In this document: piece after piece, positions 1-64,000 of the stretch
How the letters are laid out: every line of letters starts with the position of its first letter
Position numbering within the stretch: position 1 is the stretch's first letter
Source: Spizellomyces punctatus DAOM BR117
Taxonomy: Eukaryota
Length of the DNA: 64,000 nt
Strand: one strand, 5' to 3'
NCBI GenBank assembly: GCA_000182565.2
Contig: KQ257465.1
Program-made: the position numbers and the translations under genes
The notes under the pieces: generated by a model
Told to the model about the DNA's origin: nothing
Databases searched by the model: none
What the model saw: the letters and a program-made list of their open reading frames with translations, nothing else

Positions 1-750
1 CGCAATGGACGGCAACGTAACGACCAGAAAACGGTTCAACTCGCAGGTTGGCCTTCTTTCTCTTACCGAGCGCAGTTGCCCAACAGAAAAAAAGAGAAAA
101 CGGTCAATGGGGTATTGCAATAGAATTTCTCTATTAATCAGGAGGGGTTGTAGTTGTTTCATCTTTACCAACGAACCAAGGCGTCGGTTTTCTTATGAGC
201 TATGACGCAATGCTCATCTTTATGAATCAATGTGTACCCATAGTGGATATTGGGGGTGTTTGAGCCGCAATGCAAGGGGTGTGGCGCTCTAAAAGAATTA
301 AGGTTGTATAACCCTGCAACAATCGGCGTTTTCGGTCTGCGGGAATATCTTGCCAAATTTTCCCCTCAATTTCCAATTTTCCAACCGGTTGGAGTGAGAA
401 GATGTAACAAGATTCTTTTGGGTTTAAGGGGGGGAGGGCTTTTGCGGCAGCTTCTAATTTTCTTTTTCCAGGCGATACACCAAATATCATACTTTGAAAC
501 AGCTTCTGTACTCCCCCCTCCTGAACCCTTGCGTCTCGTTGGATGCTATGAGACTAAGCTTCTATGAGAGGTAGAGGGAAGGCCATGCCCCCCTTTTCTC
601 TTTAGATGGGCCAGGGCTTGCAAGTTGCATTTTTCAACCGCCGACCCGTCGTACTCTCTCATCGTTTTTACTCTCGGCCTGCTGTTCTACCTCTAACAAT
701 CCTTCCTGCAACACCAACGGTGAACGTAAAGTTAAAATAGAAAACTAGAA

Positions 751-1244
751 ATGGGTCAAAAATGGCAGCCTTCAGCGGGCGTGTGGGCTACCTATCAAGC
801 ACTTTCTTGCGCATTCAGTGAGTAGGACGTTCTTGTCGTGCCCGTCGCTTTTGTCGGTTTCTGCTTGTTCCTAACATCCCTGTTACAATAGTCATGTTTG
901 ATGGTGGAGTCTATTCCATGATCTATCCTTACCCGACGTTCCTGTTTTTCGTCAACAGTCCTATTCCCAAAGGCTTCATCCAACCCTTCAGTTATCCCGG
1001 CTTGATTGCGCTCATCAGCGTCCCTATCATAGTCGCCATCGAAACAAACTGCTGCAGTGCTGCGAGAAACATCAACGAGATGCTCTCCTACGTTCCCAAA
1101 GCCATCTTGTATCTGGTGCTTGCCTTGATTACGGTTACCCAACTGACGCTGGTCCCTGCCGCGACGTTTTTGCTCATGACGAGTGTTACGCTCCTGGTCG
1201 CTGCCTTCACTCCTGAACCCGCACAGACTACCATGCCCAGGTAG
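751..1244 (+). CDS. p22phox/CYBA-like NADPH oxidase small membrane subunit (2 exons: 751-817, 892-1244; ~139 aa)
   Basis: A GTGAGT..CTAAC..TAG intron (818-891) joins MGQKWQPSAGVWATYQALSCAF in frame to IMFDGG.. The product resembles p22phox motifs (WANEQAL..GG; YYVRAVLHL vs YVPKAILYL; YLLAAV vs LLVAAF) and has several hydrophobic helices. Confidence 0.65.
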
Positions 1245-2672
1245 TGGAGAGAAGCGTGACGCTTACACAACCTGCCGGACAGGGTTTATTTTTCGGTATT
1301 GGAATCATAAAGAAGGACACATATCTATCATTTCTGTTCATGTTTTTTGTCTCTTGTGTATGTTTGTAGAATGTGTGGGACGCATAGGGTTGGATAAATC
1401 TGCGCTGTGAATGGGAATCTTGACAGCAGCGACTTTCACACTTGGCCATGTTTGCTTTTGGATTGATGTAAATTTGTATATAGAACTTTACAAAAACATG
1501 CGTAGTGGAATGGGAAACATTCATCTTTTGAAGTGGCCTTCTTTTACGTATATGTGTATCTCTTGGGCATGCACTGTCCAATACGGACAACATTTCAAAC
1601 ACGATAGTACTTTAAAGACGCGTAAAACCCGACACAAAGGTATGGCGAGAGACAACCTCGTTGGCGTCCGTTGGCGTCTGTTGGCGGCGGATGGGCTCGT
1701 CTCAGGGTCCATTTCCCTCCTCCTCTTTCTGTCTTCCTTCCATCCGCAAATCCCTTGATACTTGACCATGAATGGATACTCTTGGGTGGTGGATCATGGA
1801 TGTGATGGGTAAAAGGATCAAGAAAAGTTTTGTTACACTCAAATTTTTCAACATTAAAACATTTATTCCCTTGTGCAAGCCACGAACGAGTCTTATAAGA
1901 CACGATTTTTAGTCATCAAGCCGAATTGTATACTAAAGTTAGCACATGGATAGTGTGTTGGCTGGAGCCATTGAACTTTACCCGATGAGACATACCGGGT
2001 ATTGGGCAATAAATATCCGCTAGGCTTTACTCGGGTAATTACGTCCAAGCTTTCGTTGTATTGTTCTTTGCGGAATCACTTTTGTCACCGACACTTTTGA
2101 GAGTGGGTTTGATTGACTGGATCTGCTGTTGAGTTACTAGGGGATGGTCACGGTGCTTGGGATCGATCAATTGAGGACGAATGATATCGACATTGTCGGC
2201 ATTGACAGAGACGAGGATGTGCAGGCAGCCTGACAAAATAGGCATGATGTGATGATCGTGAAACCAGCAAGAGAATTATCTTTTTTTTGGTACTTTGAGT
2301 CTATTATTATTTCCCATACAAAAAATGTGCAATATCGCTGTGGATCGCGCATGAAATTGTCATTCATATTCGCGCATACTGATCTGAGGATTAACACCCA
2401 CAATAATTACATTCCAAGTCTGTGTATTGGGTTACATCACAGATATACCGAGAAATCAGTGGTTTGAAGCAAACGCTTTTTACAAATACTAGATATACAT
2501 CGTGCAAGAGAGCAAAAACAGTGCGTGGTCCACCCCAATACAGACAACTATCCACAAGTCCCAAAACACGCAAAGTATCTCTGGACAAGGCCCAGTTGTC
2601 CCCAATCCCTCCTATATACAAAGACACAAAGCGAGAGAAAATACAAGGAACATTCATCTACATGTGGGCCGT

Positions 2673-4303
2673 CTAGAAATGTTCTTTTCTAAATTCAAAT
2701 TCAACACCGCCTCCGCTCTGGCTACCACATGCCTTCTTCAAGACATGAGCAAGACCTGTCGGTCCACAGTAGAACACACCAACCTGTGTAGTGCCTCCGC
2801 TGGCAGTCACTTCGCGTTCGATGCCGGCTCGAACACCACCAAAGATCCTCGGCCATTCGGGTCGTCCAAAGTGGGTCTTGTTCCGCAGTTCAGTGAGGGG
2901 ATCGTAGTTGGAGTCTGGATCGTTGAGGACAACATTCTGGATATCGTCGACCGAAAGCTTGCCCGTCAGGTAGACGTGAATCTCCAAAAACGAGGTAGGA
3001 ACAGATTGTTCGAGAGTGGACAAGAGAGACTGGAACCAAGAAAAGGATTCCTTCTCGCGAGATGTCCAGAAAAAGTATACTTTGCGGAGCCTCATGGGGG
3101 CCTTGCGGTAGTATTTGTACCAGACGCTCTTCAACAGAGATGCAGCAGGTGTGACACCAATACCAGCAGAAACGAGGACTGCCACTTCGTAGTTGTAGAA
3201 ATCTTCAGCGGGGGCACCGAAAGGTCCGTCGACACGAATGGTTGGGAGTTTCACACCAGGCTTTGAGGGACTGTCCGCAGAGGTATTGTAACATCCCAAC
3301 ATTTTGGCTGCCTTCCTTGTCCAGTCACCGACGATACGAATGTGAACAGAAACAAATCCTTCCTCGGGGCACGACGAGATGGTGAAAGGGTGCCACTGGA
3401 GATAAGATACGCTGGGAATGTTGAGGAACAAGTATTGTCCGGGTTTGTACTTGAACGAGGGTTTTTCGAAGCGCAATTCCATCGTATCGCCGGCATGGAA
3501 AACAACCTTTGTCAAGTTTGTTTCCTTACGAGCGCGGTACTCTCTGATGATACGTTCGAGAATGTACAAACTAAAGGCCGGGATCGTGAAGACGTTGGAG
3601 CCGTAGGGTTTGCATTGTTTCGTACTTGCACTCTTGACAAAACATCCGGCGTAGTGGAGGAAGAGACAAATGTAGAACGGGACGAAAAGATGGTGAGAGT
3701 ACCAGAACAGCTCAAACTTTTTCTGCCGAACTTGGATCTTTGCGGCCGAGTACATGATGAACATGATGACCAACATGATGTGACCGGTCACACCTCCGTA
3801 AATCGTGTAATGCAGCTGCCACGGCCTAAAGGGAAGTGCCTTGAATAGCATGAGTTCCACTTTGAAAAAGTTCATATAGTGGGCATTGACGTGAACGAGG
3901 GTGAAGAAGAGCATCGCATACGCGGTGCACTTGTGGAAAAAGATGTTTTGGTCGAAAGGGATGATACGGTTGATTCGGGTGCCACGGATCATACTAATGA
4001 GGTTGCGGCACATTGGAAGAACGAGAAGGGCGCAATCGAGAGCCAAGACTAATCCTGCACCTCGAGACGTCCAGACAGAGCCGCCGATAGAATTGAGGAG
4101 GGCAAGTTCATCATCGAGCTTTTGCTTGCTGTAATATGACAATGGTTAGCCAACATTCTTGCTTCAATACCAACCAACACAAGGTTTACTCACTAGAAGC
4201 CAAAGATCCAAGTGCCAACGTGGAGAATGACCCAAAAGACGTAAAAGCCAAACTTTCTCGCCGTCATGTTGGTAAAGAGACCTTCCTCCGGGCGGCCAGT
4301 CAT
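2673..4303 (-). CDS. NADPH oxidase catalytic subunit (gp91phox/NoxA-like); exons 4303-4194 and 4128-2673
   Basis: Heme histidines (FHK..HVNAH; SHH..LH), FAD motif HPFT, NADPH motifs DGPFG and AGIGVTP, C-terminal FYCGP..FRKEHF. GT-AG intron 4193-4129 restores the frame. Confidence 0.95.
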
Positions 4304-5176
4304 GGTGGGCAAGCTTTACGGGTTCGGTTAATGTACTCGACTGTTCACCCAAACGCTCAACGTTTGTCTATCGATTTGCAGTTTTTTGTTTGTTTGCTCC
4401 TCTCTCTTTCTCTTGCAGGCGGAGTAAGATCGGAAGCAAATGGATGCCGACTGGTGAACTCCCTTCGCGATGTTAACTTTTACAACCACCGCCAAAAACA
4501 CAAACACGACGATGGGGTGGGTAAACGACAAATGTCTAAAATCAAAAGCGGGAAAGAGCGAGACCAAACCCCAACAAGAAGGAAAAACGTATCCAGCTCC
4601 TAAATTTCAATCCTCCTCCCCCTTGCAGCAAGAAGCGAAAAGCATTAAATGTATCACACAACTAAAGGGAGTGAAACACGTGTCTTTATGAACTTTCTCA
4701 ACACATATTGACTCTATGTGTGTGGGGGGGTTTTGTTTCAGGAGATTTTTTTTTTCCCTTCTTTTCCTACTTGTATTACTGCGCAACTTTTACAACATTT
4801 ATAGACACTTGGGAGACGCGCCGCTCCCAATTCAATCCTAAACCCTTTCTCCTCCCATTAATGTACGCCGCACGGGGGTCTTCTGTTGTCTAATGGCCCT
4901 GAAACATTCCATTTGGGGCAATGGGAAAAGCGGCAAGCCGCCCATCAACAATTTTTAACTTTTTGGTGTTGCACACTCTGTCATCCAACTTTTCTCACAT
5001 TCCGCATTGTGGCAGTTTGGGACTGATTGGGTAAGCGTAAATGTAAAACAAGAAACCGTTTTGATGTTGATTGCAGGGAGAGTATTATATCCCCTCTCTG
5101 ACATCTCCCCCCTCGTCGTCGCGCATCCATTATCCTCTGGCAATTCCAAACTCTGCTACGTATCGAAAATATCAGC

Positions 5177-5889
5177 ATGCGCAATACCATTTCCGCTCTC
5201 CTCCTGTTGTTAGCTGTCTCGCTCCCCGCGGCATACACCCAAAATGTCGGAAGAGACAATGGGATCGCAGTTGGACAGTTCCCTGATGCGGCTTTTTGTA
5301 CATCCACCGGTCTGGCGGCTTCAGACGGAACCCAAAACAGGGCTGGTGCCTGCTCTTCCACACCTCAGGGCGCTGTACCCAATGTCAACAGAATGGTTAG
5401 CACGATCATCACCAAACCGAAAAACGCTGAGACGATCGATGCCAAAAAGGAAATGGTCGTCGTAGTGGATATGCGGAATCTGGAGACTGGCTTCTTTGAC
5501 GGTAAATTGGTGTATAAATGGTTCATCAGTCGAGTATTTTATTTATTCAATGATATATTACAGATCCTCAAAAAGACTATTACATGCAACCCCAGACCCT
5601 CAACAATGCTGGCATCATTCAAGGGCATCAACACATTACCATCCAACAAATGGGATCCACCCAACGCGCCTTAGACGCGACCAAATTTGTATTTTTCAAG
5701 GGTCTCAATGATCAAGCAAAGGATGGTCGGTCGTTGAGTGTCGCAGTGCCGCCAGGAACGTTCAAGCAGAATGGACTACATCGAATCTGCTCCATGTCCG
5801 GTACCAATGCCCATCAACCCCCCATCATGCCCGTCGCTCAGCGTGGAGCTCAGGACGATTGTATCAGGATCAACGTTACTGGTGCGTAA
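5177..5889 (+). CDS. Secreted fungal protein of unknown function (2 exons; intron 5502-5563)
   Basis: N-terminal signal peptide; splicing joins ..GFFD to DPQKDYYMQPQ..; C-terminal HQPPIMPVAQRGAQDDC resembles a widespread fungal secreted family. Confidence 0.75.
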
Positions 5890-6215
5890 GCAAATATAGA
5901 TATCGTGTAGATGGTTCTTTTCTTGTATAGTTAGAAAGCTAGAAGTACACACACACAGACAAGAGTAGGTAGTTTTACGTTTTAGGCATTTTCCTATTTC
6001 TGCTTCTAGTTCTTACCTGTAGTTGGAGGGTGGTTTTTCTTCTTGGACATTTTTTTTTTTTCCTTCCATTTCGACTGGCGCACATAATTGCAAAACAAAA
6101 AAGTGTAGAGTGTAAATATACATGTTTGAGTCCTTATTCATTGTCAGCCGTGGAAATTAAAAAAAAAAAATGGAAAACTATAAACAACACGCACACACAT
6201 CCCCGTCATGCAATT

Positions 6216-8127
6216 CTAATGTTTAACTTGGTATGCTTCCCACCCGACCTCTTCCAATTGGTCCACCTTGTGCAATACCTCTCGCTCTTGTTTACGCATG
6301 TATGCTGCCATTTTTTCCAGATACCCACTGACGTGAGACCCAAGAATGCGGACAGCCAACAATGCCGCGTTGGTGGAATTGTTGATTGCCACAGTGGCGA
6401 CGGGCACACCGCGCTGTAAGTTGTCGTATGAGATTCTCGAGTGCATCATCAGTATGACAGAATGCAATGAGTAAACGTACCGGCATTTGGACAATCGACA
6501 AGAGAGAGTCTTGTCCATCCAGGACTCTAAGTGCAACAGGCACGCCAATAACTGGCAACGGCGTCAAAGCCGCAACCATACCAGGCAAATGCGCAGCACC
6601 ACCCGCTGCGGCAATAATAACTCTCAACCCTCGTTCATGCGCTGTCTTTGCATACTCCATCATCCGGAGGGGTGTTCGGTGGGCAGAGACAATGGTCAGT
6701 TCAAATGGTACGCCGAAATCTCGCAAAATCTCGGCGGCTGCCTTGAGAGTCGGCAAATCCGAGTCAGAGCCCATAATAATGCCGACTTGCGGACTCAGTC
6801 CAAATGTCTCGGTTTCGCTACCGGGAACAACAGCAAGAATATCTTTCACGCGGTCCAAAACCTCCACCATTGTCTCGCCGACAACGGTAACATGACCCAT
6901 TTTTCGACCCTTTCGACATTCCTTTTTGCCGTACAAGTGGACTGTCGCACCAGGTAGCCCCATTGCCACCGCGCATGGACGAAGTGTCAGTTCCATCCCT
7001 TCTGGCCCATCGCCGAGTCCGAGAATGTTCACCATAACAGAGGCGGGGACCTTCATTTCAGTGCTGCCCAGAGGCTGCCCTAGAATGCATCGAAGGTGTT
7101 GCTCGAATTGAGAGGTATGACATGCCTCGATGGTGTAGTGGCCAGAGTTATGAGGACGCGGCGCGATTTCGTTCAGTAGGATATCGCCTGAGGTGTCAAA
7201 CTAGCATGTCAGAATAGTGAACCACGCCATTAAGAACCGGGACGGTGAAACGTACCATTTTCCAACAAAAACATCTCCACCCCAAATACCCCTGCTCCAT
7301 TCAGCACCTTTACGGCTCGCTCCGCAACCTCTTTAGCTCGTTTCCCCACCAAACCATCGATCTGCGCTGGAGCCAACACAACATGACAGATATTATCCTT
7401 TTGCACAGTCTCTACACAGGGGTAGCTGGCCACCTCCCCATTCACTCCTCTTGCAACCATGACCGCCAGTTCCTTTGTAAAGGGCACCATTTTCTCCACG
7501 TACAAAGGCGGACCACCTGCATTTTTTCCTCCACCCAATGCTTCCACAGCATCCTCCACATCCGATTCAGATTTAACCACCCTGTTACCTCGCCCATCGT
7601 AGGCAAGCGTTTTGGATTTCAACATAATGGGATAGCCGAACCCGCTTTTCGCTGCAGCCTTGATCTCCTCGACCTCCTTTCCGCCTGCTAAATCCCGAAA
7701 CTCGGGCAACGGCAAACCAGCCTCGCTCAAGACAACCTTTTGCCGACATTTGTCTTGTATGATTCGAATAGTCTCGGGGGAAGGATGCACCGGTATATTG
7801 TACTCCTTTGCGGCCTTATCGAGGGCGTCGCAATCCACATGCTCAATTTCCACAGTGAGGACATTGACCTTTTGGGCTAGGGCAAGAATTTTGTCAGCGG
7901 ATTTGAATGTCCCTTCCACATGGGGTGCTGTAGCTGCGAGTTCTGAAGCGGGGTTGCCTTTCGAGTCAAGGACGGCGACAGTGACGTTGAGGCGGTTGGC
8001 CGCTTCTATAGTCATGCTTTGTCAAGAGTGAGACATGAATGTGGTCGTATAATAAAAATGAGTTTTGGCAAGATACGCACCGACCAAGTTGCCCACCGCC
8101 CAAGATTCCAACAACTTGCTTATCCAT
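6216..8127 (-). CDS. ADE2: Phosphoribosylaminoimidazole carboxylase (PurK-PurE fusion), multi-exon
   Basis: First exon [18 protein letters not shown]-grasp motifs ([21 protein letters not shown]); PurE motifs [33 protein letters not shown]. Confidence 0.97.
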
Positions 8128-9234
8128 TTTCGCAAAACCACCGCAGACTGGAGTTGGTGGGCGAGATCTCTAGCCTGGAGAGATCAATCCTTTTCAACAA
8201 GATGACGTGGCACAGTCATTATAATGTCACCATGGCAAAGTTTATAATGATCAACCTTGCTTGCATTCGCCATGGCACATCAATAGAACTTTGCATCGTT
8301 GGTGAGTCGTTCCGGGTGACATCCTGTCATATCTATCTTGTTCCTCTTCAGGTTCTTCTCCGACTCCCCAGCAGTTTTTATAAATAGATGTACAGAGATG
8401 GAAGTGCAATAATAACTTGGGAGATGGAGAGTAATCTCTCCACTCCAACGAAACGTGGGAATGGGAAGCATGTATGTTCCCAACGAGAGAGTCCAGTGGA
8501 CAAAACCCATACTTCCCGCGAGGGAAAGCTCTTTCAACTGGAAGGCCGATCTTATTCAAATGCCCTTTTCCATACATCCCACTCCAGCGGCACAATCAAC
8601 AATTGCTTAATCCCAAAATCCATGGCCGCCTCGCACTGTATTTTCAACACATATTTGTAAATACCACTATAGCCTTGAGATTGGTAGCAGACCCAGAGGT
8701 GGTTTGGAAATTTGGTCGCGGCATTATTAACGTGTCTGTTATGCATCACTATACCGGTGCAATCGCTGCTGTTTATTGGAGATAGGGCAATACGACCAAC
8801 ACTGCTGGTATTTTTGTGATTGGGACCGGTAATGGCAAGACTCGCTACACAACCAGACATTCGTTTGCTAGACCAGCGGAGGGCCCACCTCCAACAAGCG
8901 GTCTGCACCGTCAAGGACGCACCAGGAGGCTACCCTATCTTGTAAAGGACACCCTCGGCATGCGACTAACCCATCGTGTGTTTGCCACAAAGACGACATC
9001 CTTGAGCAAGTATAAACAGATCTTCTCGTGCTATGTGCAAATACCATATTATTTTCTGATTGCTAAGCCCACAGGGTACCACAATCTCGGGAACCTTGGC
9101 CAGTACCGAATCCGACAACTCGGCTCATCTGTTGAATTTTTCTTTTACAGTGCTTAGTCTACTTACCTTGGTCGACTGTCAACTCGAGTCCTTTCCTCAG
9201 TAAACCCCGCACACCCCACAAACAATCTGCAAAT

Positions 9235-9854
9235 ATGGTCAACCAAATGAACAAAGTCCGCAAAAACTTACCCAAAGAACTCCGTGTCAAGCGACATGCA
9301 TTCAAATCCGCCACCCACAGAAACGCACAAGCCTACGTCAAACAAGCGAATGCTCGTTTAACTGCTGTGGTCGAATCAACCAACGCAGCCGTAGAGGACG
9401 CTGTCGAAACAGGCAACGTCAAGGCAGAGAAAAAGTTGTTGGCGGTGGTACCTGGAAAGATGGGAAAAAACAACTCGATTGTTCACCCAAGGTTATTAAA
9501 TAAGAAAAAGCTGAGAAAGTTGCGGACGGCTGAGAAATATGTAGGTTGCGAGTTGAAGTGAAGGCGATAACAGGCTACGGTATTCATGTTTTCCACTATT
9601 CTTTAAGGCTGCTCAACGAGCTGCGGCGAAAGGCGGGGTTGCCTCCATGGATGTGGAAATGATAGGTTTGTCCACCTTGGTTTAGCAATTTGCATAGCAA
9701 GAATGATGGCCCTTAACCGACTTCACTTTTTTCATCAGACGTTCAACCAAAGGAAGGAGCAGCTGCTCAGACAATAGTACCATCACAACCAGCGGGAATG
9801 GAAGTCATCGGATCAGGAAAAGGGACTACACTCGGTGGACCGCCACCATCGTAA
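9235..9854 (+). CDS. Small basic protein, Alb1-like ribosome biogenesis factor (spliced)
   Basis: Lys/Arg-rich exon ending LNKKKLRKLRTAEKY at a GTAGGT donor; last exon ends GKGTTLGGPPPS*, similar to the Alb1 C-terminus as recalled. Confidence 0.5.
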
Positions 9855-10221
9855 AAGATACCTGCATTCCTGTTCCTGATTTGTTTTTTCTTATAAAACA
9901 TCTTGCTGTAGATAAGCATTTGCTCATCGTATCTAGTTTTTAATATTCATATTGATTGTTTCTTACATCGTCGTAACACATCCCTTTTCTGCCTTGCACC
10001 AACTGGAATTACAACATCTGCATGTCTGCCCGCGATCGGGACAGAATCATAACTTATATTTATTCACTCGTCAAACATCTATAATAATCTTTAAAACCAA
10101 ATGGAACATCACTTACGAAACATCTGCGCTCGCTGTATACAGCGGGATAACAAACCTATTTACAAAAGAAAACGAAAACGAAACCCCCATCATATAATAG
10201 TGCTTGTGCCGAAATTATAAA

Positions 10222-13200
10222 TCATGAGACCTTTCCACTCCCTTTTTGCTTCGTAGAGTCTTGGTCCGTTTTGCTACTACCAGTAGGTGTTCTGACCAGC
10301 TTTTTTCGCCAAGTCAACACGCCGTTATCGGGTTCGCGAAGGTTGAGGACAATGTCGATCATTTCCCGGACGTCTTTTTCTTGAACTGGTTTGGTCAAAA
10401 CACTATGCAGCCAATGAGTACCCTAGTCATGAGCACAAACATAGCAGGGACCCTTACCGATCAATTCCAGCATCATAAAATTCGTCTTGATCTTCTCGCA
10501 TTGCGTTTCCAGTAACGCCACAAGCCCATACCATTATCCCCTTATCTCGAATATGTTGAATGCATTCTACACCTGTCATTATAGGCATTTGGTTGTCCAG
10601 GAAGATCAAATCAAAGGGGGGTCCACCGCCTTCTTCAAAGGAGCTCGTCAACTTCTTTAGAGCGATGCTGCCGTCTTCGGCTGTTTCCACTTTATGGCCG
10701 AGGCGAGAGAGAAGGCGGGACATTAAACGGCGGGTGATTCTGTCATCATCGACCACAAGAAGATTAAGTTTGCGCGTTTCTTCGGGCTTTTCTGGATCTC
10801 TGGGTTCGGCGGTTGCAGGCGGAGAAGCTTTTGTATCGATTGTTGCTGAGGATGGTTCGGGAATCGGTGGCTCGTCTACTCGTCTTATCCTTTCGAGCTC
10901 AATACCCTTCTCTGTCTCCTCGGAACCGGTGATAACAACCACCACATCCTCTCCATTTACCGGAACGCGAACTTCTTCGTGGATGTTTGACGAAGTTTTC
11001 CCTCTATAGGATGTGCCATTTGTCTCAATCTCCTTCCCAGAGTCATCAGAGTACGGCTGCTTGATGTCTATGCCTTCTCCTTCCGAAATCGATCCCATTC
11101 CGGCTAAAGCTGGTAGATATGGCTCAAGTCGCTCCTCCTTATCCACAATCACTCGCACCTTTTTCCATGATTTCGAGTCAGGTTTGGATGCCGATGACAT
11201 CTCAGGATCGTCTACAGATTCGGTGGTGCCGCCAAAGTTTGGAGGTACCAAGGTGGGTATAAAACAACTAAGTTCTTCAACTGGAGTTGACCGATCTTGC
11301 AGTCCCAGTGGTAATTCTACCCAAAACACACTTCCAACGCCAAGTCGACTTTGAACGCCCAACCTTCCACCTGACAGCTTTACAATGTGGCGAACTAACG
11401 CCAAGCCCAGTCCTGTGCCTTTACCCCCTTGTCGTCTACCCTCTTCCGTTTGGACATACGGTGAAAAGAGGCGGTTATCGATCAACTCGCAGCGACGTAT
11501 ACCGACTCCAGTGTCATGCACCTCCATGCCTAACACCACGAGAATCAGTCAGGTTGGAAGTCAGTATACACAATCCGCATTGATCCAACTTACGGATAAT
11601 GGTCACGTTAGGGTTATTTATCGGATCGAGATCCTCGATGTCAATCCGGTGCGATTGCACACTCTCTCCATCATCGCGAATACTAGGGCTTTTATGTGTG
11701 TCGGTGGGAACAGAAAGATGGCCGCCTTCGGTCGGGTATAAGAGCCGCGTCAAGATCTTTACAGTCCCACCCGAGTTGGTGAATTTACACGCATTGGATG
11801 TGAGATTTGACAAAACCTGCCGCAACCGCATCTCGTCGCCTATCACAACCTTGCTCTCGCATAGTTTATCAATGCGCTCATCCAGTTCGGTGACCAAATT
11901 GACGCCACGATTCTCTGCGACAGCACGAGCACTGACAAAGATCGAGCGGACCACTTTGTGAAAATCAAAGGGGTTATGGGTGCAAGCTAGTTTGCCGTCT
12001 TCCATGCGATTGAAGTCTAGGACATCGTTCAGAACTTTGGCCATCATCCCAAGACTTCCGGTGAGAGCGTCAACCATTTCGCGTTGATCTTTATCGCAAG
12101 ACTTGAAAACGCCTTCCCCCGCCAAATTCTGAATGGCTAGCAATGCGGAATTCAACGGTACTCGGACCTCATGAAATATGTATGATACAAATCGCTTTTT
12201 GCTATCGGCTGCCTTGTGCTCGAGATGCTGGGCCCTTTGTGTAGCTCGATATTGAAATTTGAGTTGATCGCGTATAAGGAACATCCGCCGATCAATCTAA
12301 TACAACGACTAAAGTTAAATCATTTCGATACTCTAAGCAGAACTCTTGCTGATCATTGTACGTACACGCTCCTGTGAATGGCTCATAATATTGATGAAGA
12401 TCATAAAGGTGAAATAGACCAAAAGATTCCTGACCCAGGATGCTCGATCAGGTACGATAGTCACGCCCAAGCAAACACAATATCCAAGCGACCCTATCAT
12501 TGCCCACAGCCGGGTTTGTCTCAATGCAAACAGTGCCAGAACGGGATATGCGGCAGCATAATAAAGCGTGGTGAAGAAGTCTTTGTTTCCGCACGCGCCG
12601 CCCCCAAGCCCTCCCGTTTTATCAATGTCAAAGAAGTCGCACAGTTTCATTTCGACTGCAAATACAACGGGCCAACTCCAACATGTAAAGAGCAAAAATA
12701 TTTGCCATGATGCATAGCGATATCGGGGTACATCAAAGACGACCAGTATTGGAATCAAGAGGGAGAAGAAGCCGACAATGCCAATGTATGAGTACATATC
12801 GTAGGTGTTCCAAGGGCGGGGAATCAGGCCGAGAGCAAGTATCCATGATAGTAGAATAAACAAAGCAGCCATCAGAGCCAGTGGTTTGCGCATGTACCAA
12901 TTCTGCATTAGAATGTTATTGATCAGCATAAAACCAAACTTTGCCAAGCAGGACCAGTCACTGATTAACGTGCCTCTTTTTGATAGTGTCTTTCCACACT
13001 TTCGTCATCGAACGATAGATCAAAGTAGTTTTTTATCTTTGGCCACATTCCAAACCGCATCGTTCTCACAAACCACGTTCTGACAGCCCTGGTACTACTT
13101 TGACTGATTTCCGACCACCCGGGATCTGTGTCGTAGTTATCTTCTTGTACCGGTGCTTCCTTTACGCTGCTGGCCATTGAAGACTGTCTACGGCTGCCAG

Positions 13201-13450
13201 TTGTGGATACAGCAGCAGGAAGCAATAGTGAGTCAACAATGATCTCATCAGCAGGTTCTTCGTCCTCGTCCAGCGAGCCGCGGGGTTTATTTGGGTCTCG
13301 CGGAGCGGGGGGTGTGGATTCAGAGGACGTCAAATCGACTAGGTACGACTCGGAAGGCAGGGATGCAGGTAAATGTAATGCCTTGAGTTTTCGCACTATT
13401 TTCCCTAGCCGATCTCTGTATTTGAAATGGATGCCTCTTGAAGGCATCAT
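10222..13450 (-). CDS. Membrane-bound hybrid sensor histidine kinase (TM region, HisKA, HATPase_c, REC), multi-exon
   Basis: H-box YIFHEVRVPLN, N-box RQVLSNLTSNACKFT, G-boxes DTGVGI and GTGLGL, receiver LVVDDD..FLDNQMP..LTKP; hydrophobic exon 12333-12947. Confidence 0.93.
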
Positions 13451-13722
13451 TGTTGGTAAAAGGAGGAGTGGACAAACACCGTGGTTATGAAGACCAAAGG
13501 CCAGAGCGCGAACAAAGGGACGCAGCACGGGAAAACCCTTGACTCTGCCAACCCTGACCCTCGGCTACGCGCCCTTGTGTGAAAGGATAGAGTTCAAAAC
13601 ACCTTTTGCAGTGTTCAAAGATTTAATGGACGTTCTATCACATGACCCGATCAAGGACCCAATCCGTCCGATCGGTAACTGAATTTGATGGAAAAGGTAA
13701 TCCATAACTCCGACTTTTTTTA

Positions 13723-13755
13723 TAGTGCGGAGCCGATTGGTATTGGCACTAGTAC
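13723..13755 (+). repeat. Fanzor element left TIR
   Basis: TAGTGCGGAGCCGATTGGTATTGGCACTAGTAC matches the reverse complement of 44837-44869 at 31/33 positions. Confidence 0.95.
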
Positions 13756-13886
13756 ATAGATTCCAACCAATTTAATCATAATTTTACTCGATTTAGACTC
13801 ATGAACTATGGTTTGATCCAAAAAATCCTATATAAGTTGTCGTCGCCCATTTTCCCAGGCTTTCATCTTTTCCCACAGATATCATC

Positions 13887-14548
13887 ATGCCGCCAAAGAA
13901 AAAGCAAAAGCTTGAAAAACTCGACAAACCCACCTTACATACCTGCAACAAGACTTCCTTTGCAAAAGCTTTCCTGCCAAACTATCGCCAACGGCTTCTA
14001 GATTACATCGCCATCATCCATCAACTCGCCGACCACGCTTCCCATGCTCTCAAATTCTACATCCTATCTGCACCAACCTTCACCGTGAATGAGGAGACCA
14101 TCGAAGCGATTCTCTATCTTCTCAACAAGGGGGAGGCTTGGCATCCAAGAAAGGAAGCAAAGAAGGCATGGCGGGATTGTTTGCTGCCATATGTTCAACG
14201 CTACTGCCACATCGTCAGCTTCGTTCATCCAAATCTACAAAAAGAGCAGCAGTCAATCAATTACCTGACAGCGAGTATGATGACGAACCTGAAAGTCAAC
14301 GTTCAAGAGCATTTCATGCAGATGCTCCTTCGGTACATTAATCTGCAGCTCGATGTGAAGGGACAGAAGCAGCGACTGAAAAGCGATGCGCGAAACGCTT
14401 TCTTTGCTCGTCTTCGCTACTTGAAGTCAATTTTCCTTTTTGATATCGTGCCCGAGTCGCTCGATGACTTGACTGCTGAAGAGAGTGAACTTCTAGAAGA
14501 GATTTGGTCGCTCGATCTGCCTTTTCTTATTGACCATCCACTCGCCTA
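13887..14548 (+). pseudogene. Fanzor1 nuclease, fragment 1 (NLS and N-terminal region)
   Basis: MPPKKKQKL..KPTLHTCNKTSFAKAFLPN..HPLAY closely resembles the SpuFz1 N-terminus as recalled; interrupted by an LTR at 14549. Confidence 0.92.
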
Positions 14549-15148
14549 TGTAACGACGAGGACGTCTTCGAGAGATCGCGAGTAAGCCCAAATCGGACGC
14601 GGGAAGCACGAATCGCGTGACCAACTCCACCGATTGGGTTACCGCGACCGAAAAAACCGGTTCGGAGAATGGCAATTGGCGCATTAGATTTCAGCGTGCC
14701 TCGTACAACCTGTGGAGGCCCGAGCCAGTGCGGAAAAGGAAGAGATCGGTACCGCCACCAATAAATCAGTTGCGGTGCAGCGACACCCATTAGTTTAGTT
14801 TAGTTTAACAGTTTATCCAAGAATCTTGTATAAAAAGGATGTATTCAATAAAATAAGTCGGGGGCAGAAGCCGTAGCGACAAAAAATCCCCATAACTCGC
14901 TTCTCAACTCCAATCTTAGGTTAACAGGAACCTAACAGAGCGCTTCAACGGCCTGATCACCCGTACCGAAGCCTCTAAATCCTGCTCGGTTCACAACTAA
15001 CCGACTCTCCTTGCCTCTCGCCCTCAAGTCGCTACCGACGCCCAAAGAAAGGATTTGGAGACTACGATTCCTAGTACGGACACCCACACAACCTGCTAGG
15101 AGACCCAAGTTGTCTTTACTGTAGTCTACCAACAAAAAATCCGTTACA
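14549..15148 (+). repeat. 5' LTR (600 bp)
   Basis: Starts TGTAACG and ends CGTTACA (7-bp inverted termini), directly followed by a TGG primer-binding site; contains TATAAA and AATAAA motifs. Confidence 0.88.
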
Positions 15149-15162
15149 TGGTGGAGAAGCGC
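15149..15162 (+). promoter_or_regulatory. Primer-binding site, probably tRNA-Ala
   Basis: TGGTGGAGAAGCGC abuts the LTR and is complementary to a ..CTCCACCA tRNA 3' end. Confidence 0.7.
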
Positions 15163-15303
15163 GACGAACCGCCTTCCCCTCTCAAATTCAGCTGAAAACC
15201 TTATTCGGTCGTACCGAAACTCTTGCGCAAACCGAGATCCGCTCAGGTAGCTACTCGGAAACCTTTTCTCTCGTTTCGGAGACAGAACTTCACGAAACCG
15301 AGA

Positions 15304-18300
15304 ATGATGCCGGTCGAACGCTCACCAACGCGAGGCCGCTCACCTGTGATCCAGACTCGTAGTCAGGGTCCTGCGGAGGACGTCGAAGTCCCTCCCGCAA
15401 CACGCCCAAGGCGTTCAGGGACCACTTCCGTCGAACCGGAAGCCCCTAACTTGGCCACGATGGCCTCTGAAGTGGCAGCGTTAAAAGAAGACATTGCCCG
15501 CTCGACTGCTGCAACGCAGTTGGCAACTCAAAACCTTACGGAACAGCTTCATAGGCTTTCCGAACGTCAGACAGCGGCGGATGAGCGCCTCGCACGAGCC
15601 TTAGAAGCCCTAGCGCATCGCCCGCTGCCTGAACAACCTCCCATAGCACGAGCTACAAGAGAACGGTCCGCAACCCCGTGGGAAACGGCGGACACACCAA
15701 GGGAGCGTACCGAACCAAGTTTTTCAGGTGCGGTGCCTCCAATCCAAGTGCCAGCGGCCCCGTGGGCCAGCGACACCAAGGTCGATTCCTTGAAAGCAAA
15801 GGACGTACCCGAGTTTACGGGCAGAAGAAACCAAGACGTTGAAGAATGGCTTAACAAAGTCCAACTTCTTCAAAACGTTAGCGCAACGTCGGATGCCAGG
15901 ATGGTACAGCTCCTACCAGCCATGATAGCCGAGAAAACCCCTGCTGACGCTTGGTTTTACACTCTGGAAGCCCAGGAAACTCGCTCATGGACCTGGAAAA
16001 GGTGGAAAGAGGAACTGCTTCGAGAGTTCCGAGATCCCCTAACCGAGTCCAAGCGCAAAACCGAATATGTGCGCTGCCATGCGAACCCCAAAGAATTTCG
16101 CAGCTTTCTCGCGTTCATCGACCACAAAACTCATCTCCGGCGCCTCGCTTATGGCGACCGGGCAAACATAGAATGTCCCGCTGACCAGCATTTCGACCTA
16201 ATAGTCGAACAATTGCCCAGCGACATCCAAATCATGGTCAAATCCTGTAACGTCACGAACCTGACCAAATTAAAAGACTTCCTGCGCCTTTATTTCGGCT
16301 CTGATGACACCAGAAAACGAGACCCTTGCTACAGCGGTGCTGCAGAAGCTCAGAAGAAGTCACAAAAGACCGGAACCGACAAAGGCCCTAAGCAGACGGC
16401 TCCGCATAAAACCGGAAACCCCGAAAAGGGTCGCGATGGTCCTCAGAAGATGGTTCCGGACCCCAACAAGGAACCACCGGCACCCTGCAAATTCTGTCAG
16501 AAAAAGCATTGGAATGTTTTCTGCTGGCAGAACCCGAACCGAAAAGATCCTGAAGATGGAAAGAAAGGACCATATGGAGCACCCATGCCCTCAGGTTGGA
16601 AACCCAAACAGGAATCGAAGAAGGCGTACATAGTGGAGCTGGACTCGACGTCCGCTACCACCGAGACTCTTTTTTCGGCTTCGGAACTGGAAAGAACGGA
16701 AGCCGCTAATCAAGGATTCCACACCATCGGGTTCTTTCATTCACCCAAGCACTCGGAATCAACAATTTTGATGACCGCACCTCTTTCCAAGGTCACGGTG
16801 ACCAAGGAAGAGGACCCCCGCACGCCCACGCAGGGCTGGGACCGAGTCTGGGACAACATAGCCATCATCTGGGGCACCCCGCAAGTGGCTCTGATGATGG
16901 GCAACAACCCCCGCGCGCTCAGCTTCTTCGCCAAAGAACCGAAGCGAGGCGCCGGGCACCTCGGGAACGACCCCTACGCAGTCGCGTGGAGTTCCCACCA
17001 CCTCTACATCGCTGCCGCAGCCGAAGCTGACAAGGATCGAATCCTGCGAAAGGTCCGAGAAGACGGTACCCCTCGTTTGATTCTCCTTGCCTGGATAAAG
17101 CTCGACGAGCGCGAGAAATTCTTGATGTGGAGCTCTGAAGATCCTGTTATCTTTGATGCGTACGCCAACCTGCAACTGGTGGCATTTCTCCTGACAGGCA
17201 ATATCGTTCGCTCAGACTATTATTATCGTCGCGGAAACCCCAAATTTCGGCACGTTAAAGACCATCCACGTCTCCAAAGACACGAAGAGAGCGAACGGAC
17301 GCGTATAGTCATGCTGGCTATCGAACAAGTTGCTCGCCAGAATAAAACAACAAAACCACAAAACGACAAAACTAGAGAACACTTTGAGAGTGTGATCAAG
17401 GCTACGGAAGCAACAATTAACGACATCGCGCCCCATTTCGAGATCGCGGTGCCTTCTATCAACGCCTTCTACTCAGTAGATTTAGGCGATGTACTCAAAA
17501 GCCAGACTAAGACCCAAACGCAGCCTTGCTGGACGCTAGCCGTCATCGCGCAGCTCTGGGCACCTGTGGTACTAGACACAGGGGCCTGCGAGTCTCTGAT
17601 TTCCGACACGTACCAAGGCCTTCTGTTCTCCGAAACCGATTTGCAGGATGCGGAAACGATGGCTTTCAACGGCATTGGTGGACGTATCTCATCTACCAAG
17701 ACAGTATGCCTCGAAACTTCCCTCAGAGGCCGCGGCGGAGAATACCTGACTTTCCGCGCCTACTTTCGGGTCATCGCGTACGGGAAACCTCTCATCATCC
17801 TAGCCAACGACGTTTTGGGACATTTGAAACTCCAAACCTTGGTTCAGGAACCCCCGTTACCCAGTTTCGCGGTGACGCTCAAGAATCCAGACATCCTTAT
17901 CCCCTGCTCCATAACGGATGAGCTGGACACCGATCACATGCGCGGCACGCCATACAAGACCAAGCAGGGTGAATTCATGAAGGATGTGTCAATGCCACGG
18001 CTGACCAAAGCCAAAGCTCAGAAGTCTAGATTAACCATGTTAATCACGGGACAGACGCGCGTGGCAGCCCAAACTTTTCTCATCGAAAACCCTCTTGAGG
18101 CCACCGCTGCTAGCTCAACGGTCCCGTTAGGCCTCAAACTGTCCACCGCGACCCATAATTCGGTTGCGGACCCCGAAGAGAACATTTCCAAAGAAGAATG
18201 GCAGACACTTCGGAACAAATGGAACCTCGACTCTACGGAGAGGGCTCCAGGGGCCTTCGAAGCCCAATTAAAAGACGCGGAACGTTTCCACGTCGATCTC

Positions 18301-19176
18301 AAGCGACCCAAACCCGTGGTCTGGGCCCTAATCAACATTCTACGACACTTCCATCAAGCCTTCAGCTATGAGGGTCATCTCATAGGGAACTACACCAAGA
18401 TTCCTTATGCGCCTCGATTTATCTCGGCTCCGCCACCCCTTTCGAGGCCACGGTCGTACTCTCCGTTGGAGCGGACAGCCCTCGAGACGGAGCGAGACAC
18501 CATGATGGGGCTTCAGAGGTGGAAACGAACCACCGAAGTAACCTTCGCCAGCGATCCTGTTATCATTCGCTATGCAGACAAACCCCCGCGCGTAGCCTTC
18601 GACTATCGCCGAGCCAACGACTGCATGGCCTGGGATCCATATCCCTTTCCCATCATGCTCGACATCCTGAACTGGATCGTCGCAGTCCCATTCCGATACA
18701 TATCGGGAGGTGACGCAAACAAAGGATTCTACCAAATCGCCATCACCGATGCGTCGGTACGCAAATGGCTCGCGCTCAGACTCCATGACGGCATCTACGA
18801 ACCACTCTTTATGCCCTTCGGACCCAAGACTGCCCCCTCGCACTTCTGTCGGGTGATGGACGACACCTTGGGTCCCTCCAAATGGCGAAATATCAACAAC
18901 TTCGTCGACGATATCCACACACGAGTGGAGACAGCCGCGGAAGCCCTAGACGCCATCGCGGACTGGCTCGACCGCTTTTCCAGAGCCAAACTCACCCTAA
19001 GACTCGACAAGTGTCAATGGCTCTTTCACCAGCTCACGGCCCTCGGTTTCGTTGCCTCCTCTCAGGGTCTCGCTACCGATCCAGACAAGGTCGCAACCAT
19101 AGTCGATTGGCCACAACCCAAATTCATAGGTGACCTGAATTTTCCCTGCCTACTGTCGGTTGTCAAGCCTATATGA
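15304..19176 (+). CDS. Gag-protease-RT polyprotein, truncated after the RT core
   Basis: Gag PEFTG..VEEWL, knuckle CKFCQKKHWNVFC, protease VLDTGA, RT motifs RVAFDYR, DANKGFYQ, MPFG, NFVDD, DPDKV. First ATG at 15304; the last ~12 codons come from out-of-frame Fanzor DNA. Confidence 0.9.
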   Translation: MMPVERSPTRGRSPVIQTRSQGPAEDVEVPPATRPRRSGTTSVEPEAPNLATMASEVAALKEDIARSTAATQLATQNLTEQLHRLSERQTAADERLARALEALAHRPLPEQPPIARATRERSATPWETADTPRERTEPSFSGAVPPIQVPAAPWASDTKVDSLKAKDVPEFTGRRNQDVEEWLNKVQLLQNVSATSDARMVQLLPAMIAEKTPADAWFYTLEAQETRSWTWKRWKEELLREFRDPLTESKRKTEYVRCHANPKEFRSFLAFIDHKTHLRRLAYGDRANIECPADQHFDLIVEQLPSDIQIMVKSCNVTNLTKLKDFLRLYFGSDDTRKRDPCYSGAAEAQKKSQKTGTDKGPKQTAPHKTGNPEKGRDGPQKMVPDPNKEPPAPCKFCQKKHWNVFCWQNPNRKDPEDGKKGPYGAPMPSGWKPKQESKKAYIVELDSTSATTETLFSASELERTEAANQGFHTIGFFHSPKHSESTILMTAPLSKVTVTKEEDPRTPTQGWDRVWDNIAIIWGTPQVALMMGNNPRALSFFAKEPKRGAGHLGNDPYAVAWSSHHLYIAAAAEADKDRILRKVREDGTPRLILLAWIKLDEREKFLMWSSEDPVIFDAYANLQLVAFLLTGNIVRSDYYYRRGNPKFRHVKDHPRLQRHEESERTRIVMLAIEQVARQNKTTKPQNDKTREHFESVIKATEATINDIAPHFEIAVPSINAFYSVDLGDVLKSQTKTQTQPCWTLAVIAQLWAPVVLDTGACESLISDTYQGLLFSETDLQDAETMAFNGIGGRISSTKTVCLETSLRGRGGEYLTFRAYFRVIAYGKPLIILANDVLGHLKLQTLVQEPPLPSFAVTLKNPDILIPCSITDELDTDHMRGTPYKTKQGEFMKDVSMPRLTKAKAQKSRLTMLITGQTRVAAQTFLIENPLEATAASSTVPLGLKLSTATHNSVADPEENISKEEWQTLRNKWNLDSTERAPGAFEAQLKDAERFHVDLKRPKPVVWALINILRHFHQAFSYEGHLIGNYTKIPYAPRFISAPPPLSRPRSYSPLERTALETERDTMMGLQRWKRTTEVTFASDPVIIRYADKPPRVAFDYRRANDCMAWDPYPFPIMLDILNWIVAVPFRYISGGDANKGFYQIAITDASVRKWLALRLHDGIYEPLFMPFGPKTAPSHFCRVMDDTLGPSKWRNINNFVDDIHTRVETAAEALDAIADWLDRFSRAKLTLRLDKCQWLFHQLTALGFVASSQGLATDPDKVATIVDWPQPKFIGDLNFPCLLSVVKPI

Positions 19177-19627
19177 AAAGCATGGATTTCGACGGTTCAG
19201 TGCAATCCCTCTTCGTCGGTCGCTGATTCAGTCCCATATTCGCATCGACACGGTCATTCTCTACGCCCACATCCTCTGCATCACCCGCCAAGAAGCACAA
19301 GCCGTAGAGAAGGTCGATTTATGGATGCGCGTCTGCAATCTACGTACCAAGGCTTTTCGGTCTCACCGCGATATGCAGTTTGAAGGCTCGATCACGACGG
19401 ACGGCACCTCGGTGTCAGTTTACTTGAAACATCCTGAAGCTGACAAGTATGGAAAGCACAGCGGCGGAGGGAAGAAGTCAGCAAAGACCCTAGAAGCTGA
19501 GGTGAAGGCAGTATATGTGGAAAACAACTTATCTGCTTGTCAAGAGAACATTGTCGTTATCGATCCAAACAAGCGCGATCTTCTCTACTGCCAAGACAAC
19601 AAGGGCACCATCTTCCGTTACACCGCC
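19140..19627 (+). pseudogene. Fanzor1 nuclease, fragment 2 (includes RuvC-I Asp)
   Basis: FPAYCRLSSLYEKHGFRRFSAIPLRR..ITTDGTSVSV..VVIDPNKRD..FRYTA; ends at the CCGCC TSD. Confidence 0.92.
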
Positions 19628-19675
19628 TGTGGTAGTGCATGCCTGTGGTATATACCACAGGCATGCACTACCACA
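19628..19675. repeat. Perfect 48-bp terminal palindrome (left)
   Basis: TGTGGTAGTGCATGCCTGTGGTAT|ATACCACAGGCATGCACTACCACA. Confidence 0.98.
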
Positions 19676-19695
19676 GTGCCCATAGTCAGCTTCAC

Positions 19696-19855
19696 TGTAC
19701 CAAAACCCATAGTATGGAAGAATGTACCAAAACCCATAGTACGGAAGAATGTACCAAAACCCATAGTACGGAAGAATGTACCAAAACCCATAGTACGGAA
19801 GAATGTACCAAAACCCATAGTACGGAAGAATGTACCAAAACCCATAGTACGGAAG
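19696..19855 (+). repeat. Subterminal 27-bp tandem array, 6 copies (7 in the right TIR, ~43818-44004)
   Basis: Unit TGTACCAAAACCCATAGTACGGAAGAA. Confidence 0.95.
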
Positions 19856-20011
19856 TGTTTGCCCAATGCATTGGAGTGTTTCAAAGTGTTTCGAGTCTTC
19901 CAAGGTGTTTGCCCAATGCATTGGAGTGTTTCAAAGTGTTTCGAGTCTTCCAAGGTGTTTGCCCAATGCATTGGAGTGTTTCAAAGTGTTTCGAGTCGTC
20001 CAAGGTGTTTG
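19855..20011 (+). repeat. Subterminal 50-bp tandem array, ~3 copies (mirrored in the right TIR)
   Basis: Unit GTGTTTGCCCAATGCATTGGAGTGTTTCAAAGTGTTTCGAGTCTTCCAAG, containing the palindrome CCAATGCATTGG. Confidence 0.95.
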
Positions 20012-20174
20012 TCCAAGTCCGGGACTATTGATGAAGGGATGATATGCGGTATAGTGCACTTACATGTCAAATTTTACGCATCTAATATTTCACGTGTCCA
20101 AACTCCACCTAATTCAAAGTCAACACTGGTTCTAACTTGACATTCGCTTCTTCTCAAGACTCCATGATATCACT

Positions 20175-20426
20175 TCATCTTGGGACTCCATCTCTCAGCC
20201 TTCGACATCGTAGCTTGTGGACTCGTCTGTGGACTCGTCTCTCCACATATCTCTTCCAACAAGGATAGCATCGAAACTTGTATCCTTTCTGTCCAATTCT
20301 TCGCAATTGAAACCTCCTTCCACAATCCATGCAGATTTGCTCTAGACTTTGGTGTCCATTGTTCCCTGAAAGCAACCATTCCAATATCCATCTCGGCACC
20401 AGCACACAATCATTCACATAGTCCAT
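20175..20426 (-). CDS. TIR-encoded 83-aa basic zinc-ribbon protein (left copy)
   Basis: CMDC..CYPC motif, Arg-rich tail, ACAATGG start context, upstream TATAAAA. Confidence 0.5.
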   Translation of the reverse strand: MDYVNDCVLVPRWILEWLLSGNNGHQSLEQICMDCGRRFQLRRIGQKGYKFRCYPCWKRYVERRVHRRVHKLRCRRLRDGVPR

Positions 20427-21507
20427 TGTTAATTGTTGTATATGGGAATCGTTTTTGAAAAGAAGGCTTCGAGCTGGGGGGACTGGCGGGACCGGCGACC
20501 CTCTTTTATAAACGGATAAGGAACTCTCCCATCTTATCGATAAGATGGTTCACTAGTCCTCTCATCCTATCGATATAACATGTTCGATCTCTCATCGACA
20601 AAGTGTTGATTTTTTTGCCCTTCATGCATAGTAGAGCATTTGTAAGTGTGCATTTAATTATGTAGAGCAGGATGTAGAGCCGTGCACACTTGCACACTTA
20701 CACACTTCCATTTGGGTTGCTTTAGGGAAAAAGTTACTTAATACTAATATTATTATTAGTATGTCCTCAATTTCTCTCTCAAAGAACCTGAAAACTAAGT
20801 GTGCAAGTGTGCAAGTGTGCATGTAGACCATTCTTCATTGATTTCTTTCCGACTTTCACTAGAGAACAATGGAAGACTAGCTAATCATTTCTGATATTAT
20901 CTACAATCACCTAGTCGCACACTTCCTACACATTTCCATTTCTAAATGTGCAAGTGTGCATTTGTCTAATTCACTTTTGACATCCTCACTGCTATCCGCG
21001 TCCCTCCATGCCTGTGGTGTGATAGGTTTGCTATCTGTACCATCCGCCTGATATAGAAATAGCATGAACTCTTTGCTACTGGGTTTGCTTTAAACTCACT
21101 TTTTACTTCTGAGTTGCGTAGTTGCGTTTGATGGAAGATGGTCGTAGAGGCAGCAAGGAAAGGATCAGTGGAGGGATTCCAAGAGGAGAACTAAAGCGAG
21201 TTCGGATACCATCACGTGATCTAAAATTTGAATGCATTGCGCAAAGTGGCACAGTCAACCTAATGCCAAAGTCTATCGGCTGCACACTATATAATCGAGT
21301 GCCACTTATGTAATGGACCCGTGCATCGCTGCACAAAAAGCTGTGTTGGCATCTGTGTTTCAGATGCATGTGGTTTCTTTTTCGTTTCTTTTTGTGGTCA
21401 GTCCAACGAAAGAAGCCATGAAAAGGAAAGGACTGTATGACCCAATGGGGATACAGTTCTCCATCTGCATCCCCATCTTTTATAGAGAAAAAAAAGGGAA
21501 GCCGCGT

Positions 21508-21822
21508 TCACCCAATTTCCATCCGCATTTCTAGAACAAAGAGCCTTTCATTATGATTGTGTCCTAAGAGAACGCAATCCTGCAAGATGGCCAAGTAGCC
21601 GGAATTTCGAAAGCAGATTTCATCCAGTTTCTTCAAGTGGACGATTGACATTATCTCTTTGAAGATGTGTTCGTTCTGGTCTGTTTTCGGAAGAAACAAT
21701 ATGATACGTTTTTTATCTCCTGTCATCATACCTCGACAGTACCTCCAGAATTTATCCATGTCACCCTTCACAGCGTCCTTGATGTTCAATACTGAATGAC
21801 CTTCAATATCCGCGCGTCGCAT
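21508..21822 (-). CDS. Viral hypothetical protein (104 aa)
   Basis: ATG ORF with A-rich leader, co-oriented just downstream of the fibre gene. Confidence 0.45.
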   Translation of the reverse strand: MRRADIEGHSVLNIKDAVKGDMDKFWRYCRGMMTGDKKRIILFLPKTDQNEHIFKEIMSIVHLKKLDEICFRNSGYLAILQDCVLLGHNHNERLFVLEMRMEIG

Positions 21823-21874
21823 TCTTATCTTGCATAGCTTCTTTTTTAAATGATGGCAAATGAAGTTCCTTTCT

Positions 21875-24800
21875 TTAAGACCCTAATTCCATTACCTCTA
21901 TAATGGTTACATCTGCGCTTGTGTCCGGTGCTGCATTTACTGCTGAAAAATTGGTAAAATATGCTACATCAGGAACTAACCCCGACACAATGAATGAGGC
22001 ATAAATTGTTCTGTTCACTCCAGCATTATAGTTAAAATCACTGGAAAAGACTGACGGCATCGAACCGGCATTAGTTCCTAGATACACATTGAGTGTTCCT
22101 CCTGCATTATTGGTGCCATGCAAGTTGATGGTATAGCGTATCAACGCCCGGCCGGCTGTAGAAACATAGAACGTCTTTGTTCCGCTACCAGTTGTGATTA
22201 CATCTTTAGTTAGCATTTTGAACACCTGAACCTTTGGAAACTGTACTTGAGATGACACCCAGGCTTGCGTCGCACAGATCTGACCATTCGAGTAAACTGG
22301 CCCATTTGAATACAAGTTGCCTCCTGCAACAACATGTGCACCAACCGCAACTCCTCCATTCACAACCAATGCGCCCGTTGTACTCGATAACACTGGAGTG
22401 GTGCTTTCAACAACGACATTACCTGTGTTAGGATAAATGTAAATACCTTTTGCTCCCTGTGATTGAAGGCGTACGGCACCGACGTCATTCCTGAGCGTGA
22501 GTGTATTAGCGCCTCCATCTACTGTTCGATTTGAGCCATTCATAAAAAGAACGGAAGAACCCGCGGCCGTCGTTAAATAGTAAATTGGTGCTGCATTCGT
22601 TCCTGTGTCTACATTCTTGACCTGAATGCTTCTTAAAGCATTTACACTGGTGTTTCCGATGATGACATCTCTATCAAAATAAGCATTTCCGGTTGCTCCA
22701 TTAAGCGACATACTTCGAATAGATGCGTTGCTTTGTCCGACATAGAAATTCAGGTCTACATTGTTACTACCAGGCAAATAGGATTGTATAGAACATATAT
22801 TTTGCATTGCGTGTGAAAACATGAGGGTATTGGTTTGGCCAACACTATAGTTAGTATTTTGGATGGTCATTTGTGCCCCAGAAACCCATAGTTTCTTAGC
22901 GATTCCAAGCCCTCCTGCAACTTGAAAAGCACCCATCGTTGAGGATGTAGAGTCAGTGGTCGTATTCAACAGGAGAGTACCTGTATTACCTAATACCATC
23001 CATTGGGTGCCGTTGTTCATGGTGCTAAAATATAGTGGGGCCGCACTATTAGTGGTATTATTCAATCCGCTTTGAATGTAATTAGCACCGCTGGTGCTAA
23101 CAAATCACATACAACTAGGAGTTGCACCCGTGTCCATTAGATAATGCGATACACCACCCGACTGGCCTTGCATGATATTTTTTGAAATCCCTACACCTCC
23201 TTTAACCTGTAGAGCACCTGTAGAGACTGTTGTTGCATCGCTTGTATCATTAGCAACAATGGTAGCGACAGACAAGGGTGTAGTCATTGTGATTATATCT
23301 TGTTTCGAAGATAGCGATGTTTGCAATGAAGATATGTCTGACCCGTAATCGACAATGTTCAAAATACTTCGAACTTCAATGTCGTTTTGAAGAATAAGAC
23401 CATTGACATCATCACCCATGACAAACATATTGCTCATCGGTTGCATGGATGCAATGGAATCAAGTAAAGGACTTGCATCTTGCTTACCAGATAGGTCAAC
23501 ACTCGTTACACCCAGAATGTCTCGTACCTCTGCTGGCGTCTTCACAGAAAAGGTAGTTCCATCATTTCCTATGATAAAGGAATTTGTTGATGGAACAAGA
23601 CCACTTAAAGAGGACAACAAAGGACTCGATGGTTGTAATGTGGAAATCGCTGAGGAAACATAACTCTGTGTTGCGACTTGAGCACTATTTGCAAAAATGT
23701 TACCACCGACATAAAGCGCCTTACCAATTCCAACACCACCCTTGACTTGGAATCCCCCTGTTGTTGACGATGTAGAGTCGGTTGTGGTATTCACTACCAC
23801 GGAACCAGAGGACAATATGTCTAAAGTAGATGTGGTATTTGTAGTCCCAAAGCGGAAGTTCGTACCTATAGTCCGCATACATACATCATTGGCCAAATCA
23901 TTGAAAAACATTTGACCATTGGTTGATGGACTGAACGAAACAAAGTCTCCGGCATTTGTCCCTGTACCCCATCTGAAACCTAGTCCTGTACCTTTACCAC
24001 TGTATACCGAACTTCCAACATAAAGATTTTTAGAGACCCCGACTCCACCTGCAACCTGTAATGTGCCTGTAGCCGTTGACGAGGAGTCAGAAGTACATGT
24101 AACTTGGGTTATTCCGGTGTTGGAAATTTTGAAGACATAGCCGATGTTGTTATAACTGCAATTCAATCCGAAGCCCCCTGCGGCTAATACTCCATCCGGC
24201 GAAGCCCCTGCTACGCGAAGCCCCCATGTCACATTCGATGCCGAATTGACCAGCGACATGAATGTTGGCGAAGATCCATTTTGAACACTCAAATAACCAT
24301 TTGCAGTAACAGAAGCAAGACTCAGATTAGTTGATGTAGTGATGTTGTTCTGTTTCCCAGAAAGCAGTGTGTTCACACCAGCATTTGTAGCAATATCGAG
24401 GATGCCTTTTACTTGAGTCGAAGTGACATTATCCAAAGTTGTTCCCGTTGAGGAATACAACCAAGAGTCAGGCTGCACCGTCATCATGTACAGGCTATTA
24501 GTTGTAGCGTTCATAGGCTGCTTCGATGCGAGTGCAGTAGTGACGGCATTGTTGTTGTTATTAACTGTGGTTGTCAATGAAGACAAGGTTTGACTTATTG
24601 GAGCGGTGTTATCAATTACAAATTTCTGAGTTGCAACTTCAATACCTCCGATGTAAGCCATTCCACCAATATATGCATCAGTTGATACTCCTAGCCCGCC
24701 GCTCATAACAACATTCCCTGTGGGGTCCACTCGAAAAACATATCCCTTATCTTGGAAAGAAGAGTATAGGCCGAGAACTCCAGAAGGTAGGTTTCCATTT

Positions 24801-27457
24801 GCAGTACCGGAAACATGAATTCCCCATGTCTGTGCTGCGCTAGTGTTCCCAAGTGTAATTGCAGTAGCATTGGTGTTTGAATTCTGTACTGTTAAACCGC
24901 TCAGGTTAAGCGAACTTGTTGCGCTTATTAATGGCTGATATGCGCTGAGGATTTCATCTTTGGGTACAATCCGGAAAAAACCGCCATTTCCACCCATCAA
25001 AAAAGTGCCATCGGCCGGGGTCAGACTACTGATATTGTCAAGCAAAGGAGATAAGTTTTGCTTCAATTCTAATCCTGTTGTTACAAAGGATTCCGTGGCT
25101 ACTTTCACTCCATTTGTGTATATATCACCACCAAATGTAACATTATTCGAAGTTAATGCCGTTATCTGGCTTGTCACCCAAGGCTTGATCAACTCGTTAT
25201 CATAATCCCTTAGCATAGAGAGGTTGATTGCTTGCTGAGGGTACTCATATTTGATGCCTCGATAACATGAAGGCGTATCAAACAAGAGACGAGTACAACC
25301 TCCAATAGGATCAGAAGCAATTGCGACATTGCTCCCGGGTTCAAGTGGTGGCATGAAGGTAACAGGGTCTATTGGTTCATAAACGGGGTTTCCATCGCCA
25401 TCGAGTATAGGTTGGCCTTCCGCATCTCGTTGAACCTTACGTTTGCGTGACCCTCCGAAAATCATTCCCCAAGGGAACGTTGAGATGATTGGGAGGATGG
25501 AGTTTACAGCCATAGGGACTGTCAAGGGCGGGGAGACCATCGCTGGAAAAGGTACGGTTGATAATGGAGTTGCTCTGGACAAAATAACAGTGTTGCCTGA
25601 TGGAACATCCGTTTTTAACACTTCTGTGGTATCAGTCTGTTCAGTATTATCGGTATCCCTTTGTTTCGATAACGGCGTAGGGTCAATGAGTGTAAAGTTG
25701 TAGAGCGGGTACGAACCTGTTATTATAAGGTTTGGACTGTTACTTACGAATTGTGGCAGAATCATGTTATACTGAATGGTATTGCCGACAACGACCACAC
25801 TCCCGTATGAATTGGTTGATCCGATGTAATTGCCTTTCAAAGTATCCCCCACCCGAAGAACGGTATCGCTTCCTGTAAGAGAACATGAAATCAGATCTCC
25901 CGAAACTTGCACGCCATTAATACCTCTTAGGTTCGTTGACAAAATCGCACCATTTTTTTGCAGTCCAATTCCCGCAGCGATGTTTGAACTCAGAACACCA
26001 TTGTTTAGAGTAAGATCGGGTGACTGTGCTGTTAAACTCAGTCTGAGGTCGTTGCCCACCCTGGTTACTCCTTGGGAGGCGGTAAACTTATCGCCTATGG
26101 TCCCGCGGCTGAGCATCGTTAAGCCAGAGTTGGCATCAACTTTTAGATCGAGTTGAAGGTCATTCTGTACTCTCTCAATACCATTGCTGCAAGTCAGTAC
26201 GTCTTTAATGGTATCTGCTTTGACCATTTGGAGACAACTGCCAGCCTCGCATTTGAGAGAGAGCACCACATCATTGGTCGTTCCCAGTCTAATGGAGACG
26301 CCATTAAAGTCCTGAAAAATGTAGCCACCTGTTAACTGGTTACCTATAACTCGAACTGTTTTGTTATCAACGAGCACACCGATTTCGCGTCTTCCACTGA
26401 ACTCTGGTCCGACAGCAATAGCCCCGGTTTGGCTGCCTTGGTAAAAATTGGCCATGTAATCTTTACTCACTGCATAAGAGCCTCCTCCAATAGCAGGTAA
26501 TGTTCCGCTTAACTTTACATTCGGGACACGCAACTCTTGAAGCGTGGACGAATAGGTGAATGAAGGACTTCCTGAAAAACCGTATGTTAGATTCCCATAC
26601 AGGATTTGTTCATAGCCGGGTGATTTCAGGGATAATCTAGAGCCGGCTTGAGTGAATGTAGAGGTATCAGTCATCAATCTAATTGCCGTTGTGTCTACTT
26701 CCCCTAAAGCATCTGTTAGTTCACTCAGAGATGAGAAGCCGAAATCTAGCCAACTGCTTCCTATATCTAAGATTGAGTCTGCTCCAGACGATGTTTTTAT
26801 CGCCCCGAACGCCTTGAACAGTTGACTAGTATTGGTTTCCAATTCGTCTTCATTGTTCACCTTTAGACTTTTATGAAGTTTGATTCCAAGGCCATTATCG
26901 CGATACAATGGTTTCTTGAGTGTTTCCAAAGGCGGAGGTGGTGGAAAGTTTACTGATAAGCCATTTTCAGTAATGGATAATGAATCGTCTGCACGAATAC
27001 CAACTGTGCGTATTTCATAATCCCTATACAGTGGAAACTCATAATTGTCCGGAATCACTTTTAGTTTTTCTTGTTCTACAGTTAAAGATGAATCGTCAAT
27101 CTGAAGTTGGATATCATGATCCTCTTTCGAGTAGACAAGAGGTTGATGCACAGATGCGTCGATTGTGGTCAACCGACTCTCCTCATCAATTTCAAGCCTC
27201 TTGTTATCAACATTTAATCCAATGGATACGACGCCATGTTCATTCGTACAAGGTAAGCATTCAGAGGTGGTTTCAACCTCGTTGACTTTAAGTTCACCAT
27301 TTTCATTAGATAAATGCTTAAATTCTCCAACATCGAACCCCTTTATCTTGGCTCCAGCATCGAAGCCTACCATTTCGCCTGTCACATATGGAGATAAGAG
27401 ATTTGTGTTATCTATGGTACGTAACCCCGTTGAATTTCTACTGTTTATTCCACTCAT
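21875..27457 (-). pseudogene. Virion fibre/spike-like protein, ~1860 codons with one in-frame TGA (23105-23107)
   Basis: The 1450-aa and 396-aa ORFs are in the same frame (..PSCM*FVSTSGANYIQSGLNN..). Gly/Ser/Thr-rich, with five (S/T)xxTG(A/G)xQVxGGVG(I/V)xK-type repeats and N-terminal shaft-like repeats. Confidence 0.75.
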
Positions 27458-27553
27458 GTTATATTGTAGCTAGGAAGTAAAATTTGAGGAGCTTGGCAAA
27501 AGACGAAGCGCTCGACGGTGCCCATCTTATCGATAAGATGGGCGATAAAACCT

Positions 27554-29026
27554 TTACACTATCTTCTGTTTCTTCCTCGGTGGAAGTGTGACATCCTCTG
27601 CACCTTTTCTTCTTCTACTTCGAACTGTAGGTTCCACACGCAGTGTCGATTGTGTTTGTGCAGGAGGGACAACATATTCCGCTTCACGTTGTCCTCTTAG
27701 ACAAGCGAGAGGACGTACTTCGCTTCCCAAGTCTGCGGTTAGCGGTACTAGCGTTGGAGGGTTAAGTGCCGTCGGTGCTAAGACTGGATCAACATTTACC
27801 CTTCTCCTGCGGGAAGCACGTACAGACCTCTCGACTTCTTCAGGATTTTGCAACACTATCTCCTCTAGAGGAGGCTCCTCTACATGATCGGCAATTCTCC
27901 GTCTTTTTACCGTCTGCTTATCATCTGGTTGTTTATACTGTCTTCTTTTTGTACCATGAGGAGCAACCCCAGCAAAAATCACATCCGGAGGATGTGGAGC
28001 AACAGGTGTTGCTGGAGGAGTTACTGGCTCTATCGCATCATGCTCCGCTCCTCCTGTTTTTTGCTTCTTTTTATTCCCTCTAGGAATCGGCGGGGGTGCA
28101 TTTGCTTTCCTTTTAGAACCTGCTAATATGGTTGCTTCCTTACCTTTGAAGTGAAATGGTGTTCTTGCAGGTACCGAGACAAACTGATCATTGATGGAGT
28201 TTCTCTCTAAAACATCCGCTACACCAGATGGATCATGGCGGTCATTCAGAAGTACTGTATCATGTGGAATTGTTGCGCTACGAGGCATTGTTTCCACGGA
28301 GGCATCGATTTGAGGAGATTCCACATGTATCTGTTGAGTCGACCCAGGAAATCCTCCTGGAATAGGTGGAATGTAACTATCAGCCATTAGATGCGCTGGC
28401 AGTGAAACTGCAATGCCAGTCGCATGATTGACACGGTCATTTCCAACTGCATCTCTTCGTATCTCTGTTTCTCGAGTCAGGATGACTGGCTCTACAGGAA
28501 CACTGTTTACATTGCGTGGTTGCGCCGGTATCTCATTTCCATTCGGTGGTGCCTGAAACATTAAGCCTGTTTGGGAAGTCACTGATGCTGGATAGGAATA
28601 CACATGCCCTGATTCATCAGGAATCGGTAATCCTGAAAGGGAATTTTGCGTTCCAATGGTCAATGCACTCCCTTGTCGACTTGGAGTAATCGAATCAAGA
28701 TACTTCTGTTTCTTACGATAATCTTCTTCTGCTTTCACATACTCAAGACCATCCTTATAAGCCTTTGTTGTTTGTTGGGCAGCCGATAATTTCAGAACAT
28801 CAGAAGACGAGAGCCTCGGTTCATATTTAGGTTCAACGTAATTGGTCTTTGTCGCTAAGTCTTTTTGATGGATCAACCTGTTCCACGAATACACTACTTG
28901 TGGTCGCCCGAGGTCATCGACCTTTGAATAGTCTAGAGCGACCCCAACTTGTCTCTTTTGCAAATTAGGAATCGGTGGCGAAACAGCATATGTATCACTC
29001 AAGTAATTGGCTCGGTAATATGCCAT
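27554..29026 (-). CDS. Viral Pro-rich protein with basic NLS-like clusters (possible core protein)
   Basis: 490-aa ORF with KRK/RRRR clusters and C-terminal PPRKKQK; lies in the structural module. Confidence 0.6.
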   Translation of the reverse strand: MAYYRANYLSDTYAVSPPIPNLQKRQVGVALDYSKVDDLGRPQVVYSWNRLIHQKDLATKTNYVEPKYEPRLSSSDVLKLSAAQQTTKAYKDGLEYVKAEEDYRKKQKYLDSITPSRQGSALTIGTQNSLSGLPIPDESGHVYSYPASVTSQTGLMFQAPPNGNEIPAQPRNVNSVPVEPVILTRETEIRRDAVGNDRVNHATGIAVSLPAHLMADSYIPPIPGGFPGSTQQIHVESPQIDASVETMPRSATIPHDTVLLNDRHDPSGVADVLERNSINDQFVSVPARTPFHFKGKEATILAGSKRKANAPPPIPRGNKKKQKTGGAEHDAIEPVTPPATPVAPHPPDVIFAGVAPHGTKRRQYKQPDDKQTVKRRRIADHVEEPPLEEIVLQNPEEVERSVRASRRRRVNVDPVLAPTALNPPTLVPLTADLGSEVRPLACLRGQREAEYVVPPAQTQSTLRVEPTVRSRRRKGAEDVTLPPRKKQKIV

Positions 29027-29091
29027 ACTAGGTTTTTTCCTTTGCTATGTAGAGCTGAAAAAATAATATCTCTTCTGTTCTATAAATCAAG

Positions 29092-29391
29092 ATGCCTAAT
29101 TGGTTTTCTAAAGCGAAAGCAAAGGCAAATGTTCTGTGGAATAACGCGCCGAGTTTTCTTACAAAGGCCCGCAACTTTGCTAACAATGCTGTGAAGCATG
29201 CTGTTACAGTAAATAAACATGTCCAACATGTGAATAAACAAGTACAAGAATCTCCTTTATTTTCACAGGGTATTCGGGAAAAGTCACACAAGATTTCCAG
29301 TCATGGTGAGACTGGGGTGAGGAAACTACAAGAACTCCACAAGAACGCTGACGACTTTGTGGAACGGGTAAGGGGAGGTCCTATCGAGTAA
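29092..29391 (+). CDS. Small basic amphipathic viral protein (99 aa)
   Basis: N-terminus WFSKAKAKANVLWNNAPSFLTKARNF; TATAAA just upstream; adjacent to the capsid gene. Confidence 0.55.
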   Translation: MPNWFSKAKAKANVLWNNAPSFLTKARNFANNAVKHAVTVNKHVQHVNKQVQESPLFSQGIREKSHKISSHGETGVRKLQELHKNADDFVERVRGGPIE

Positions 29392-29490
29392 ACCTATTTT
29401 GTTCACTTCACAGCGCTCCTTCGAGTTTGAAAAGCAAGAGCTTCCTTTTTTACAGAAAATGTTTATGCATCGAATAATTCAAAAATTACA

Positions 29491-30744
29491 TCACACCACA
29501 GTTACTACTGCTCCAATAGAAAGTGTAACATTCTCGTGGTATGACGTTACCAGCCTAACCTTTTGGGTCGGTGCGACTGCGTGTTGGGTGTGTATGCGCA
29601 TAATTCCGTCACTGCCAGTAAATGAGAGTGCCGCATTACTGCCTTCATCCTTTGATGCAAATGACCAGCCAAATGAGAATGCCTTGGAATCATAGTCGGC
29701 GTATGACGTATCCATCTCCCCGAGTTGGTCAAAGTTGTTATTTGACAACTGGGTGACAAGCAGTGTTTGATTATCACTTGGTGAATGCGTAAAACCCTGG
29801 TTTCCAGCAGGAATGGTAAGATTAGGGCCTAGTGAAATTCTCCACTCGCGTAGTCCCTGTGAAGAATACATTAACGCTTTATCTTTTGTCTGGTCATTGA
29901 GAACGTCGTCGTCCACAAAGGCTGATTCGAACCCAACCAGTGAGCGAACACCGCTCATGTGGAGAAGGAATGTATTTCTGTTACCACCGGAGCAAGCATT
30001 CTCGGTCTGTGTTGATCTAACATAGTCATAGAATATTGACTTACCATCTGATATAGCACGAGTCGCGTTAACCACAGTAGTAGGCGGTGGTGTAATGTAT
30101 GGAACTAAACAGCGGATATTGGAAACCCAAATCTCACCTACACCAGCACTTGTAAAAACTGTGTTCGGGTCTGCGAGGGTGATGATAATTTCCAATGCCT
30201 GATTACTCAGACTCCAAACTGGGAAGTACTGGTCATTCGATGGATGGCAGAAACCGACTAAGGGGTGGTGATTAATGGAAATGGTACTTGATGTTGCAAA
30301 GATATTGGTGTTTCCATATCCGGAAAGTTGGCTCAACAATTTCTTACTACCGGCGGATAGATTGCGGTATGTTTGTACTAGATAAAGAGGATAGTTTGGA
30401 ATGTTAACAACAGTTTCTCCCCCTGCTTTGATGGTTAATGATTGAATAATGGATTCTAAGCCAAGATACATGTTTTTAACACCTGTACCAGGAGTTATCA
30501 AGTTTCCTGCATTATCGTATGCAGAAACATCCATGGAGAGAATGAGTTTTTGCAGAATGAAACTCACCGAATTAGAGTCACAAGTTATCTTGATTGGGGT
30601 CAGGTTACGACTTTTTGTCATATATGTGCTTTGACCAATCGGACTATAGATTGACACGCCTTCCCCACGGGGGTCTGAGTACCCCCTCGCGAACGTATTC
30701 GTCGAGAACAGCCAATTACATGGTACTGCAACTTCTTCTGACAT
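29491..30744 (-). CDS. Major capsid protein (predicted double jelly-roll)
   Basis: 417 aa, beta-strand-like pattern throughout, ends Y..VTLSIGAVVTVV; clustered with penton-like and packaging ATPase genes. Confidence 0.72.
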   Translation of the reverse strand: MSEEVAVPCNWLFSTNTFARGYSDPRGEGVSIYSPIGQSTYMTKSRNLTPIKITCDSNSVSFILQKLILSMDVSAYDNAGNLITPGTGVKNMYLGLESIIQSLTIKAGGETVVNIPNYPLYLVQTYRNLSAGSKKLLSQLSGYGNTNIFATSSTISINHHPLVGFCHPSNDQYFPVWSLSNQALEIIITLADPNTVFTSAGVGEIWVSNIRCLVPYITPPPTTVVNATRAISDGKSIFYDYVRSTQTENACSGGNRNTFLLHMSGVRSLVGFESAFVDDDVLNDQTKDKALMYSSQGLREWRISLGPNLTIPAGNQGFTHSPSDNQTLLVTQLSNNNFDQLGEMDTSYADYDSKAFSFGWSFASKDEGSNAALSFTGSDGIMRIHTQHAVAPTQKVRLVTSYHENVTLSIGAVVTVV

Positions 30745-30787
30745 GTTTGTTTACTGAATTGCAAAGGAAAAAAAAATGGAAGATTTT

Positions 30788-31336
30788 TCAGCCAAAAATG
30801 CCACCATAGTTGTCCTCCTCAACATTGTCCTCCTCAAAGAACGGTGATCTAGAGTCAAAGAATGGTTCATCATCACCGAATTTCAAAATTACGCTCTTTT
30901 TTTTAGATGGACGTATTGCTGCTGGCTGCGCCTTTGCTGCTAGTTTGGTTCTCTTGCTCCTAGTTGTTGTTGGTGTTGGTGTTGGTGTTGCCTTCATTCC
31001 TCGCTTCGTGTTTCGTCGTTCTTCCCTTGCTAATCGCTTCTGTTCCTTCTCCTCTTCAAGGATGCGTTTGGCCTCATCGATTTTACGCTTCTTCTCTTCC
31101 TCTTTCCTTTGCTCTTCACATTTCGCCTGCATCTCACGTAACTGTGCGGCTCGGGCCTTTTGGGCCTTCTCCAATGCTGCCCTTTGCTTATCCGTCATTG
31201 GACGTTTTACTTTCTGCGTAGGAGTTTGTTCTGGTTTCTTTTCTGCTTTTTGAACAGGTGCTTGTTCAGCGGGTGATTCTACATTCTCTTGTGGAATGGT
31301 ACTCGATTCTTGATGATCTTGAGTTTGCTCTTCCAT
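30788..31336 (-). CDS. Charged coiled-coil viral protein (182 aa)
   Basis: KRPMTDKQRAALEKAQKAR followed by an E/K/R-rich helix; A-rich leader. Confidence 0.6.
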   Translation of the reverse strand: MEEQTQDHQESSTIPQENVESPAEQAPVQKAEKKPEQTPTQKVKRPMTDKQRAALEKAQKARAAQLREMQAKCEEQRKEEEKKRKIDEAKRILEEEKEQKRLAREERRNTKRGMKATPTPTPTTTRSKRTKLAAKAQPAAIRPSKKKSVILKFGDDEPFFDSRSPFFEEDNVEEDNYGGIFG

Positions 31337-31382
31337 TGTTTTTTCTTACTTAGCTTCTGAGAAAAAAAAAATTAGACATCAA

Positions 31383-32102
31383 TTAGACATCCGCAACATC
31401 GTCTGAAAATGCAAACCGAACGGTTAACGGGCTGTTGAGTGCAACTTCCAAACCGGTCATCAAGTCAATAAGATAGAATTCGATTTTGGAGATAGTGTCA
31501 TCAACAGGGAGCCATTCTCCCGCATCATTTGTCCAGGTGATTACATCTCCAAAACTATCTGGGACAACAGTGGCTACTACTGATTGCACGGAATCATCGA
31601 AGTCACTGAGGTAGCGGCTTCCCTTGACTTGAATGTTGCTGGTTAAAAGCACCAGGTAACTTCCCGAGAGGTTAACTGGATTCTTCAATGTTACCGTTTG
31701 GTAATACCCAGTCTCGGTCCATCTTGACATTCCTGTAAGTATGTACGCCGTTGTTCCTCTCGACGCTGGCAAAATTTTGAATTTCTTAGGCCCTGTCGCA
31801 GTTATGGAAATCTTCCTGCTCACACCATCATAAGTAACAGTATAGCCCTGTGTTCCGGCCGTGCTCATAGCGTCAGCCACTGCGTTTGGAAAATTGGCGA
31901 TACTATAGTTCCCAGGAGCAATGGTTCCACTATAAATCGTGCTATCTCCTTCCTCTGCAAAGGCTATAGTATTGTTTGCAGAGGAAACAAGGTCCCAATC
32001 TTGGAGAAAGGAAACCGAGAGAACCTTCATCATTTCCATTCTCCGGGGGGGAATACTGAATGATCGAGATTTTAAGGAACAATATGTGACTTCGTTAATC
32101 AT
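31383..32102 (-). CDS. Minor capsid (penton-like) protein
   Basis: 239 aa; NNTIAF..TIAPGNYS..; C-terminal ISKIEFYLID..LTVRF pattern typical of PLV/virophage pentons; neighbours the ATPase. Confidence 0.68.
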   Translation of the reverse strand: MINEVTYCSLKSRSFSIPPRRMEMMKVLSVSFLQDWDLVSSANNTIAFAEEGDSTIYSGTIAPGNYSIANFPNAVADAMSTAGTQGYTVTYDGVSRKISITATGPKKFKILPASRGTTAYILTGMSRWTETGYYQTVTLKNPVNLSGSYLVLLTSNIQVKGSRYLSDFDDSVQSVVATVVPDSFGDVITWTNDAGEWLPVDDTISKIEFYLIDLMTGLEVALNSPLTVRFAFSDDVADV

Positions 32103-32143
32103 TTCCTTTCCTTCCTTTATGTAAAGAACAAGGAAATTTTAAA

Positions 32144-32857
32144 ATGGGATATAAGCCACGTGCAATTTTTCCTGTGCATAAAAAGAAAAGAGATCCAAGA
32201 GTTCCAGAAGACATTGCTAGCCTCCCTATATGCACGACTTTGATCGCACCTCGAAAAAGTGGGAAGAGCGCTCTTGTTTGTGGTCTGATAAATGATGTAT
32301 ATGCCAAGTTAGTCGATCGAGTGATAATAATGTCAGATACGGTTGCATACGACGCATCTGTGAAGGTATTGGCTGAAACCACAAAGCATAAAAACATCTA
32401 CTATACTGATGATGTGTCTAATGCATCCATAGCAAAGATTGTTGATGAACAAAAAGCGGCACCTGACAAGTCACTTCTATTGTTCATCGATGATTCTGGA
32501 GATAGTGCCCAGTCAAAGGAATTAAACAAGGAATTGTCCAAACTCTATACGAAAGGGAGACATTTCAATATTTCTACAATCGTAGCCATTCAGAGTGTGA
32601 CTGGGCAGTTGAGTAATAAAATGAAGGGATGTTCGACTGAATTTATTATTTTTCGTAACAATGCGGAGGATCTGAAACTCCTTGCTAAGATGCTCACTTC
32701 TGCTTACAAGACATATGAAGAGGTTCTTGCCTATCTTACTGAATCTACAAAGGAACCCTATGCTTTCTGTTACATGAATTTAGCAGCAAACAACGCCAGA
32801 GAAATGTATCGATACTGTGACTCTATTGGGTTTCACGATTACTTTCTAAACAGTTGA
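32144..32857 (+). CDS. A32-like (FtsK-HerA) genome packaging ATPase
   Basis: Walker A APRKSGKS, Walker B LLFIDD, KGRHFNIS and IVAIQ motifs. Confidence 0.92.
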   Translation: MGYKPRAIFPVHKKKRDPRVPEDIASLPICTTLIAPRKSGKSALVCGLINDVYAKLVDRVIIMSDTVAYDASVKVLAETTKHKNIYYTDDVSNASIAKIVDEQKAAPDKSLLLFIDDSGDSAQSKELNKELSKLYTKGRHFNISTIVAIQSVTGQLSNKMKGCSTEFIIFRNNAEDLKLLAKMLTSAYKTYEEVLAYLTESTKEPYAFCYMNLAANNAREMYRYCDSIGFHDYFLNS

Positions 32858-33208
32858 GCGCATGTCCCTTTGACCACCTAGTTCCTGAAGCGCAGCCAGT
32901 TTCTGAAGTTCAGCTTCTTTCATCTTGTCGAAGAGGTATTCATATTCATCGGCATAGCCATTGAGGAAGGAACGAAGATCATCTGGACAGTCGTCGTAGT
33001 CAGTAAATCCCTCGATGTTGTTGATAAAATAGCCCTGGCATGTCGCTTCTGCATTATAATAAATTTGACAGAGTTCCAGGTAGCAGTCCAAGTCGGGCCC
33101 ACTTAGGTTTGCAATATTCTTGGCTTCCCGCCTAATCCATTCTTCCTTCGGAACCTCAACGAAATCAATGTGTTCGAGATCTTCTTCAGTGAAGTTGAAT
33201 TTCGACAT
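32846..33208 (-). CDS. Acidic viral hypothetical protein (120 aa)
   Basis: ATG ORF converging on the ATPase stop. Confidence 0.5.
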   Translation of the reverse strand: MSKFNFTEEDLEHIDFVEVPKEEWIRREAKNIANLSGPDLDCYLELCQIYYNAEATCQGYFINNIEGFTDYDDCPDDLRSFLNGYADEYEYLFDKMKEAELQKLAALQELGGQRDMRSTV

Positions 33209-33427
33209 CGTTGCTCAGATGGTAAGACTCTTGCAATTGGGAAAAGTCATTGGAGGGAATCGAGCATGGCCTTTTAAGCAAAACAGAGGAAATCATCGAT
33301 CGATTGAAATGATGTAACTGCACATCAATAATCACACATCTGTCGTATTTCCATCGAAAGACTCGAAGATGTGACTCTATTGGGTTCAAGGATTATTTCT
33401 GAGCGGAAATGTAAACAGAATAAGAAG

Positions 33428-34708
33428 ATGTCTTGGAGAGTATTGACTCCAGATGAGAGGGAGAAAGTAGAGAATGTTTATAAAACATTCAAAACAGGGC
33501 GGGATAACCTCTGGAGAAAAACACGTGAAGTATACCCGGACTTCAAAGGAAGCCAACGCAGCGTATTGAATGATTTTCTAAAGTACCAGCCCGAATGGCA
33601 AACTCATGTGAAGCCACCGAAACAATCATCTATTGCGCCACTACAATTCACCAAGGCAGGTTACCTCCAGGCAGATCTGGTTTCCATGCGTAGTTATCCA
33701 GATGCCGGATATACTGCGTTTTTTCATATGATTGACGGGTTTACAAAGAAATCTTGGGGCAAACCACTTCGAGGTGAGTCGGAACAAGAGGTTAGTAATG
33801 CAGCAGAAGAATGCATACAACAATCTGGAAAGCGCATCTCGACAATGCAAACAGACAATGGACCACATTTTCAGAGAATCTTTACTAGAATGTTGGAGAG
33901 ACATAATATCAAACACTTTTATTCCCAAGCGGCAAGACCACAATCTAATGCCTTCATTGAACGGAGAGGTGGAGATATAAAACGACAACTCTTCGCTCTC
34001 ATGGAGTCCGCAGGCGATAAGAAATGGGTGCAGAACTTTCAGATGGTTCTGGACAATATCAACGGCAGTGTGTCCAGGGCAACGGGACAATCTCCTAATG
34101 AAATGGAAAATGGGGATGCAGAAGTCCAACAAGAAGCCGTCGCTCGAATCCAGAAAAACATTGCATCAAGGTATCGCACCAGGCAAATTGGGACACCATT
34201 GTTTGTAGGTCAAAAGGTACGAAAGAAACGAGTATTACAAGGCAGCGTTAGGAAACCAGGATTGCTGGGCTTCTGGGACAAGGACGTCTACGAGATTGTT
34301 CAATGCATTGATTCTCAGCATCCAAGTTTCATTCCGTCGTATCGCATAGCCACAGCCACAGGTCATATTCTATATGGCCGCTTCCCTAGAACAAGTTTGC
34401 TACCCATTCCGCCCATATTATCTCATGATTTAGTAGATCTTGACAATGAAGAACAACGCGCTGAGTCGCTGCAAGTTCCAAACGAGTTAGTACCAGCACC
34501 AGAGCCACGTCGATCATTACGATTGGATCAAGAACGTGAAGATGAATACGAAGTAGACCATATTGTTGGGAAGCGGAGATATCGCGGGAGAACCCAGTAT
34601 AAAATCAGATGGCTAGGTTATGGCCAAGAGGATGATAGTTGGCAAGATGTAGAGGATCTCGCCAACGCACCCGAAAAGGTTGCAGAGTACGAGCGCATTC
34701 ATAGTTAA
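33428..34708 (+). CDS. Retroviral-type (rve) DDE integrase with C-terminal chromodomain
   Basis: QADL, IDGFTK, QTDNG, NAFIER; chromodomain EYEVDHIVGKR..YKIRWLGYG..DSW. Confidence 0.93.
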   Translation: MSWRVLTPDEREKVENVYKTFKTGRDNLWRKTREVYPDFKGSQRSVLNDFLKYQPEWQTHVKPPKQSSIAPLQFTKAGYLQADLVSMRSYPDAGYTAFFHMIDGFTKKSWGKPLRGESEQEVSNAAEECIQQSGKRISTMQTDNGPHFQRIFTRMLERHNIKHFYSQAARPQSNAFIERRGGDIKRQLFALMESAGDKKWVQNFQMVLDNINGSVSRATGQSPNEMENGDAEVQQEAVARIQKNIASRYRTRQIGTPLFVGQKVRKKRVLQGSVRKPGLLGFWDKDVYEIVQCIDSQHPSFIPSYRIATATGHILYGRFPRTSLLPIPPILSHDLVDLDNEEQRAESLQVPNELVPAPEPRRSLRLDQEREDEYEVDHIVGKRRYRGRTQYKIRWLGYGQEDDSWQDVEDLANAPEKVAEYERIHS

Positions 34709-34768
34709 AAATTATTATCTGCTGCACAAATGGACTAGAGCTAAACTTAAAACCACAAAGCAACAACC

Positions 34769-35866
34769 CTATGTGGCAGCATCTTTGCAATAGGCGAGAT
34801 TCTCTGCTTCGTTGTGGTGATGTTGTTTTGACATAAAGGTAGATGCCGCACGCTTCAAATGCCGCTTTCTAATATGCGTAATTTGCACACTACGGAGCAA
34901 ACGGACACCATAGTTCTTGTCTTTGTTGTTCGTTGCTTTGCTCCAGGCATTTTGAATGCAATTGCGAAATGTGTCAATTACAAAAGGTTCCTCCTTGCTG
35001 TTTAAAAAGATGTACTCAGACTCCATACGAAACCTGGTAACAAAGCGAACGAGTTCCTTAGCAACATAGGATGGGTCCACTGACTCCGCAATTTCTGGAA
35101 AATGAGGTGTAGTCATTGATTGCAAAAAAGGTTCATTCAGGTAGCGGTCATTATCTTCTGTATCATTTAGTTTCTTAGCAGATGTTTTTGCAGCGGAGAT
35201 ACGATCTTGCTTTCTGTCATTCCAAAGGATACAAGCATTTCCAGCATTGTCATATACGAAAATATTGTCCTTCTTCCAATTGACACCAGGGTGCTTGAAA
35301 TTTTTCAACGTTCCATAGTTTGCATGGACGTTGTAAAAGTGGGATGTGAAAAGTCCAATTTTTGCATCCTGGAGCGCATAGATCTCATACTTGTTTGGAT
35401 ACGGCTTATCATAGATTTTATTCTGCTCTTCGTTATAGGCTCTCATCATAGCACATTCTGCATCCCAGTCTTCAATGGTACCATCCATTGGGCGTTCTCC
35501 TGTGTCTCCAAGATCTTTGTAAGCCTTCTTCGCATCACGAGCAGCGTTGTAAAGTGGTTTCGTAAGTTCATCATGTTTGCTCTTCTCTAATCCACAGAAA
35601 TCGTGACCTGCATTTCTAATAATGCAGGCTATTAACCCGAGATCTGTAGAGTACGTGTTATGGGTGGGTTCACCATTTTTTGTCTTTGTTGCTGTACGGT
35701 CTTTCACGAGTGACTTCTGAAATGAGATGTCCTGGATTTTCCCTAGGGACGAAAAAGCACCTCTACGCTGATAATCTTGTGCTTTAGCCAAGTCTGTCGC
35801 ATATGATCTTGAGTTCTCATTGAGGAATCCAGCAAGATTGGCGGTATGTAACGGAAAAGTAGCCAT
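34769..35866 (-). CDS. Divergent tyrosine-recombinase-superfamily-like protein (365 aa)
   Basis: EYIFLNSKEEPF, then LLRSVQIT..MSKQHHH..LAYCK resembles the C-terminal R..H..Y box; the first catalytic Arg is not obvious. Confidence 0.5.
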   Translation of the reverse strand: MATFPLHTANLAGFLNENSRSYATDLAKAQDYQRRGAFSSLGKIQDISFQKSLVKDRTATKTKNGEPTHNTYSTDLGLIACIIRNAGHDFCGLEKSKHDELTKPLYNAARDAKKAYKDLGDTGERPMDGTIEDWDAECAMMRAYNEEQNKIYDKPYPNKYEIYALQDAKIGLFTSHFYNVHANYGTLKNFKHPGVNWKKDNIFVYDNAGNACILWNDRKQDRISAAKTSAKKLNDTEDNDRYLNEPFLQSMTTPHFPEIAESVDPSYVAKELVRFVTRFRMESEYIFLNSKEEPFVIDTFRNCIQNAWSKATNNKDKNYGVRLLRSVQITHIRKRHLKRAASTFMSKQHHHNEAENLAYCKDAAT

Positions 35867-35987
35867 GTGGTCTTTGACAGAAGGTGAATAAATTTTTTAC
35901 ACTACAGATAAACCCATATCCTTAGCTCGCTCCTCTTATATAGACATTTTATTTCATGTTTTATCGATAGATTTTCTCCATCAACCT

Positions 35988-36509
35988 ATGCCAGAACATG
36001 TTGTCTTTGATGCCAAATCATCTATTGTAGATAAGATTTTTCCTCTAGTCGAACAACTGTACCGGATTCTTGCCAATGCTTCTGGGAAATCACCCACACC
36101 ACCACCTGATGGTAAGACGATCAATATAATGTTAGCGGAAGACGAACCCGTTTTAAGATCAATGTTTATGAGGTTCTGGAAGAGAGAATCTAATGTTACA
36201 GTATTCACAGCGTCTGATGGTATTGAGGCCGTTGAACTCTTTAAAAAGCAACGATTGAATATCATTTTTGTTGATATCGACATGCCTTACAAAAATGGAG
36301 TGGAAGTAACACGTGAAATAAGACAGTATGAGAGGGACCACAATCTAGATCAAACGCCTATAATAGGAGTGTCTGGATTCACGGAGCGTCAGTACGAGGA
36401 ACAGGCCTTTGCTGCCGGTATGAACAAATTTGTATCAAAAGGAACAGGGTATCAATTGAAAGATATTTACAGAATCGTTGTAGAATACTGTGGAGATCCA
36501 AAGACCTAA
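35988..36509 (+). CDS. Stand-alone response-regulator receiver (REC) domain protein
   Basis: IMLAEDE, FVDIDMP..NG, PIIGVS, AGMNKFVSK; intronless, inside the virus. Confidence 0.92.
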   Translation: MPEHVVFDAKSSIVDKIFPLVEQLYRILANASGKSPTPPPDGKTINIMLAEDEPVLRSMFMRFWKRESNVTVFTASDGIEAVELFKKQRLNIIFVDIDMPYKNGVEVTREIRQYERDHNLDQTPIIGVSGFTERQYEEQAFAAGMNKFVSKGTGYQLKDIYRIVVEYCGDPKT

Positions 36510-36611
36510 CAAAACGGTGGTCACACCTGTTTGTGTATTTTTCGCTGATACAAAAAGACAAAGCAGACTAAAAACTACAATATCGTACATCCGTCCCATG
36601 CTATTCCTTCT

Positions 36612-38636
36612 TTATAGCTTCTTCCCATCCTCCGTCAAAGTAAGCCCCTCCCATAGCGTAGTCGGATTGTCTGTCGTCTTTCCATCGAGGCTATCTACTT
36701 GCTTCAGACGCTGTTTCACAACTTGAAATGAATCCTTGTGATGCTTAAGAAGATAGTCACCTATGTCCTCCTTCCGAGGGTAAGGATTTTCTCCGTATTT
36801 TTTCTCTTGCTTCACCCACGCTTCGTATGCTCTGCGAAAACTATCGGGGTACATCCGCCTTCCCGTCTCCCACTTTACGTACTTTGCCACAAAGCGTCCC
36901 AGAGGATCGAGCTGAGAAGTAAACTCGTTTGTCTTTTCGCTCACTTCATCAGGAACCGGCTGAAGCGATCGTTCTCCGGTTCGGATTTCGACCAGACGAC
37001 GGATGAGGAAACTCATAAACACATCCTTGTATTCTACTATACGTTTCTCCAGTTCCTGTATCCCGACAAACTTCTTTGCATCTTTGCCACCTTTCTTGTT
37101 AGCTTCCTCCTCTGTTCTGCAAAACTCGGACAACATGGGAAACACTTCGAATCGACGAGTGACACCATGAGCGTGGTCGTAGACAATCGGTAACCAGTTC
37201 ATGGCACCCAGAAGAAGAGCGTTCATTTTGAAGGCACCAGTGGTGGTGTCATTAACTTGTCGGGCATTAACCCAGCCATTGATCAGCTTCTTAAATGTGT
37301 CCCCTCGCCATTGCTCATTCTTATTCACTTCGTCCACGCATACGGTAAACTTCCCATCACATCCCTTCAGCTCGCAGTTAGGCCTCGTACTATCAATGTT
37401 CTTACCGAGTTGGCTACTCTGCATGCTGTGCGCTTTCACACTAAAAGTTGCCATTATCAAGTCGATAATGACCGTTTTCCCATTTGCCCCCTCCCCCAAC
37501 AAAATGACCATTTTCTGTGGTTGATTTGCGTCCAGAGTCATACACAAATGATCAAAGAGGTACTCGCGAACCTTCTCAGAGGTGACCATGGTAGAGAAGC
37601 GAGCCATAAGGTAATCGAACCGTTCTTCATTCAGCTCCGACCACCCCTCCCCTTTCACATACTGCTCATCCAGAGCATAACCGAGGTAATCTCTCGTATC
37701 AACACAGTAGTCCGTTTGCTGCCCTGGACGTAGCTTTAACATTTCAAAATCAAAGACACCATTGTCAAAACACAAAATACGCTTCTTTTCTTTCACATGG
37801 TTCAAAAAATCCTCGATGTGTAACTTCGTCTTCATGCTTTGTACAACATTTCTAGAGCTCTTTTTGACAATCATTGTAAAGGCTTCGTCCTCGTCCTCGT
37901 TGAAATAATGCTCCATTGTCACTTGGAAGAGCTCCTCTGCAATCCGGCTAAATTGTTCATCGGTAATAGTTTGATAGCTGTGTACAGCTTTGTTGAATCG
38001 ATACCATTTTCCATGGGTTTTCGACCCGGCATGCACAAACTCTCCCCACCACTGCCTCTCTGCAAAATCAACGATGCACAATTTGAAATTTTGTTCCCAC
38101 TTCTTGTGCCTGTTATTAAAGATCTCGCGACATTTATTTCCAATCTTTCCGGCAGCTTCCTGTAGAGACTCGGGAGGGGTTGTCCTGGGAACATAGGGGA
38201 TGTTGCCTTTGACCATGTTAGGTGCCTGGTTCTCGGGTGCCTTGAGTGTGCTTTCATTAGCTGCTTTGTTCTCCTCGGGTACCTTGAGTGTGGTATCATT
38301 AGCTGCTTTGTTCTCCTCGGGTGCCTTGAGTGTGCTTTCATTAGCTGCTTCGTTCTCCTCGGGTGCTTTGAGGTTGTCCTGCTTGTCATCGCCGCCGAAC
38401 GTGCTTGAACCATATGTTTCGAGATCGAAATCGAGATTCCCAATATCCTCGAGATTCTCAAAACCTAAAATGGGACTTGCTTTTATTTCTGGCTGTGTCT
38501 CGCGTCTTACATGCTTATCTTGTCGCACCCTCTTAGTTTGACGGGAATCGTCCTCATCAGGATCTCTCCTCCTAGTCGACCCTGAACCACGTGTTTTAGA
38601 TGTGTCTGTACTCATGGCGTTCGTTAGTTGTAGCAT
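36612..38636 (-). CDS. D5-like superfamily 3 helicase (no evident primase domain)
   Basis: ILCFDNGVFDF, Walker A GEGANGKT, Walker B VCVDE, Arg finger TRRF; disordered N-terminus. Confidence 0.9.
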   Translation of the reverse strand: MLQLTNAMSTDTSKTRGSGSTRRRDPDEDDSRQTKRVRQDKHVRRETQPEIKASPILGFENLEDIGNLDFDLETYGSSTFGGDDKQDNLKAPEENEAANESTLKAPEENKAANDTTLKVPEENKAANESTLKAPENQAPNMVKGNIPYVPRTTPPESLQEAAGKIGNKCREIFNNRHKKWEQNFKLCIVDFAERQWWGEFVHAGSKTHGKWYRFNKAVHSYQTITDEQFSRIAEELFQVTMEHYFNEDEDEAFTMIVKKSSRNVVQSMKTKLHIEDFLNHVKEKKRILCFDNGVFDFEMLKLRPGQQTDYCVDTRDYLGYALDEQYVKGEGWSELNEERFDYLMARFSTMVTSEKVREYLFDHLCMTLDANQPQKMVILLGEGANGKTVIIDLIMATFSVKAHSMQSSQLGKNIDSTRPNCELKGCDGKFTVCVDEVNKNEQWRGDTFKKLINGWVNARQVNDTTTGAFKMNALLLGAMNWLPIVYDHAHGVTRRFEVFPMLSEFCRTEEEANKKGGKDAKKFVGIQELEKRIVEYKDVFMSFLIRRLVEIRTGERSLQPVPDEVSEKTNEFTSQLDPLGRFVAKYVKWETGRRMYPDSFRRAYEAWVKQEKKYGENPYPRKEDIGDYLLKHHKDSFQVVKQRLKQVDSLDGKTTDNPTTLWEGLTLTEDGKKL
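38234..38372 (-). repeat. 42-bp coding tandem repeat (~3.3 copies of LKAPEENxAANxxT)
   Basis: Visible in both DNA and translation of the helicase N-terminus. Confidence 0.9.
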
Positions 38637-38701
38637 GAGTGTCAGACAAGGGGGCGGGCTTGGCTATATAGACTTCGAGAAGTTGCTATCAATAGAACTC
38701 T

Positions 38702-38875
38702 CTTTCTTTTTCTTATACCTTTTCTTGGCGTACATCGACAGAAATAGTAACAGCCGCTTTCTCAGTTTGCGCTAAGATGCCACATCATATCATCCTTTCT
38801 TTTTCTTATACCTTTTCTTGGCGTAGATCGACAGAAATAGTAACAGCCGCTTTTCTCAGTTTGCGCTAAGACGCC
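38702..38875 (+). repeat. ~80-bp direct duplication upstream of the D5 helicase
   Basis: 38702-38781 and 38795-38875 are nearly identical. Confidence 0.9.
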
Positions 38876-38888
38876 GTTCACCTCCATT

Positions 38889-39400
38889 GGTTACCATCTA
38901 CATAAACGCTCGCACCTCTGTCGGTTACCATCTACATGAATGCTCGCACCTCTGTCGGTTACCATCTACATGAATGCTCGCACCTCTGTCAGTTACCATC
39001 TACATGAATGCTCGCACCTCTGTCAGTTACCATCTACATGAATGCTTGCACCTCTGTCGGTTACCATCTACATGAATGCTCGCACCTCTGTCGGTTACCA
39101 TCTACATGAATGCTCGCACCTCTGTCAGTTACCATCTACATGCGGTGCTAAGCCTGCATTGTAGATAGCTTTGAGCTGGAGTGCATGCCTTATGTAGATG
39201 TTAACCGATGGAGGTGCAAGCATGCATGTAGATGGGTTTGAGCTGGAGTGCATGCCTTATGTAGATGTTAACGATGGAGGTGCAAGCATGCATGTAGATG
39301 GGTTTGAGCTGGAGTGCATGATCTTATGTAGATGTTAACCGATGGAGGTGCAAGCATGCATGTAGCTGGAGTGCATGCCTTATGTAGGGTTTTGAGCTGG
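38889..39400. repeat. Inverted iteron-like arrays: ~8 x 34 bp facing ~3.5 x 67 bp
   Basis: Unit GGTTACCATCTACATGAATGCTCGCACCTCTGTC (38889-39142). The second array contains ATGTAGATGTTAACCGATGGAGGTGCAAGCATGC, a diverged reverse complement of it. Confidence 0.9.
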
Positions 39401-39541
39401 GGACCCATTAGCCTTTGTGCATCGAAATGCACGGGTTTTTAGGGGGTTGTTTACATAAGCACTTGTTGTTGGTTCTCGGGAAAAGCTGCAAATCTTTGTA
39501 CTTTAAAAAAAGGTTATTAAACTTGAAGAAACCTTGAAAGC

Positions 39542-39712
39542 ATGGATTCAAACTGCCGCCAACATGAATGTCTGGGATGTCGAAAAATTATCCCTTGGCT
39601 CAGGTGCCGTCCGAGATGTACCGATTGTTATTTGAAATGGTTAGAGCAGCGCGCTAACCAACTTCCGAGATTTAATATCCTTGCGCCAGATAGTGAAGAT
39701 GAAAGCACGTGA
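39542..39712 (+). CDS. 56-aa zinc-ribbon protein (below the ORF-track cutoff)
   Basis: MDSNCRQHECLGCRKIIPWLRCRPRCTDCYLKWLE..; CxxC-x12-CxxC. Confidence 0.5.
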   Translation: MDSNCRQHECLGCRKIIPWLRCRPRCTDCYLKWLEQRANQLPRFNILAPDSEDEST

Positions 39713-39714
39713 TG

Positions 39715-40095
39715 TCAACTTTCAGTCTCAACCACCCGACAATTTATCAGTGGATTCACGGCTCCTCTGAAGTTGCACTGGTAACCAAGAAGCAACATCG
39801 CCATGATAAAATCACCATTCATCATATATAGTCCGGTTCTTTCTTCTAAGACATGCTTTAAACCATATGATGTGATCTTTGACATACTTCATTGTACCCG
39901 AAACACCTTTGGAATTAGTTGTATCCCCCTTTCAATGTTGGATAAATTGAACATCTTCACATTATCTTCTAAGGTCGGTCTTTCTTTTGACGGCTTTTTC
40001 AATGATGTCCCAGCAAGTTCATTTCCATATTCAGTTAACAATACATTAGCAGGAAGCCTCGAAAGCACATTCTTGATTTCATCTAAGGTTACCAT
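39715..40095 (-). pseudogene. Viral SYGLKH-motif protein with in-frame TGA at 39889-39891
   Basis: ..FRVQ*SMSKITSYGLKHVLEERTGLYMMNGDFIMAMLLLGY.. continues in frame; the motif recalls a family of uncharacterised dsDNA-virus proteins. Confidence 0.55.
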
Positions 40096-40233
40096 TTCGA
40101 TGTTTCTTGTGTGTTTATATAAGCTCCCAGAAAAATAACATTATGTGCGTTTATTGCGTTTCTCTCAATAACTGCAATTATTGCGTTTAGGAGCAGCGAT
40201 AAAAATCTCGACTGACTATCAACAAACCTCATA

Positions 40234-42708
40234 ATGGAATCTCCGTCTAGAGTCTGCAAAAATTTAAAACGCTCTGCCCCCGTGAAGCATGTGGCGGGTG
40301 CAGAAATGAGGCTTACACCTAAAAAGCAAAAAAAAACGGATAATAAAGCGCGCCCAACTGTGGAAGATAACACCCTCAAGGTTGACCTTGACGCTGAGGA
40401 AGATTTCATCACAAAGACTGAACAGGTACATCTTGGCCATCTCAAAAAGTTAGTCAGAATCCAAAAACTCTTCGTTCCGAGTAGCGTTGAAGACTGCAAA
40501 GACAAGGACTACTCAGTGCTGTTAAAATCATACTACAGTAAGGTAGACAAGAATGGCAACTTGTCCGTGACATACCGATTCAAGAACAATGGTCAGTTTG
40601 GACGGCTGTTTGCTAAAGGGATGGCATCCCCATATTTTCCATCTACTGTAAGGGACTTTTTGTTTCCAGATTACATCAATGTTGACATGAGGGCTGCAGT
40701 CTTCACAATCTACCGTCACTACAGCGAGCGCTACAACATCCCCAGTCCTGAACTCTTGCAGTTATTAGAAAAGAGGGATGAGATCTTGCAGAAGAAACAA
40801 CTCACCAAAAAGAAGTTGAACGCTCTCATGAATACAATGACCCCACCTAAGCGTGATAAGTTCCTCATCAATCTTCACGGTTGGATACACAGCAAGTTGC
40901 TGCCTAAACTCAAGGTAGACCCAGAGTACAAGAACTTGTGGATTGCGATCGACAAATCACCGGACGCTGACCCTGTGACTGGGAAGAAGAAGAACAAGGA
41001 TGTGAGTTTCCTTTGCCTGTGCTATCAGACCATAGAACGGCACATCCTTATACACATGTCAGAGTTTTTTGAGAACCGTGGCTGGACGGTTGGCGCTCTG
41101 ATTTACGATGGACTCCTCGTGCAAAAGGATAAAGACAAGATTCTCAATGATGCATTGCTCCGTGAATGTGAGGAGTCGATTTACAACCGCCTCAAGATAC
41201 GGGTCACACTTGCCGAGAAACCCAGGGATATTGATGAAACCTTTCTCAAGAGAAACCATCTCGACCTTGAGGATGTGGACCCGGATAATGATCTTGACGA
41301 CACTGATCTCGATACTGATCTTGACAACCGTGATGTGGTGGATCTGGTGCCAGATGATGAACCCTTGAGCCTCGCAAAATCTGCTAAAATTTTTGGCAAA
41401 GGTACCAATCTGAAAGGTCTGATTCGTTATCTAAACAACTTCTTCACTAAAATAACAGAAGAAGATACTGCATTATACTGCTATCGAGAGAAGCGCAGTG
41501 ATCCTTGGATCTGTCGAACATATAAAAACACCTCGAGCGCTTTATCCCATCTGTTTTTACACTCCATTGATAAAAACGGCAAAGGAGTGATAATTTCCCT
41601 CTTCGACCAGTGGGCAGGCAGCCAAAGAATTATCACATACAAAAAAGTGGTATTCGATCCATCCTACATCGGTGACATACCATTCAAAGAAATCAACCTC
41701 TTCAAGGGCTTCCAGGCAACACTCTTAGATCAGTATGACGAAAAGATAATCGAACCAGTACTTTCCCACATTCGCCAAGTTCTTAACGGCAGTGTTGAGG
41801 AATGTTGGCAATACACAGAAAAGTGGATGGCATCAATTGTGCAGCATCCTCAGATCAAAACCGAAGTGGCCCTTGTCTTCCACGGCTCTCAGGGAACAGG
41901 GAAGAACTTGTTGATGGACAATTTTTTCGGTAGGCTTGTGATCGGTATGAAGCACTTTCTGAACACGAACAATCTCGATGATCTTACCGGTCAATTCACT
42001 GGCCATCTCTCCGCAAAGATTTTCACGATTGGAGATGAAGTTCTGTTTGCCGGTGGTCACAAAACTAACAACATATTGAAATCACGCATCACGCAGAATG
42101 TGCAAAAGATGGAAAAGAAGGGAGTTGATGCAATTACCATTGGCGACTTTAACAACTACAGTTTTCTGTCTAATCACGATGATGCTGTGAAGATCGAAAA
42201 CACCGACCGTAGGTATTTTGTGAAACGTGCTTCAGACATTCATAAAGGAGACACAGAATACTTTGCAACATTTGCGGAAAAGTGTCTGAATCAAGAGACA
42301 GCGGATCACTTTTACACCTATCTGATGCAGATGGATCTCACTGGTTTCAACCTTTGTAAAATACCTGTTACTGAGGAGAAAGCAGAGATGGCCATCTACT
42401 CGATGGACCCACTAGAACTCTTTGTGGATGATCTACTCAACGGCAACATCAGCAAAGGTTTCACGTATGTAGATGGTGAAAGAACACAGGAATGGATGTT
42501 GCCAGGTGAAACATACGAGATGACCATGGATGAGTTGTTTTCACTGTACCAAACATTTCTACAATCTGGCGCAGCCGGTAGGAGATTAGTAGATATGTCT
42601 AAAATGGGATTTAGCAAGAAGATCAGGCGGATGGTACAGATAGCAAACCTATCACACCACAGGCATGGAGGGACGCGGATAGCAGTGAGGATGTCAAAAG
42701 TGAATTAG
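40234..42708 (+). CDS. PolA-derived primase-polymerase (TVpol-like) fused to an SF3/D5-like helicase
   Basis: FGRLF..VRDFL..INVDMRAA (motif A), YQTIER, LIYDGLLV (motif C); C-terminal GSQGTGKN, IGDE, DRRY. Confidence 0.8.
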   Translation: MESPSRVCKNLKRSAPVKHVAGAEMRLTPKKQKKTDNKARPTVEDNTLKVDLDAEEDFITKTEQVHLGHLKKLVRIQKLFVPSSVEDCKDKDYSVLLKSYYSKVDKNGNLSVTYRFKNNGQFGRLFAKGMASPYFPSTVRDFLFPDYINVDMRAAVFTIYRHYSERYNIPSPELLQLLEKRDEILQKKQLTKKKLNALMNTMTPPKRDKFLINLHGWIHSKLLPKLKVDPEYKNLWIAIDKSPDADPVTGKKKNKDVSFLCLCYQTIERHILIHMSEFFENRGWTVGALIYDGLLVQKDKDKILNDALLRECEESIYNRLKIRVTLAEKPRDIDETFLKRNHLDLEDVDPDNDLDDTDLDTDLDNRDVVDLVPDDEPLSLAKSAKIFGKGTNLKGLIRYLNNFFTKITEEDTALYCYREKRSDPWICRTYKNTSSALSHLFLHSIDKNGKGVIISLFDQWAGSQRIITYKKVVFDPSYIGDIPFKEINLFKGFQATLLDQYDEKIIEPVLSHIRQVLNGSVEECWQYTEKWMASIVQHPQIKTEVALVFHGSQGTGKNLLMDNFFGRLVIGMKHFLNTNNLDDLTGQFTGHLSAKIFTIGDEVLFAGGHKTNNILKSRITQNVQKMEKKGVDAITIGDFNNYSFLSNHDDAVKIENTDRRYFVKRASDIHKGDTEYFATFAEKCLNQETADHFYTYLMQMDLTGFNLCKIPVTEEKAEMAIYSMDPLELFVDDLLNGNISKGFTYVDGERTQEWMLPGETYEMTMDELFSLYQTFLQSGAAGRRLVDMSKMGFSKKIRRMVQIANLSHHRHGGTRIAVRMSKVN

Positions 42709-44072
42709 ACAAATGCACACTTGCACATTTAGAAATGGAAATGTGTAGGAAGTGTGCGACTAGGTGATTGTAGATAATATCAGAAATGATTAGCTAGTCT
42801 TCCATTGTTCTCTAGTGAAAGTCGGAAAGAAATCAATGAAGAATGGTCTACATGCACACTTGCACACTTGCACACTTAGTTTTCAGGTTCTTTGAGAGAG
42901 AAATTGAGGACATACTAATAATAATATTAGTATTAAGTAACTTTTTCCCTAAAGCAACCCAAATGGAAGTGTGTAAGTGTGCAAGTGTGCACGGCTCTAC
43001 ATCCTGCTCTACATAATTAAATGCACACTTACAAATGCTCTACTATGCATGAAGGGCAAAAAAATCAACACTTTGTCGATGAGAGATCGAACATGTTATA
43101 TCGATAGGATGAGAGGACTAGTGAACCATCTTATCGATAAGATGGGAGAGTTCCTTATCCGTTTATAAAAGAGGGTCGCCGGTCCCGCCAGTCCCCCCAG
43201 CTCGAAGCCTTCTTTTCAAAAACGATTCCATATACAACAATTAACAATGGACTATGCGAATGATTGTGTGCTGGTGCCGAGATGGATATTGGAACGGTTG
43301 CTTTCAGGGAACAATGGACACCAAAGTCTAGAGCAAATCTGCATGGATTGTGGAAGGAGGTTTCAATTGCGAAGAATTGGACAGAAAGGATACAAGTTTC
43401 GATGCTATCCTTGTTGGAAGAGATATGTGGAGAGACGAGTCCACAGACGAGTCCACAAGCTACGATGTCGAAGGCTGAGAGATGGAGTCCCAAGATGAAG
43501 TGATATCATGGAGTCTTGAGAAGAAGCGAATGTCAAGTTAGAACCAGTGTTGACTTTGAATTAGGTGGAGTTTGGACACGTGAAATATTAGATGCGTAAA
43601 ATTTGACGTGTAAGTGCACTATACCGCATATCATCCCTTCATCAATAGTCCCGGACTTGGACAAACACCTTGGACGACTCGAAACACTTTGAAACACTCC
43701 AATGCATTGGGCAAACACCTTGGAAGACTCGAAACACTTTGAAACACTCCAATGCATTGGGCAAACACCTTGGAAGACTCGAAACACTTTGAAACACTCC
43801 AATGCATTGGGCAAACACTTCCGTACTATGGGTTTTGGTACATTCTTCCGTACTATGGGTTTTGGTACATTCTTCCGTACTATGGGTTTTGGTACATTCT
43901 TCCGTACTATGGGTTTTGGTACATTCTTCCGTACTATGGGTTTTGGTACATTCTTCCGTACTATGGGTTTTGGTACATTCTTCCGTACTATGGGTTTTGG
44001 TACAGTGAAGCTGACTATGGGCACTGTGGTAGTGCATGCCTGTGGTATATACCACAGGCATGCACTACCACA
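42622..44072 (-). repeat. Right viral TIR (1451 bp), ending in the 48-bp palindrome 44025-44072
   Basis: Mirror of 19628-21052; includes the last ~29 codons of the TVpol-helicase ORF. Confidence 0.95.
43247..43498 (+). CDS. TIR-encoded 83-aa zinc-ribbon protein (right copy)
   Basis: Same as the left copy except Ala/Val4 and Arg/Trp17. Confidence 0.5.
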   Translation: MDYANDCVLVPRWILERLLSGNNGHQSLEQICMDCGRRFQLRRIGQKGYKFRCYPCWKRYVERRVHRRVHKLRCRRLRDGVPR

Positions 44073-44077
44073 CCGCC

Positions 44078-44776
44078 AACCAGCGAGCCGTGGAGACTGG
44101 AAGCCGTCGATTTGCAAAAGAACGGCAGCGGATGAAAGCCGGCGGTATTGACCTCATAGAATCACGTATCCCAAGCCACAAGACGATGAACCTCATAGAC
44201 TTCATGCGTTACCTTCTCGTTCGCCGCACTGATTGGGATCGTCGAAAGGAGTTCTACTCCCACCCTGCTCATACTCGATGGAAATGGCACGCATTCATAA
44301 ACCGTCAGAAGAGCGAATCAGACCTCATATCCAACATGCGCAACAAGTACGGCGACAACTTTACTGTCGTGATGGGTGATTGGAGCGACGCCGGTCGAAC
44401 TGCGAGATTTCAGACCTCATCAAAGACGAAAGGTTGGCGCACCCTCTTCAAGCGCAACAGGATCAACTGCTTCCTTCTCGACGAGTACAAGACCTCATCT
44501 GTCTGCCCTCACTGTTTGGCCTCATCCGCTGACTTCCTTGAAAAAGGCTTCAAAACACGACCTCATTCAAGACCTTGGCGCCGTCGCGAAGGCAAGATTG
44601 AAAAAGTCCATGGATTGCTGGGTTGTACCAACCCTAACTGTCAGCAAGCCTGGACGATGCGCTACTGGAACAGGGACACGCTGAGCACCTGCAACATGCT
44701 GATGATCGTGCAATCAATGTTAGATGGACACGGTAGACCAGAGGTGTTCAGGAGGGGTGTTCCAGTGGTAGCGTAG
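44078..44776 (+). pseudogene. Fanzor1 nuclease, fragment 3 (RuvC-II/III and zinc finger)
   Basis: NQRAVETGSRRF..VMGDWS..LDEYKTSSVCPHC..GCTNPNC..WNRD..GRPEVF; closely resembles the SpuFz1 C-terminus as recalled. Confidence 0.93.
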
Positions 44777-44795
44777 CGTAGACTAGTTAGATTAA

Positions 44796-44889
44796 GGTTT
44801 CCGAACTGGTTGTCGCCGGTTCAATCCCTGGTGCGGGTGCTAGTGCCAATACCCATCGGCTCCGCACTAACTATTATACCAAACTAGTT
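44796..44889 (+). ncRNA. Fanzor omega-RNA: scaffold ~44796-44869 plus flanking guide from 44870
   Basis: Hairpin GAACTGG/CCGGTTC, nested GTGCGG/CCGCAC and GGGT/ACCC pairing; overlaps the right TIR; resembles the SpuFz1 scaffold as recalled. The 3' end is estimated. Confidence 0.85.
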
Positions 44890-45440
44890 TCAGACTGTTC
44901 TCGCGTTAAAGATCCCAATCACTTGCAACGTTGGAGTCGTTGTCCCAAGATTCCCAAAGGTTGACAGGCATGCATGGGTTGCAAAGCAAATGTGTGTTTT
45001 TTAAGCCCCAGCCCGCAAACCGCTCAGCAAGTGCTGACCAGTAACAATGCCTTGGTCAACAGTCAGCCGAAATGACCAAGGATGACTTTATCTTCTTCCT
45101 TACGGCTGGCCGAGAGTCTAATAAAACATCTCCAACAATCGTCCACAGCGGCAATTTTGTCCCGTTATTTTGTCACCATACCAGGGTCGAAGTTACGCGA
45201 TGCAAAGCGACCTCCATACAAATATCACCAGATCCCCACAACCGCTGACGATACGCCGCATTCAAAGATTATTCTTGTCGTATTTTCCACAATATGGTAC
45301 TGGGCTTAATAAGACTGAGGGCCCCCTGGCAGAGGAAGAATAGTTAGATCCGGATACTTTGTCAAAATTGGATCCGGGTTGAATGCACCAGAAGGCCATG
45401 TCCAGTGGAACACTTCACACCATACCAAGATCACTTCATA

Positions 45441-47159
45441 ATGACCCGAACCGATCCCCTCGATGCTTTTAAAGCGTGGCTCTCTGAAAACGGAGCAAGT
45501 TTCCCTTCTCTCTCCTTCAAAGCTTCACGCTCTGGGTGCGAATCTCGCGGGAGAGGACTGTTTACCACGAACCGAATAACACTAGAGGAAGGGAAATCCA
45601 TCGCAACCGTGCCAGCTAAACTGGTCATCAACACTTCTTTAGTTGTACGAATTGCAAAGTATGGACGAACAACACCGGCTAAGAAGTTGGCTCAATGTGT
45701 GGACGGGTTGAGAAAAGGGGGTTTGAGTGCGGAAGGCGCGGCTTGGGAGAGGGTATGCTTGTTAGTGTTCCTCCTTTGGGGGTGGGTGTATTCTGAACCG
45801 TTGAGAGAAGAGACAGGCAGGGAGAGGGACAGTGGTGAAATTGTAGAAGAAGATCCGGCACTTTCCATCGACTTTTGGCTTCCCTATGTTCGTATACTTC
45901 CTGATATAGACGGCCTTGATACGCCGGTATTTTGGTCAGGATCGCCAGCATTGTCACTACTTAAGGGTATGGAACTAGATGATGCAGTAAGGGCCAAAAA
46001 ACTGAAGCTTACTCGCGAATACAGCGAGCTTCTCCCCCATTTGTCGATTCTTGATAATGCGAAGGGTCGCATCACGCTAGAAAGATTTATGTGGGCGGAT
46101 GGTGTTTTTTGGAGTCGTGTGCTATCATTTGGATCTGCGTTGGAAGGAACCGATACGACCACAAGCGATGATTACCACTTAGTTCCACTGGTAGACTTTT
46201 GCAATCATTCATTTGACCAGCACATTGGATGGCATATTTCTGAATCCGCGTCTTGCCGAGTGGAATTGAGGGCAGTCGATATGGCTGTTGGGGATGTTGC
46301 CGCCGACACCGAGCTTTTTATCAGCTACGGCCAGAAACCAAACTCAGAGTTATTGTTCATCCATGGATTTGTGGTGCCAGAAAATCCCTTTGAAACGCTC
46401 ATTGTACCCGCGCCGTTTATTGAAGGGAGTAATGTTCCATTTGAACCTGATGGTGACGAGGAATCGGAAGAAAGGGAACTGAGTGAAGAGGCTGAGATCG
46501 AGCGTGAAGAGCGGAAAATGCAGAAAATTGGTGCGCAGATTGCCATTAAGGATAAGCTCCAGTTCCTTTCTCTGTTGGGGCTGAGGAGGGTCATAGATAT
46601 CAGCCGACCTCCAATGAGCGGCAATGTCGACGAAGACGAACAGGGGGAGATTGAGGTTGATATGAACGATCCTACAAAAGGGCTACTTACTGACGATGGC
46701 CTTCTTGCCATGTATGTCTCCGTATTGACAGCGGAGGATGGATTCGGACGCACAGACGCTGGCGGTCCGAGAGATAACCCCGAGTACAACCTCGGCGGAC
46801 ATAAGATATTCCCCTTGACAAAGGAAACATTCTCTACCCTCGTTCAAGCACTTCCACATTACGAAGTCATCAGACTGCGAGTATTTGCCGTTCTCCTCGA
46901 CATGATCAACTTTCGACTCTACGAACTTTCTGGAGAATATACCCAAGGGCGCGCTACGCGTACAGCGCCTTTGAAAGAAGGCGATGTTATTACAACTGAA
47001 GACATGCGAATGAACAAGGTGGAAGTATTTAGGGAAGGGCAATATGATCTATTAGTGGCTGCTTTTGGCCTCTTGCAAACTCTGCAGGAACGGTGGGCTG
47101 AATTCGATGTGGTACAGGAGTACTTGACTGCAATACAGGCGGGTTCCGATGATGAATGA
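45441..47159 (+). CDS. SET-domain protein lysine methyltransferase (Rubisco-LSMT/Rkm/Efm-like)
   Basis: GRGLF, WLPYVRILP, LVPLVDFCNHS, ELFISYG.KPNSELLFIHGF. Confidence 0.9.
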   Translation: MTRTDPLDAFKAWLSENGASFPSLSFKASRSGCESRGRGLFTTNRITLEEGKSIATVPAKLVINTSLVVRIAKYGRTTPAKKLAQCVDGLRKGGLSAEGAAWERVCLLVFLLWGWVYSEPLREETGRERDSGEIVEEDPALSIDFWLPYVRILPDIDGLDTPVFWSGSPALSLLKGMELDDAVRAKKLKLTREYSELLPHLSILDNAKGRITLERFMWADGVFWSRVLSFGSALEGTDTTTSDDYHLVPLVDFCNHSFDQHIGWHISESASCRVELRAVDMAVGDVAADTELFISYGQKPNSELLFIHGFVVPENPFETLIVPAPFIEGSNVPFEPDGDEESEERELSEEAEIEREERKMQKIGAQIAIKDKLQFLSLLGLRRVIDISRPPMSGNVDEDEQGEIEVDMNDPTKGLLTDDGLLAMYVSVLTAEDGFGRTDAGGPRDNPEYNLGGHKIFPLTKETFSTLVQALPHYEVIRLRVFAVLLDMINFRLYELSGEYTQGRATRTAPLKEGDVITTEDMRMNKVEVFREGQYDLLVAAFGLLQTLQERWAEFDVVQEYLTAIQAGSDDE

Positions 47160-47368
47160 GATTTGTACTTACTGATTTGTTGTTTGGGGAAAAGGATAAT
47201 ATAGTGTAGTATAGGATATTGTTGTACAATAATGTACCGCCGGTCACTGTAACTCACAGTGAGGTATGGACATACTGACTAAGTCAAAAAAACACTACTC
47301 AGGTAACTACGGTGCAAGGGCCGTGAAACAGCAATAACTCGCTCGCACAACAAACTTGGAATGCAGGT

Positions 47369-48173
47369 TCAGCGGACCCTTGAATAACCCCATCGCACTT
47401 TCCCTGTCTTTGCCTTGCCCTCTCCTTCTGCCTTCTTGTCGCCACCTCCTTCCTTCTTGTCCGCCTTGTCACCAGCGGGTGCGCTTTCTGGCTTCCCACC
47501 GCCTCCAGCTGGTGCCGCTTTCTCGCCTTCACCTTCGGCCGCTGGAGCAGCTGCCGGAGGAGCAGCCGGCGTAGGAACGAGCGTCGTGCCAAGGGAATCG
47601 ACGTGTGGGAGGAGGGGCTTGAGCACCGTATTATAAACGGCAGACGCACCCTTTGTGGCCGGCGAGGCGAGCCATACAATGATGATCAACTTGAATGTGT
47701 AGTAGAAGGGGAAGACATATAAAACGTAGTCGATCCCATATTCCAATAGATTGAAGAATCCAAAAGCGGCCCTGATAGCATCCAATTGAGTAAGATGACC
47801 ATGCTTTAGTGCTACGTGTGATATACTTACCAGTAAGCTAACCACTGAGTTTGAACATCCTTCTCGCCTCCAACCGCTTTCAAACTCATGTACGACGGGT
47901 AGATATATCCGCACACATCGGTCAGTAGATTAGCGTATAGATTGTTGAAGACGAGGAGGAAGATTAGGAGACCGAACGTAGATAGACCAGCTAGATGGAC
48001 TTTATGTATTCCCAGCTGCTTTTCCAGTGATACGATGAGAGGTACGGTGGAAAGCGTCTTGTCTAGCTGTATGGATGTATCAGTTATTTCATGTAATCAG
48101 TTTTACGTCCCCGGCTGGACTATCAATGCGGACATACTTCCTCAACCCTCTTCAGCAGTTCCTCCTTTGTCAT
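47369..48173 (-). CDS. YOP1: YOP1/REEP (TB2/DP1/HVA22) ER-shaping protein, multi-exon
   Basis: AAFGFFNLLEY..FPFYYTFKL..WL..P.TKGA..VY..LKP; upstream exons with YLPVV..FKAV..QWLAYW. Confidence 0.8.
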
Positions 48174-49460
48174 AGACTGGACATTGACAGTCGGAATCAA
48201 AACCATTTTGATGAATGTCAAATAAGAACTGCTTATTCTTTGGCGAGCGGACGCAGCAGACAACAGTGAGCGACCCAGAAAGAAACGTGGAGTAGAAAGA
48301 AGCCGTGTCACACGGATATCGGCCTGGAGGTAAATGGTGATAAAAAAGTTCTAAAAAGACTAAATGTTCGTGCGTATGAGGTATTTTATCTTTCGGCAGG
48401 TTGTGCTGTCAAATAATTTGGAGTGTTGGGGAGTTGGACAGGAGACCAACGATTTTCTGGTCTTGTCTTTGTTTTTTTTTCGCGGGACAAACGCAAAGGT
48501 GCGCGGACAAGAGTGCGAAGTGTACACTATTTTTGCAAGGGGTTAACCTCCGTACTGCCCAGCAATCTGCGCATCGAGAGTGTACGTAAGGCGCCAAAGA
48601 GTTGCCAGCCGGAAAACTCGTGCATTGGGTGGCAGAAGGCTATGGATTTGAGCTTTGCACTCCACGCTTCTCGCTGCATTCCATCAGTGCCGTCTCTGGT
48701 CCGTTGAACACATCCCGCAATTTCTGCAAGTCCGAGTGAGGACGGTCATATTGTCACCCTAAATCCCAATCGAATCAAATCAACCATGAATCGAATCGAT
48801 CACTTTTTATTTTTTCTGCTGCGCCACGCCCTCTCGATCTCTATATAAACGCTCGCTTGCCAGCATCCCCTCGCTTCTTCTTTATCAGTAGAACAATCAT
48901 AACAATGCTCCATAAAGTTCGTGACACGACATATTCCCTTTTGTGTGTCCCGCGTTCCCGGAGTTCAGAGATATATTCCACTCTCAAACGCTCGCATCGT
49001 TCAGGGAACTCGTTAGAGTTGCATATTCCGATGTGGTTGCACCTGTCGAGTGGTATATTTATTTAGTTCAGGCGGTGGTTTATGCAAATGAACATTGTTA
49101 CGGCAACCTGGCAATCACGGCCTGTTGGTGGTCGTATGCAAATGTCTGCTAAATGGCGATACGGAGAGTATACCAAACAGCCTATACTCATTCAGTTATC
49201 AGGAATCAACGTTTGGCCTCGGTAAGGCTGGTCGCGAGGGTATGTCTTGATTCCCAAGTTGGTTTTGAATGTTGAGGTTTCCAGTGCGGTGAAAGCATGG
49301 GATGAAATCGAGATACCTCATGAATGGCAACTGGTCCAAGTTTTGACATCGTCATAACAACGAGATTTCGTCCAACGTGGTGTGGACGGACGCAATGATG
49401 GATCTTGAATTGGCAAAAGAACACAACTCTATATTCCTACTATAACAAGTCCTATTGATA

Positions 49461-52400
49461 TCAATCTAATTCCGGGTTGGCCAAATCCACAAAATGCATC
49501 AAAAACATTCGGCGTTTCCTAATCATCACTTCCTCTGCATTTCCACTTCCACTACGGGCCGTTGCAAGATTCGCCGTGCTGCCCGCTGGCGTCGTAGTGC
49601 CAGACAACGTCATTCCAATGGCTCCCCCGGTTCCTCCACTCATCATCACCTTGCCTGCTAACTGGCCACTTTTACCTGTGCTAACTGTTGCGTACTTGAT
49701 GCCAGACGATGAGCGTTTGTTTGCCAAGGATACAGCCGGGCCTCGGTTCGTGTTGAACTGGGCAAGGGACTCGGAGCTGTTCGTAGCGCTTCCGTCCAAT
49801 GATTTGGGAATCCGCAAAAGAGCGGGGCCAAAGATCTCGGCTGAAATGCAAACGATCAATTAGAATCATATTTTGAGAGATCAAAACCTATGCTGAGGAG
49901 CTCACCTAGCCGCTCAACATTCAATTCGCCCCGTCCCTTATAATTCTCAACAACCGCTCTCAAAAACTTTACAACATACTTGAAAACGTTGTAATTAGTG
50001 GACGGCAGCCTCTGCACGGTTTGTCTGGCGGCCACATATGTCAAATAGCCTTCCTGTATACATCGAGTCGACATTCCATCGGGGACGACTGGTTCAAGAA
50101 GACTATCCAAAAACTTGATCAGTGTTTCTGCCATGGAGCATACCGCCACAGCTCGTCCGCGAGGTCGTGGACGGGGTATTGTGCCGCTAGACGGTAAAAT
50201 ATGGGTAGAGGAGCCGAGGCCGACAAGGGTTTGCGAGTGAACATGGGGGTTATCTTTCAACAGTTTATCAATATCGACTTTAACGCTATCGCGCTTTTCA
50301 ATGGGGGTGCGACTCCCACTGGGAGGTGTCGGGCTGTCTGTGGTTGACGACCGTCGGGATGTGTCCCCGTCCTCGTCATCGGCCTCATCATCGTCTGCGT
50401 CATCGGCAGACTCTGGCGGTTCAGAATCGGGATCCATGAGGAGAACTGACACGTCGAATTCGGCTCCCGTATCGAGACACTCCCGGATGTACTCTTCTGT
50501 CGCGGGATCCCCGCTGGATGTGAATAAATTGTCCTATAAACGGTGGCGAGTCAGTACTCTGAATCAGCCGTGGATAGTACCAAAAACTTACAATATCCAT
50601 TCCAAACCGAAACAAGAAATCAATGACTCTCCACAGTTGAAATGGCAAACTGAATCGATTATCCGCGCCAGGTTTAGGAGGTGTAGGACTCAATCCGTCC
50701 TCGTGATCATGAATCGTTCGCTCTGATCCTTCCGCAGACTCCGCTCCATCCTCTGTAAGTGCATCCCGCTCTGGTGAGCTCTCAGACAGATCCAAAATGC
50801 TCTTCCGCTCTTCCATGGTCCACTCTCGAACGGGTTTAACGAATTGACAGAGTGCGTCAAGTTTGTTACCGAAGCAACTATTGAGCCAAGTTCCTGATAT
50901 GGAAAGGAAATGGTCTTTGCCGTTTTCGGTATGTAGAATAAGAATATCCTCCAACGTATCGACTCCAAAGTTTAGAGATGGTGCCGTCTCATTGTCTACT
51001 AGAACCGTCACGTTGACCTTCACTTGATCGCCTACGTACAAGACTGTCAGCCACTCCTTAGCACCACGAGGAATATACCTGGTCTAATACCTGGCAACAG
51101 CATGCTAACGGGTGGGTTGATATAACACCATGGTTTGCATGGATGCTTTTCATCCGGTTTGGGTATAAATCTATATTGCGCAAGAACCTGGAAAGCCGTG
51201 CGATAAGACCTCCAGTACGTATTGTTGCAATCCTATATACACCCACCTGGCCCTTATTTTCAACTACCAGCGTCTTGGTTACCGGTACATTGAATCGAAT
51301 ATCACCAAATTCCAACATGTTCAAGTTCACAACCAAGTCAGGTAAGGATTCGTTCTCGAACTTGTCGAGCTCGCGGTGGATATCTTCATGGACTGTGGTG
51401 AATCTCTCTTTGTCTACCTTACGGACCTGCGCCATCGTACTTTTCAATGAAGCACACAGCAATCAGAGAATTCCCAATTACCAAAGTTATACCTTGGTTT
51501 CGAAAAGAGCCATCACTGGTTTATGGTCACTCATGGTTAGATCCATACAGCTGCGGTACCATAAGACTTTGGCCCAGTCTGGGTCCTCGGTGTGCAGCGG
51601 GTTTTGAAACCACAAGATGCGGTCACAGAATGAAGGCGTCCTCTGTTTCTCGCTAGAGACAAGCTAGCATTAGCATCGCGTCACGAGTTGGACAGATGAA
51701 AGATACCTAGTGTCGAATCGTGAGGTTCCAATGTCATATTTGAAAGTTGGTGGGAATGTGATCGGGCCCTCCTTAAACCCATTGAATGCGCGTTTTGCGC
51801 TTTGCTCCATCAGCAGCTACAGTGACGACAATCAAGTCAGGTAACTGAGTATCGCAAAGTCAATAATACACAACATGTACCTGGTCAAATTGCAATAGCT
51901 GCTCAATGTCTCCTTTGCTGACGAGGGCCTTGACGTCACTACCTGGAAGCGAGATGCGATAGTTCAAGTCACCTAAGTAGAATAAGTGACTGATATATAC
52001 ATGAGCTCCAGCAGTACGTAGGCCGATGCGAATCTGTAAACACGCACTCAACGTCGAATACTGTGGTAACATTTTTGCCAGGCCCCGTAGGTGACCCCGC
52101 CACAGCTATTGAAGAGGCTGCACTGTGACGAGAGTCGTAGTAGCTCGCGACCCACGGGTTGCTATGCGTGTAAGCGGTGAAATCTGGGTACTGAGACGGC
52201 AGATTGAAGACTATTCTCCGACATATCTCCTGGTAATCTTGATTTCGCCGTTCCACCATGCTCGCGTCCGCTGCGAGATGTGAATTGACGAAACAAAAGT
52301 AGGAATCGTAATATCGGAAGCGTATTGCGGTGGCTCCTTTATTGCCCTGAAGAGAGATAATTTGGATTGAGTGGGAACAGCAGGAAACGACATAATGCAT

Positions 52401-54172
52401 TTGCGTACCATCATGCCAAGTAGACCCGTGCCCAGGTACTCTGCCGATATCTCCTTCACTTTATCCCGCTCCTTTTCATCTATATACAGGACGATGAGCA
52501 TCCCAACGAGCTGCTTGGAAGCCACCTAAGCTTGTGCACCGACGGTCAATGACTATACACCTAGACAGCCTAATCTCAGATATGATTAACCTTGACATAT
52601 TTCTTTCCCCTGGACTTGAGAGCTTGCTCGATTGCCTTTGACCATTCCTCCTCCTTTGTGGTGTCGCTGTATAGGTATGCTTGTGTGTTGAGGTCTAGTT
52701 CTTGAAATCTACCGTTTGCCACAGGTCATTTTCAGCGAAAGGTCACCTATGTGTTGGCACTGGCGATACAAACCCCAGAACAAATAACGATGGATCTTCT
52801 TCTGCGGTCTGGAGCCACGGCGCGATAGACTGCGATGGCGGTTGTCCATTTACGTTCCATGATCCGACAAACATGCTGCACAGACTGGTATCAGTCCTCA
52901 TGCCCTATCCAGTCGACATCACCAATTTATGTACCGCTTGGACTCAAAATCGACAAATTTGGCTTCTCTAGCACGAAGTTCTTTCGCAGCCCACGCTTCT
53001 TTGATAGCTTTAACATTGCCGCCGGAGACTGAGCTATCGAGATTGATGAAGGGATTCGGTAGGGAGGATTGCGCACGTTCTAGCACGAGCATAAGCACAG
53101 CTCGCAATCCCGTAAATCTACACCATCAAAAATCTTTTATACCTTCTTCAGCCTCATCTATCCATCATAATGAATCAGATACATGCGCATATGTGGAATT
53201 GGACGGTCTACGTACTGTACTTCTCCGCCTGTGTTAAAGCACTCGAGGCACTCTTACGACTGTTCTCATAGAACTGGACCCAATTGTGAGTCCCACCGTC
53301 TAGTACGTATCCCCTTTGTTCTGCATTGTCATAAGTCAGGATCGGTCTAACATCATATCGTCAGTCAGGACATACGTGCAACGGCCATCAATCGCTTCAA
53401 TTCCACGAGGACGGGTTGCAGGGATTGTAATGCGGATATTTCTAGCTTCACCTCCCTGCTGCCGGACGATAGGCGCAAGGTGAAATCTTGAAAAGCAACG
53501 AATTCAATTCCAAGTTTCAGTGTTCTGGGTTCGAAGCCACCCACCAGTTCGCCCTTGTTGTTGGCGGTTGACGTCATTTAGATTGACTGGTTTGCTCTGA
53601 GCTGAAAGAGACGATCAACACAACGGAGATGAAAATATTCGGAATACGTGCACATACAAACAGAAAGGCGGAAGTCTGTGTATATGGGTAATATTTCGAA
53701 GATTCCGGCGGCATCGCCGACTCTTCGCTTCAGTATGAATACACTAGTCAGGGGAAAGAAAGACGTGGACACTCTACATGAGTGCCGTATATATCCCGCT
53801 GCTGATCCCTCTCCAACCGTTATACGCCATGATATTTTCACGATCTTGTCACAATGTCGAAACGTGAATCTGACAGCGCATACTCACCATGCCTCTTCTC
53901 CACCTTGCACATTCATTATCACAGCAAGAATGCGTCTCTTTCGCTCTCCATTTCTTTTCACATACCGCAATTCTACAAAGTAATAGCAAAACGCCAACGA
54001 ACAGGCTCAAAGTTAAGGACAACAGGGCAGATTGACGATCTTCGCCCGGCACAATAGCGATAAAGGAATGACAAATCCCACAATGTAAAATGATAAACAA
54101 TATAAAGAAGGATATGACTTTGCAAACTTCGGTGGGCCGTAGTAAAGCGTTTATGGCTTCGCTTTCGGGCAT
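49461..54172 (-). CDS. OCRL/INPP5B-like inositol polyphosphate 5-phosphatase (phosphatase, ASH, RhoGAP-like), multi-exon; ends approximate
   Basis: [64 protein letters not shown]. Confidence 0.9.
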
Positions 54173-54972
54173 GCTCGAGTGAGGCTTGTCGGTGGCGGGA
54201 AACTATCAGCAGGCGGGGGCAATGGAGACAACCCAACTTTGGTCGCTTTAGGCTTTCCGGAATATCACCTATACGCTAGCAACCCAATTTGGCTACTGAG
54301 ACGGCGCGTTTTCTGGGAGATGAAGCTGGCAAATTGTGGTCAGTCTACCAAGATCGTGACGCCGGCAGTAGGAATCATTTGCTGAACCAAGCATCCGTAA
54401 GCTGTGCGAAGGCACGTGACATTTGCAATGGAATAAATTTCACCAAACAAACATTCCTGAACACATCAAAAGCTCGAGGTGTTCAGATATAAACAAACAT
54501 AAAGTGCCAAAGGCTGTTAATTTTGGTTAGTTAAATGATGCAGGCTGTTCAATGGGACAAGTAGCTGCAAGTGTGGTGGACTATGATCGCAACTTTGCAC
54601 TGGAAGATGGGACATGTACCCGTTCAGGGTTCGGCTTGGCTTTTTCTTCCTCCTCTTGTGGTCGGCACAATGTTCTTCTTATCACTCCAAAGACGGGAAC
54701 ATGCACGCACAACGGCCTGTCTGAGATCCAACCTTTTCTTTCAACACGTGCATGTCCGCTACCAGAGAAGAAAAACTGGAAGGCAAAAAGCTCAACTGTT
54801 GAGAATACGCAACAAGAAAAAAAATTTGAGTTCGCGCAAAGGAAAAGCACGTTGAGAGAACGTCGGAGCATAAAATGGACAAGGATGGAAGAGTTCCCCA
54901 CAAGGATCCTTCCTGCAGGCTGACTGCATCTTCATTTATATCGCTTGCTGGTCGAGTGTTTTGGCATACGCG

Positions 54973-57192
54973 ATGAAGTTTGCATCTGTCTCGCTTGCTT
55001 TGCTTGGGGCAGCTACCCTGGTCTCTGGGCACCCTATAAAAGGTAGATGCCGCCCCAGCAAGGGAGGAGCCAATAAGCCATCGTACCCTATTACCACACC
55101 TGGTACTGGCTATGAGCCTTCTCAGCCGATCCCGACGCTGACACCGGGTAATGGAGAGAGTCCTAACCCAGGGTACCCGGCCATTCCTACTCCTGGAAGC
55201 GGTACTGGAGCCGAGCCTTCTTACCCGATCCCCACCCCTACTCCCGGCACTGGAGGAAATGACAACCTACCTGGTTACCCCTCAGTCCCGGCGCCGGGCA
55301 ATGGAAACGGGGGAAACCCTTCGTACCCTACCCCTGGAAACGAGGGTAAGCCTTACCCGACACCGGGCAATGGCGGAAATCCTTCCTACCCTACCCCAGG
55401 AAACGGAGGCAAGCCTTACCCGACACCGGGCAACGGAACCGTTGGACATCCCTCGTATCCTACCCCTGGAAATGGTAGCCAGCCAACCTACCCGACGTTC
55501 CCCCTTCCCGGAAATGGCACCAAACCTGGCAACGGTACCACCAAGAGGAACACTATGACCGTTCTGGCTACCAATGACATTCACACTCGCCTCGACCAAT
55601 TCAACAAGGGCGGTACGGATTGTAGGCAGAAAGATATCGACAGCAACACTTGCTATGGTGGTGCCGCTCGTATTCAGTACCTCGTCAGCAAATTCCGATC
55701 GGAACGCGACGATGTCGTTCTGCTTGACGCTGGTGATCAGTTCCAAGGTACTCTCTTCTTCAACGTGTACGGTGCCTCTGCAAGTGCAGAGATTATGAAC
55801 CAGCTCAAGTACACGGCCATGTGTATCGGTAACCACGAATTCGACAAGGGTGTTGAATATGCTAGCACTTTCTTCAAGAACTTGACGTTCCCGGTCATTT
55901 CGAGTAACATTGACTTGCAGACTGCTCCTAAACTGGCAGAGGTGGGAGTGAAACCCTACATTGTACTGAAGGAGTATGGTGTGGGTATCATTGGCTACAT
56001 TACCAACACGACTAGTCAGATTACCACTGGTGAGTTTTGTTACAGATATTGTATGAATCTATTGACAATGTTGCTGAACGCGATGCCAACAGGTGCCAAG
56101 GACATTGTTTTCCGTAACCCAGTTCCTGTGGTTCAAAAGTACGTTGACGAACTTCAAAGCCAAGGCATCAAGCGTATTATCTGCTTGTCCCACAATGGTT
56201 ACGCCCAAGACAAGTATCTTGCCGAAAAGTACGTTGGATGTACCCTTTCCACATGGATGTAAACCTTCTAATTTCTGTTATCCTTTTCCAGTGTTCGTGG
56301 TCTCAACTTGATTGTGGGGGGTCACTCCCACTCCCTCCTCCTCAACAACCAGACGGTACCTGGTGTAGAGGGCCCCTACCCAACAGAGGTCACCAACCCA
56401 GACAACAAAACAACCTACATTGTCCAGTCCCACCGTTATGGCGACTACCTTGGCCACGTCTCGTTGACCTGGAACGATGCCGACGAATTGGTTAACTTTA
56501 CGGGCGAGTCCATCCTATTGGACCAGACTATCCCTATTGACAACTCTACAGCGGCCAAGGTTGCTGAGTGGCGAAAGGGCTTTGCTGCCTTGACTGAAGA
56601 AGTGGTTGGTCAAGCTACCGCGGACTTCCCTAACGCTGGATGCGGTGCTGGAGAATGCGCTATTGGAAACCTCATTGCAGATTCAATGTTGGACAACAGG
56701 AAGGCCACCGGCGGTCAAATCGCCTTTGTGAACAGTGGCAGTATCCGTGCTGCGCTGGAAAAGGGCGATATTAGCGTTGCTGACGTCCTCACTATTCTGC
56801 CATTTGGCAACTCTATGATACAGTTCCCATACACAGGAGCACAGATTATGGAGGTTCTTGAGCGCCAGGCAGCCGGCAAATCCAAAGCCGGTGTACCACT
56901 CACTTCCATCTCCCAATGGGCTGGACTCAAGTTTTCGTATGACGCCGCTGCCCCCGAGTTCTCTCGCGTTAAATCGGTGGTAGTCGTCAGTTCTGACGGG
57001 AAAGAAGAACCACTCGATCTCAACAAGACCTACCAAGCCGTTACAAATGATTTCGTTGCCGGAGGTGGTGATGGGATTATGCCCCCAGTGTCGGCTGCTC
57101 CTGGCGACCTTCAGTCTGACGTGTTCATTGCCTATGTCTCAAAGCTGAAGACCGTGTCTCCCAAATTAGAAGGTCGCATCAGCAAGATTTAA
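54973..57192 (+). CDS. Secreted 5'-nucleotidase/apyrase-like protein with Pro/Gly-rich N-terminal repeats
   Basis: Signal peptide; TNDIH, DAGD, GNHEFD, LSH.G, GGHSH, NSGSIR, LPFGN. Confidence 0.92.
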
Positions 57193-57470
57193 AGATTAGC
57201 GATATCCCATAGACTATAGATGTAGATTAAAAGTGACAACCCTCGTCTTATAGATGTAGAAGTCTGTAGAAACGTGTCCTCTTATACAATGTTTGAAGGG
57301 CTAAAGCCTCGCCGCGTGTTTTGGCTTTTTTCTCACTACTCTGAGACTTTTTCCCTGGGAGAGACTTTGGCTGTTCTGAATTCTACTTACACTTTTTGGC
57401 CCAACAAAAGCACCAGCGACGCACAACCTGCGCTGAATCAAAGCTCGACGAGTGTCTTCACATACTCAAC

Positions 57471-58207
57471 ATGGCCAGACGTCGAAATGGAGGCAACAGA
57501 TGCAGCAGCCCCAGACCAGCTTTCGAGGTATACTACGCAAGCAAGCTTCAAGAATATTTTTGCCTTGTCCATGTTTTGACGTTATTGCCTAAGGATGTTC
57601 CTGATATGCTTTACTGCTACGGCTGCGGGCGGGAGCTACCCCTCAAAGAATATTCGACCAACCAACTCGTGCGACTCAGTAACGCTCGCGACGCAGTTCG
57701 TAGGCAAAGAGAGCTAGACAGGGAGAATGGGGTTTCTGAAGAGACTTATCTGGTCAATCAGTTACGGTGGTTTCAGCCTCTGTGTTTTACTTGTGCTTCG
57801 AAGCAGGTGATAAGAGTTAAATTGGCAGTTCACTGCAGCAGCTACTGATTTGTATGCCATCTTTTGGCTTTTTGTTATAGGTAACGGACATTGTCTGCGT
57901 AATTTGTAACATTCGCAAACCCCTGGACGGGTTCTCAAAATCTCAACGACGGATGGCTGGAAAAGATAACGGTGAGAAAGATCATTTTTAAAGTCGATTC
58001 CCTTCTTGATCGGTCCCTTTACACCAGCTTCCCATCCATGAAACAGGTGCCCGATGCTTGAAATGTACCGTACTTCGTGAAGACCTCGATTGGGTTCCGG
58101 ACGATGCTGACATCAAATATGCCAGTTACCAAGATGAGGACCAAGAAGTGATTCCTAGCGACGAGAGTGGGGATGCGAATGATGGGAATTGCTTGCCCCC
58201 CTTTTGA
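57471..58207 (+). CDS. Stc1-like tandem zinc-finger protein (3 exons)
   Basis: CYGC..YSTNQL..CFTC; CVIC..KPLDGFSKSQRR; RCLKC followed by an acidic tail. Confidence 0.7.
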
Positions 58208-58368
58208 AATTTGACTTTTCCTTTCTGTGGAGATTGAGATTGCATAGTATTTTGTATAGTTTTGAAAGGCTAAAAATGGTGAAATGCAAATGTATATTGA
58301 TTTGGACATGCCTTTGGTTCTTTCACTCTGGGGCAACGATCTTATGTATAAATAAATGATGACTTTGG

Positions 58369-60450
58369 CTATCCTGGGCGCGCAACCTTGGTTTTGGCAG
58401 AGCGTATAAACATTCGAACGTTGGGTACCAGCCCACATTCCTATCGAATGTTATCTTAGCATAAAGAAATAATGACATGCCGATCCAGGGTGCAATGGCC
58501 TACCTCCAATGTCATGTCACCACCATAAACAACACCAGGACCTTGTAACGCGGTCCTCAAATCCCAATCGCGGTCATCTCCGAGGATTTTGGCAACAAGC
58601 GGTAGCATTGCACTCTTGACTTCTTGAACGGTATGCCCACTTTTGGCTCCTATTACAAACTCTGTCTCATCGTCTGGTGCATGCACACGAAGTGTCGTTG
58701 GGCGCTGCTGCAGGTGTGATGAATCAGGTCGGTCAGGGACTTGGATTGTGATGGGTAGGCGATGGGACTGAGGTGTTTGAAGGAGAGATTCAACGTCAGC
58801 GCGGAGATTGAGAATTGCGCCATTGCGGATGATGTATTTGGGAAGACGGGCGAGAAAGGCGTTATTGCTTTGGGTGTAAGATGCTGAATTGATTTCGGTG
58901 CCAACGTCAGTGTTACTTTCTTGTCGTTTTATTGGGGACCTACTTACTACTGCCGGTTGTATGCAAATCATGTATTTGCACAGTTGCAGGTTGCTTTGGG
59001 AGAAATCCGTTAGCTTCTTTTTATGTTTAACTATAACGTTGCTAGTTACCTTATCACCACCACTCTTGTTTTCGCTTGGCGTGGATTTCGCCGGTTCCCA
59101 CACTGTCACAGCTACATTGTTCAAACACTCTTCTCCACCAGACGTTGACTCCTCCTCGTCTAGCTCACTCTCAGAGCTATGTTCCTCTTTTTCACTTGTT
59201 CCGGTTTCCTTATCCGGATCGACTGCATACCCCTTACCGGAGAACGGTACGTACGTTGCCGCAGCAGCTGTATCATACCACTCATCATGACGGTCACGTA
59301 CATCGAAAGGCACTGGACACCCATATTAGTCTCTTTGACATCAGAAATCAGAGTCTGCATCAAAATTGTGTTCCATACCACCATCAGGGTAGCGATGTTT
59401 GAGCTCGTAAGGATAGTACCCATCCACGAGATCGCGCATAAAAAGCTGAGCGGCTGGATCCGTGTAGCGACGAAATGGGCCCGACATGAGCATAAACCCG
59501 TTTCGGTACAAGGTTAGAGGGACTGAGGTCGGGGTCTGGTGAATGTTAAGGAAATCTGAGCCCTTATTTTAGGGGACTCGACGTGCACAGGCTGGAGCAT
59601 ACCTTGAGTCGCCGAGTGCCATGAGCGTCTGAAGTGATGGTTGCTACGCCTTCGCCTGGCATAGTATGTCGTTAAATGCCACTCTTACCGACAAAAGCAA
59701 ACAACGAATAAGAACAAGCTAGCCCACCCGCCATATGATTCAATTCCTTAATAGATGCCATCAACCTCGGAAGATCATACGGGAAAGCCCTCTGATATGA
59801 CGGTTTTGGAATGTTGACAGTCTGCCCCGTCCTCTGCTCAATATTGATTTCGTTCGTATCACCTTCATCTGCGATATCGGACTTCCAAATCATGTTTTGA
59901 CGGTGGAGGAAGGCTTCCATTTCAGTTACTCGAGCTTGTAACATGGCGCAACGCAGTTCAAGTGCCTGTGTCTGGTGATTAAAAAAGATTTGTGAGCTGC
60001 TCTCGCTCTATTGGAATTAGGTCATACTGGGCTCAGACCTTATCATCATCCGCCCGTTGACTTTGAGCCTTCTCCCATTTCAAATCCGCTTCCAGTTTCT
60101 CTATTCTCGCATCCTGACCCATTCCATGTCAGAAAGCTTTAAAAAGCTTTGTCATAGACAATTCGATAGGTTTGCCAGCTAACCTTGATCTGTATCTCAG
60201 TTCTAGCCTTTTTCAATTCACCCTCAAGCTTGTTCAGCCGCGATGCCATGGACGTCACGAGGCCCATACCCGAGTCGAGAGGCTTATAAGATGATGTACT
60301 ACTTGGTGAGTTTGTGCGTATAGGTTCGAGTTGAAGGGGACGAGATGATGTTGTTGATGCTTGGATGAGGGAGATGTGAGTCCCCGGTTTGTGAACAGAT
60401 GAAATAGTGTTTGTCCTACACATGTCGGCTATGAGGCGTTCGGAGGGCAA
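58369..60450 (-). CDS. UBXN11-like protein (coiled coil, SEP, UBX), multi-exon; start uncertain
   Basis: FMRDLVDGYYPYELKHRYPDG.PFDVRDR, FLARLPKYIIRNG, C-terminal TLEECGLVPN. Confidence 0.7.
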
Positions 60451-61215
60451 GAGAGAAGGTACAAGATCGGCTGTAGATCTATAAAAATATGGTTTTTATC
60501 AGTGATCAAAGCTTTCTGATAAAGTTCATCCAGTTTCACTCAAGCGCAAGTGCTGCAAAGCCCCACCTACTCCAAGACTTTCCAGACCCCTGACGACTTG
60601 CACTTGCAGGTCGACTCCCTCCCAGACTCCCGGATCGATGTCTACTAAATTGCGGTGGGGGATGATGAGATGGTGGATGGGGTTGACGGGCATGCTGTCC
60701 AGAAGACGGGGCAGATATGTCCCAGTCGGGTGTAAATGCTGGTGGTTCAGATACACGGTCTCGTCGCGGATCTGATGGGAATATGGGATGCTGCGGGTGG
60801 GTCAATGGAATGCGATGATTTTTATCTTTTTTTGAACCGTTGACTGGAGGAGGAAGAGACATATTTGCCCAGTACCGCCAGGCAATGGGAACGGATCGAG
60901 TACATGCTGGCCAAAAGATTAGCTTAGTCATCATAGCCACGTGACTGACACGCCCATAGGCCTCACTGACTTTTGCAGCAAGTATTACCACAGAGGTACG
61001 TACATTCACAAAAAGCGACTTCATACAGCGAGCTATACATAGGGCCCATGATACTTTACAACAGCGATATCCCTCCATCCCTACTTCTCTTGGATAGGAG
61101 AGTGGCTACCATAAATGCAACAAATCCACCCAGAAATGGTGATGTTCACCCACGAATGATAGAAACCTTTTCGTCAAGCAACGAGCCAGAAAAACGAATA
61201 CCCGAGACGTCATTC

Positions 61216-64000
61216 TCACATGTACCACCTTTAAAAATGATAGAGTTAAATATGGAAAGCCCTTAAACGGAAGTACCAACTTACATTAATTTGAACAGCT
61301 CCGGCTTGAGGGGCCTGTACTCTGCTCCACCACCATCACTGATACTCTCCGAGTCAGACCATTTGGATTCCTGGGAATGGTACCGAGCCCTCGACGCAAC
61401 GATATTGGCATAATAAACGGGAGTGACGATGGAAACGGCGCGAGTAGAGCGAGCGTAAATATACGCGAGCTTGTAAGTCATTTCTTGGATCGTATCGCTC
61501 GTGAGGTGGTTTTCATCAAAGAGAACGACTGGGAATAAACATTTAAGTTTTGGATATCAATGGATAAAAAGAAGAAGCTTTTTTTTTTTTTGCAAACTTA
61601 CAATAATGACACGGTTTGGAAGTGCCATGTAATCCAGGATGGCTCATCAAAAAGAAATCAAATTCATGTGGATGGCATATTTCGGATTCGACCACTGTGC
61701 CGGGCAAACAATTTCCGCTTTTATCAGTATCGTTCTTGTCCATGGGGAAGAAACGGGTGTGATGGCGTTTCTGAACGACAACATAGGTGATTGTTGGGCG
61801 GTAGTGTCGTTCGAGGACATGGCATGCGCGTCGGATGCAGTTTATTTCAGAGGTCATGGTATCGCCGAATTGGCCTTCCGAGACACCGTCGCGGTAAAAG
61901 ATGATGCGATGGGGTTTCGTGTTGGTTGTTTGGTAAAACTATGTCATGGTTAGAGGTGGTGCGGTATGGCATGATAGAGAATATAAAGTGTGACACTTAC
62001 ATTTTTGAGCAACTCGATAATCATTCCCGGCATTTCCTCTTTATAGACATCTTTTGTAGGCTTGACGCGGACCGATGCGGCGTACCTCGTTACATTGGCG
62101 TCCATGGAGGCCACAAGGGAAATAACGGAGGGCTTGTTGCGTCCTTCAGTTGGCGATGCGTGAGTTACATCCGCACTAAACCGATAAAGTAATGTCAGAT
62201 TCATGCACGAGCACGAGCTTGGACAATGATGGAAAATGAGTACCCAATAATGATCGTCGGTGCTCCTTTAATGAACGGCAGCTCGTCTTTCAACATGGAT
62301 AGATTGGTCCCTCCGAGCTTGACATTAAGTTTCAAGGCGACATTCAAACAGTATCTACATGCAAAGCACTTTCAGCAAAAATGGGACGCGGCAATAAAAC
62401 CCAGCATAAACTTACTGTTTCCTCGCATCCATCACATGTCGATGTTGAAGACACTGTGTGGGAATCCCAAGAACGGTATCAGAAACACGCTTGATATCTG
62501 CATAGAGAGGGACACCCGTATTGGGCAGGACACAGAAAATGAGTTGAGGACGGAGGTTTGGATACTTGTCCTTTGCTTCCAGGAAGGCGGCTTTGAGGGC
62601 GCCTTCGACGTATCCGGCGGGGTTGGCGTAAATGCAGGGTACGTTGAATGTTGGCATGGATAGGCCGACTTCCTAATGTGTATGTGAGTGCGGTTTGAGA
62701 TTGGTGAGCGAATGTTAGGGATATAGGCTGGGTCTTACCTGACAGGTACTTTGCATCACTTTGAAAAAGTTGAAGCGAACAGCGTCCGGACATTCACTTT
62801 CACGCAAAAAGATGACGATGGCCCATGATTCAAGTTGCTTTGGCTATAAAGTTTTGGACATGCTGGTTTTTAGAATATCCTTTTCGCAACAATCTTCGAA
62901 AAAAACAAACCCATTGATATAAAAAGCATTACCTGCTTGAACTTCTTTCCCTTCCAATTCCACGCCCCCTCTTTCGGGACTTCCATGACATTGTTTCCAA
63001 AGATCAACTTGGGAGTCTTGAGGACCCTAGCTGGAACGATACAAACATCCTTGCCAGCCTTCATACCAAATTCCTCCAGATACTCATTATCCGCATACCC
63101 AAATTCCGTGATCCCCCTCGAAATGCGATTAAACCTTTGATAAGGAGCCAGACAGGTTTGTCGGATCATTTCTGTTGTTTGGCGTTCATTGAGTTTCCGG
63201 GTGTGCCGTTGGCCTGGGAGGATGGAGACTACTTCCATGGGGAGGTACATGTTTTTGGAGGGGTCGCCGACGATGAGCACTGGGAGCATTGGAAAGCGAA
63301 GGGGTCTGTTGTACTGATTGTGAAAGTAGTCTGCAACGGTCGTTGGAACGTTGTTGATATTGAAGCGAGTGTTCACGGCCGAGTCTATAGTGGAAATAGA
63401 GAGAAATTAGAGAATGTGATTGTTAGATTATGCGACAAATCATCAAGTTACATACCACCCAAACTAGCAATCTTAAACTTTTTCCTATCGGGGCCCCGAT
63501 GAACAGTAACAACTCTCACACCCTTGAGCGTCTTTTCCAAACGACTCTTATCCCTCTCCGTTAGTCCCTTTTCAAGCATCCCGACATCACTCAATCCCAA
63601 AATGTTGGAAACAATCTCAAGCAAAGGACCAGACTGATAAAACGCTGTAGACGAGACGTCCAAGTTGATCTTCATCTCGTTACCAGCGGGACGTATGGAT
63701 TGATGATATCCAGGCCAGACTTCGGCACCAAAACCAAGGCAGTGAGATCCTGTGTTGGTGTAAAAGCTTCTGCCGACGGATACGTGGGTCGGGGCACAAC
63801 ATTGGCGAAGAAGGATATCCAGAGTCATTATGGCGTCGTAGGGTGTAACGGCCATTTCTCCAGCAAGGAAATCTTGGAGGTTGGACATGTCAATCGTGGC
63901 CACCTAGTTCAAAGTTGTTAAAAAAAAGGGTATCAAGGAATAGTAAATAAATGTGGTAAAAACTCGTTTTACCTTTTTGACTCGCATTTTGATTGTCCGA
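61216..64000 (-). CDS. Argonaute (PAZ-MID-PIWI), 5' part outside the window
   Basis: [43 protein letters not shown]; final exon ..MWYM*. Confidence 0.95.

Follow-up and report, generated by a model that had tools for sequence, protein, structure and literature searches.

Positions 13723 to 44869 of the window (the whole 64,000-nucleotide stretch of Spizellomyces punctatus DAOM BR117 contig KQ257465.1 that was analysed, which contains no N) are best explained as a single copy of the transposon Spu-1 that has been inactivated twice, once by an LTR retrotransposon and once by a 24.4-kb polinton-like virus (PLV), a reading to which we assign a probability of about 0.93. Spu-1 is a non-autonomous element of ~2.1 kb whose product is the RNA-guided nuclease SpuFz1 (Fanzor1). 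In the present copy one uninterrupted Fanzor ORF is absent, being broken by inserts of 4.6 kb and 24.4 kb. As judged from the sequence, the gene is dead and a full-length Fanzor protein from this copy is impossible, because translation of the first frame would end 12 codons inside the LTR (14583-14585) and because the second and third pieces lack a promoter or start of their own, save for a chance ATG in the virus terminus. RNA-guided DNA cleavage by the window copy is excluded because the ORF is broken.

Relation to the published Fanzor loci

The original prediction had described this Fanzor locus as hidden; it is in fact already catalogued, in a 33,826-bp record of the supplement of Saito et al. 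2023 that represents this same locus (record position + 12,498 = window position), and it is an ordinary dead copy of a well-studied transposon. The record marks 'Ty3' between two 'fz' pieces, and its two CDS translations agree in every residue with the piece 1 read-through ORF and the piece 3 ORF, whereas the genes of the 24.4-kb insert bear, in the portion of the record available to us, only 'uncharacterized protein' labels and no viral label. The genome of S. punctatus holds 42 Fz loci, 19 of them full-length, and 11 Fz loci hold extra genes within inverted repeats, including Ty3 in an Fz gene (Saito et al. 2023, PMC10432273). For SpuFz1 both biochemical and structural data are available (Saito et al. 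2023, PMC10432273; PDB 8gkh). Intact copies, for which a search had been proposed, were found through the protein database as paralogs of 600-638 aa, each a single ORF, the nearest to piece 3 being SPPG_09423 with 95% identity. Reconstructing an active ortholog, which the prediction had thought feasible, is pointless because these paralogs, the full-length loci and the characterised SpuFz1 exist. The locus has no consequence for Fanzor biology or genome editing, SpuFz1 being the best-studied Fanzor and intact copies abounding in the genome; it does show that two young mobile elements are destroying copies of Spu-1 and that the two reference gene models here, of 232 aa and 238 aa, both derive from a single dead Fanzor gene. 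The only mildly new item is the virus insert.

A Spu-1 copy with its Fanzor gene in three pieces

The principal features are the following.

13723..13755, + strand: left inverted repeat of the Spu-1 (Fanzor) transposon, starting TAGTGCGG and pairing by blastn with 44869-44837
13887..14548, + strand: Fanzor piece 1, SpuFz1 residues 1-233 (N-terminus and REC part)
14549..19139, + strand: 3'-truncated Ty3/gypsy-type LTR retrotransposon (from its ORF, RVT_1 match and LTR ends)
14549-15149: 5' LTR, with TGTAAC...GTTACA ends, by reading
15150: primer-binding-like TGGTGG, right after the 5' LTR
15196-19136: gag-protease-RT frame
19140..19627, + strand: Fanzor piece 2, SpuFz1 residues ~243-398 (WED and RuvC-I, with D383 and N385 in VVIDPNKRD)
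19623..19627 (left) and 44073-44077 (right): target-site duplication CCGCC (5 bp) flanking the virus insert
19628..44072: integrated polinton-like / MELD virus, 24,445 bp, termini 5'-TGTGG...CCACA-3'
44073..44776, + strand: Fanzor piece 3, SpuFz1 residues ~398-638 (remainder of RuvC with E541 and D606, NUC zinc finger), stop codon 44777-44779
44795..44884, + strand: omegaRNA by fold, 75-nt scaffold 44795-44869 and would-be 15-nt guide 44870-44884
44837..44869, - strand: right inverted repeat of Spu-1, by blastn and sequence reading

A 33-bp inverted repeat, in which 31 of 33 positions match (blastn, flanks within the window), bounds the element at 13723 and 44869, and the first TA of the left repeat may be the target duplication; in the paralog contigs and RNA reads, loose ends begin before 13721/13722. 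Once both inserts are subtracted, the element measures 2,106 bp, plus the 26-27 nt lost. The 33-bp repeats with their terminal TA and this insert-free length fit Spu-1 as described, with ~2,100 bp, 33-bp TIRs, a TA duplication and a 633-aa ORF (Bao and Jurka 2013, PMC3627910). The dinucleotide upstream of the left end, TA in place of CA, does not fit. A blastn-type self-search within the window found no further Spu-1 ends or Fanzor copies.

The predicted SpuFz1-like Fanzor1 gene in three collinear pieces was confirmed. By phmmer against the PDB, pieces 1, 2, and 3 matched residues 396-626 (E 2.2e-118), 637-798 (E 1.6e-80), and 797-1032 (E 2.9e-140) of 8gkh_P, a chain that is an MBP-SpuFz1 fusion, so that these coordinates count fusion residues. 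When aligned with SpuFz1 and with seven full-length relatives the pieces are collinear and non-overlapping, and at the level of sequence their likeness is far beyond chance. All three lie on the + strand at the predicted coordinates and, as had been stated, contain no internal stop. The RuvC residues are kept (D383 at 19559-19561, N385, E541 at 44483-44485, and D606 at 44675-44677), as are the four cysteines of the CCCC zinc finger of NUC (C548, C551, C586, and C591), in agreement with the claim that three acidic residues and the zinc finger survive; this numbering agrees with the residues named in Saito et al. 2023. Counted over all aligned columns, the window copy is 86.7% identical in amino acids to SpuFz1 (SPPG_07727) and 90.8% to SPPG_09423. 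Pfam gave only chance matches, under cut-off, for the three pieces, and the Fanzor relatives carry the precomputed family PF26935.1. In comparison with SpuFz1, residues 234-242 are absent, together with a few gaps of 1-3 residues that are mostly common to the paralogs. The gap at break 1 spans 10 alignment columns but the Y codon is still there, so nine codons are lost, in line with the eight to nine that had been predicted at the retrotransposon junction; paralog contigs link 14547 or 14548 to 19140 via 27 or 26 other letters, respectively.

The locus resembles Spu-1/SpuFz1 (PDB 8gkh) in its 33-bp repeats with TA, an N-terminal PPKKKQK (piece 1 begins MPPKKKQKLEK, a putative nuclear localisation signal), the RuvC and zinc-finger residues just named, and a two-stem omegaRNA scaffold of 75 nt within its right end. 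It belongs to the same family and, going by the supplementary record, is the same locus in the same genome. It differs in its twice-interrupted ORF, the nine missing codons, and a T in place of the conserved upstream C.

Although no protein can be expected from the window copy, at most the locus might supply a guide RNA to Fanzor made by a paralog, in the manner of the published 'ghost' loci. In such an omegaRNA-only role, a 90-nt RNA transcribed from the right end, with its guide at 44870-44884, would programme the paralog-made protein; we put this forward tentatively, as less likely than not. The scaffold is intact and its computed fold canonical, with two stems, a linker, and an 8-nt loop on stem 2 (-30.3 kcal/mol, z -2.25), and it overlaps the right inverted repeat in the layout described for SpuFz1 (Saito et al. 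2023, PMC10432273). By eye, the letters from the stop codon to ...CCGCACTA, the scaffold included, are the same as those of another Fz locus in the supplement of that study and diverge beyond, and ghost omegaRNAs without an Fz gene were active with SpuFz1 (Saito et al. 2023, PMC10432273). Against this role, T at 13721 precedes the conserved A upstream of the left end, where a conserved CA has been reported (Saito et al. 2023, PMC10432273), so that the site reads TATA and not the CATA TAM and a native empty site might escape cutting. The RNA run covered 13700-19680 only, the omegaRNA lying outside. RNAs of 90 nt are lost by standard RNA-seq. An Rfam search of 44600-45000 returned only a chance match to CRISPR-DR36 (E 0.47); Rfam has no family for the Fanzor omegaRNA. 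A tRNA scan gave 0 genes, and a T-arm-like look of the region was set aside.

The insert at break 2 is a virus-like element

In the original prediction the retrotransposon at break 1 was correctly recognised but break 2 was left unexplained; the latter corresponds to a 24.4-kb integrated virus-like element. Its inverted ends (19628-21052 and 42622-44072) are ~1.4 kb long and 97-100% identical, and each opens with a perfect fold-back of 48 nt, after which come tandem repeats of 27 nt and 50 nt. In intact paralogs the alignment shows ...RYTANQR... a single time at this site, and the direct repeat that flanks the insert could extend to ACACCGCC. The insert carries the following genes.

21875..27457, - strand: two same-frame fibre-like ORFs of 1450 aa and 381 aa, separated by a stop at 23105-23107
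29491..30744, - strand: major capsid protein, double jelly roll (DJR), 417 aa (sequence match and AF2/Foldseek)
31383-32102, - strand: penton (minor capsid) candidate, by position and eye only
32144..32857, + strand: A32-like genome-packaging ATPase (Pox_A32 E 7.6e-07, 29.3 bits against a cut-off of 22.8)
33428..34708, + strand: rve integrase with a C-terminal chromodomain (Pfam rve E 6.1e-11, Chromo E 7.3e-11)
34769..35866, - strand: tyrosine-recombinase-fold protein, 365 aa (AF2 pLDDT 89.3 and Foldseek)
35988..36509, + strand: response-regulator receiver-domain protein (Response_reg E 1.2e-20)
36612..38636, - strand: D5/P4-type primase-helicase, 674 aa (Pfam D5_N, DUF5906)
40234..42708, + strand: second primase-helicase-like protein, 824 aa (DUF5906 E 1.2e-18; PDB primase 6k9e E 1.2e-11)
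21508-21822, 27554-29026, 30788-31336, and 32846-33208: further, unassigned ORFs

The capsid protein shares 69% of its residues with 'hexon [Powellomyces chytrid fungus MELD virus 5]', and its AF2 model (pLDDT 75.5) has as best Foldseek match the PBCV-1 capsid (Vp54; E 5.8e-15, TM 0.61), followed by Sputnik and PRD1 P3; in an IMG/VR scan with this protein 0 of 6 peptide patterns matched. The integrase ORF also matches an IS481-type transposase (E 1.9e-18) and the 674-aa primase-helicase matches TIGR01613 primase_Cterm (E 1.3e-23), both under the curated cut-offs. For the 365-aa protein, Foldseek placed XerA, XerH, and Cre at the top (best E 7e-3, prob 1.0) and lambda Int, Tn1549 Int, and protelomerase TelA next, a profile search of the PDB gave the integrase 3nkh (E 1e-3), and R181, K219, R325, and H351 are conserved among 27 relatives; PDB searches with the sequence of this ORF alone, or of the 381-aa fibre-like ORF alone, gave nothing meaningful. 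The fibre-like ORFs have repeated ...QVKGGVGI... modules in common and no family or PDB match, and we call them fibre-like tentatively, on their composition and the description of the Powellomyces MELD viruses. Capture of the receiver-domain gene from a neighbouring host histidine kinase was considered and dropped, the receiver domains being only 25% identical.

The insert possesses the hallmarks of PLV/MELD elements (Preplasmiviricota), namely a DJR capsid, an A32/FtsK-type ATPase, TIRs, and a target duplication, here of 5 bp, within the 5-7 bp expected on integration. Its capsid likens it to Powellomyces MELD virus 5 (Starrett et al. 2021, PMC8502044), one of six Powellomyces MELD genomes that encode fibre-like proteins, together with replicases that are either PolB or of various other types (Starrett et al. 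2021, PMC8502044), but unlike those viruses it sits in a Spizellomyces chromosome, flanked by a target duplication and bounded by inverted ends of 1.4 kb. An S. punctatus PLV has been described (Bellas and Sommaruga 2021, PMC7805220) that is likewise integrated in the same host and has inverted ends; it lies on another scaffold and is listed with 'TIR 154 bp (pPolB)', whereas the present element has 1.4-kb ends and no detectable PolB. An apparently intact integrated chytrid DJR virus whose ends and target duplication are exactly delimited could be of use to research on fungal polinton-like viruses. A bolder proposal, which we consider unlikely, is that the insert is a recently integrated and still competent chytrid DJR virus of a type undescribed for this host, without PolB and with two D5-type primase-helicases, an rve-chromodomain integrase, and a tyrosine recombinase, and, as part of the same proposal, that the 48-nt fold-backs could let the element switch between an integrated state in the chromosome and a linear genome whose ends are hairpins or self-priming.

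It is very improbable that the insert is instead a classical Polinton/Maverick, with protein-primed PolB, or a large cut-and-paste transposon. Long inverted ends, a short target duplication, and the rve integrase common to Polintons would suit such an element. However, no family B polymerase or adenain-type protease was detected by Pfam in the 14 insert ORFs scanned (E 0.01 or better), nor any NCBIfam match to PolB or an adenain-like protease in 13 insert ORFs, searches that distant homologues could escape; the insert instead encodes two D5/P4-type primase-helicases, a DDE transposase of the cut-and-paste superfamilies was not detected in it, and its capsid, ATPase, and fibre-like genes favour a virus. 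Assignment to CACTA, hAT, Mutator, or Transib from the ends was likewise dropped given the capsid, ATPase, and integrase genes.

Break 1, junctions, and proposed course of events

The retrotransposon frame at break 1 holds a CX2CX4HX4C motif (gag zinc knuckle), a DTG motif, and a reverse transcriptase (Pfam RVT_1, E 2.2e-10) with FVDD; the window's copy lacks RNase H, integrase, and the 3' LTR, and a search within the window found no second LTR. We term it Ty3/gypsy-type on the basis of its domain order and the 'Ty3' label in the record of Saito et al. 2023. A contig of 6,239 nt has its first base exactly at 14549, agrees with 14549-19136 except for one letter, and extends past 19136, and in other retroelement copies the letters that precede the equivalent of 14549 end in AAAGGGGGG, a polypurine run. 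GAA at 19137-19139 matches neither the retroelement continuation nor the paralog Fanzor sequence, so the deletion junction is not wholly explained. In sequencing pieces, poly(A) tails follow 14886.

On the reading of a twice-inactivated Spu-1 copy, a Ty3/gypsy-type retrotransposon integrated after codon 221, its LTR end lying exactly at 14549, and a later deletion would have taken ~1.65 kb of internal sequence, the 3' LTR, and 26-27 nt (nine codons) of Fanzor, the 3' part of the retroelement and the Fanzor codons probably being lost in a single event. The 24.4-kb double-jelly-roll virus integrated between the RuvC-I aspartate D383 and the remaining RuvC domain, and the 5-bp target duplication was made on its entry, as expected for an rve integrase, which may be the enzyme behind the integration.

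The placement of the junctions rests on the assembly, the exact LTR end, and the target duplication. An assembly artefact joining unrelated repeats has little probability left. All three components are multi-copy repeats in the genome, and among the 24 of 454 pieces listed no contig spans 14548/14549, 19139/19140, or 19627/19628 by 31 letters on both sides; yet the virus insert has inverted ends that match and an identical 5-bp sequence at either flank, which together restore the RYTANQR of the paralogs exactly, the LTR starts at the very base of the break, and at 19136-19140 the retroelement and Fanzor share no repeat that could mislead an assembler, nor is there any N. That the pieces are exons of a functional gene, with the 4.6-kb and 24.4-kb stretches as introns, can be dismissed despite their open frames and collinear order, as the inserts are mobile elements with their own ends, genes, and target duplication, nine codons of all seven aligned relatives are missing, intact paralogs are single ORFs, and 0 RNA reads join 14547 to 19140 in the roughly 6/100 of the run that was read.

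The Fanzor pieces look undecayed because both insertions are young. The twice-inactivated copy has six private substitutions at 604 otherwise invariant columns, compared with 4-12 in five S. punctatus paralogs that are annotated and intact. At piece 1 the RNA reads carry mostly paralog letters, 89 of 93 differing from the window at 14045.

Identity and setting of the Fanzor locus

The locus is a dead copy of Spu-1, the ~2.1-kb transposon of Spizellomyces punctatus that encodes the Fanzor1 protein SpuFz1, and it is ordinary and previously catalogued; the original prediction of a Fanzor locus in pieces was correct as a reading. The sole mildly new item is the exact limits and gene content of an integrated chytrid double jelly roll virus that splits this copy. 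The nest is intergenic, with ordinary host genes farther away.

Features of the nest
10454-13564, - strand, hybrid histidine-kinase gene, one flank
13887-14548, + strand, Fanzor piece 1
14549-15149, LTR
19140-19627, + strand, Fanzor piece 2
19628-44072, virus-like insert
44073-44776, + strand, Fanzor piece 3
45348-47159, + strand, unassigned 603-codon frame, other flank

The three pieces lie in stop-to-stop ORFs of the + strand (13836-14585, 19139-20140, and 44033-44776), each open, with the Fanzor-like portion of the second reaching 19627. The translation of piece 1 starts MPPKKKQKLEK, that of piece 2 contains NIVVIDPNKRD, and that of piece 3 carries LLDEYKTSSVCPHC, CTNPNC, and YWNRD, followed by a stop at 44777; these frames and expected motifs bear out the fragments at the predicted coordinates. 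The pieces were compared by phmmer with all PDB chains, and positions are given on the MBP-SpuFz1 fusion 8gkh_P (fusion-chain numbering). Pieces 1, 2, and 3 matched residues 396-626 (E 2.2e-118), 637-798 (E 1.6e-80), and 797-1032 (E 2.9e-140), respectively, and so aligned collinearly to SpuFz1, the check that had been proposed. Parasitella Fanzor1 was the second-ranked PDB match for pieces 2 and 3.

A database search for longer proteins with piece 3 as the query left 34 of 348 candidates at an E-value of 1e-10 or lower, and 15 of these 34 are named as S. punctatus DAOM BR117 proteins. The top relative, SPPG_09423, has 629 aa and matches piece 3 at 95% identity. SPPG_07727 (638 aa, 88%) is SpuFz1, because D383, N385, E541, and D606 sit at the numbers given for SpuFz1 in Saito et al. 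2023 (PMC10432273). Seven of the 34 relatives (best-scoring, at least 600 aa) were aligned, with the three window fragments added separately and P0005 (493 aa) and P0006 (492 aa) omitted as short. The window copy retained all four of these residues, including the three RuvC acidic residues that had been claimed (D383, E541, and D606), as well as the four cysteines of the claimed zinc finger and three residues that contact RNA (R387, R414, and W570); most of its small in-frame gaps relative to SpuFz1 were common to other paralogs. Over all aligned columns its identity was 90.8% to SPPG_09423 and 86.7% to SpuFz1. At 604 otherwise invariant columns it had 6 private substitutions, compared with 4-12 in five annotated S. 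punctatus paralogs (34 and 40 in two more distant relatives), and the pieces therefore exhibit no extra decay. RNA reads over piece 1 carried mainly paralog letters (89 of 93 at 14045 in one run).

Transposon ends and the omegaRNA region

A search within the window revealed an inverted match between 13723-13755 and 44869-44837 (31 of 33 positions), with TA terminating both transposon ends. Without its inserts the element measures 826 + 488 + 792 = 2,106 bp, plus 26-27 nt lost. Bao and Jurka 2013 (PMC3627910) described Spu-1 as ~2,100 bp with a 633-aa ORF, 33-bp TIRs, and putative TA duplications, and counted 17 full-length copies, 9 of these with intact ORFs; the window element is Spu-1 as first described there. 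Saito et al. 2023 reported 42 Fz loci (19 full-length) and 134 'ghost' loci, which have an omegaRNA (guide RNA) locus without the Fz gene, and described the omegaRNA as a 75-nt scaffold that extends across the right repeat and is followed by a guide of 14-15 nt. The corresponding 44795-44869 was predicted to fold into two stems and a linker with an 8-nt loop on stem 2 (-30.3 kcal/mol, z -2.25, with 4 of 200 shuffles equally good), matching the 'canonical' form as worded in that paper. By eye, the letters from the stop codon to CCGCACTA are the same as in another Fz locus of its supplement, and the two diverge just past CCGCACTA, at the guide position. The paper gives the target-adjacent motif as CATA, with CA conserved upstream of the left repeat; in the window copy the left edge (13721-13724) reads TATA with TA as the upstream dinucleotide, T thus standing at the C position of the conserved CA/CATA.

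An LTR retrotransposon in place of nine codons

The LTR begins with TGTAAC at 14549 and ends with GTTACA at 15149, followed by TGGTGG, and includes a TATA-like motif at ~14830 and AATAAA at ~14848. In a frame of 1,326 codons (15196-19176), a reverse transcriptase (Pfam RVT_1, E 2.2e-10) is encoded together with a zinc knuckle and a DTG protease motif, and the retroelement part of the frame terminates inside the RT-connection region; no second LTR was found in a search within the window. Contigs from three runs and the raw RNA reads of a fourth were compared with 13700-19680 only. One contig of 6,239 nt, belonging to another run, started exactly at 14549, matched to 19136 with 1 other letter in 4,588, and continued with letters unlike the window; the internal part of a full copy is therefore ~1.65 kb longer. 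Other copies read AAAGGGGGG right before 14549, which is a polypurine tract at the position expected upstream of a 3' LTR. RNA depth was high across 14500-15100, and 73 RNA reads had A-tails after 14886. At least two contigs (runs X2 and X11) connect 14547/14548 to 19140 via 27 or 26 letters and translate in frame like the (Y/F)AVVVDPMSF of the paralogs. These contigs joining the Fanzor flanks, together with the LTR evidence, indicate that nine Fanzor codons were replaced by 4,591 nt, in keeping with the ~8-9 codons predicted to be lost; the replacement is a 3'-truncated, young, transcribed LTR element. The three letters at 19137-19139 match neither the retroelement nor the Fanzor side. Among 24 of 454 contig pieces, none spans the insert junctions. 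In the PMC10432273 supplement, a further Fanzor copy is abutted by the same LTR, which there lies in the opposite orientation and at another codon.

Prior record of the locus

The Saito et al. 2023 supplement was queried with five short peptide motifs from the window translations, and three of the five were found, all in file 5. Its 'Loci with Fz' include a 33,826-bp S. punctatus DAOM BR117 record that covers the locus, window positions equaling record positions plus 12,498 at all four landmarks checked.

Features of the 33,826-bp record (record positions)
1225-1254, 'end'
1389-2087, CDS SPPG_09480, 232-aa translation equal to piece 1 plus LTR read-through
1431-2054, 'fz' (SpuFz1 18-234)
2809-6678, 'Ty3'
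6641-7141, 'fz' (SpuFz1 242-408)
31562-32278, CDS SPPG_07598, translation equal to piece 3, from a chance ATG in the virus terminus

With 'fz' and 'Ty3' labels and CDS translations that match the window, the locus had not been hidden, contrary to the claim. The paper mentions 11 Fz loci with further genes, including Ty3 inside an Fz gene, and the record labels the insert genes 'uncharacterized protein'. The reference annotation quoted in the supplement has two genes of that same name, 13887-14585 (232 aa), extending 12 codons into the LTR, and 44060-44779 (238 aa), starting at an ATG within the virus terminal palindrome; both are parts of one broken Fanzor gene.

A virus-like insert in the Spu-1 copy

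Piece 2 terminates with RYTA and piece 3 opens with TANQR, ACACCGCC being present on either side of the insert, whose first letters are TGTGGTAGTG and last letters CACTACCACA. If the insert termini are symmetrical, the target duplication is 5 bp (CCGCC), with a maximum of 8 bp. The inverted ends span ~1.4 kb (arm lengths 239, 782, and 608 nt; identities 97, 98, and 100%) and contain 50-nt repeats as well as 27-nt repeats (5.9 copies at 19696-19855 and 6.9 at 43818-44004), the one-copy difference in the latter explaining much of the 2-3% divergence between the ends. Each terminus (19628-19675 and 44025-44072) is a 48-nt perfect fold-back with a 22-bp stem, a TATA loop, and the form 5'-TG...CA-3' (-29.4 kcal/mol, z -8.7).

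Genes of the insert
21875-27457, - strand, same-frame fibre-like ORFs of 1450 and 381 aa, both with repeat modules TG.FQV.GG.GI.K
34769-35866, tyrosine-recombinase-fold gene (365 aa), adjoining the rve integrase
35988-36509, + strand, gene for a free-standing receiver domain of the response-regulator type (Pfam E 1.2e-20)
21508-21822, 27554-29026, 30788-31336, 31383-32102, and 32846-33208, unassigned ORFs

Pfam matches were obtained for 5 of the 14 insert ORFs (A32-like ATPase, rve integrase plus chromodomain, receiver domain, and two D5/DUF5906 helicases); neither PolB nor a protease was found among the 14 with Pfam or in an NCBIfam scan of 13 ORFs. Two kinds of A32 genes in chytrid genomes are described in a 2026 preprint. 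For the 417-aa ORF, 24 relatives had an E-value of 0.001 or lower. They comprise a protein named 'hexon [Powellomyces chytrid fungus MELD virus 5]' at 69% identity, three S. punctatus proteins (89-92%), and others whose sources are Spizellomyces, Powellomyces, Gaertneriomyces, and Phlyctochytrium; from the three S. punctatus capsid genes, at least three further copies of the insert are predicted. An AF2 model of this ORF (pLDDT 75.5), for which the window and 14 of the 24 relatives supplied 15 sequences, matched the PBCV-1 capsid protein best in structure comparison (E 5.8e-15), with Sputnik and PRD1 P3 ranking next. Because of the inverted ends, gene content, and capsid match, we conclude that the insert is a polinton-like or 'MELD' virus in integrated form. 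Its relatives include the MELD viruses that Starrett et al. 2021 (PMC8502044) recovered from a Powellomyces data set; in those viruses, fibre-like proteins occur alongside replicases that are either PolB or of non-PolB type. The S. punctatus polinton-like virus in the table of Bellas and Sommaruga 2021 (PMC7805220) is assigned to a different scaffold and carries the entry 'TIR 154 bp (pPolB)', and the insert is therefore a different element.

A search of 1.84 billion representatives gave 27 relatives for the 365-aa ORF. When 25 of these were aligned, leaving aside two short sequences, R181, R325, and H351 proved almost invariant and K219 fully so. The model of the ORF (pLDDT 89.3) matched XerA, XerH, Cre, and lambda integrase (best E 7e-3, probability 1.0), with protelomerase TelA ranked lower, its profile matched integrase 3nkh (E 1e-3), and its protein-atlas neighbours were viral clusters (Preplasmiviricota). 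Given the terminal fold-backs and this gene next to the rve integrase, the genome might have hairpin or self-priming ends. Dense tandem repeats (38889-39369; 34-nt, 7.5 copies, and 67-nt, 3.3 copies) lie in the 1.6-kb non-coding stretch that separates the two divergent primase-helicase genes of the insert and may mark an origin of replication or a promoter. A single stop (23105-23107) divides the fibre-like ORFs, which are either two genes or one gene carrying a nonsense change. The insert receiver domain shares only 25% identity with its counterpart in the hybrid histidine kinase that the host encodes 7 kb upstream of the nest.

Follow-up and report, generated by a model that had tools for sequence, protein, structure and literature searches.

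In Halocafeteria seosinensis, palindromes are described within the terminal inverted repeats (TIRs), beside the target duplications, of endogenous virophages of subtypes 1, 2, 5 and 6 and of a Polinton-like virus (PLV) of subtype 4, and they are reported in all complete copies of these four virophage subtypes and one PLV subtype, together with replication genes other than pPolB and with certain rve integrases (bioRxiv 10.64898/2026.07.28.741278). The preprint, of July 2026, proposes hairpin priming for these palindromes and calls for experiments. In the open-access literature, outside which most subscription papers lie, it is the only report found that addresses terminal palindromes in PLVs or virophages, and no publication was found there that proposes, for PLVs, a protelomerase or an integrase opening hairpins. 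The terms hairpin and palindrome are absent from the main texts of three studies of chytrid MELD viruses and PLVs (PMC8502044, PMC7805220 and bioRxiv 10.64898/2026.06.19.733378), and neither is mentioned in the main text on the EMALEs of Cafeteria burkhardae (PMC8547959).

A window of 64,000 nucleotides (64 kb) of contig KQ257465.1 from the chytrid Spizellomyces punctatus DAOM BR117 contains a virus-like element of 24,445 bp which is a fungal example of the terminal-palindrome feature described months earlier in the 2026 preprint. Like the Halocafeteria elements as described there, it is about 24 kb long, encodes an rve integrase and non-pPolB replication genes, and carries at both ends a palindrome placed at the tip of the TIR and at the duplication (48 bp here, 52 nt in Halocafeteria subtype 5). 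Unlike them it resides in a fungus, and the likeness is one of description, not of sequence comparison. Another S. punctatus locus, SPPG_00918-00930, has been tied to pPolB, MCP, mCP and ATPase matches (PMC7805220, supplement), and its pPolB match suggests that it is a different element, of the pPolB type. The features of the present locus are the following.

13723..44869, plus strand: Fanzor1 transposon, host of the virus, with 33-bp inverted ends (13723-13755 and 44837-44869)
19623..19627, plus strand: left target-site duplication CCGCC, 5 bp, supported by empty-site reads
19628..19675, no strand: left terminal palindrome, with TG start, CA end and TATATA centre
19628..21052, plus strand: left TIR, 1425 bp
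19679..19866, plus strand: 27-bp subterminal tandem repeats, six copies at the left end, each with TACCAAA
19855..20016, plus strand: 50-bp tandem repeats inside the TIR, three copies
21875..27457, minus strand: two ORFs (381 aa and 1450 aa), possible fibre-like virion proteins
29491..30744, minus strand: candidate major capsid protein (MCP), double jelly-roll like, from the Atlas feature search
31383..32102, minus strand: probable minor capsid (penton) gene, 239 aa, between MCP and ATPase
32144..32857, plus strand: A32-like packaging ATPase (Pox_A32, E 6.5e-07)
33428..34708, plus strand: rve integrase with C-terminal chromodomain, DDE intact
34769..35866, minus strand: Xer/Cre-like tyrosine recombinase, 365 aa, without a family match of its own and assigned by fold comparison
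35988..36509, plus strand: receiver domain of a response regulator, cargo (E 8.1e-21)
36612..38636, minus strand: D5/P4-type primase-helicase, by family match
38845..39388, no strand: non-coding arrays of 34-bp and about 66-bp repeats between the divergent helicase genes
40234..42708, plus strand: SF3 helicase (DUF5906), 824 aa, by family match
42622..44072, minus strand: right TIR, 1451 bp, one 27-bp unit more than the left
44025..44072, no strand: right terminal palindrome, 48 bp, perfect, same sequence as the left
44073..44077, plus strand: right target-site duplication CCGCC, 5 bp

A first-pass annotation had described a perfect 48-bp palindrome at both integration junctions and taken it for an opened hairpin. 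The observation is borne out, since the two 48-mers, which form the outermost bases of the TIRs, are identical and each is its own reverse complement; the count of 24 nt between the dyad centre and the CA end had also been right. No palindrome longer than 24 bp is present in the 64-kb window besides these two, and in 100 windows simulated with a third-order Markov model perfect palindromes reach at most 22 bp. That the left copy extends to 50 bp is due solely to a chance pairing between the final C of the duplication and the first inner G. Folded as single-stranded DNA, the 48-mer forms a stem of 22 bp closed by a loop of 4 nt (-28 kcal/mol, z = -10.8), and none of 200 shuffled 48-mers is as stable. 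The palindrome is real, well defined and mechanistically suggestive, and the interpretation first given to it is partly supported.

The virus resides in a Fanzor transposon whose SpuFz1-like gene spans 13887 to 44776, its C-terminal 233 aa matching SpuFz1 (PDB 8GKH, E 1.3e-139). This match and the nearest homologue of the recombinase identify the host as a Spizellomyces. The transposon was split first by a truncated reverse-transcriptase retrotransposon (ORF 15304-19176), for which no LTR pair is found in 13501-19627, and then by the virus. Sister Fanzor copies diverge at about 19136, and a host gene for a SET-domain protein (45441-47159) lies directly to the right of the Fanzor element. Each palindrome adjoins the 5-bp direct repeat CCGCC, as had been claimed, exactly at its first base. 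Three further bases (ACA) precede CCGCC at both sides; the duplication is read as 5 bp because only this reading keeps both ends symmetric (TG...CA). The Fanzor reading frame is continuous once the 24,445-bp element and one CCGCC are removed, and in a DNA run 23 reads follow the window up to 19627 and then continue in a sequence that resembles the right flank, six of the eight letters beyond this position being those of the right flank past the duplication. These 23 reads are empty sites in sister Fanzor copies. The restored frame and the empty-site reads together show that the junctions are those of a real insertion, which duplicated 5 bp of target and has TG...CA ends. Reads were placed on 18800-38600 from four of the 22 listed runs, and no joint at the palindrome appears in any of the four; as the DNA reads, at 38 nt, are shorter than the palindrome and the contigs are of low depth, this test is without power for hairpin, circle or scar joints. 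The RNA run, which may stem from another strain, gave 92 placed reads among the 26.4 million scanned, about 6% of its total.

That the palindrome arose by accident, through fold-back repair of a broken end or as an assembly artefact, is very improbable and largely refuted, as it is the same at the two ends, lies well inside one contig of 579 kb and is bordered by a clean duplication whose empty site is seen in reads, and as its Halocafeteria counterparts occur in all complete copies of five subtypes (bioRxiv 10.64898/2026.07.28.741278). Accidental annealing is nevertheless listed as an alternative in the same preprint, and palindromic words do give false fold-backs at contig ends. This is the case in metagenome contig L032, which ends in a 102-bp perfect palindrome (2959-3060) within a trimeric-autotransporter-like adhesin gene; this palindrome has nothing to do with the virus and arose in assembly, by folding back at a palindromic word of 18 bp. 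Contig L032 came from scans for the palindrome core, which yielded 21 viral and 20 metagenome loci, none of the 41 matching the 48-mer beyond 33 of 48 letters. It was rejected as a telomere site, like L034, L039 and L040, the sites lying inside an adhesin gene. Only one of the 41 loci, L031, has a tblastn match to an element protein (integrase, 23% identity, E 3e-13); in this metagenome locus the 18-bp core lies about 1.5 kb from the integrase-like ORF, and the palindrome stops at 18 bp. In eleven large AT-rich viral contigs (L001-L007, L012, L013, L017 and L018) the same 16-bp core centres palindromes of 28-44 bp, several per genome, which are probably operator-like sites unrelated to the element. 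No related locus with its ends was found among the viral contigs searched by recombinase, capsid, integrase alignment or ATPase, among the metagenome contigs or in the phage collection.

The insertion is young, since the two TIRs differ in 1.4 kb by three substitutions and two indels, one of 1 bp and one of a 27-bp unit. Diverged sister elements are present in the sampled organism, as shown by read contigs whose internal genes differ at 4-7% of their letters. Judged by its sequence, the element is a chytrid Polinton-like (MELD-type) virus: its size lies within 15-45 kb, it has TIRs, its 5-bp duplication falls in the 5-7 bp class, and it encodes both rve and YR enzymes. It is not a classical Maverick/Polinton, as no Pfam match to polymerase B (pPolB) is found among the 13 element ORFs scanned, the replication genes being primase-helicases only. 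The nearest Atlas clusters of the capsid candidate, which has no Pfam match of its own, lie at 0.97-0.98 and are mostly viral, and in some of them part of the members bear a Capsid_N (15-18%), DJR-like (10%) or Capsid_NCLDV (13%) domain; the double jelly-roll assignment comes from this one source. These neighbours are PLV/NCLDV-like, and Pfam gives no match to a virophage-type maturation protease. The gene at 31383..32102 is probably the minor capsid gene, a candidate by position and size that has no significant match, while the 381- and 1450-aa ORFs, which match no family, may be fibre-like in view of their repetitive, low-charge sequence. The N-terminal half of the SF3 helicase (40234-41310), whose motifs may resemble those of the PolA-type polymerase-helicase fusions of virophages, gives no fold or sequence match to a PolA-like domain (pLDDT 39.8 for a single-sequence model of the 824-aa protein). 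The receiver domain at 35988-36509 is intact, stand-alone and of the two-component type, and adjoins the recombinase gene.

Further repeats are scattered through the element. The word TATCGATA occurs seven times in the window, with 0.56 expected and none of 100 shuffles reaching this number, and all occurrences lie within the virus (20535, 20568, 27528, 32807, 35962, 43099 and 43132), three of them forming the core of palindromes of 20-24 bp (20529, 27520 and 43126). Several of these sites adjoin gene starts or ends, and the word is a candidate promoter or transcript-end signal. Short repeats of the GCACACTT type stand in inverted arrangement near the inner TIR edges (20678-20968 and 42709-42991).

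The integrase retains its DDE triad (D83/D143/E178), which is kept in all 15 aligned homologues (15 of 16 found, a 257-aa fragment being left out), and the solved structures nearest to its family are foamy virus integrases. It is 47-52% identical to the integrases of Powellomyces chytrid MELD viruses 2, 5 and 6. Its first 80 aa lack the HHCC motif, and retroviral behaviour may thus not carry over. A linear genome without a terminal protein needs closed ends, a circle or concatemers, and for an element with real junctions, TG...CA ends and an intact DDE integrase but no pPolB, the palindrome is most naturally read as a fold-back end. We tentatively favour, at somewhat below an even chance, the reading that each palindrome derives from a folded-back tip of the free genome, the hairpin being opened by the DDE integrase and copied flat at integration. 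The end-replication problem would then be solved by covalently closed (or snap-back) hairpin ends with their tip in the central TATA. The element's own integrase would bind the 24-bp hairpin arm as donor end and nick the base of the hairpin 3' of its CA end, and the freed 3'-OH would be joined to staggered host DNA (5 bp). Repair synthesis by the host, starting at the target 3'-OH, would copy the five bases of the target before the opened-out hairpin of 48 nt, so that the product would be the duplication plus the full palindrome at both ends. The nick after CA, strand transfer and fill-in that had been put forward would in their geometry rebuild exactly this junction, while the comparison then made with V(D)J P-nucleotides holds as an analogy only. 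Of this scheme the palindromes, the duplication, the empty site and the gene content are observed, whereas we infer that the free ends are hairpins, which enzyme nicks them and how the junction is repaired.

Several observations argue for hairpin opening by the integrase. The edge of the palindrome meets the duplication to the base at both ends and ends in CA, and replication genes are limited to primase-helicases. An integrase footprint is about 17-20 bp, and a palindrome arm is roughly one footprint. The range of palindrome lengths is narrow as far as the preprint describes them (48 here and 52 there), and the integrases of HIV-1 and foamy virus, the latter being the closest solved ones to the present family, are reported to cut after CA in continuous palindromic duplex in a DDE-dependent manner (PMC1905944). 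No other nickase is evident: neither a protelomerase-family gene (Pfam and fold search) nor an HUH-type motif was found in the element, the latter in 0 of 40 ORFs of at least 80 aa with a simple pattern that could miss a divergent one, and with no Pfam match either. The palindrome of a Halocafeteria PLV subtype that is said to lack the rve and Yrec pair points to the integrase, not to the recombinase. On the other side, in the published integrase cleavage CA comes first and TG follows after a short spacer, the opposite of the order needed here, and no hairpin is opened; a second TACCACA lies 8 nt from the tip of each arm and is not used as an end, and the reading names no enzyme that would re-form the hairpin from the flat provirus, the recombinase being Xer/Cre-like and not protelomerase-like. 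Hairpin-closed ends, an open duplex with the full palindrome and a one-palindrome circle would all fit the junction; an open-ended genome or such a circle would leave it identical, so that the sequence does not choose between mechanisms. An integrase nick after CA would be common to the hairpin-closed and circle forms. All mechanistic readings concern one insertion.

The open-ended form corresponds to a hairpin that serves for priming only, the 3' palindrome folding back as in parvoviruses, after which the ends are resolved and blunt TG...CA ends are joined. This is the model proposed in the Halocafeteria preprint (bioRxiv 10.64898/2026.07.28.741278); it would give the same junction, fits the missing pPolB and requires only standard integrase chemistry, and we regard it as possible, if rather unlikely. 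Terminal resolution would require a nick in the other strand with a free 3'-OH, for which the 40 ORFs searched offer no HUH motif. Tyrosine recombinases, for their part, leave a 3'-phosphotyrosine; a host or helper-virus nuclease could supply the resolving nick. The repeat arrays between the divergent helicase genes, which stand in partly inverted orientation and may be an internal replication origin, would also suggest internal rather than terminal priming.

Each 24-nt arm carries the heptamer TGTGGTA twice, 16 bp apart, a 7-bp direct repeat that is reached in 14 of 5000 arm shuffles, and therefore a CA both 8 nt and 24 nt from the tip, the element ending at the outer one. The TACCAAA of the 27-bp repeats is a one-letter variant, in the same orientation, of the palindrome heptamer TACCACA, and TACCA[A/C]A occurs eight times in a single orientation within the first 215 bp of the left end, and once in each 27-bp repeat. 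In addition, an 11-mer of the arm is found three times in the internal repeat region 38845-39388, a match reached by chance in 21 of 2000 shuffles of this region alone (picked after the match) versus 269 of 2000 element-wide. As the heptamer is common to the palindrome arms and the subterminal repeats, the arms are probably protein-binding sites too. That they are nothing else, the symmetry merely reflecting tandem, dyad-arranged sites for a dimeric end-binding protein such as the integrase or a helicase loader and the hairpin never forming, is quite improbable. Perfect 24-bp symmetry is not required by protein binding alone, and here it extends over all 24 positions, even the 9-bp spacer that separates heptamers from centre, a symmetry which binding sites rarely need; the end-replication problem would also stay unsolved. 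Moreover, perfect palindromes of differing sequence are described at the ends of unrelated elements (bioRxiv 10.64898/2026.07.28.741278). The alternative of just a binding site, which had been named as a possible refutation of the hairpin, hence holds for the repeated heptamer and falls short for the full symmetry.

The candidate enzyme for making hairpins is the 365-aa recombinase, whose gene lies tail to tail with the integrase gene. Its nearest annotated Atlas neighbours are Phage_integrase and ResT/TelK clusters, the ResT/TelK cluster at 0.94 with only 141 shared features. With 27 homologues (20 looked up, the seven named ones being chytrid proteins) its structure is modelled with confidence (pLDDT 88.6), and the model compares best with XerA (Z 13.3, rmsd 3.2, 165 aligned), XerH (Z 12.6; 4.7, 281), Cre (Z 12.4; 4.2, 264) and Tn1549 Int (Z 12.3), followed by TelA (Z 7.6; 7.9, 267) and TelK (Z 6.9; 7.8, 266). 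Foldseek ranks them in the same order without reaching E 0.001. A ResT-TelK_cat Pfam match is found in none of the 28 family members, and three of the 28 give a weak Phage_integrase match (best E 0.016). Membership of the protelomerase family was rejected by Pfam and fold search, and the clearly better fit to XerA, XerH and Cre marks it as an Xer/Cre-like enzyme by family. The protelomerase analogy of the first-pass annotation is weakened accordingly, the sole candidate enzyme fitting XerA/XerH/Cre (Z 12.4-13.3) over TelA/TelK (Z 6.9-7.6), while the similar size of the palindromes stands. Such a modelled fold bears on family and does not settle activity; two point mutations are reported to turn TelA from telomere resolution to Cre-like recombination (PMC13221069). 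Residues K219, R325, H350 and Y359 are present and conserved. Position 181 is His (codon CAT, 35324-35326), whereas all 27 homologues, including the 87% identical protein of Spizellomyces palustris (TPX56698.1), have Arg; with this invariant catalytic residue replaced, the present copy is probably inactive. The His codon is consistent with a CpG-type change, and the CpG observed/expected ratio is 0.78 in the element and 0.90 in the flanks.

With such an enzyme the circular form may be considered, in which two enzymes share one site. The palindrome would be loxP/dif-like, its copies being direct and inverted repeats at once; the Xer/Cre-like enzyme would excise a one-palindrome circle, leaving a duplication-palindrome-duplication scar, and the integrase would later nick the extruded cruciform after CA, at each of its two feet, and re-insert the circle, thereby doubling the palindrome. 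The same recombination could also resolve replication dimers. The fold, the catalytic residues conserved over the 27 homologues, the tail-to-tail gene order and the symmetric 6-bp centre TATATA are in line with this scheme, as are the closeness of telomere resolution and Cre-like recombination in TelA and the recurrence of rve and recombinase without pPolB in mid-GC EMALEs (PMC8547959), and a damaged recombinase in a young, intact copy would fit a trapped provirus. We nevertheless consider it improbable. The PLV of Halocafeteria subtype 4 is palindromic, although the PLVs there are said to lack rve and Yrec, and in the published view such recombinases integrate into giant-virus genomes (bioRxiv 10.64898/2026.07.28.741278; PMC8547959). 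There is no solo palindrome in the 64-kb window and no scar read, the latter with low power at 38 nt, and the circle junction would be a near-perfect palindrome of 2.9 kb. To a combined cycle, in which the DDE integrase opens a hairpin or cruciform at CA and the Xer/Cre-like recombinase excises at the same palindrome, we likewise give little probability. If true, one 48-bp site would be telomere, integration end and excision site, and a complete in-and-out cycle would be at hand for pPolB-less Polinton-like viruses.

The locus bears on how the ends of pPolB-less Polinton-like viruses and virophages are copied and how integrated copies leave. The present copy is complete and young, with both junctions and an empty site, in a chytrid genus that can be cultured, and it defines the exact substrates for testing which of the three mechanisms operates. 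If the integrase opens hairpins, this would be a new substrate geometry for retroviral-type integrases, linking hairpin telomeres to integration; if not, the locus is a fungal example of an already described feature.

Protelomerase systems comprise TelK, TelA and ResT and the N15-like linear phages. The element resembles them in the similar size of its palindrome, the AT-rich symmetric centre and the encoded protein of tyrosine-recombinase fold, and differs in that this protein is nearer to Xer/Cre/Int and in its integration by a DDE enzyme with a 5-bp duplication. With the Powellomyces chytrid MELD viruses, as described, it shares the chromodomain integrase, varied non-PolB replicases and a chytrid host (PMC8502044). 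The absence of pPolB, the long primase/helicase, the combination of rve and tyrosine recombinase and the TIRs are features in common with the mid-GC EMALEs of Cafeteria burkhardae, which are virophages, whereas the capsid here is PLV/NCLDV-like (PMC8547959). As in the cleavage of HIV-1 and foamy virus 2-LTR junctions (Delelis et al. 2007, PMC1905944), a DDE-type enzyme would cut 3' of CA; the junction there is 8 bp with CA before TG, while here TG precedes CA by 48 bp, an order in which the cuts would need a hairpin or cruciform. For the Halocafeteria elements the model set out in the preprint is hairpin priming after excision, not hairpin opening by an integrase or a recombinase acting on the palindrome.

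Follow-up and report, generated by a model that had tools for sequence, protein, structure and literature searches.

The integrated Polinton-like virus in the window (i.e. the whole 64,000-nt stretch of Spizellomyces punctatus DNA analyzed here) carries an open gene for a stand-alone two-component receiver in which the catalytic residues are all retained. By sequence, the receiver belongs with a family of kinase-dead hybrid histidine kinases, and its gene moved recently, within a short cassette, between virus lineages sharing this host. We tentatively read the protein as a decoy or phosphate sink acting on the host phosphorelay. The features on which this account is based are listed in Table 1.

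Table 1. Features discussed in the text, with positions counted from the first nucleotide of the window
Feature	Position	Strand	Basis
Integrated Polinton-like virus, about 24.4 kb, palindromic tips, 5-7-bp target duplication	19627..44072	.	inverted repeats, tips, duplication
Left terminal inverted repeat	19628..21052	+	
Right terminal inverted repeat	42622..44072	-	
Probable double-jelly-roll major capsid protein, 417 aa	29491..30744	-	language-model features; 7 genome loci
A32-type packaging ATPase	32144..32857	+	E 6.5e-7
rve integrase with chromodomain	33428..34708	+	family match
365-aa ORF, head-to-head with receiver, no family match, single copy	34769..35866	-	
Cassette common to C22 and C15 virus copies, 94-95% nucleotide identity, flanks not homologous	35932..36500	+	
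51-nt non-coding block upstream of receiver ORF	35932..35982	.	4 virus copies
Stand-alone receiver ORF, 173 aa, uninterrupted	35988..36509	+	ORF and Pfam match
Predicted N-terminal helix, residues 9-31, pLDDT about 58, then Pro-rich linker	36012..36080	+	predicted structure
99-nt GT..AG stretch, intron in public gene model; encodes beta1-alpha1-beta2 and acidic pocket, probably coding	36112..36210	+	sequence, family alignment
Receiver domain, residues 45-168	36120..36491	+	Pfam and predicted structure
E51-D52; D96; S129; K151-G152	36138-36143; 36273-36275; 36372-36374; 36438-36443	+	sequence
D5-type primase-helicase-like gene, tail-to-tail with receiver	36612..38636	-	family match
Second primase-helicase-like gene	40234..42708	+	family match

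The receiver and the virus that carries it

The product of the receiver ORF matched Pfam Response_reg (PF00072) over residues 47-152 with an E value of 8.1e-21 and a score of 74.7 bits (cut-off 30.2). The acidic pocket (E51-D52), the acceptor D96, S129, and K151 are all present, S129 and F148, which act as switch residues, are retained, and the protein has neither a kinase nor an output domain. The Pro that commonly, but not universally, follows the receiver Lys is absent, and K151 is followed by G152. The predicted structure is a confident (beta/alpha)5 receiver fold with five strands and five helices, which superimposed on the fungal hybrid-kinase receiver 8phn with a Z score of 20.4 and an rmsd of 1.6 A over 123 residues; the top rows of the structure search were tied at Z 20-21 and included yeast Ssk1, a hybrid-kinase receiver from Chaetomium, and the bacterial GacS D1. 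The first-pass annotation of this DNA had described a stand-alone, virus-borne REC protein of the hybrid-kinase type with its acidic pocket, phospho-acceptor Asp, and Lys retained. The ORF, the Pfam match, the fold, and the viral context all agree with that description, and the residues in question can be read directly from the sequence.

The element around the receiver is a Polinton-like virus, as had also been proposed: it combines a capsid-like protein (recognized by language-model features), an A32-type ATPase, an rve integrase, and D5-type helicases with terminal inverted repeats (TIRs) of about 1.4 kb each, a target duplication, and a size within the 15-40-kb range. The capsid-like protein gave a feature score of 0.98 to viral clusters, some of which carry Capsid_N or DJR families in 10-18% of their members, and a minor capsid (penton) candidate at 31383-32102 had no family match. 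The C terminus of the 365-aa ORF that faces the receiver may resemble tyrosine recombinases, although family and similarity comparisons did not confirm this.

Further features of the element and its surroundings were noted. Both tips of the virus (19627-19676 and 44020-44077) form nearly perfect palindromes of about 46-50 nt, next to which lie tandem repeats of 27 nt and 50 nt. The two different primase-helicase-like genes diverge around arrays of 34-nt and about 67-nt repeats (38700-39390), which are a possible origin region. The small acidic ORF that separates the ATPase from the integrase is flanked by a 36-nt direct repeat (81% alike; 32809-32844 and 33363-33398). The virus is itself nested in an element spanning 13723-44869, which has 33-nt inverted ends, a relic of a Ty3-type retroelement (15304-19176, RVT_1), and a split ORF (13887-14585, 19325-19626, and about 44073-44776) that had no family match and that we take to resemble Fanzor by motif. 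About 7 kb to the left of the virus lies a host hybrid histidine kinase gene (10454-12284; HisKA, HATPase, and receiver). Because its receiver is only 25% identical to the viral one, the proximity looks coincidental, and this neighboring kinase (10454-13450) was ruled out as the receiver donor.

Relatives of the viral receiver

Among the best 150 of 162,969 matches obtained from 1.84 billion representative sequences, we found 14 proteins of 404-467 aa with C-terminal receivers 41-74% identical to the viral one, and a profile search added four further long members to give 18. These proteins derive from ENA, JGI, Logan, SRC, and NCBI records, are encoded as uninterrupted ORFs, and in some cases (among them P0005, P0006, P0013, and P0162) lie on contigs of 128-372 kb. 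The closest relative among the listed matches was the receiver of P0005 (74% identity, i.e. 26% different), with host receivers at 38% or less. The N-terminal part of the long proteins comprises a long helix pair and a kinase-type ATP-binding fold: hhalign aligned the family with the canonical hybrid kinase P0225 with a probability of 99.3 over 294 columns (a DHp/CA-type architecture), and Foldseek returned full-length ShkA as the best match and also matched the cores of DivL and RetS. In the long-family consensus, the part preceding the receiver is devoid of a conserved His, and the ATP-binding boxes N, G1, and G2 are replaced (at the N, DTGIG, and GTGLG positions). In the receiver, D96 and K151 occur in all 22 rows of the family alignment, and E51-D52 and S129 occur in at least 90%. 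Judged from these alignments, the long proteins are kinase-dead hybrid histidine kinases with live receivers, and the loss of the kinase boxes and the His with retention of the receiver appears to give them the anatomy of an acceptor. The first-pass annotation was correct in noting KG instead of KP in the viral protein, but this is not a change private to this copy: KG occurs in 16 of 22 aligned family rows and KP in two, and on this alignment KG is a signature of the kinase-dead family. We found no name for this family.

All named members of the family are chytrid gene models (possibly incomplete ones), and all are short, namely those from Blyttiomyces helicus (119 aa), Gaertneriomyces sp. 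JEL0708 (200 aa), and Gaertneriomyces semiglobifer (two of 256 aa and two partial). The Gaertneriomyces and Blyttiomyces loci include KAI8999146.1, KAI8999643.1, KAJ3175989.1, and RKO94431.1. P0022, P0280, P0282, P0087, and P0140 are short helix-plus-receiver forms, and two more proteins of this type (152 and 156 aa) lie near the family. P0002 was considered as a second stand-alone receiver and rejected, as it represents the C-terminal end of P0161, a protein of 454 aa. The N-terminal helix of the viral protein gave a weak profile match to the second helix of the long family (6 of 500 shuffles were equally good) and is possibly a remnant of it.

No member of the long family was found in the S. 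punctatus genome, and none was confirmed when viral_contigs was searched with receiver or family queries; a capsid query against viral_contigs gave no match. The GTDB scan returned no close member, with 20 of 20 confirmed matches covering the receiver and linker only (best E 8e-17), and the 80 metagenome loci listed, out of 168 confirmed, were all generic receivers with identities of 41% or less. By pairwise identity and profile scores, the closest relatives of the viral receiver thus appear to be neither host nor bacterial receivers. The family receiver profile matched a host hybrid kinase with an E value of 9.5e-30 in a single comparison, and the data are compatible with a deep fungal-type origin of the family receiver. 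We note that, among host proteins, the family profile is matched best by the receiver of a hybrid kinase (L005:1477-3255, G000:C19) whose ATP-binding domain seemingly does not have the usual glycine motifs G1 and G2. We conclude that, as far as sequence relationship tells, the viral receiver gene is derived from this kinase-dead family of about 450 aa, whose dead kinase body would have been lost on the way.

Copies of the cassette and their history

Seven loci in the genome matched the capsid gene, and three of the seven carry the receiver cassette. The receiver had 12 matches, of which three are viral copies (91-100% identity) and nine are host receivers (27-38%), and the survey of related elements suggested in the first-pass annotation thereby extended the receiver beyond a single copy to three places in the genome. 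The copies on C22 and C15 have one stop each. Because these two stops are private and lie at different codons, we conclude that the circulating form of the gene was open. The structural-gene stretches that the focal virus shares with the C22 and C15 elements are 65-83% identical, compared with 94-95% for the cassette, and the receiver dS of 0.077-0.079 contrasts with capsid dS values of 1.13, 1.08, and 0.34 for the same element pairs (in C15, where the receiver is separated from the capsid gene by a gap in the assembly, both were assumed to belong to one element). Because receiver dS is so far below the capsid dS of the same elements, we conclude that the cassette moved recently between virus lineages sharing a host, long after these lineages had split.

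The slot occupied by the receiver has other contents elsewhere. The C3 element is 96-99% identical to C22 until 5 nt before the receiver start codon, where a C5 DNA methylase gene follows, and the C8 element has a RING protein in the receiver slot; a gap or a retrotransposon obscures the slot in the remaining two of the seven capsid loci. We conclude that the receiver sits in an exchangeable accessory slot and, since the sister element so similar to C22 does not have the gene, that it is dispensable. The 51-nt block upstream of the ORF is identical in the focal element, C22, and C3 and 98% identical in C15, and the flanking genes differ between copies; the block could be a crossover point or, possibly, a promoter. 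In all three receiver copies, the gene lies head-to-head with a recombinase-like gene, and these neighboring ORFs (365 aa versus 333 aa) have no similarity to each other. As a separate observation, the accessory genes of the sister viruses include the C5 cytosine methylase (L030:3067-5193, G000:C3) and, in C8, the RING-finger protein and a Dam-like methylase (L042:2018-2473, L043:7129-7857, G000:C8). A second, distantly related virus-like element adjoins the C8 copy (G000:C8, about 634000-645000; L044-L045), and its ATPase and integrase are 26% and 21% identical, respectively, to those of the focal virus.

Among the three receiver copies, dN/dS was 0.43-0.53. Purifying selection was undetectable among them (12 of 35 changes were synonymous, against a neutral mean of 10.2 under the observed mutation spectrum; P=0.30) in a test that, with 35 changes, has low power and mixes post-insertion decay with viral history. 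On the branch leading to the focal copy, 4 of 9 changes were synonymous (P=0.26 versus neutral simulation), and none of the five amino-acid changes is at a catalytic position. The first-pass annotation had held that a single copy showing neither purifying selection nor expression would argue against its view of the gene; three copies remove the first part of that case, whereas the selection result stands as given and two of the three copies contain stops. In one RNA run with the same species label, 30 of the 26.4 million records read (about 6% of the run) matched an 8.8-kb stretch that contains no host control gene, so that they speak neither for nor against expression. These records averaged about 18 letters, 14 of the 30 were only 90-95% alike, and none had junctions; six end at 36523, 14 nt past the receiver stop.

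It is possible, if somewhat doubtful, that the receiver is transient cargo, i.e. a fragment recently captured into a recombination-prone slot that hitch-hikes via the 51-nt block, has no useful role, and is intact in the focal copy only by virtue of its youth. The selection result, the two broken copies, the sister element without the gene, the turnover of the slot, and the shared block upstream of it, at which crossovers could occur, are all in keeping with such a history. However, the gene has kept its own start and all catalytic residues despite differing by 26% from its nearest long relative, the amino-acid changes on the focal branch spare the catalytic positions, short forms recur in other chytrids, and a selection test of so little power weighs lightly on the other side.

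Proposed action and comparison with known systems

Because its acceptor site is complete and it has neither a kinase nor an output domain, the receiver can only take phosphate from another protein. The host genome contains a single HPt match (L151; G000:C6:1251583-1251771) and 45 exon-level receiver matches, of which three are the viral copies, and phytohormone-receptor-type kinases of this host are described in the accessible part of PMC5285503. Our tentative reading is that the receiver serves as a decoy or phosphate sink on this one detected HPt and would shift phosphorelay output while the virus is active. The likely phosphate donor would be the HPt, as the funnel for many host hybrid kinases, and phosphate accepted by the viral receiver would leave the true response regulators of the host less phosphorylated. 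In yeast, draining the HPt of the Sln1-Ypd1-Ssk1 relay turns on HOG-type signaling, and, by analogy, HOG-type stress signaling would be switched on here. The gene itself would have begun as a long-family member that lost its dead kinase body and then spread among co-resident viruses. In favor of this reading are the complete receiver site and its conservation in the family, the match of the fold to fungal hybrid-kinase and Ssk1 receivers, the acceptor anatomy of the long proteins, the host HPt and receivers, the presence of the cassette in three lineages with an open circulating form, the accessory genes of other kinds in the slot, and the recurrence of short forms in other chytrids. Binding to the HPt is not assured, since the KP loop of receivers lies on the HPt-binding face in solved complexes and a KGxGY loop replaces it here; the selection result, the stops in two copies, the sister element without the gene, a public gene model that splices out the acidic pocket, and the failure of the viral_contigs scans to yield a related virus contig with this gene also speak against a sink.

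The partner of the receiver could alternatively be viral. If larger chytrid viruses encode the long family, the short form might be a decoy against, or be borrowed from, a co-infecting helper virus and compete for the phosphodonor or partner of the full-length protein. Uninterrupted ORFs of 404-467 aa on contigs of up to 372 kb would suit such a source, there is no close member in the GTDB scan or in this host, and giant viruses of zoosporic fungi exist (PMC13533422, in its available part). We nevertheless consider this unlikely, as viral_contigs yielded no long-family member and the long proteins could be eukaryotic genes or come from other small viruses. Less likely still is that the receiver reads phosphorylated host HPt and regulates a viral partner (the adjacent putative recombinase, the integrase, or a helicase), thereby tying excision or replication to host signaling. 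The head-to-head arrangement with a recombinase-like gene in every copy and the retained switch residues S129 and F148 would fit a sensor of this kind, but the neighboring genes are dissimilar, near-identical elements have the same 333-aa gene and no receiver, and an output domain is absent. The first-pass annotation had raised such a coupling of reactivation to host signaling; we saw no feature of the element that would connect the receiver with reactivation.

The gene had also been called intronless. The ORF is indeed open throughout, but the public gene model P0001 (SPPG_07595), which is possibly a mere prediction, has 33 residues fewer, corresponding to 36112-36210, where all three copies have GT, a branch-like site (CTAAT), and AG. 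Because this stretch would encode beta1-alpha1-beta2 and the acidic pocket and is collinear, gap-free, with the family alignment, its splice-like signals appear to be fixed by coding, and the intron call is probably an annotation artifact. That transcripts of the integrated copy are spliced there into a 140-aa inactive receiver without the acidic pocket, as the model and the splice-like signals would have it, is thus highly improbable.

Returning to the sink reading, a viral antagonist of a fungal His-Asp phosphorelay would, if the reading is true, be testable in a culturable host. Being a single soluble protein of 173 aa whose virus resides in a cultured fungus, and with one HPt detected in that host, the receiver would offer a simple system in which to ask whether viruses tamper with eukaryotic phosphorelays. 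More broadly, and as a doubtful extrapolation, chytrid viruses may share a kinase-dead hybrid-kinase family whose live receivers tap the single HPt of the host, and small Polinton-like viruses may repeatedly have trimmed it to a helix-plus-receiver decoy that is traded as an effector cassette. The locus points in any case to a conserved pseudo-kinase-receiver family that has no name and adds an intact receiver copy and a dated exchange; even as neutral cargo, the gene would cleanly illustrate how deeply diverged Polinton-like viruses that share a host have recently exchanged a cassette.

Compared with the receivers of fungal hybrid kinases and Ssk1 (8phn, 8pdc, 8phx, and 5kbx), the viral protein has the same fold (Z 20.4 and 20.2, rmsd 1.6-1.9 A) and the same catalytic residues, with sequence E values of 1e-12 to 9e-9, but is only 23-28% identical, free-standing, and virus-borne and has the KGxGY loop rather than KP. 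Single-domain response regulators that act as phosphate sinks, such as CheY1 of Sinorhizobium, are chromosomal bacterial proteins with known partners; like them, the viral receiver has an intact acceptor and no output domain, and here the sink role is putative. In the viral structure library, we found many kinase and small receiver folds.

We found no report of a receiver in a Polinton-like virus in the literature searched, which covered a minority of the subscription papers. The terms “receiver” and “response regulator” are absent from the available text and table of PMC7805220, and receiver terms are absent from the available text of bioRxiv 2026.06.19.733378 and from the text and part of the supplements of PMC13533422. 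According to the accessible portion of PMC7805220 (Bellas and Sommaruga 2021), a “S. punctatus group” Polinton-like virus (entry NW_015971538) has pPolB and 154-bp TIRs. It is likewise integrated, bounded by TIRs, and from the same host species; the focal virus, however, has TIRs of about 1.4 kb, two primase-helicase-like genes, and no pPolB match, and we rejected its identity with the published virus as both pPolB and the 154-bp TIR are absent.

A virus-borne receiver is not new in kind, as two-component genes are known in giant viruses. Histidine kinases occur in the phaeoviruses EsV-1, FsV-158, and FirrV-1 and as endogenous copies in brown algae (PMC11890097 and PMC6324907, accessible parts), and their function is stated to be unknown in the available text of PMC11890097. 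Judged from these sources, the phaeovirus genes, like the present one, are two-component parts in integrating eukaryotic DNA viruses, but they are multi-domain kinases of giant viruses, whereas here a lone receiver from a kinase-dead family resides in a 24-kb fungal Polinton-like virus. Giant-virus channelrhodopsins carry response-regulator-like domains (bioRxiv 10.1101/2020.04.15.042127, available part) and thus also place a receiver fold in a eukaryotic virus. In the same source, these domains are fused to rhodopsin and nearly all are without the Asp, Ser/Thr, and Lys, whereas in the free-standing receiver described here, all of these residues are kept.
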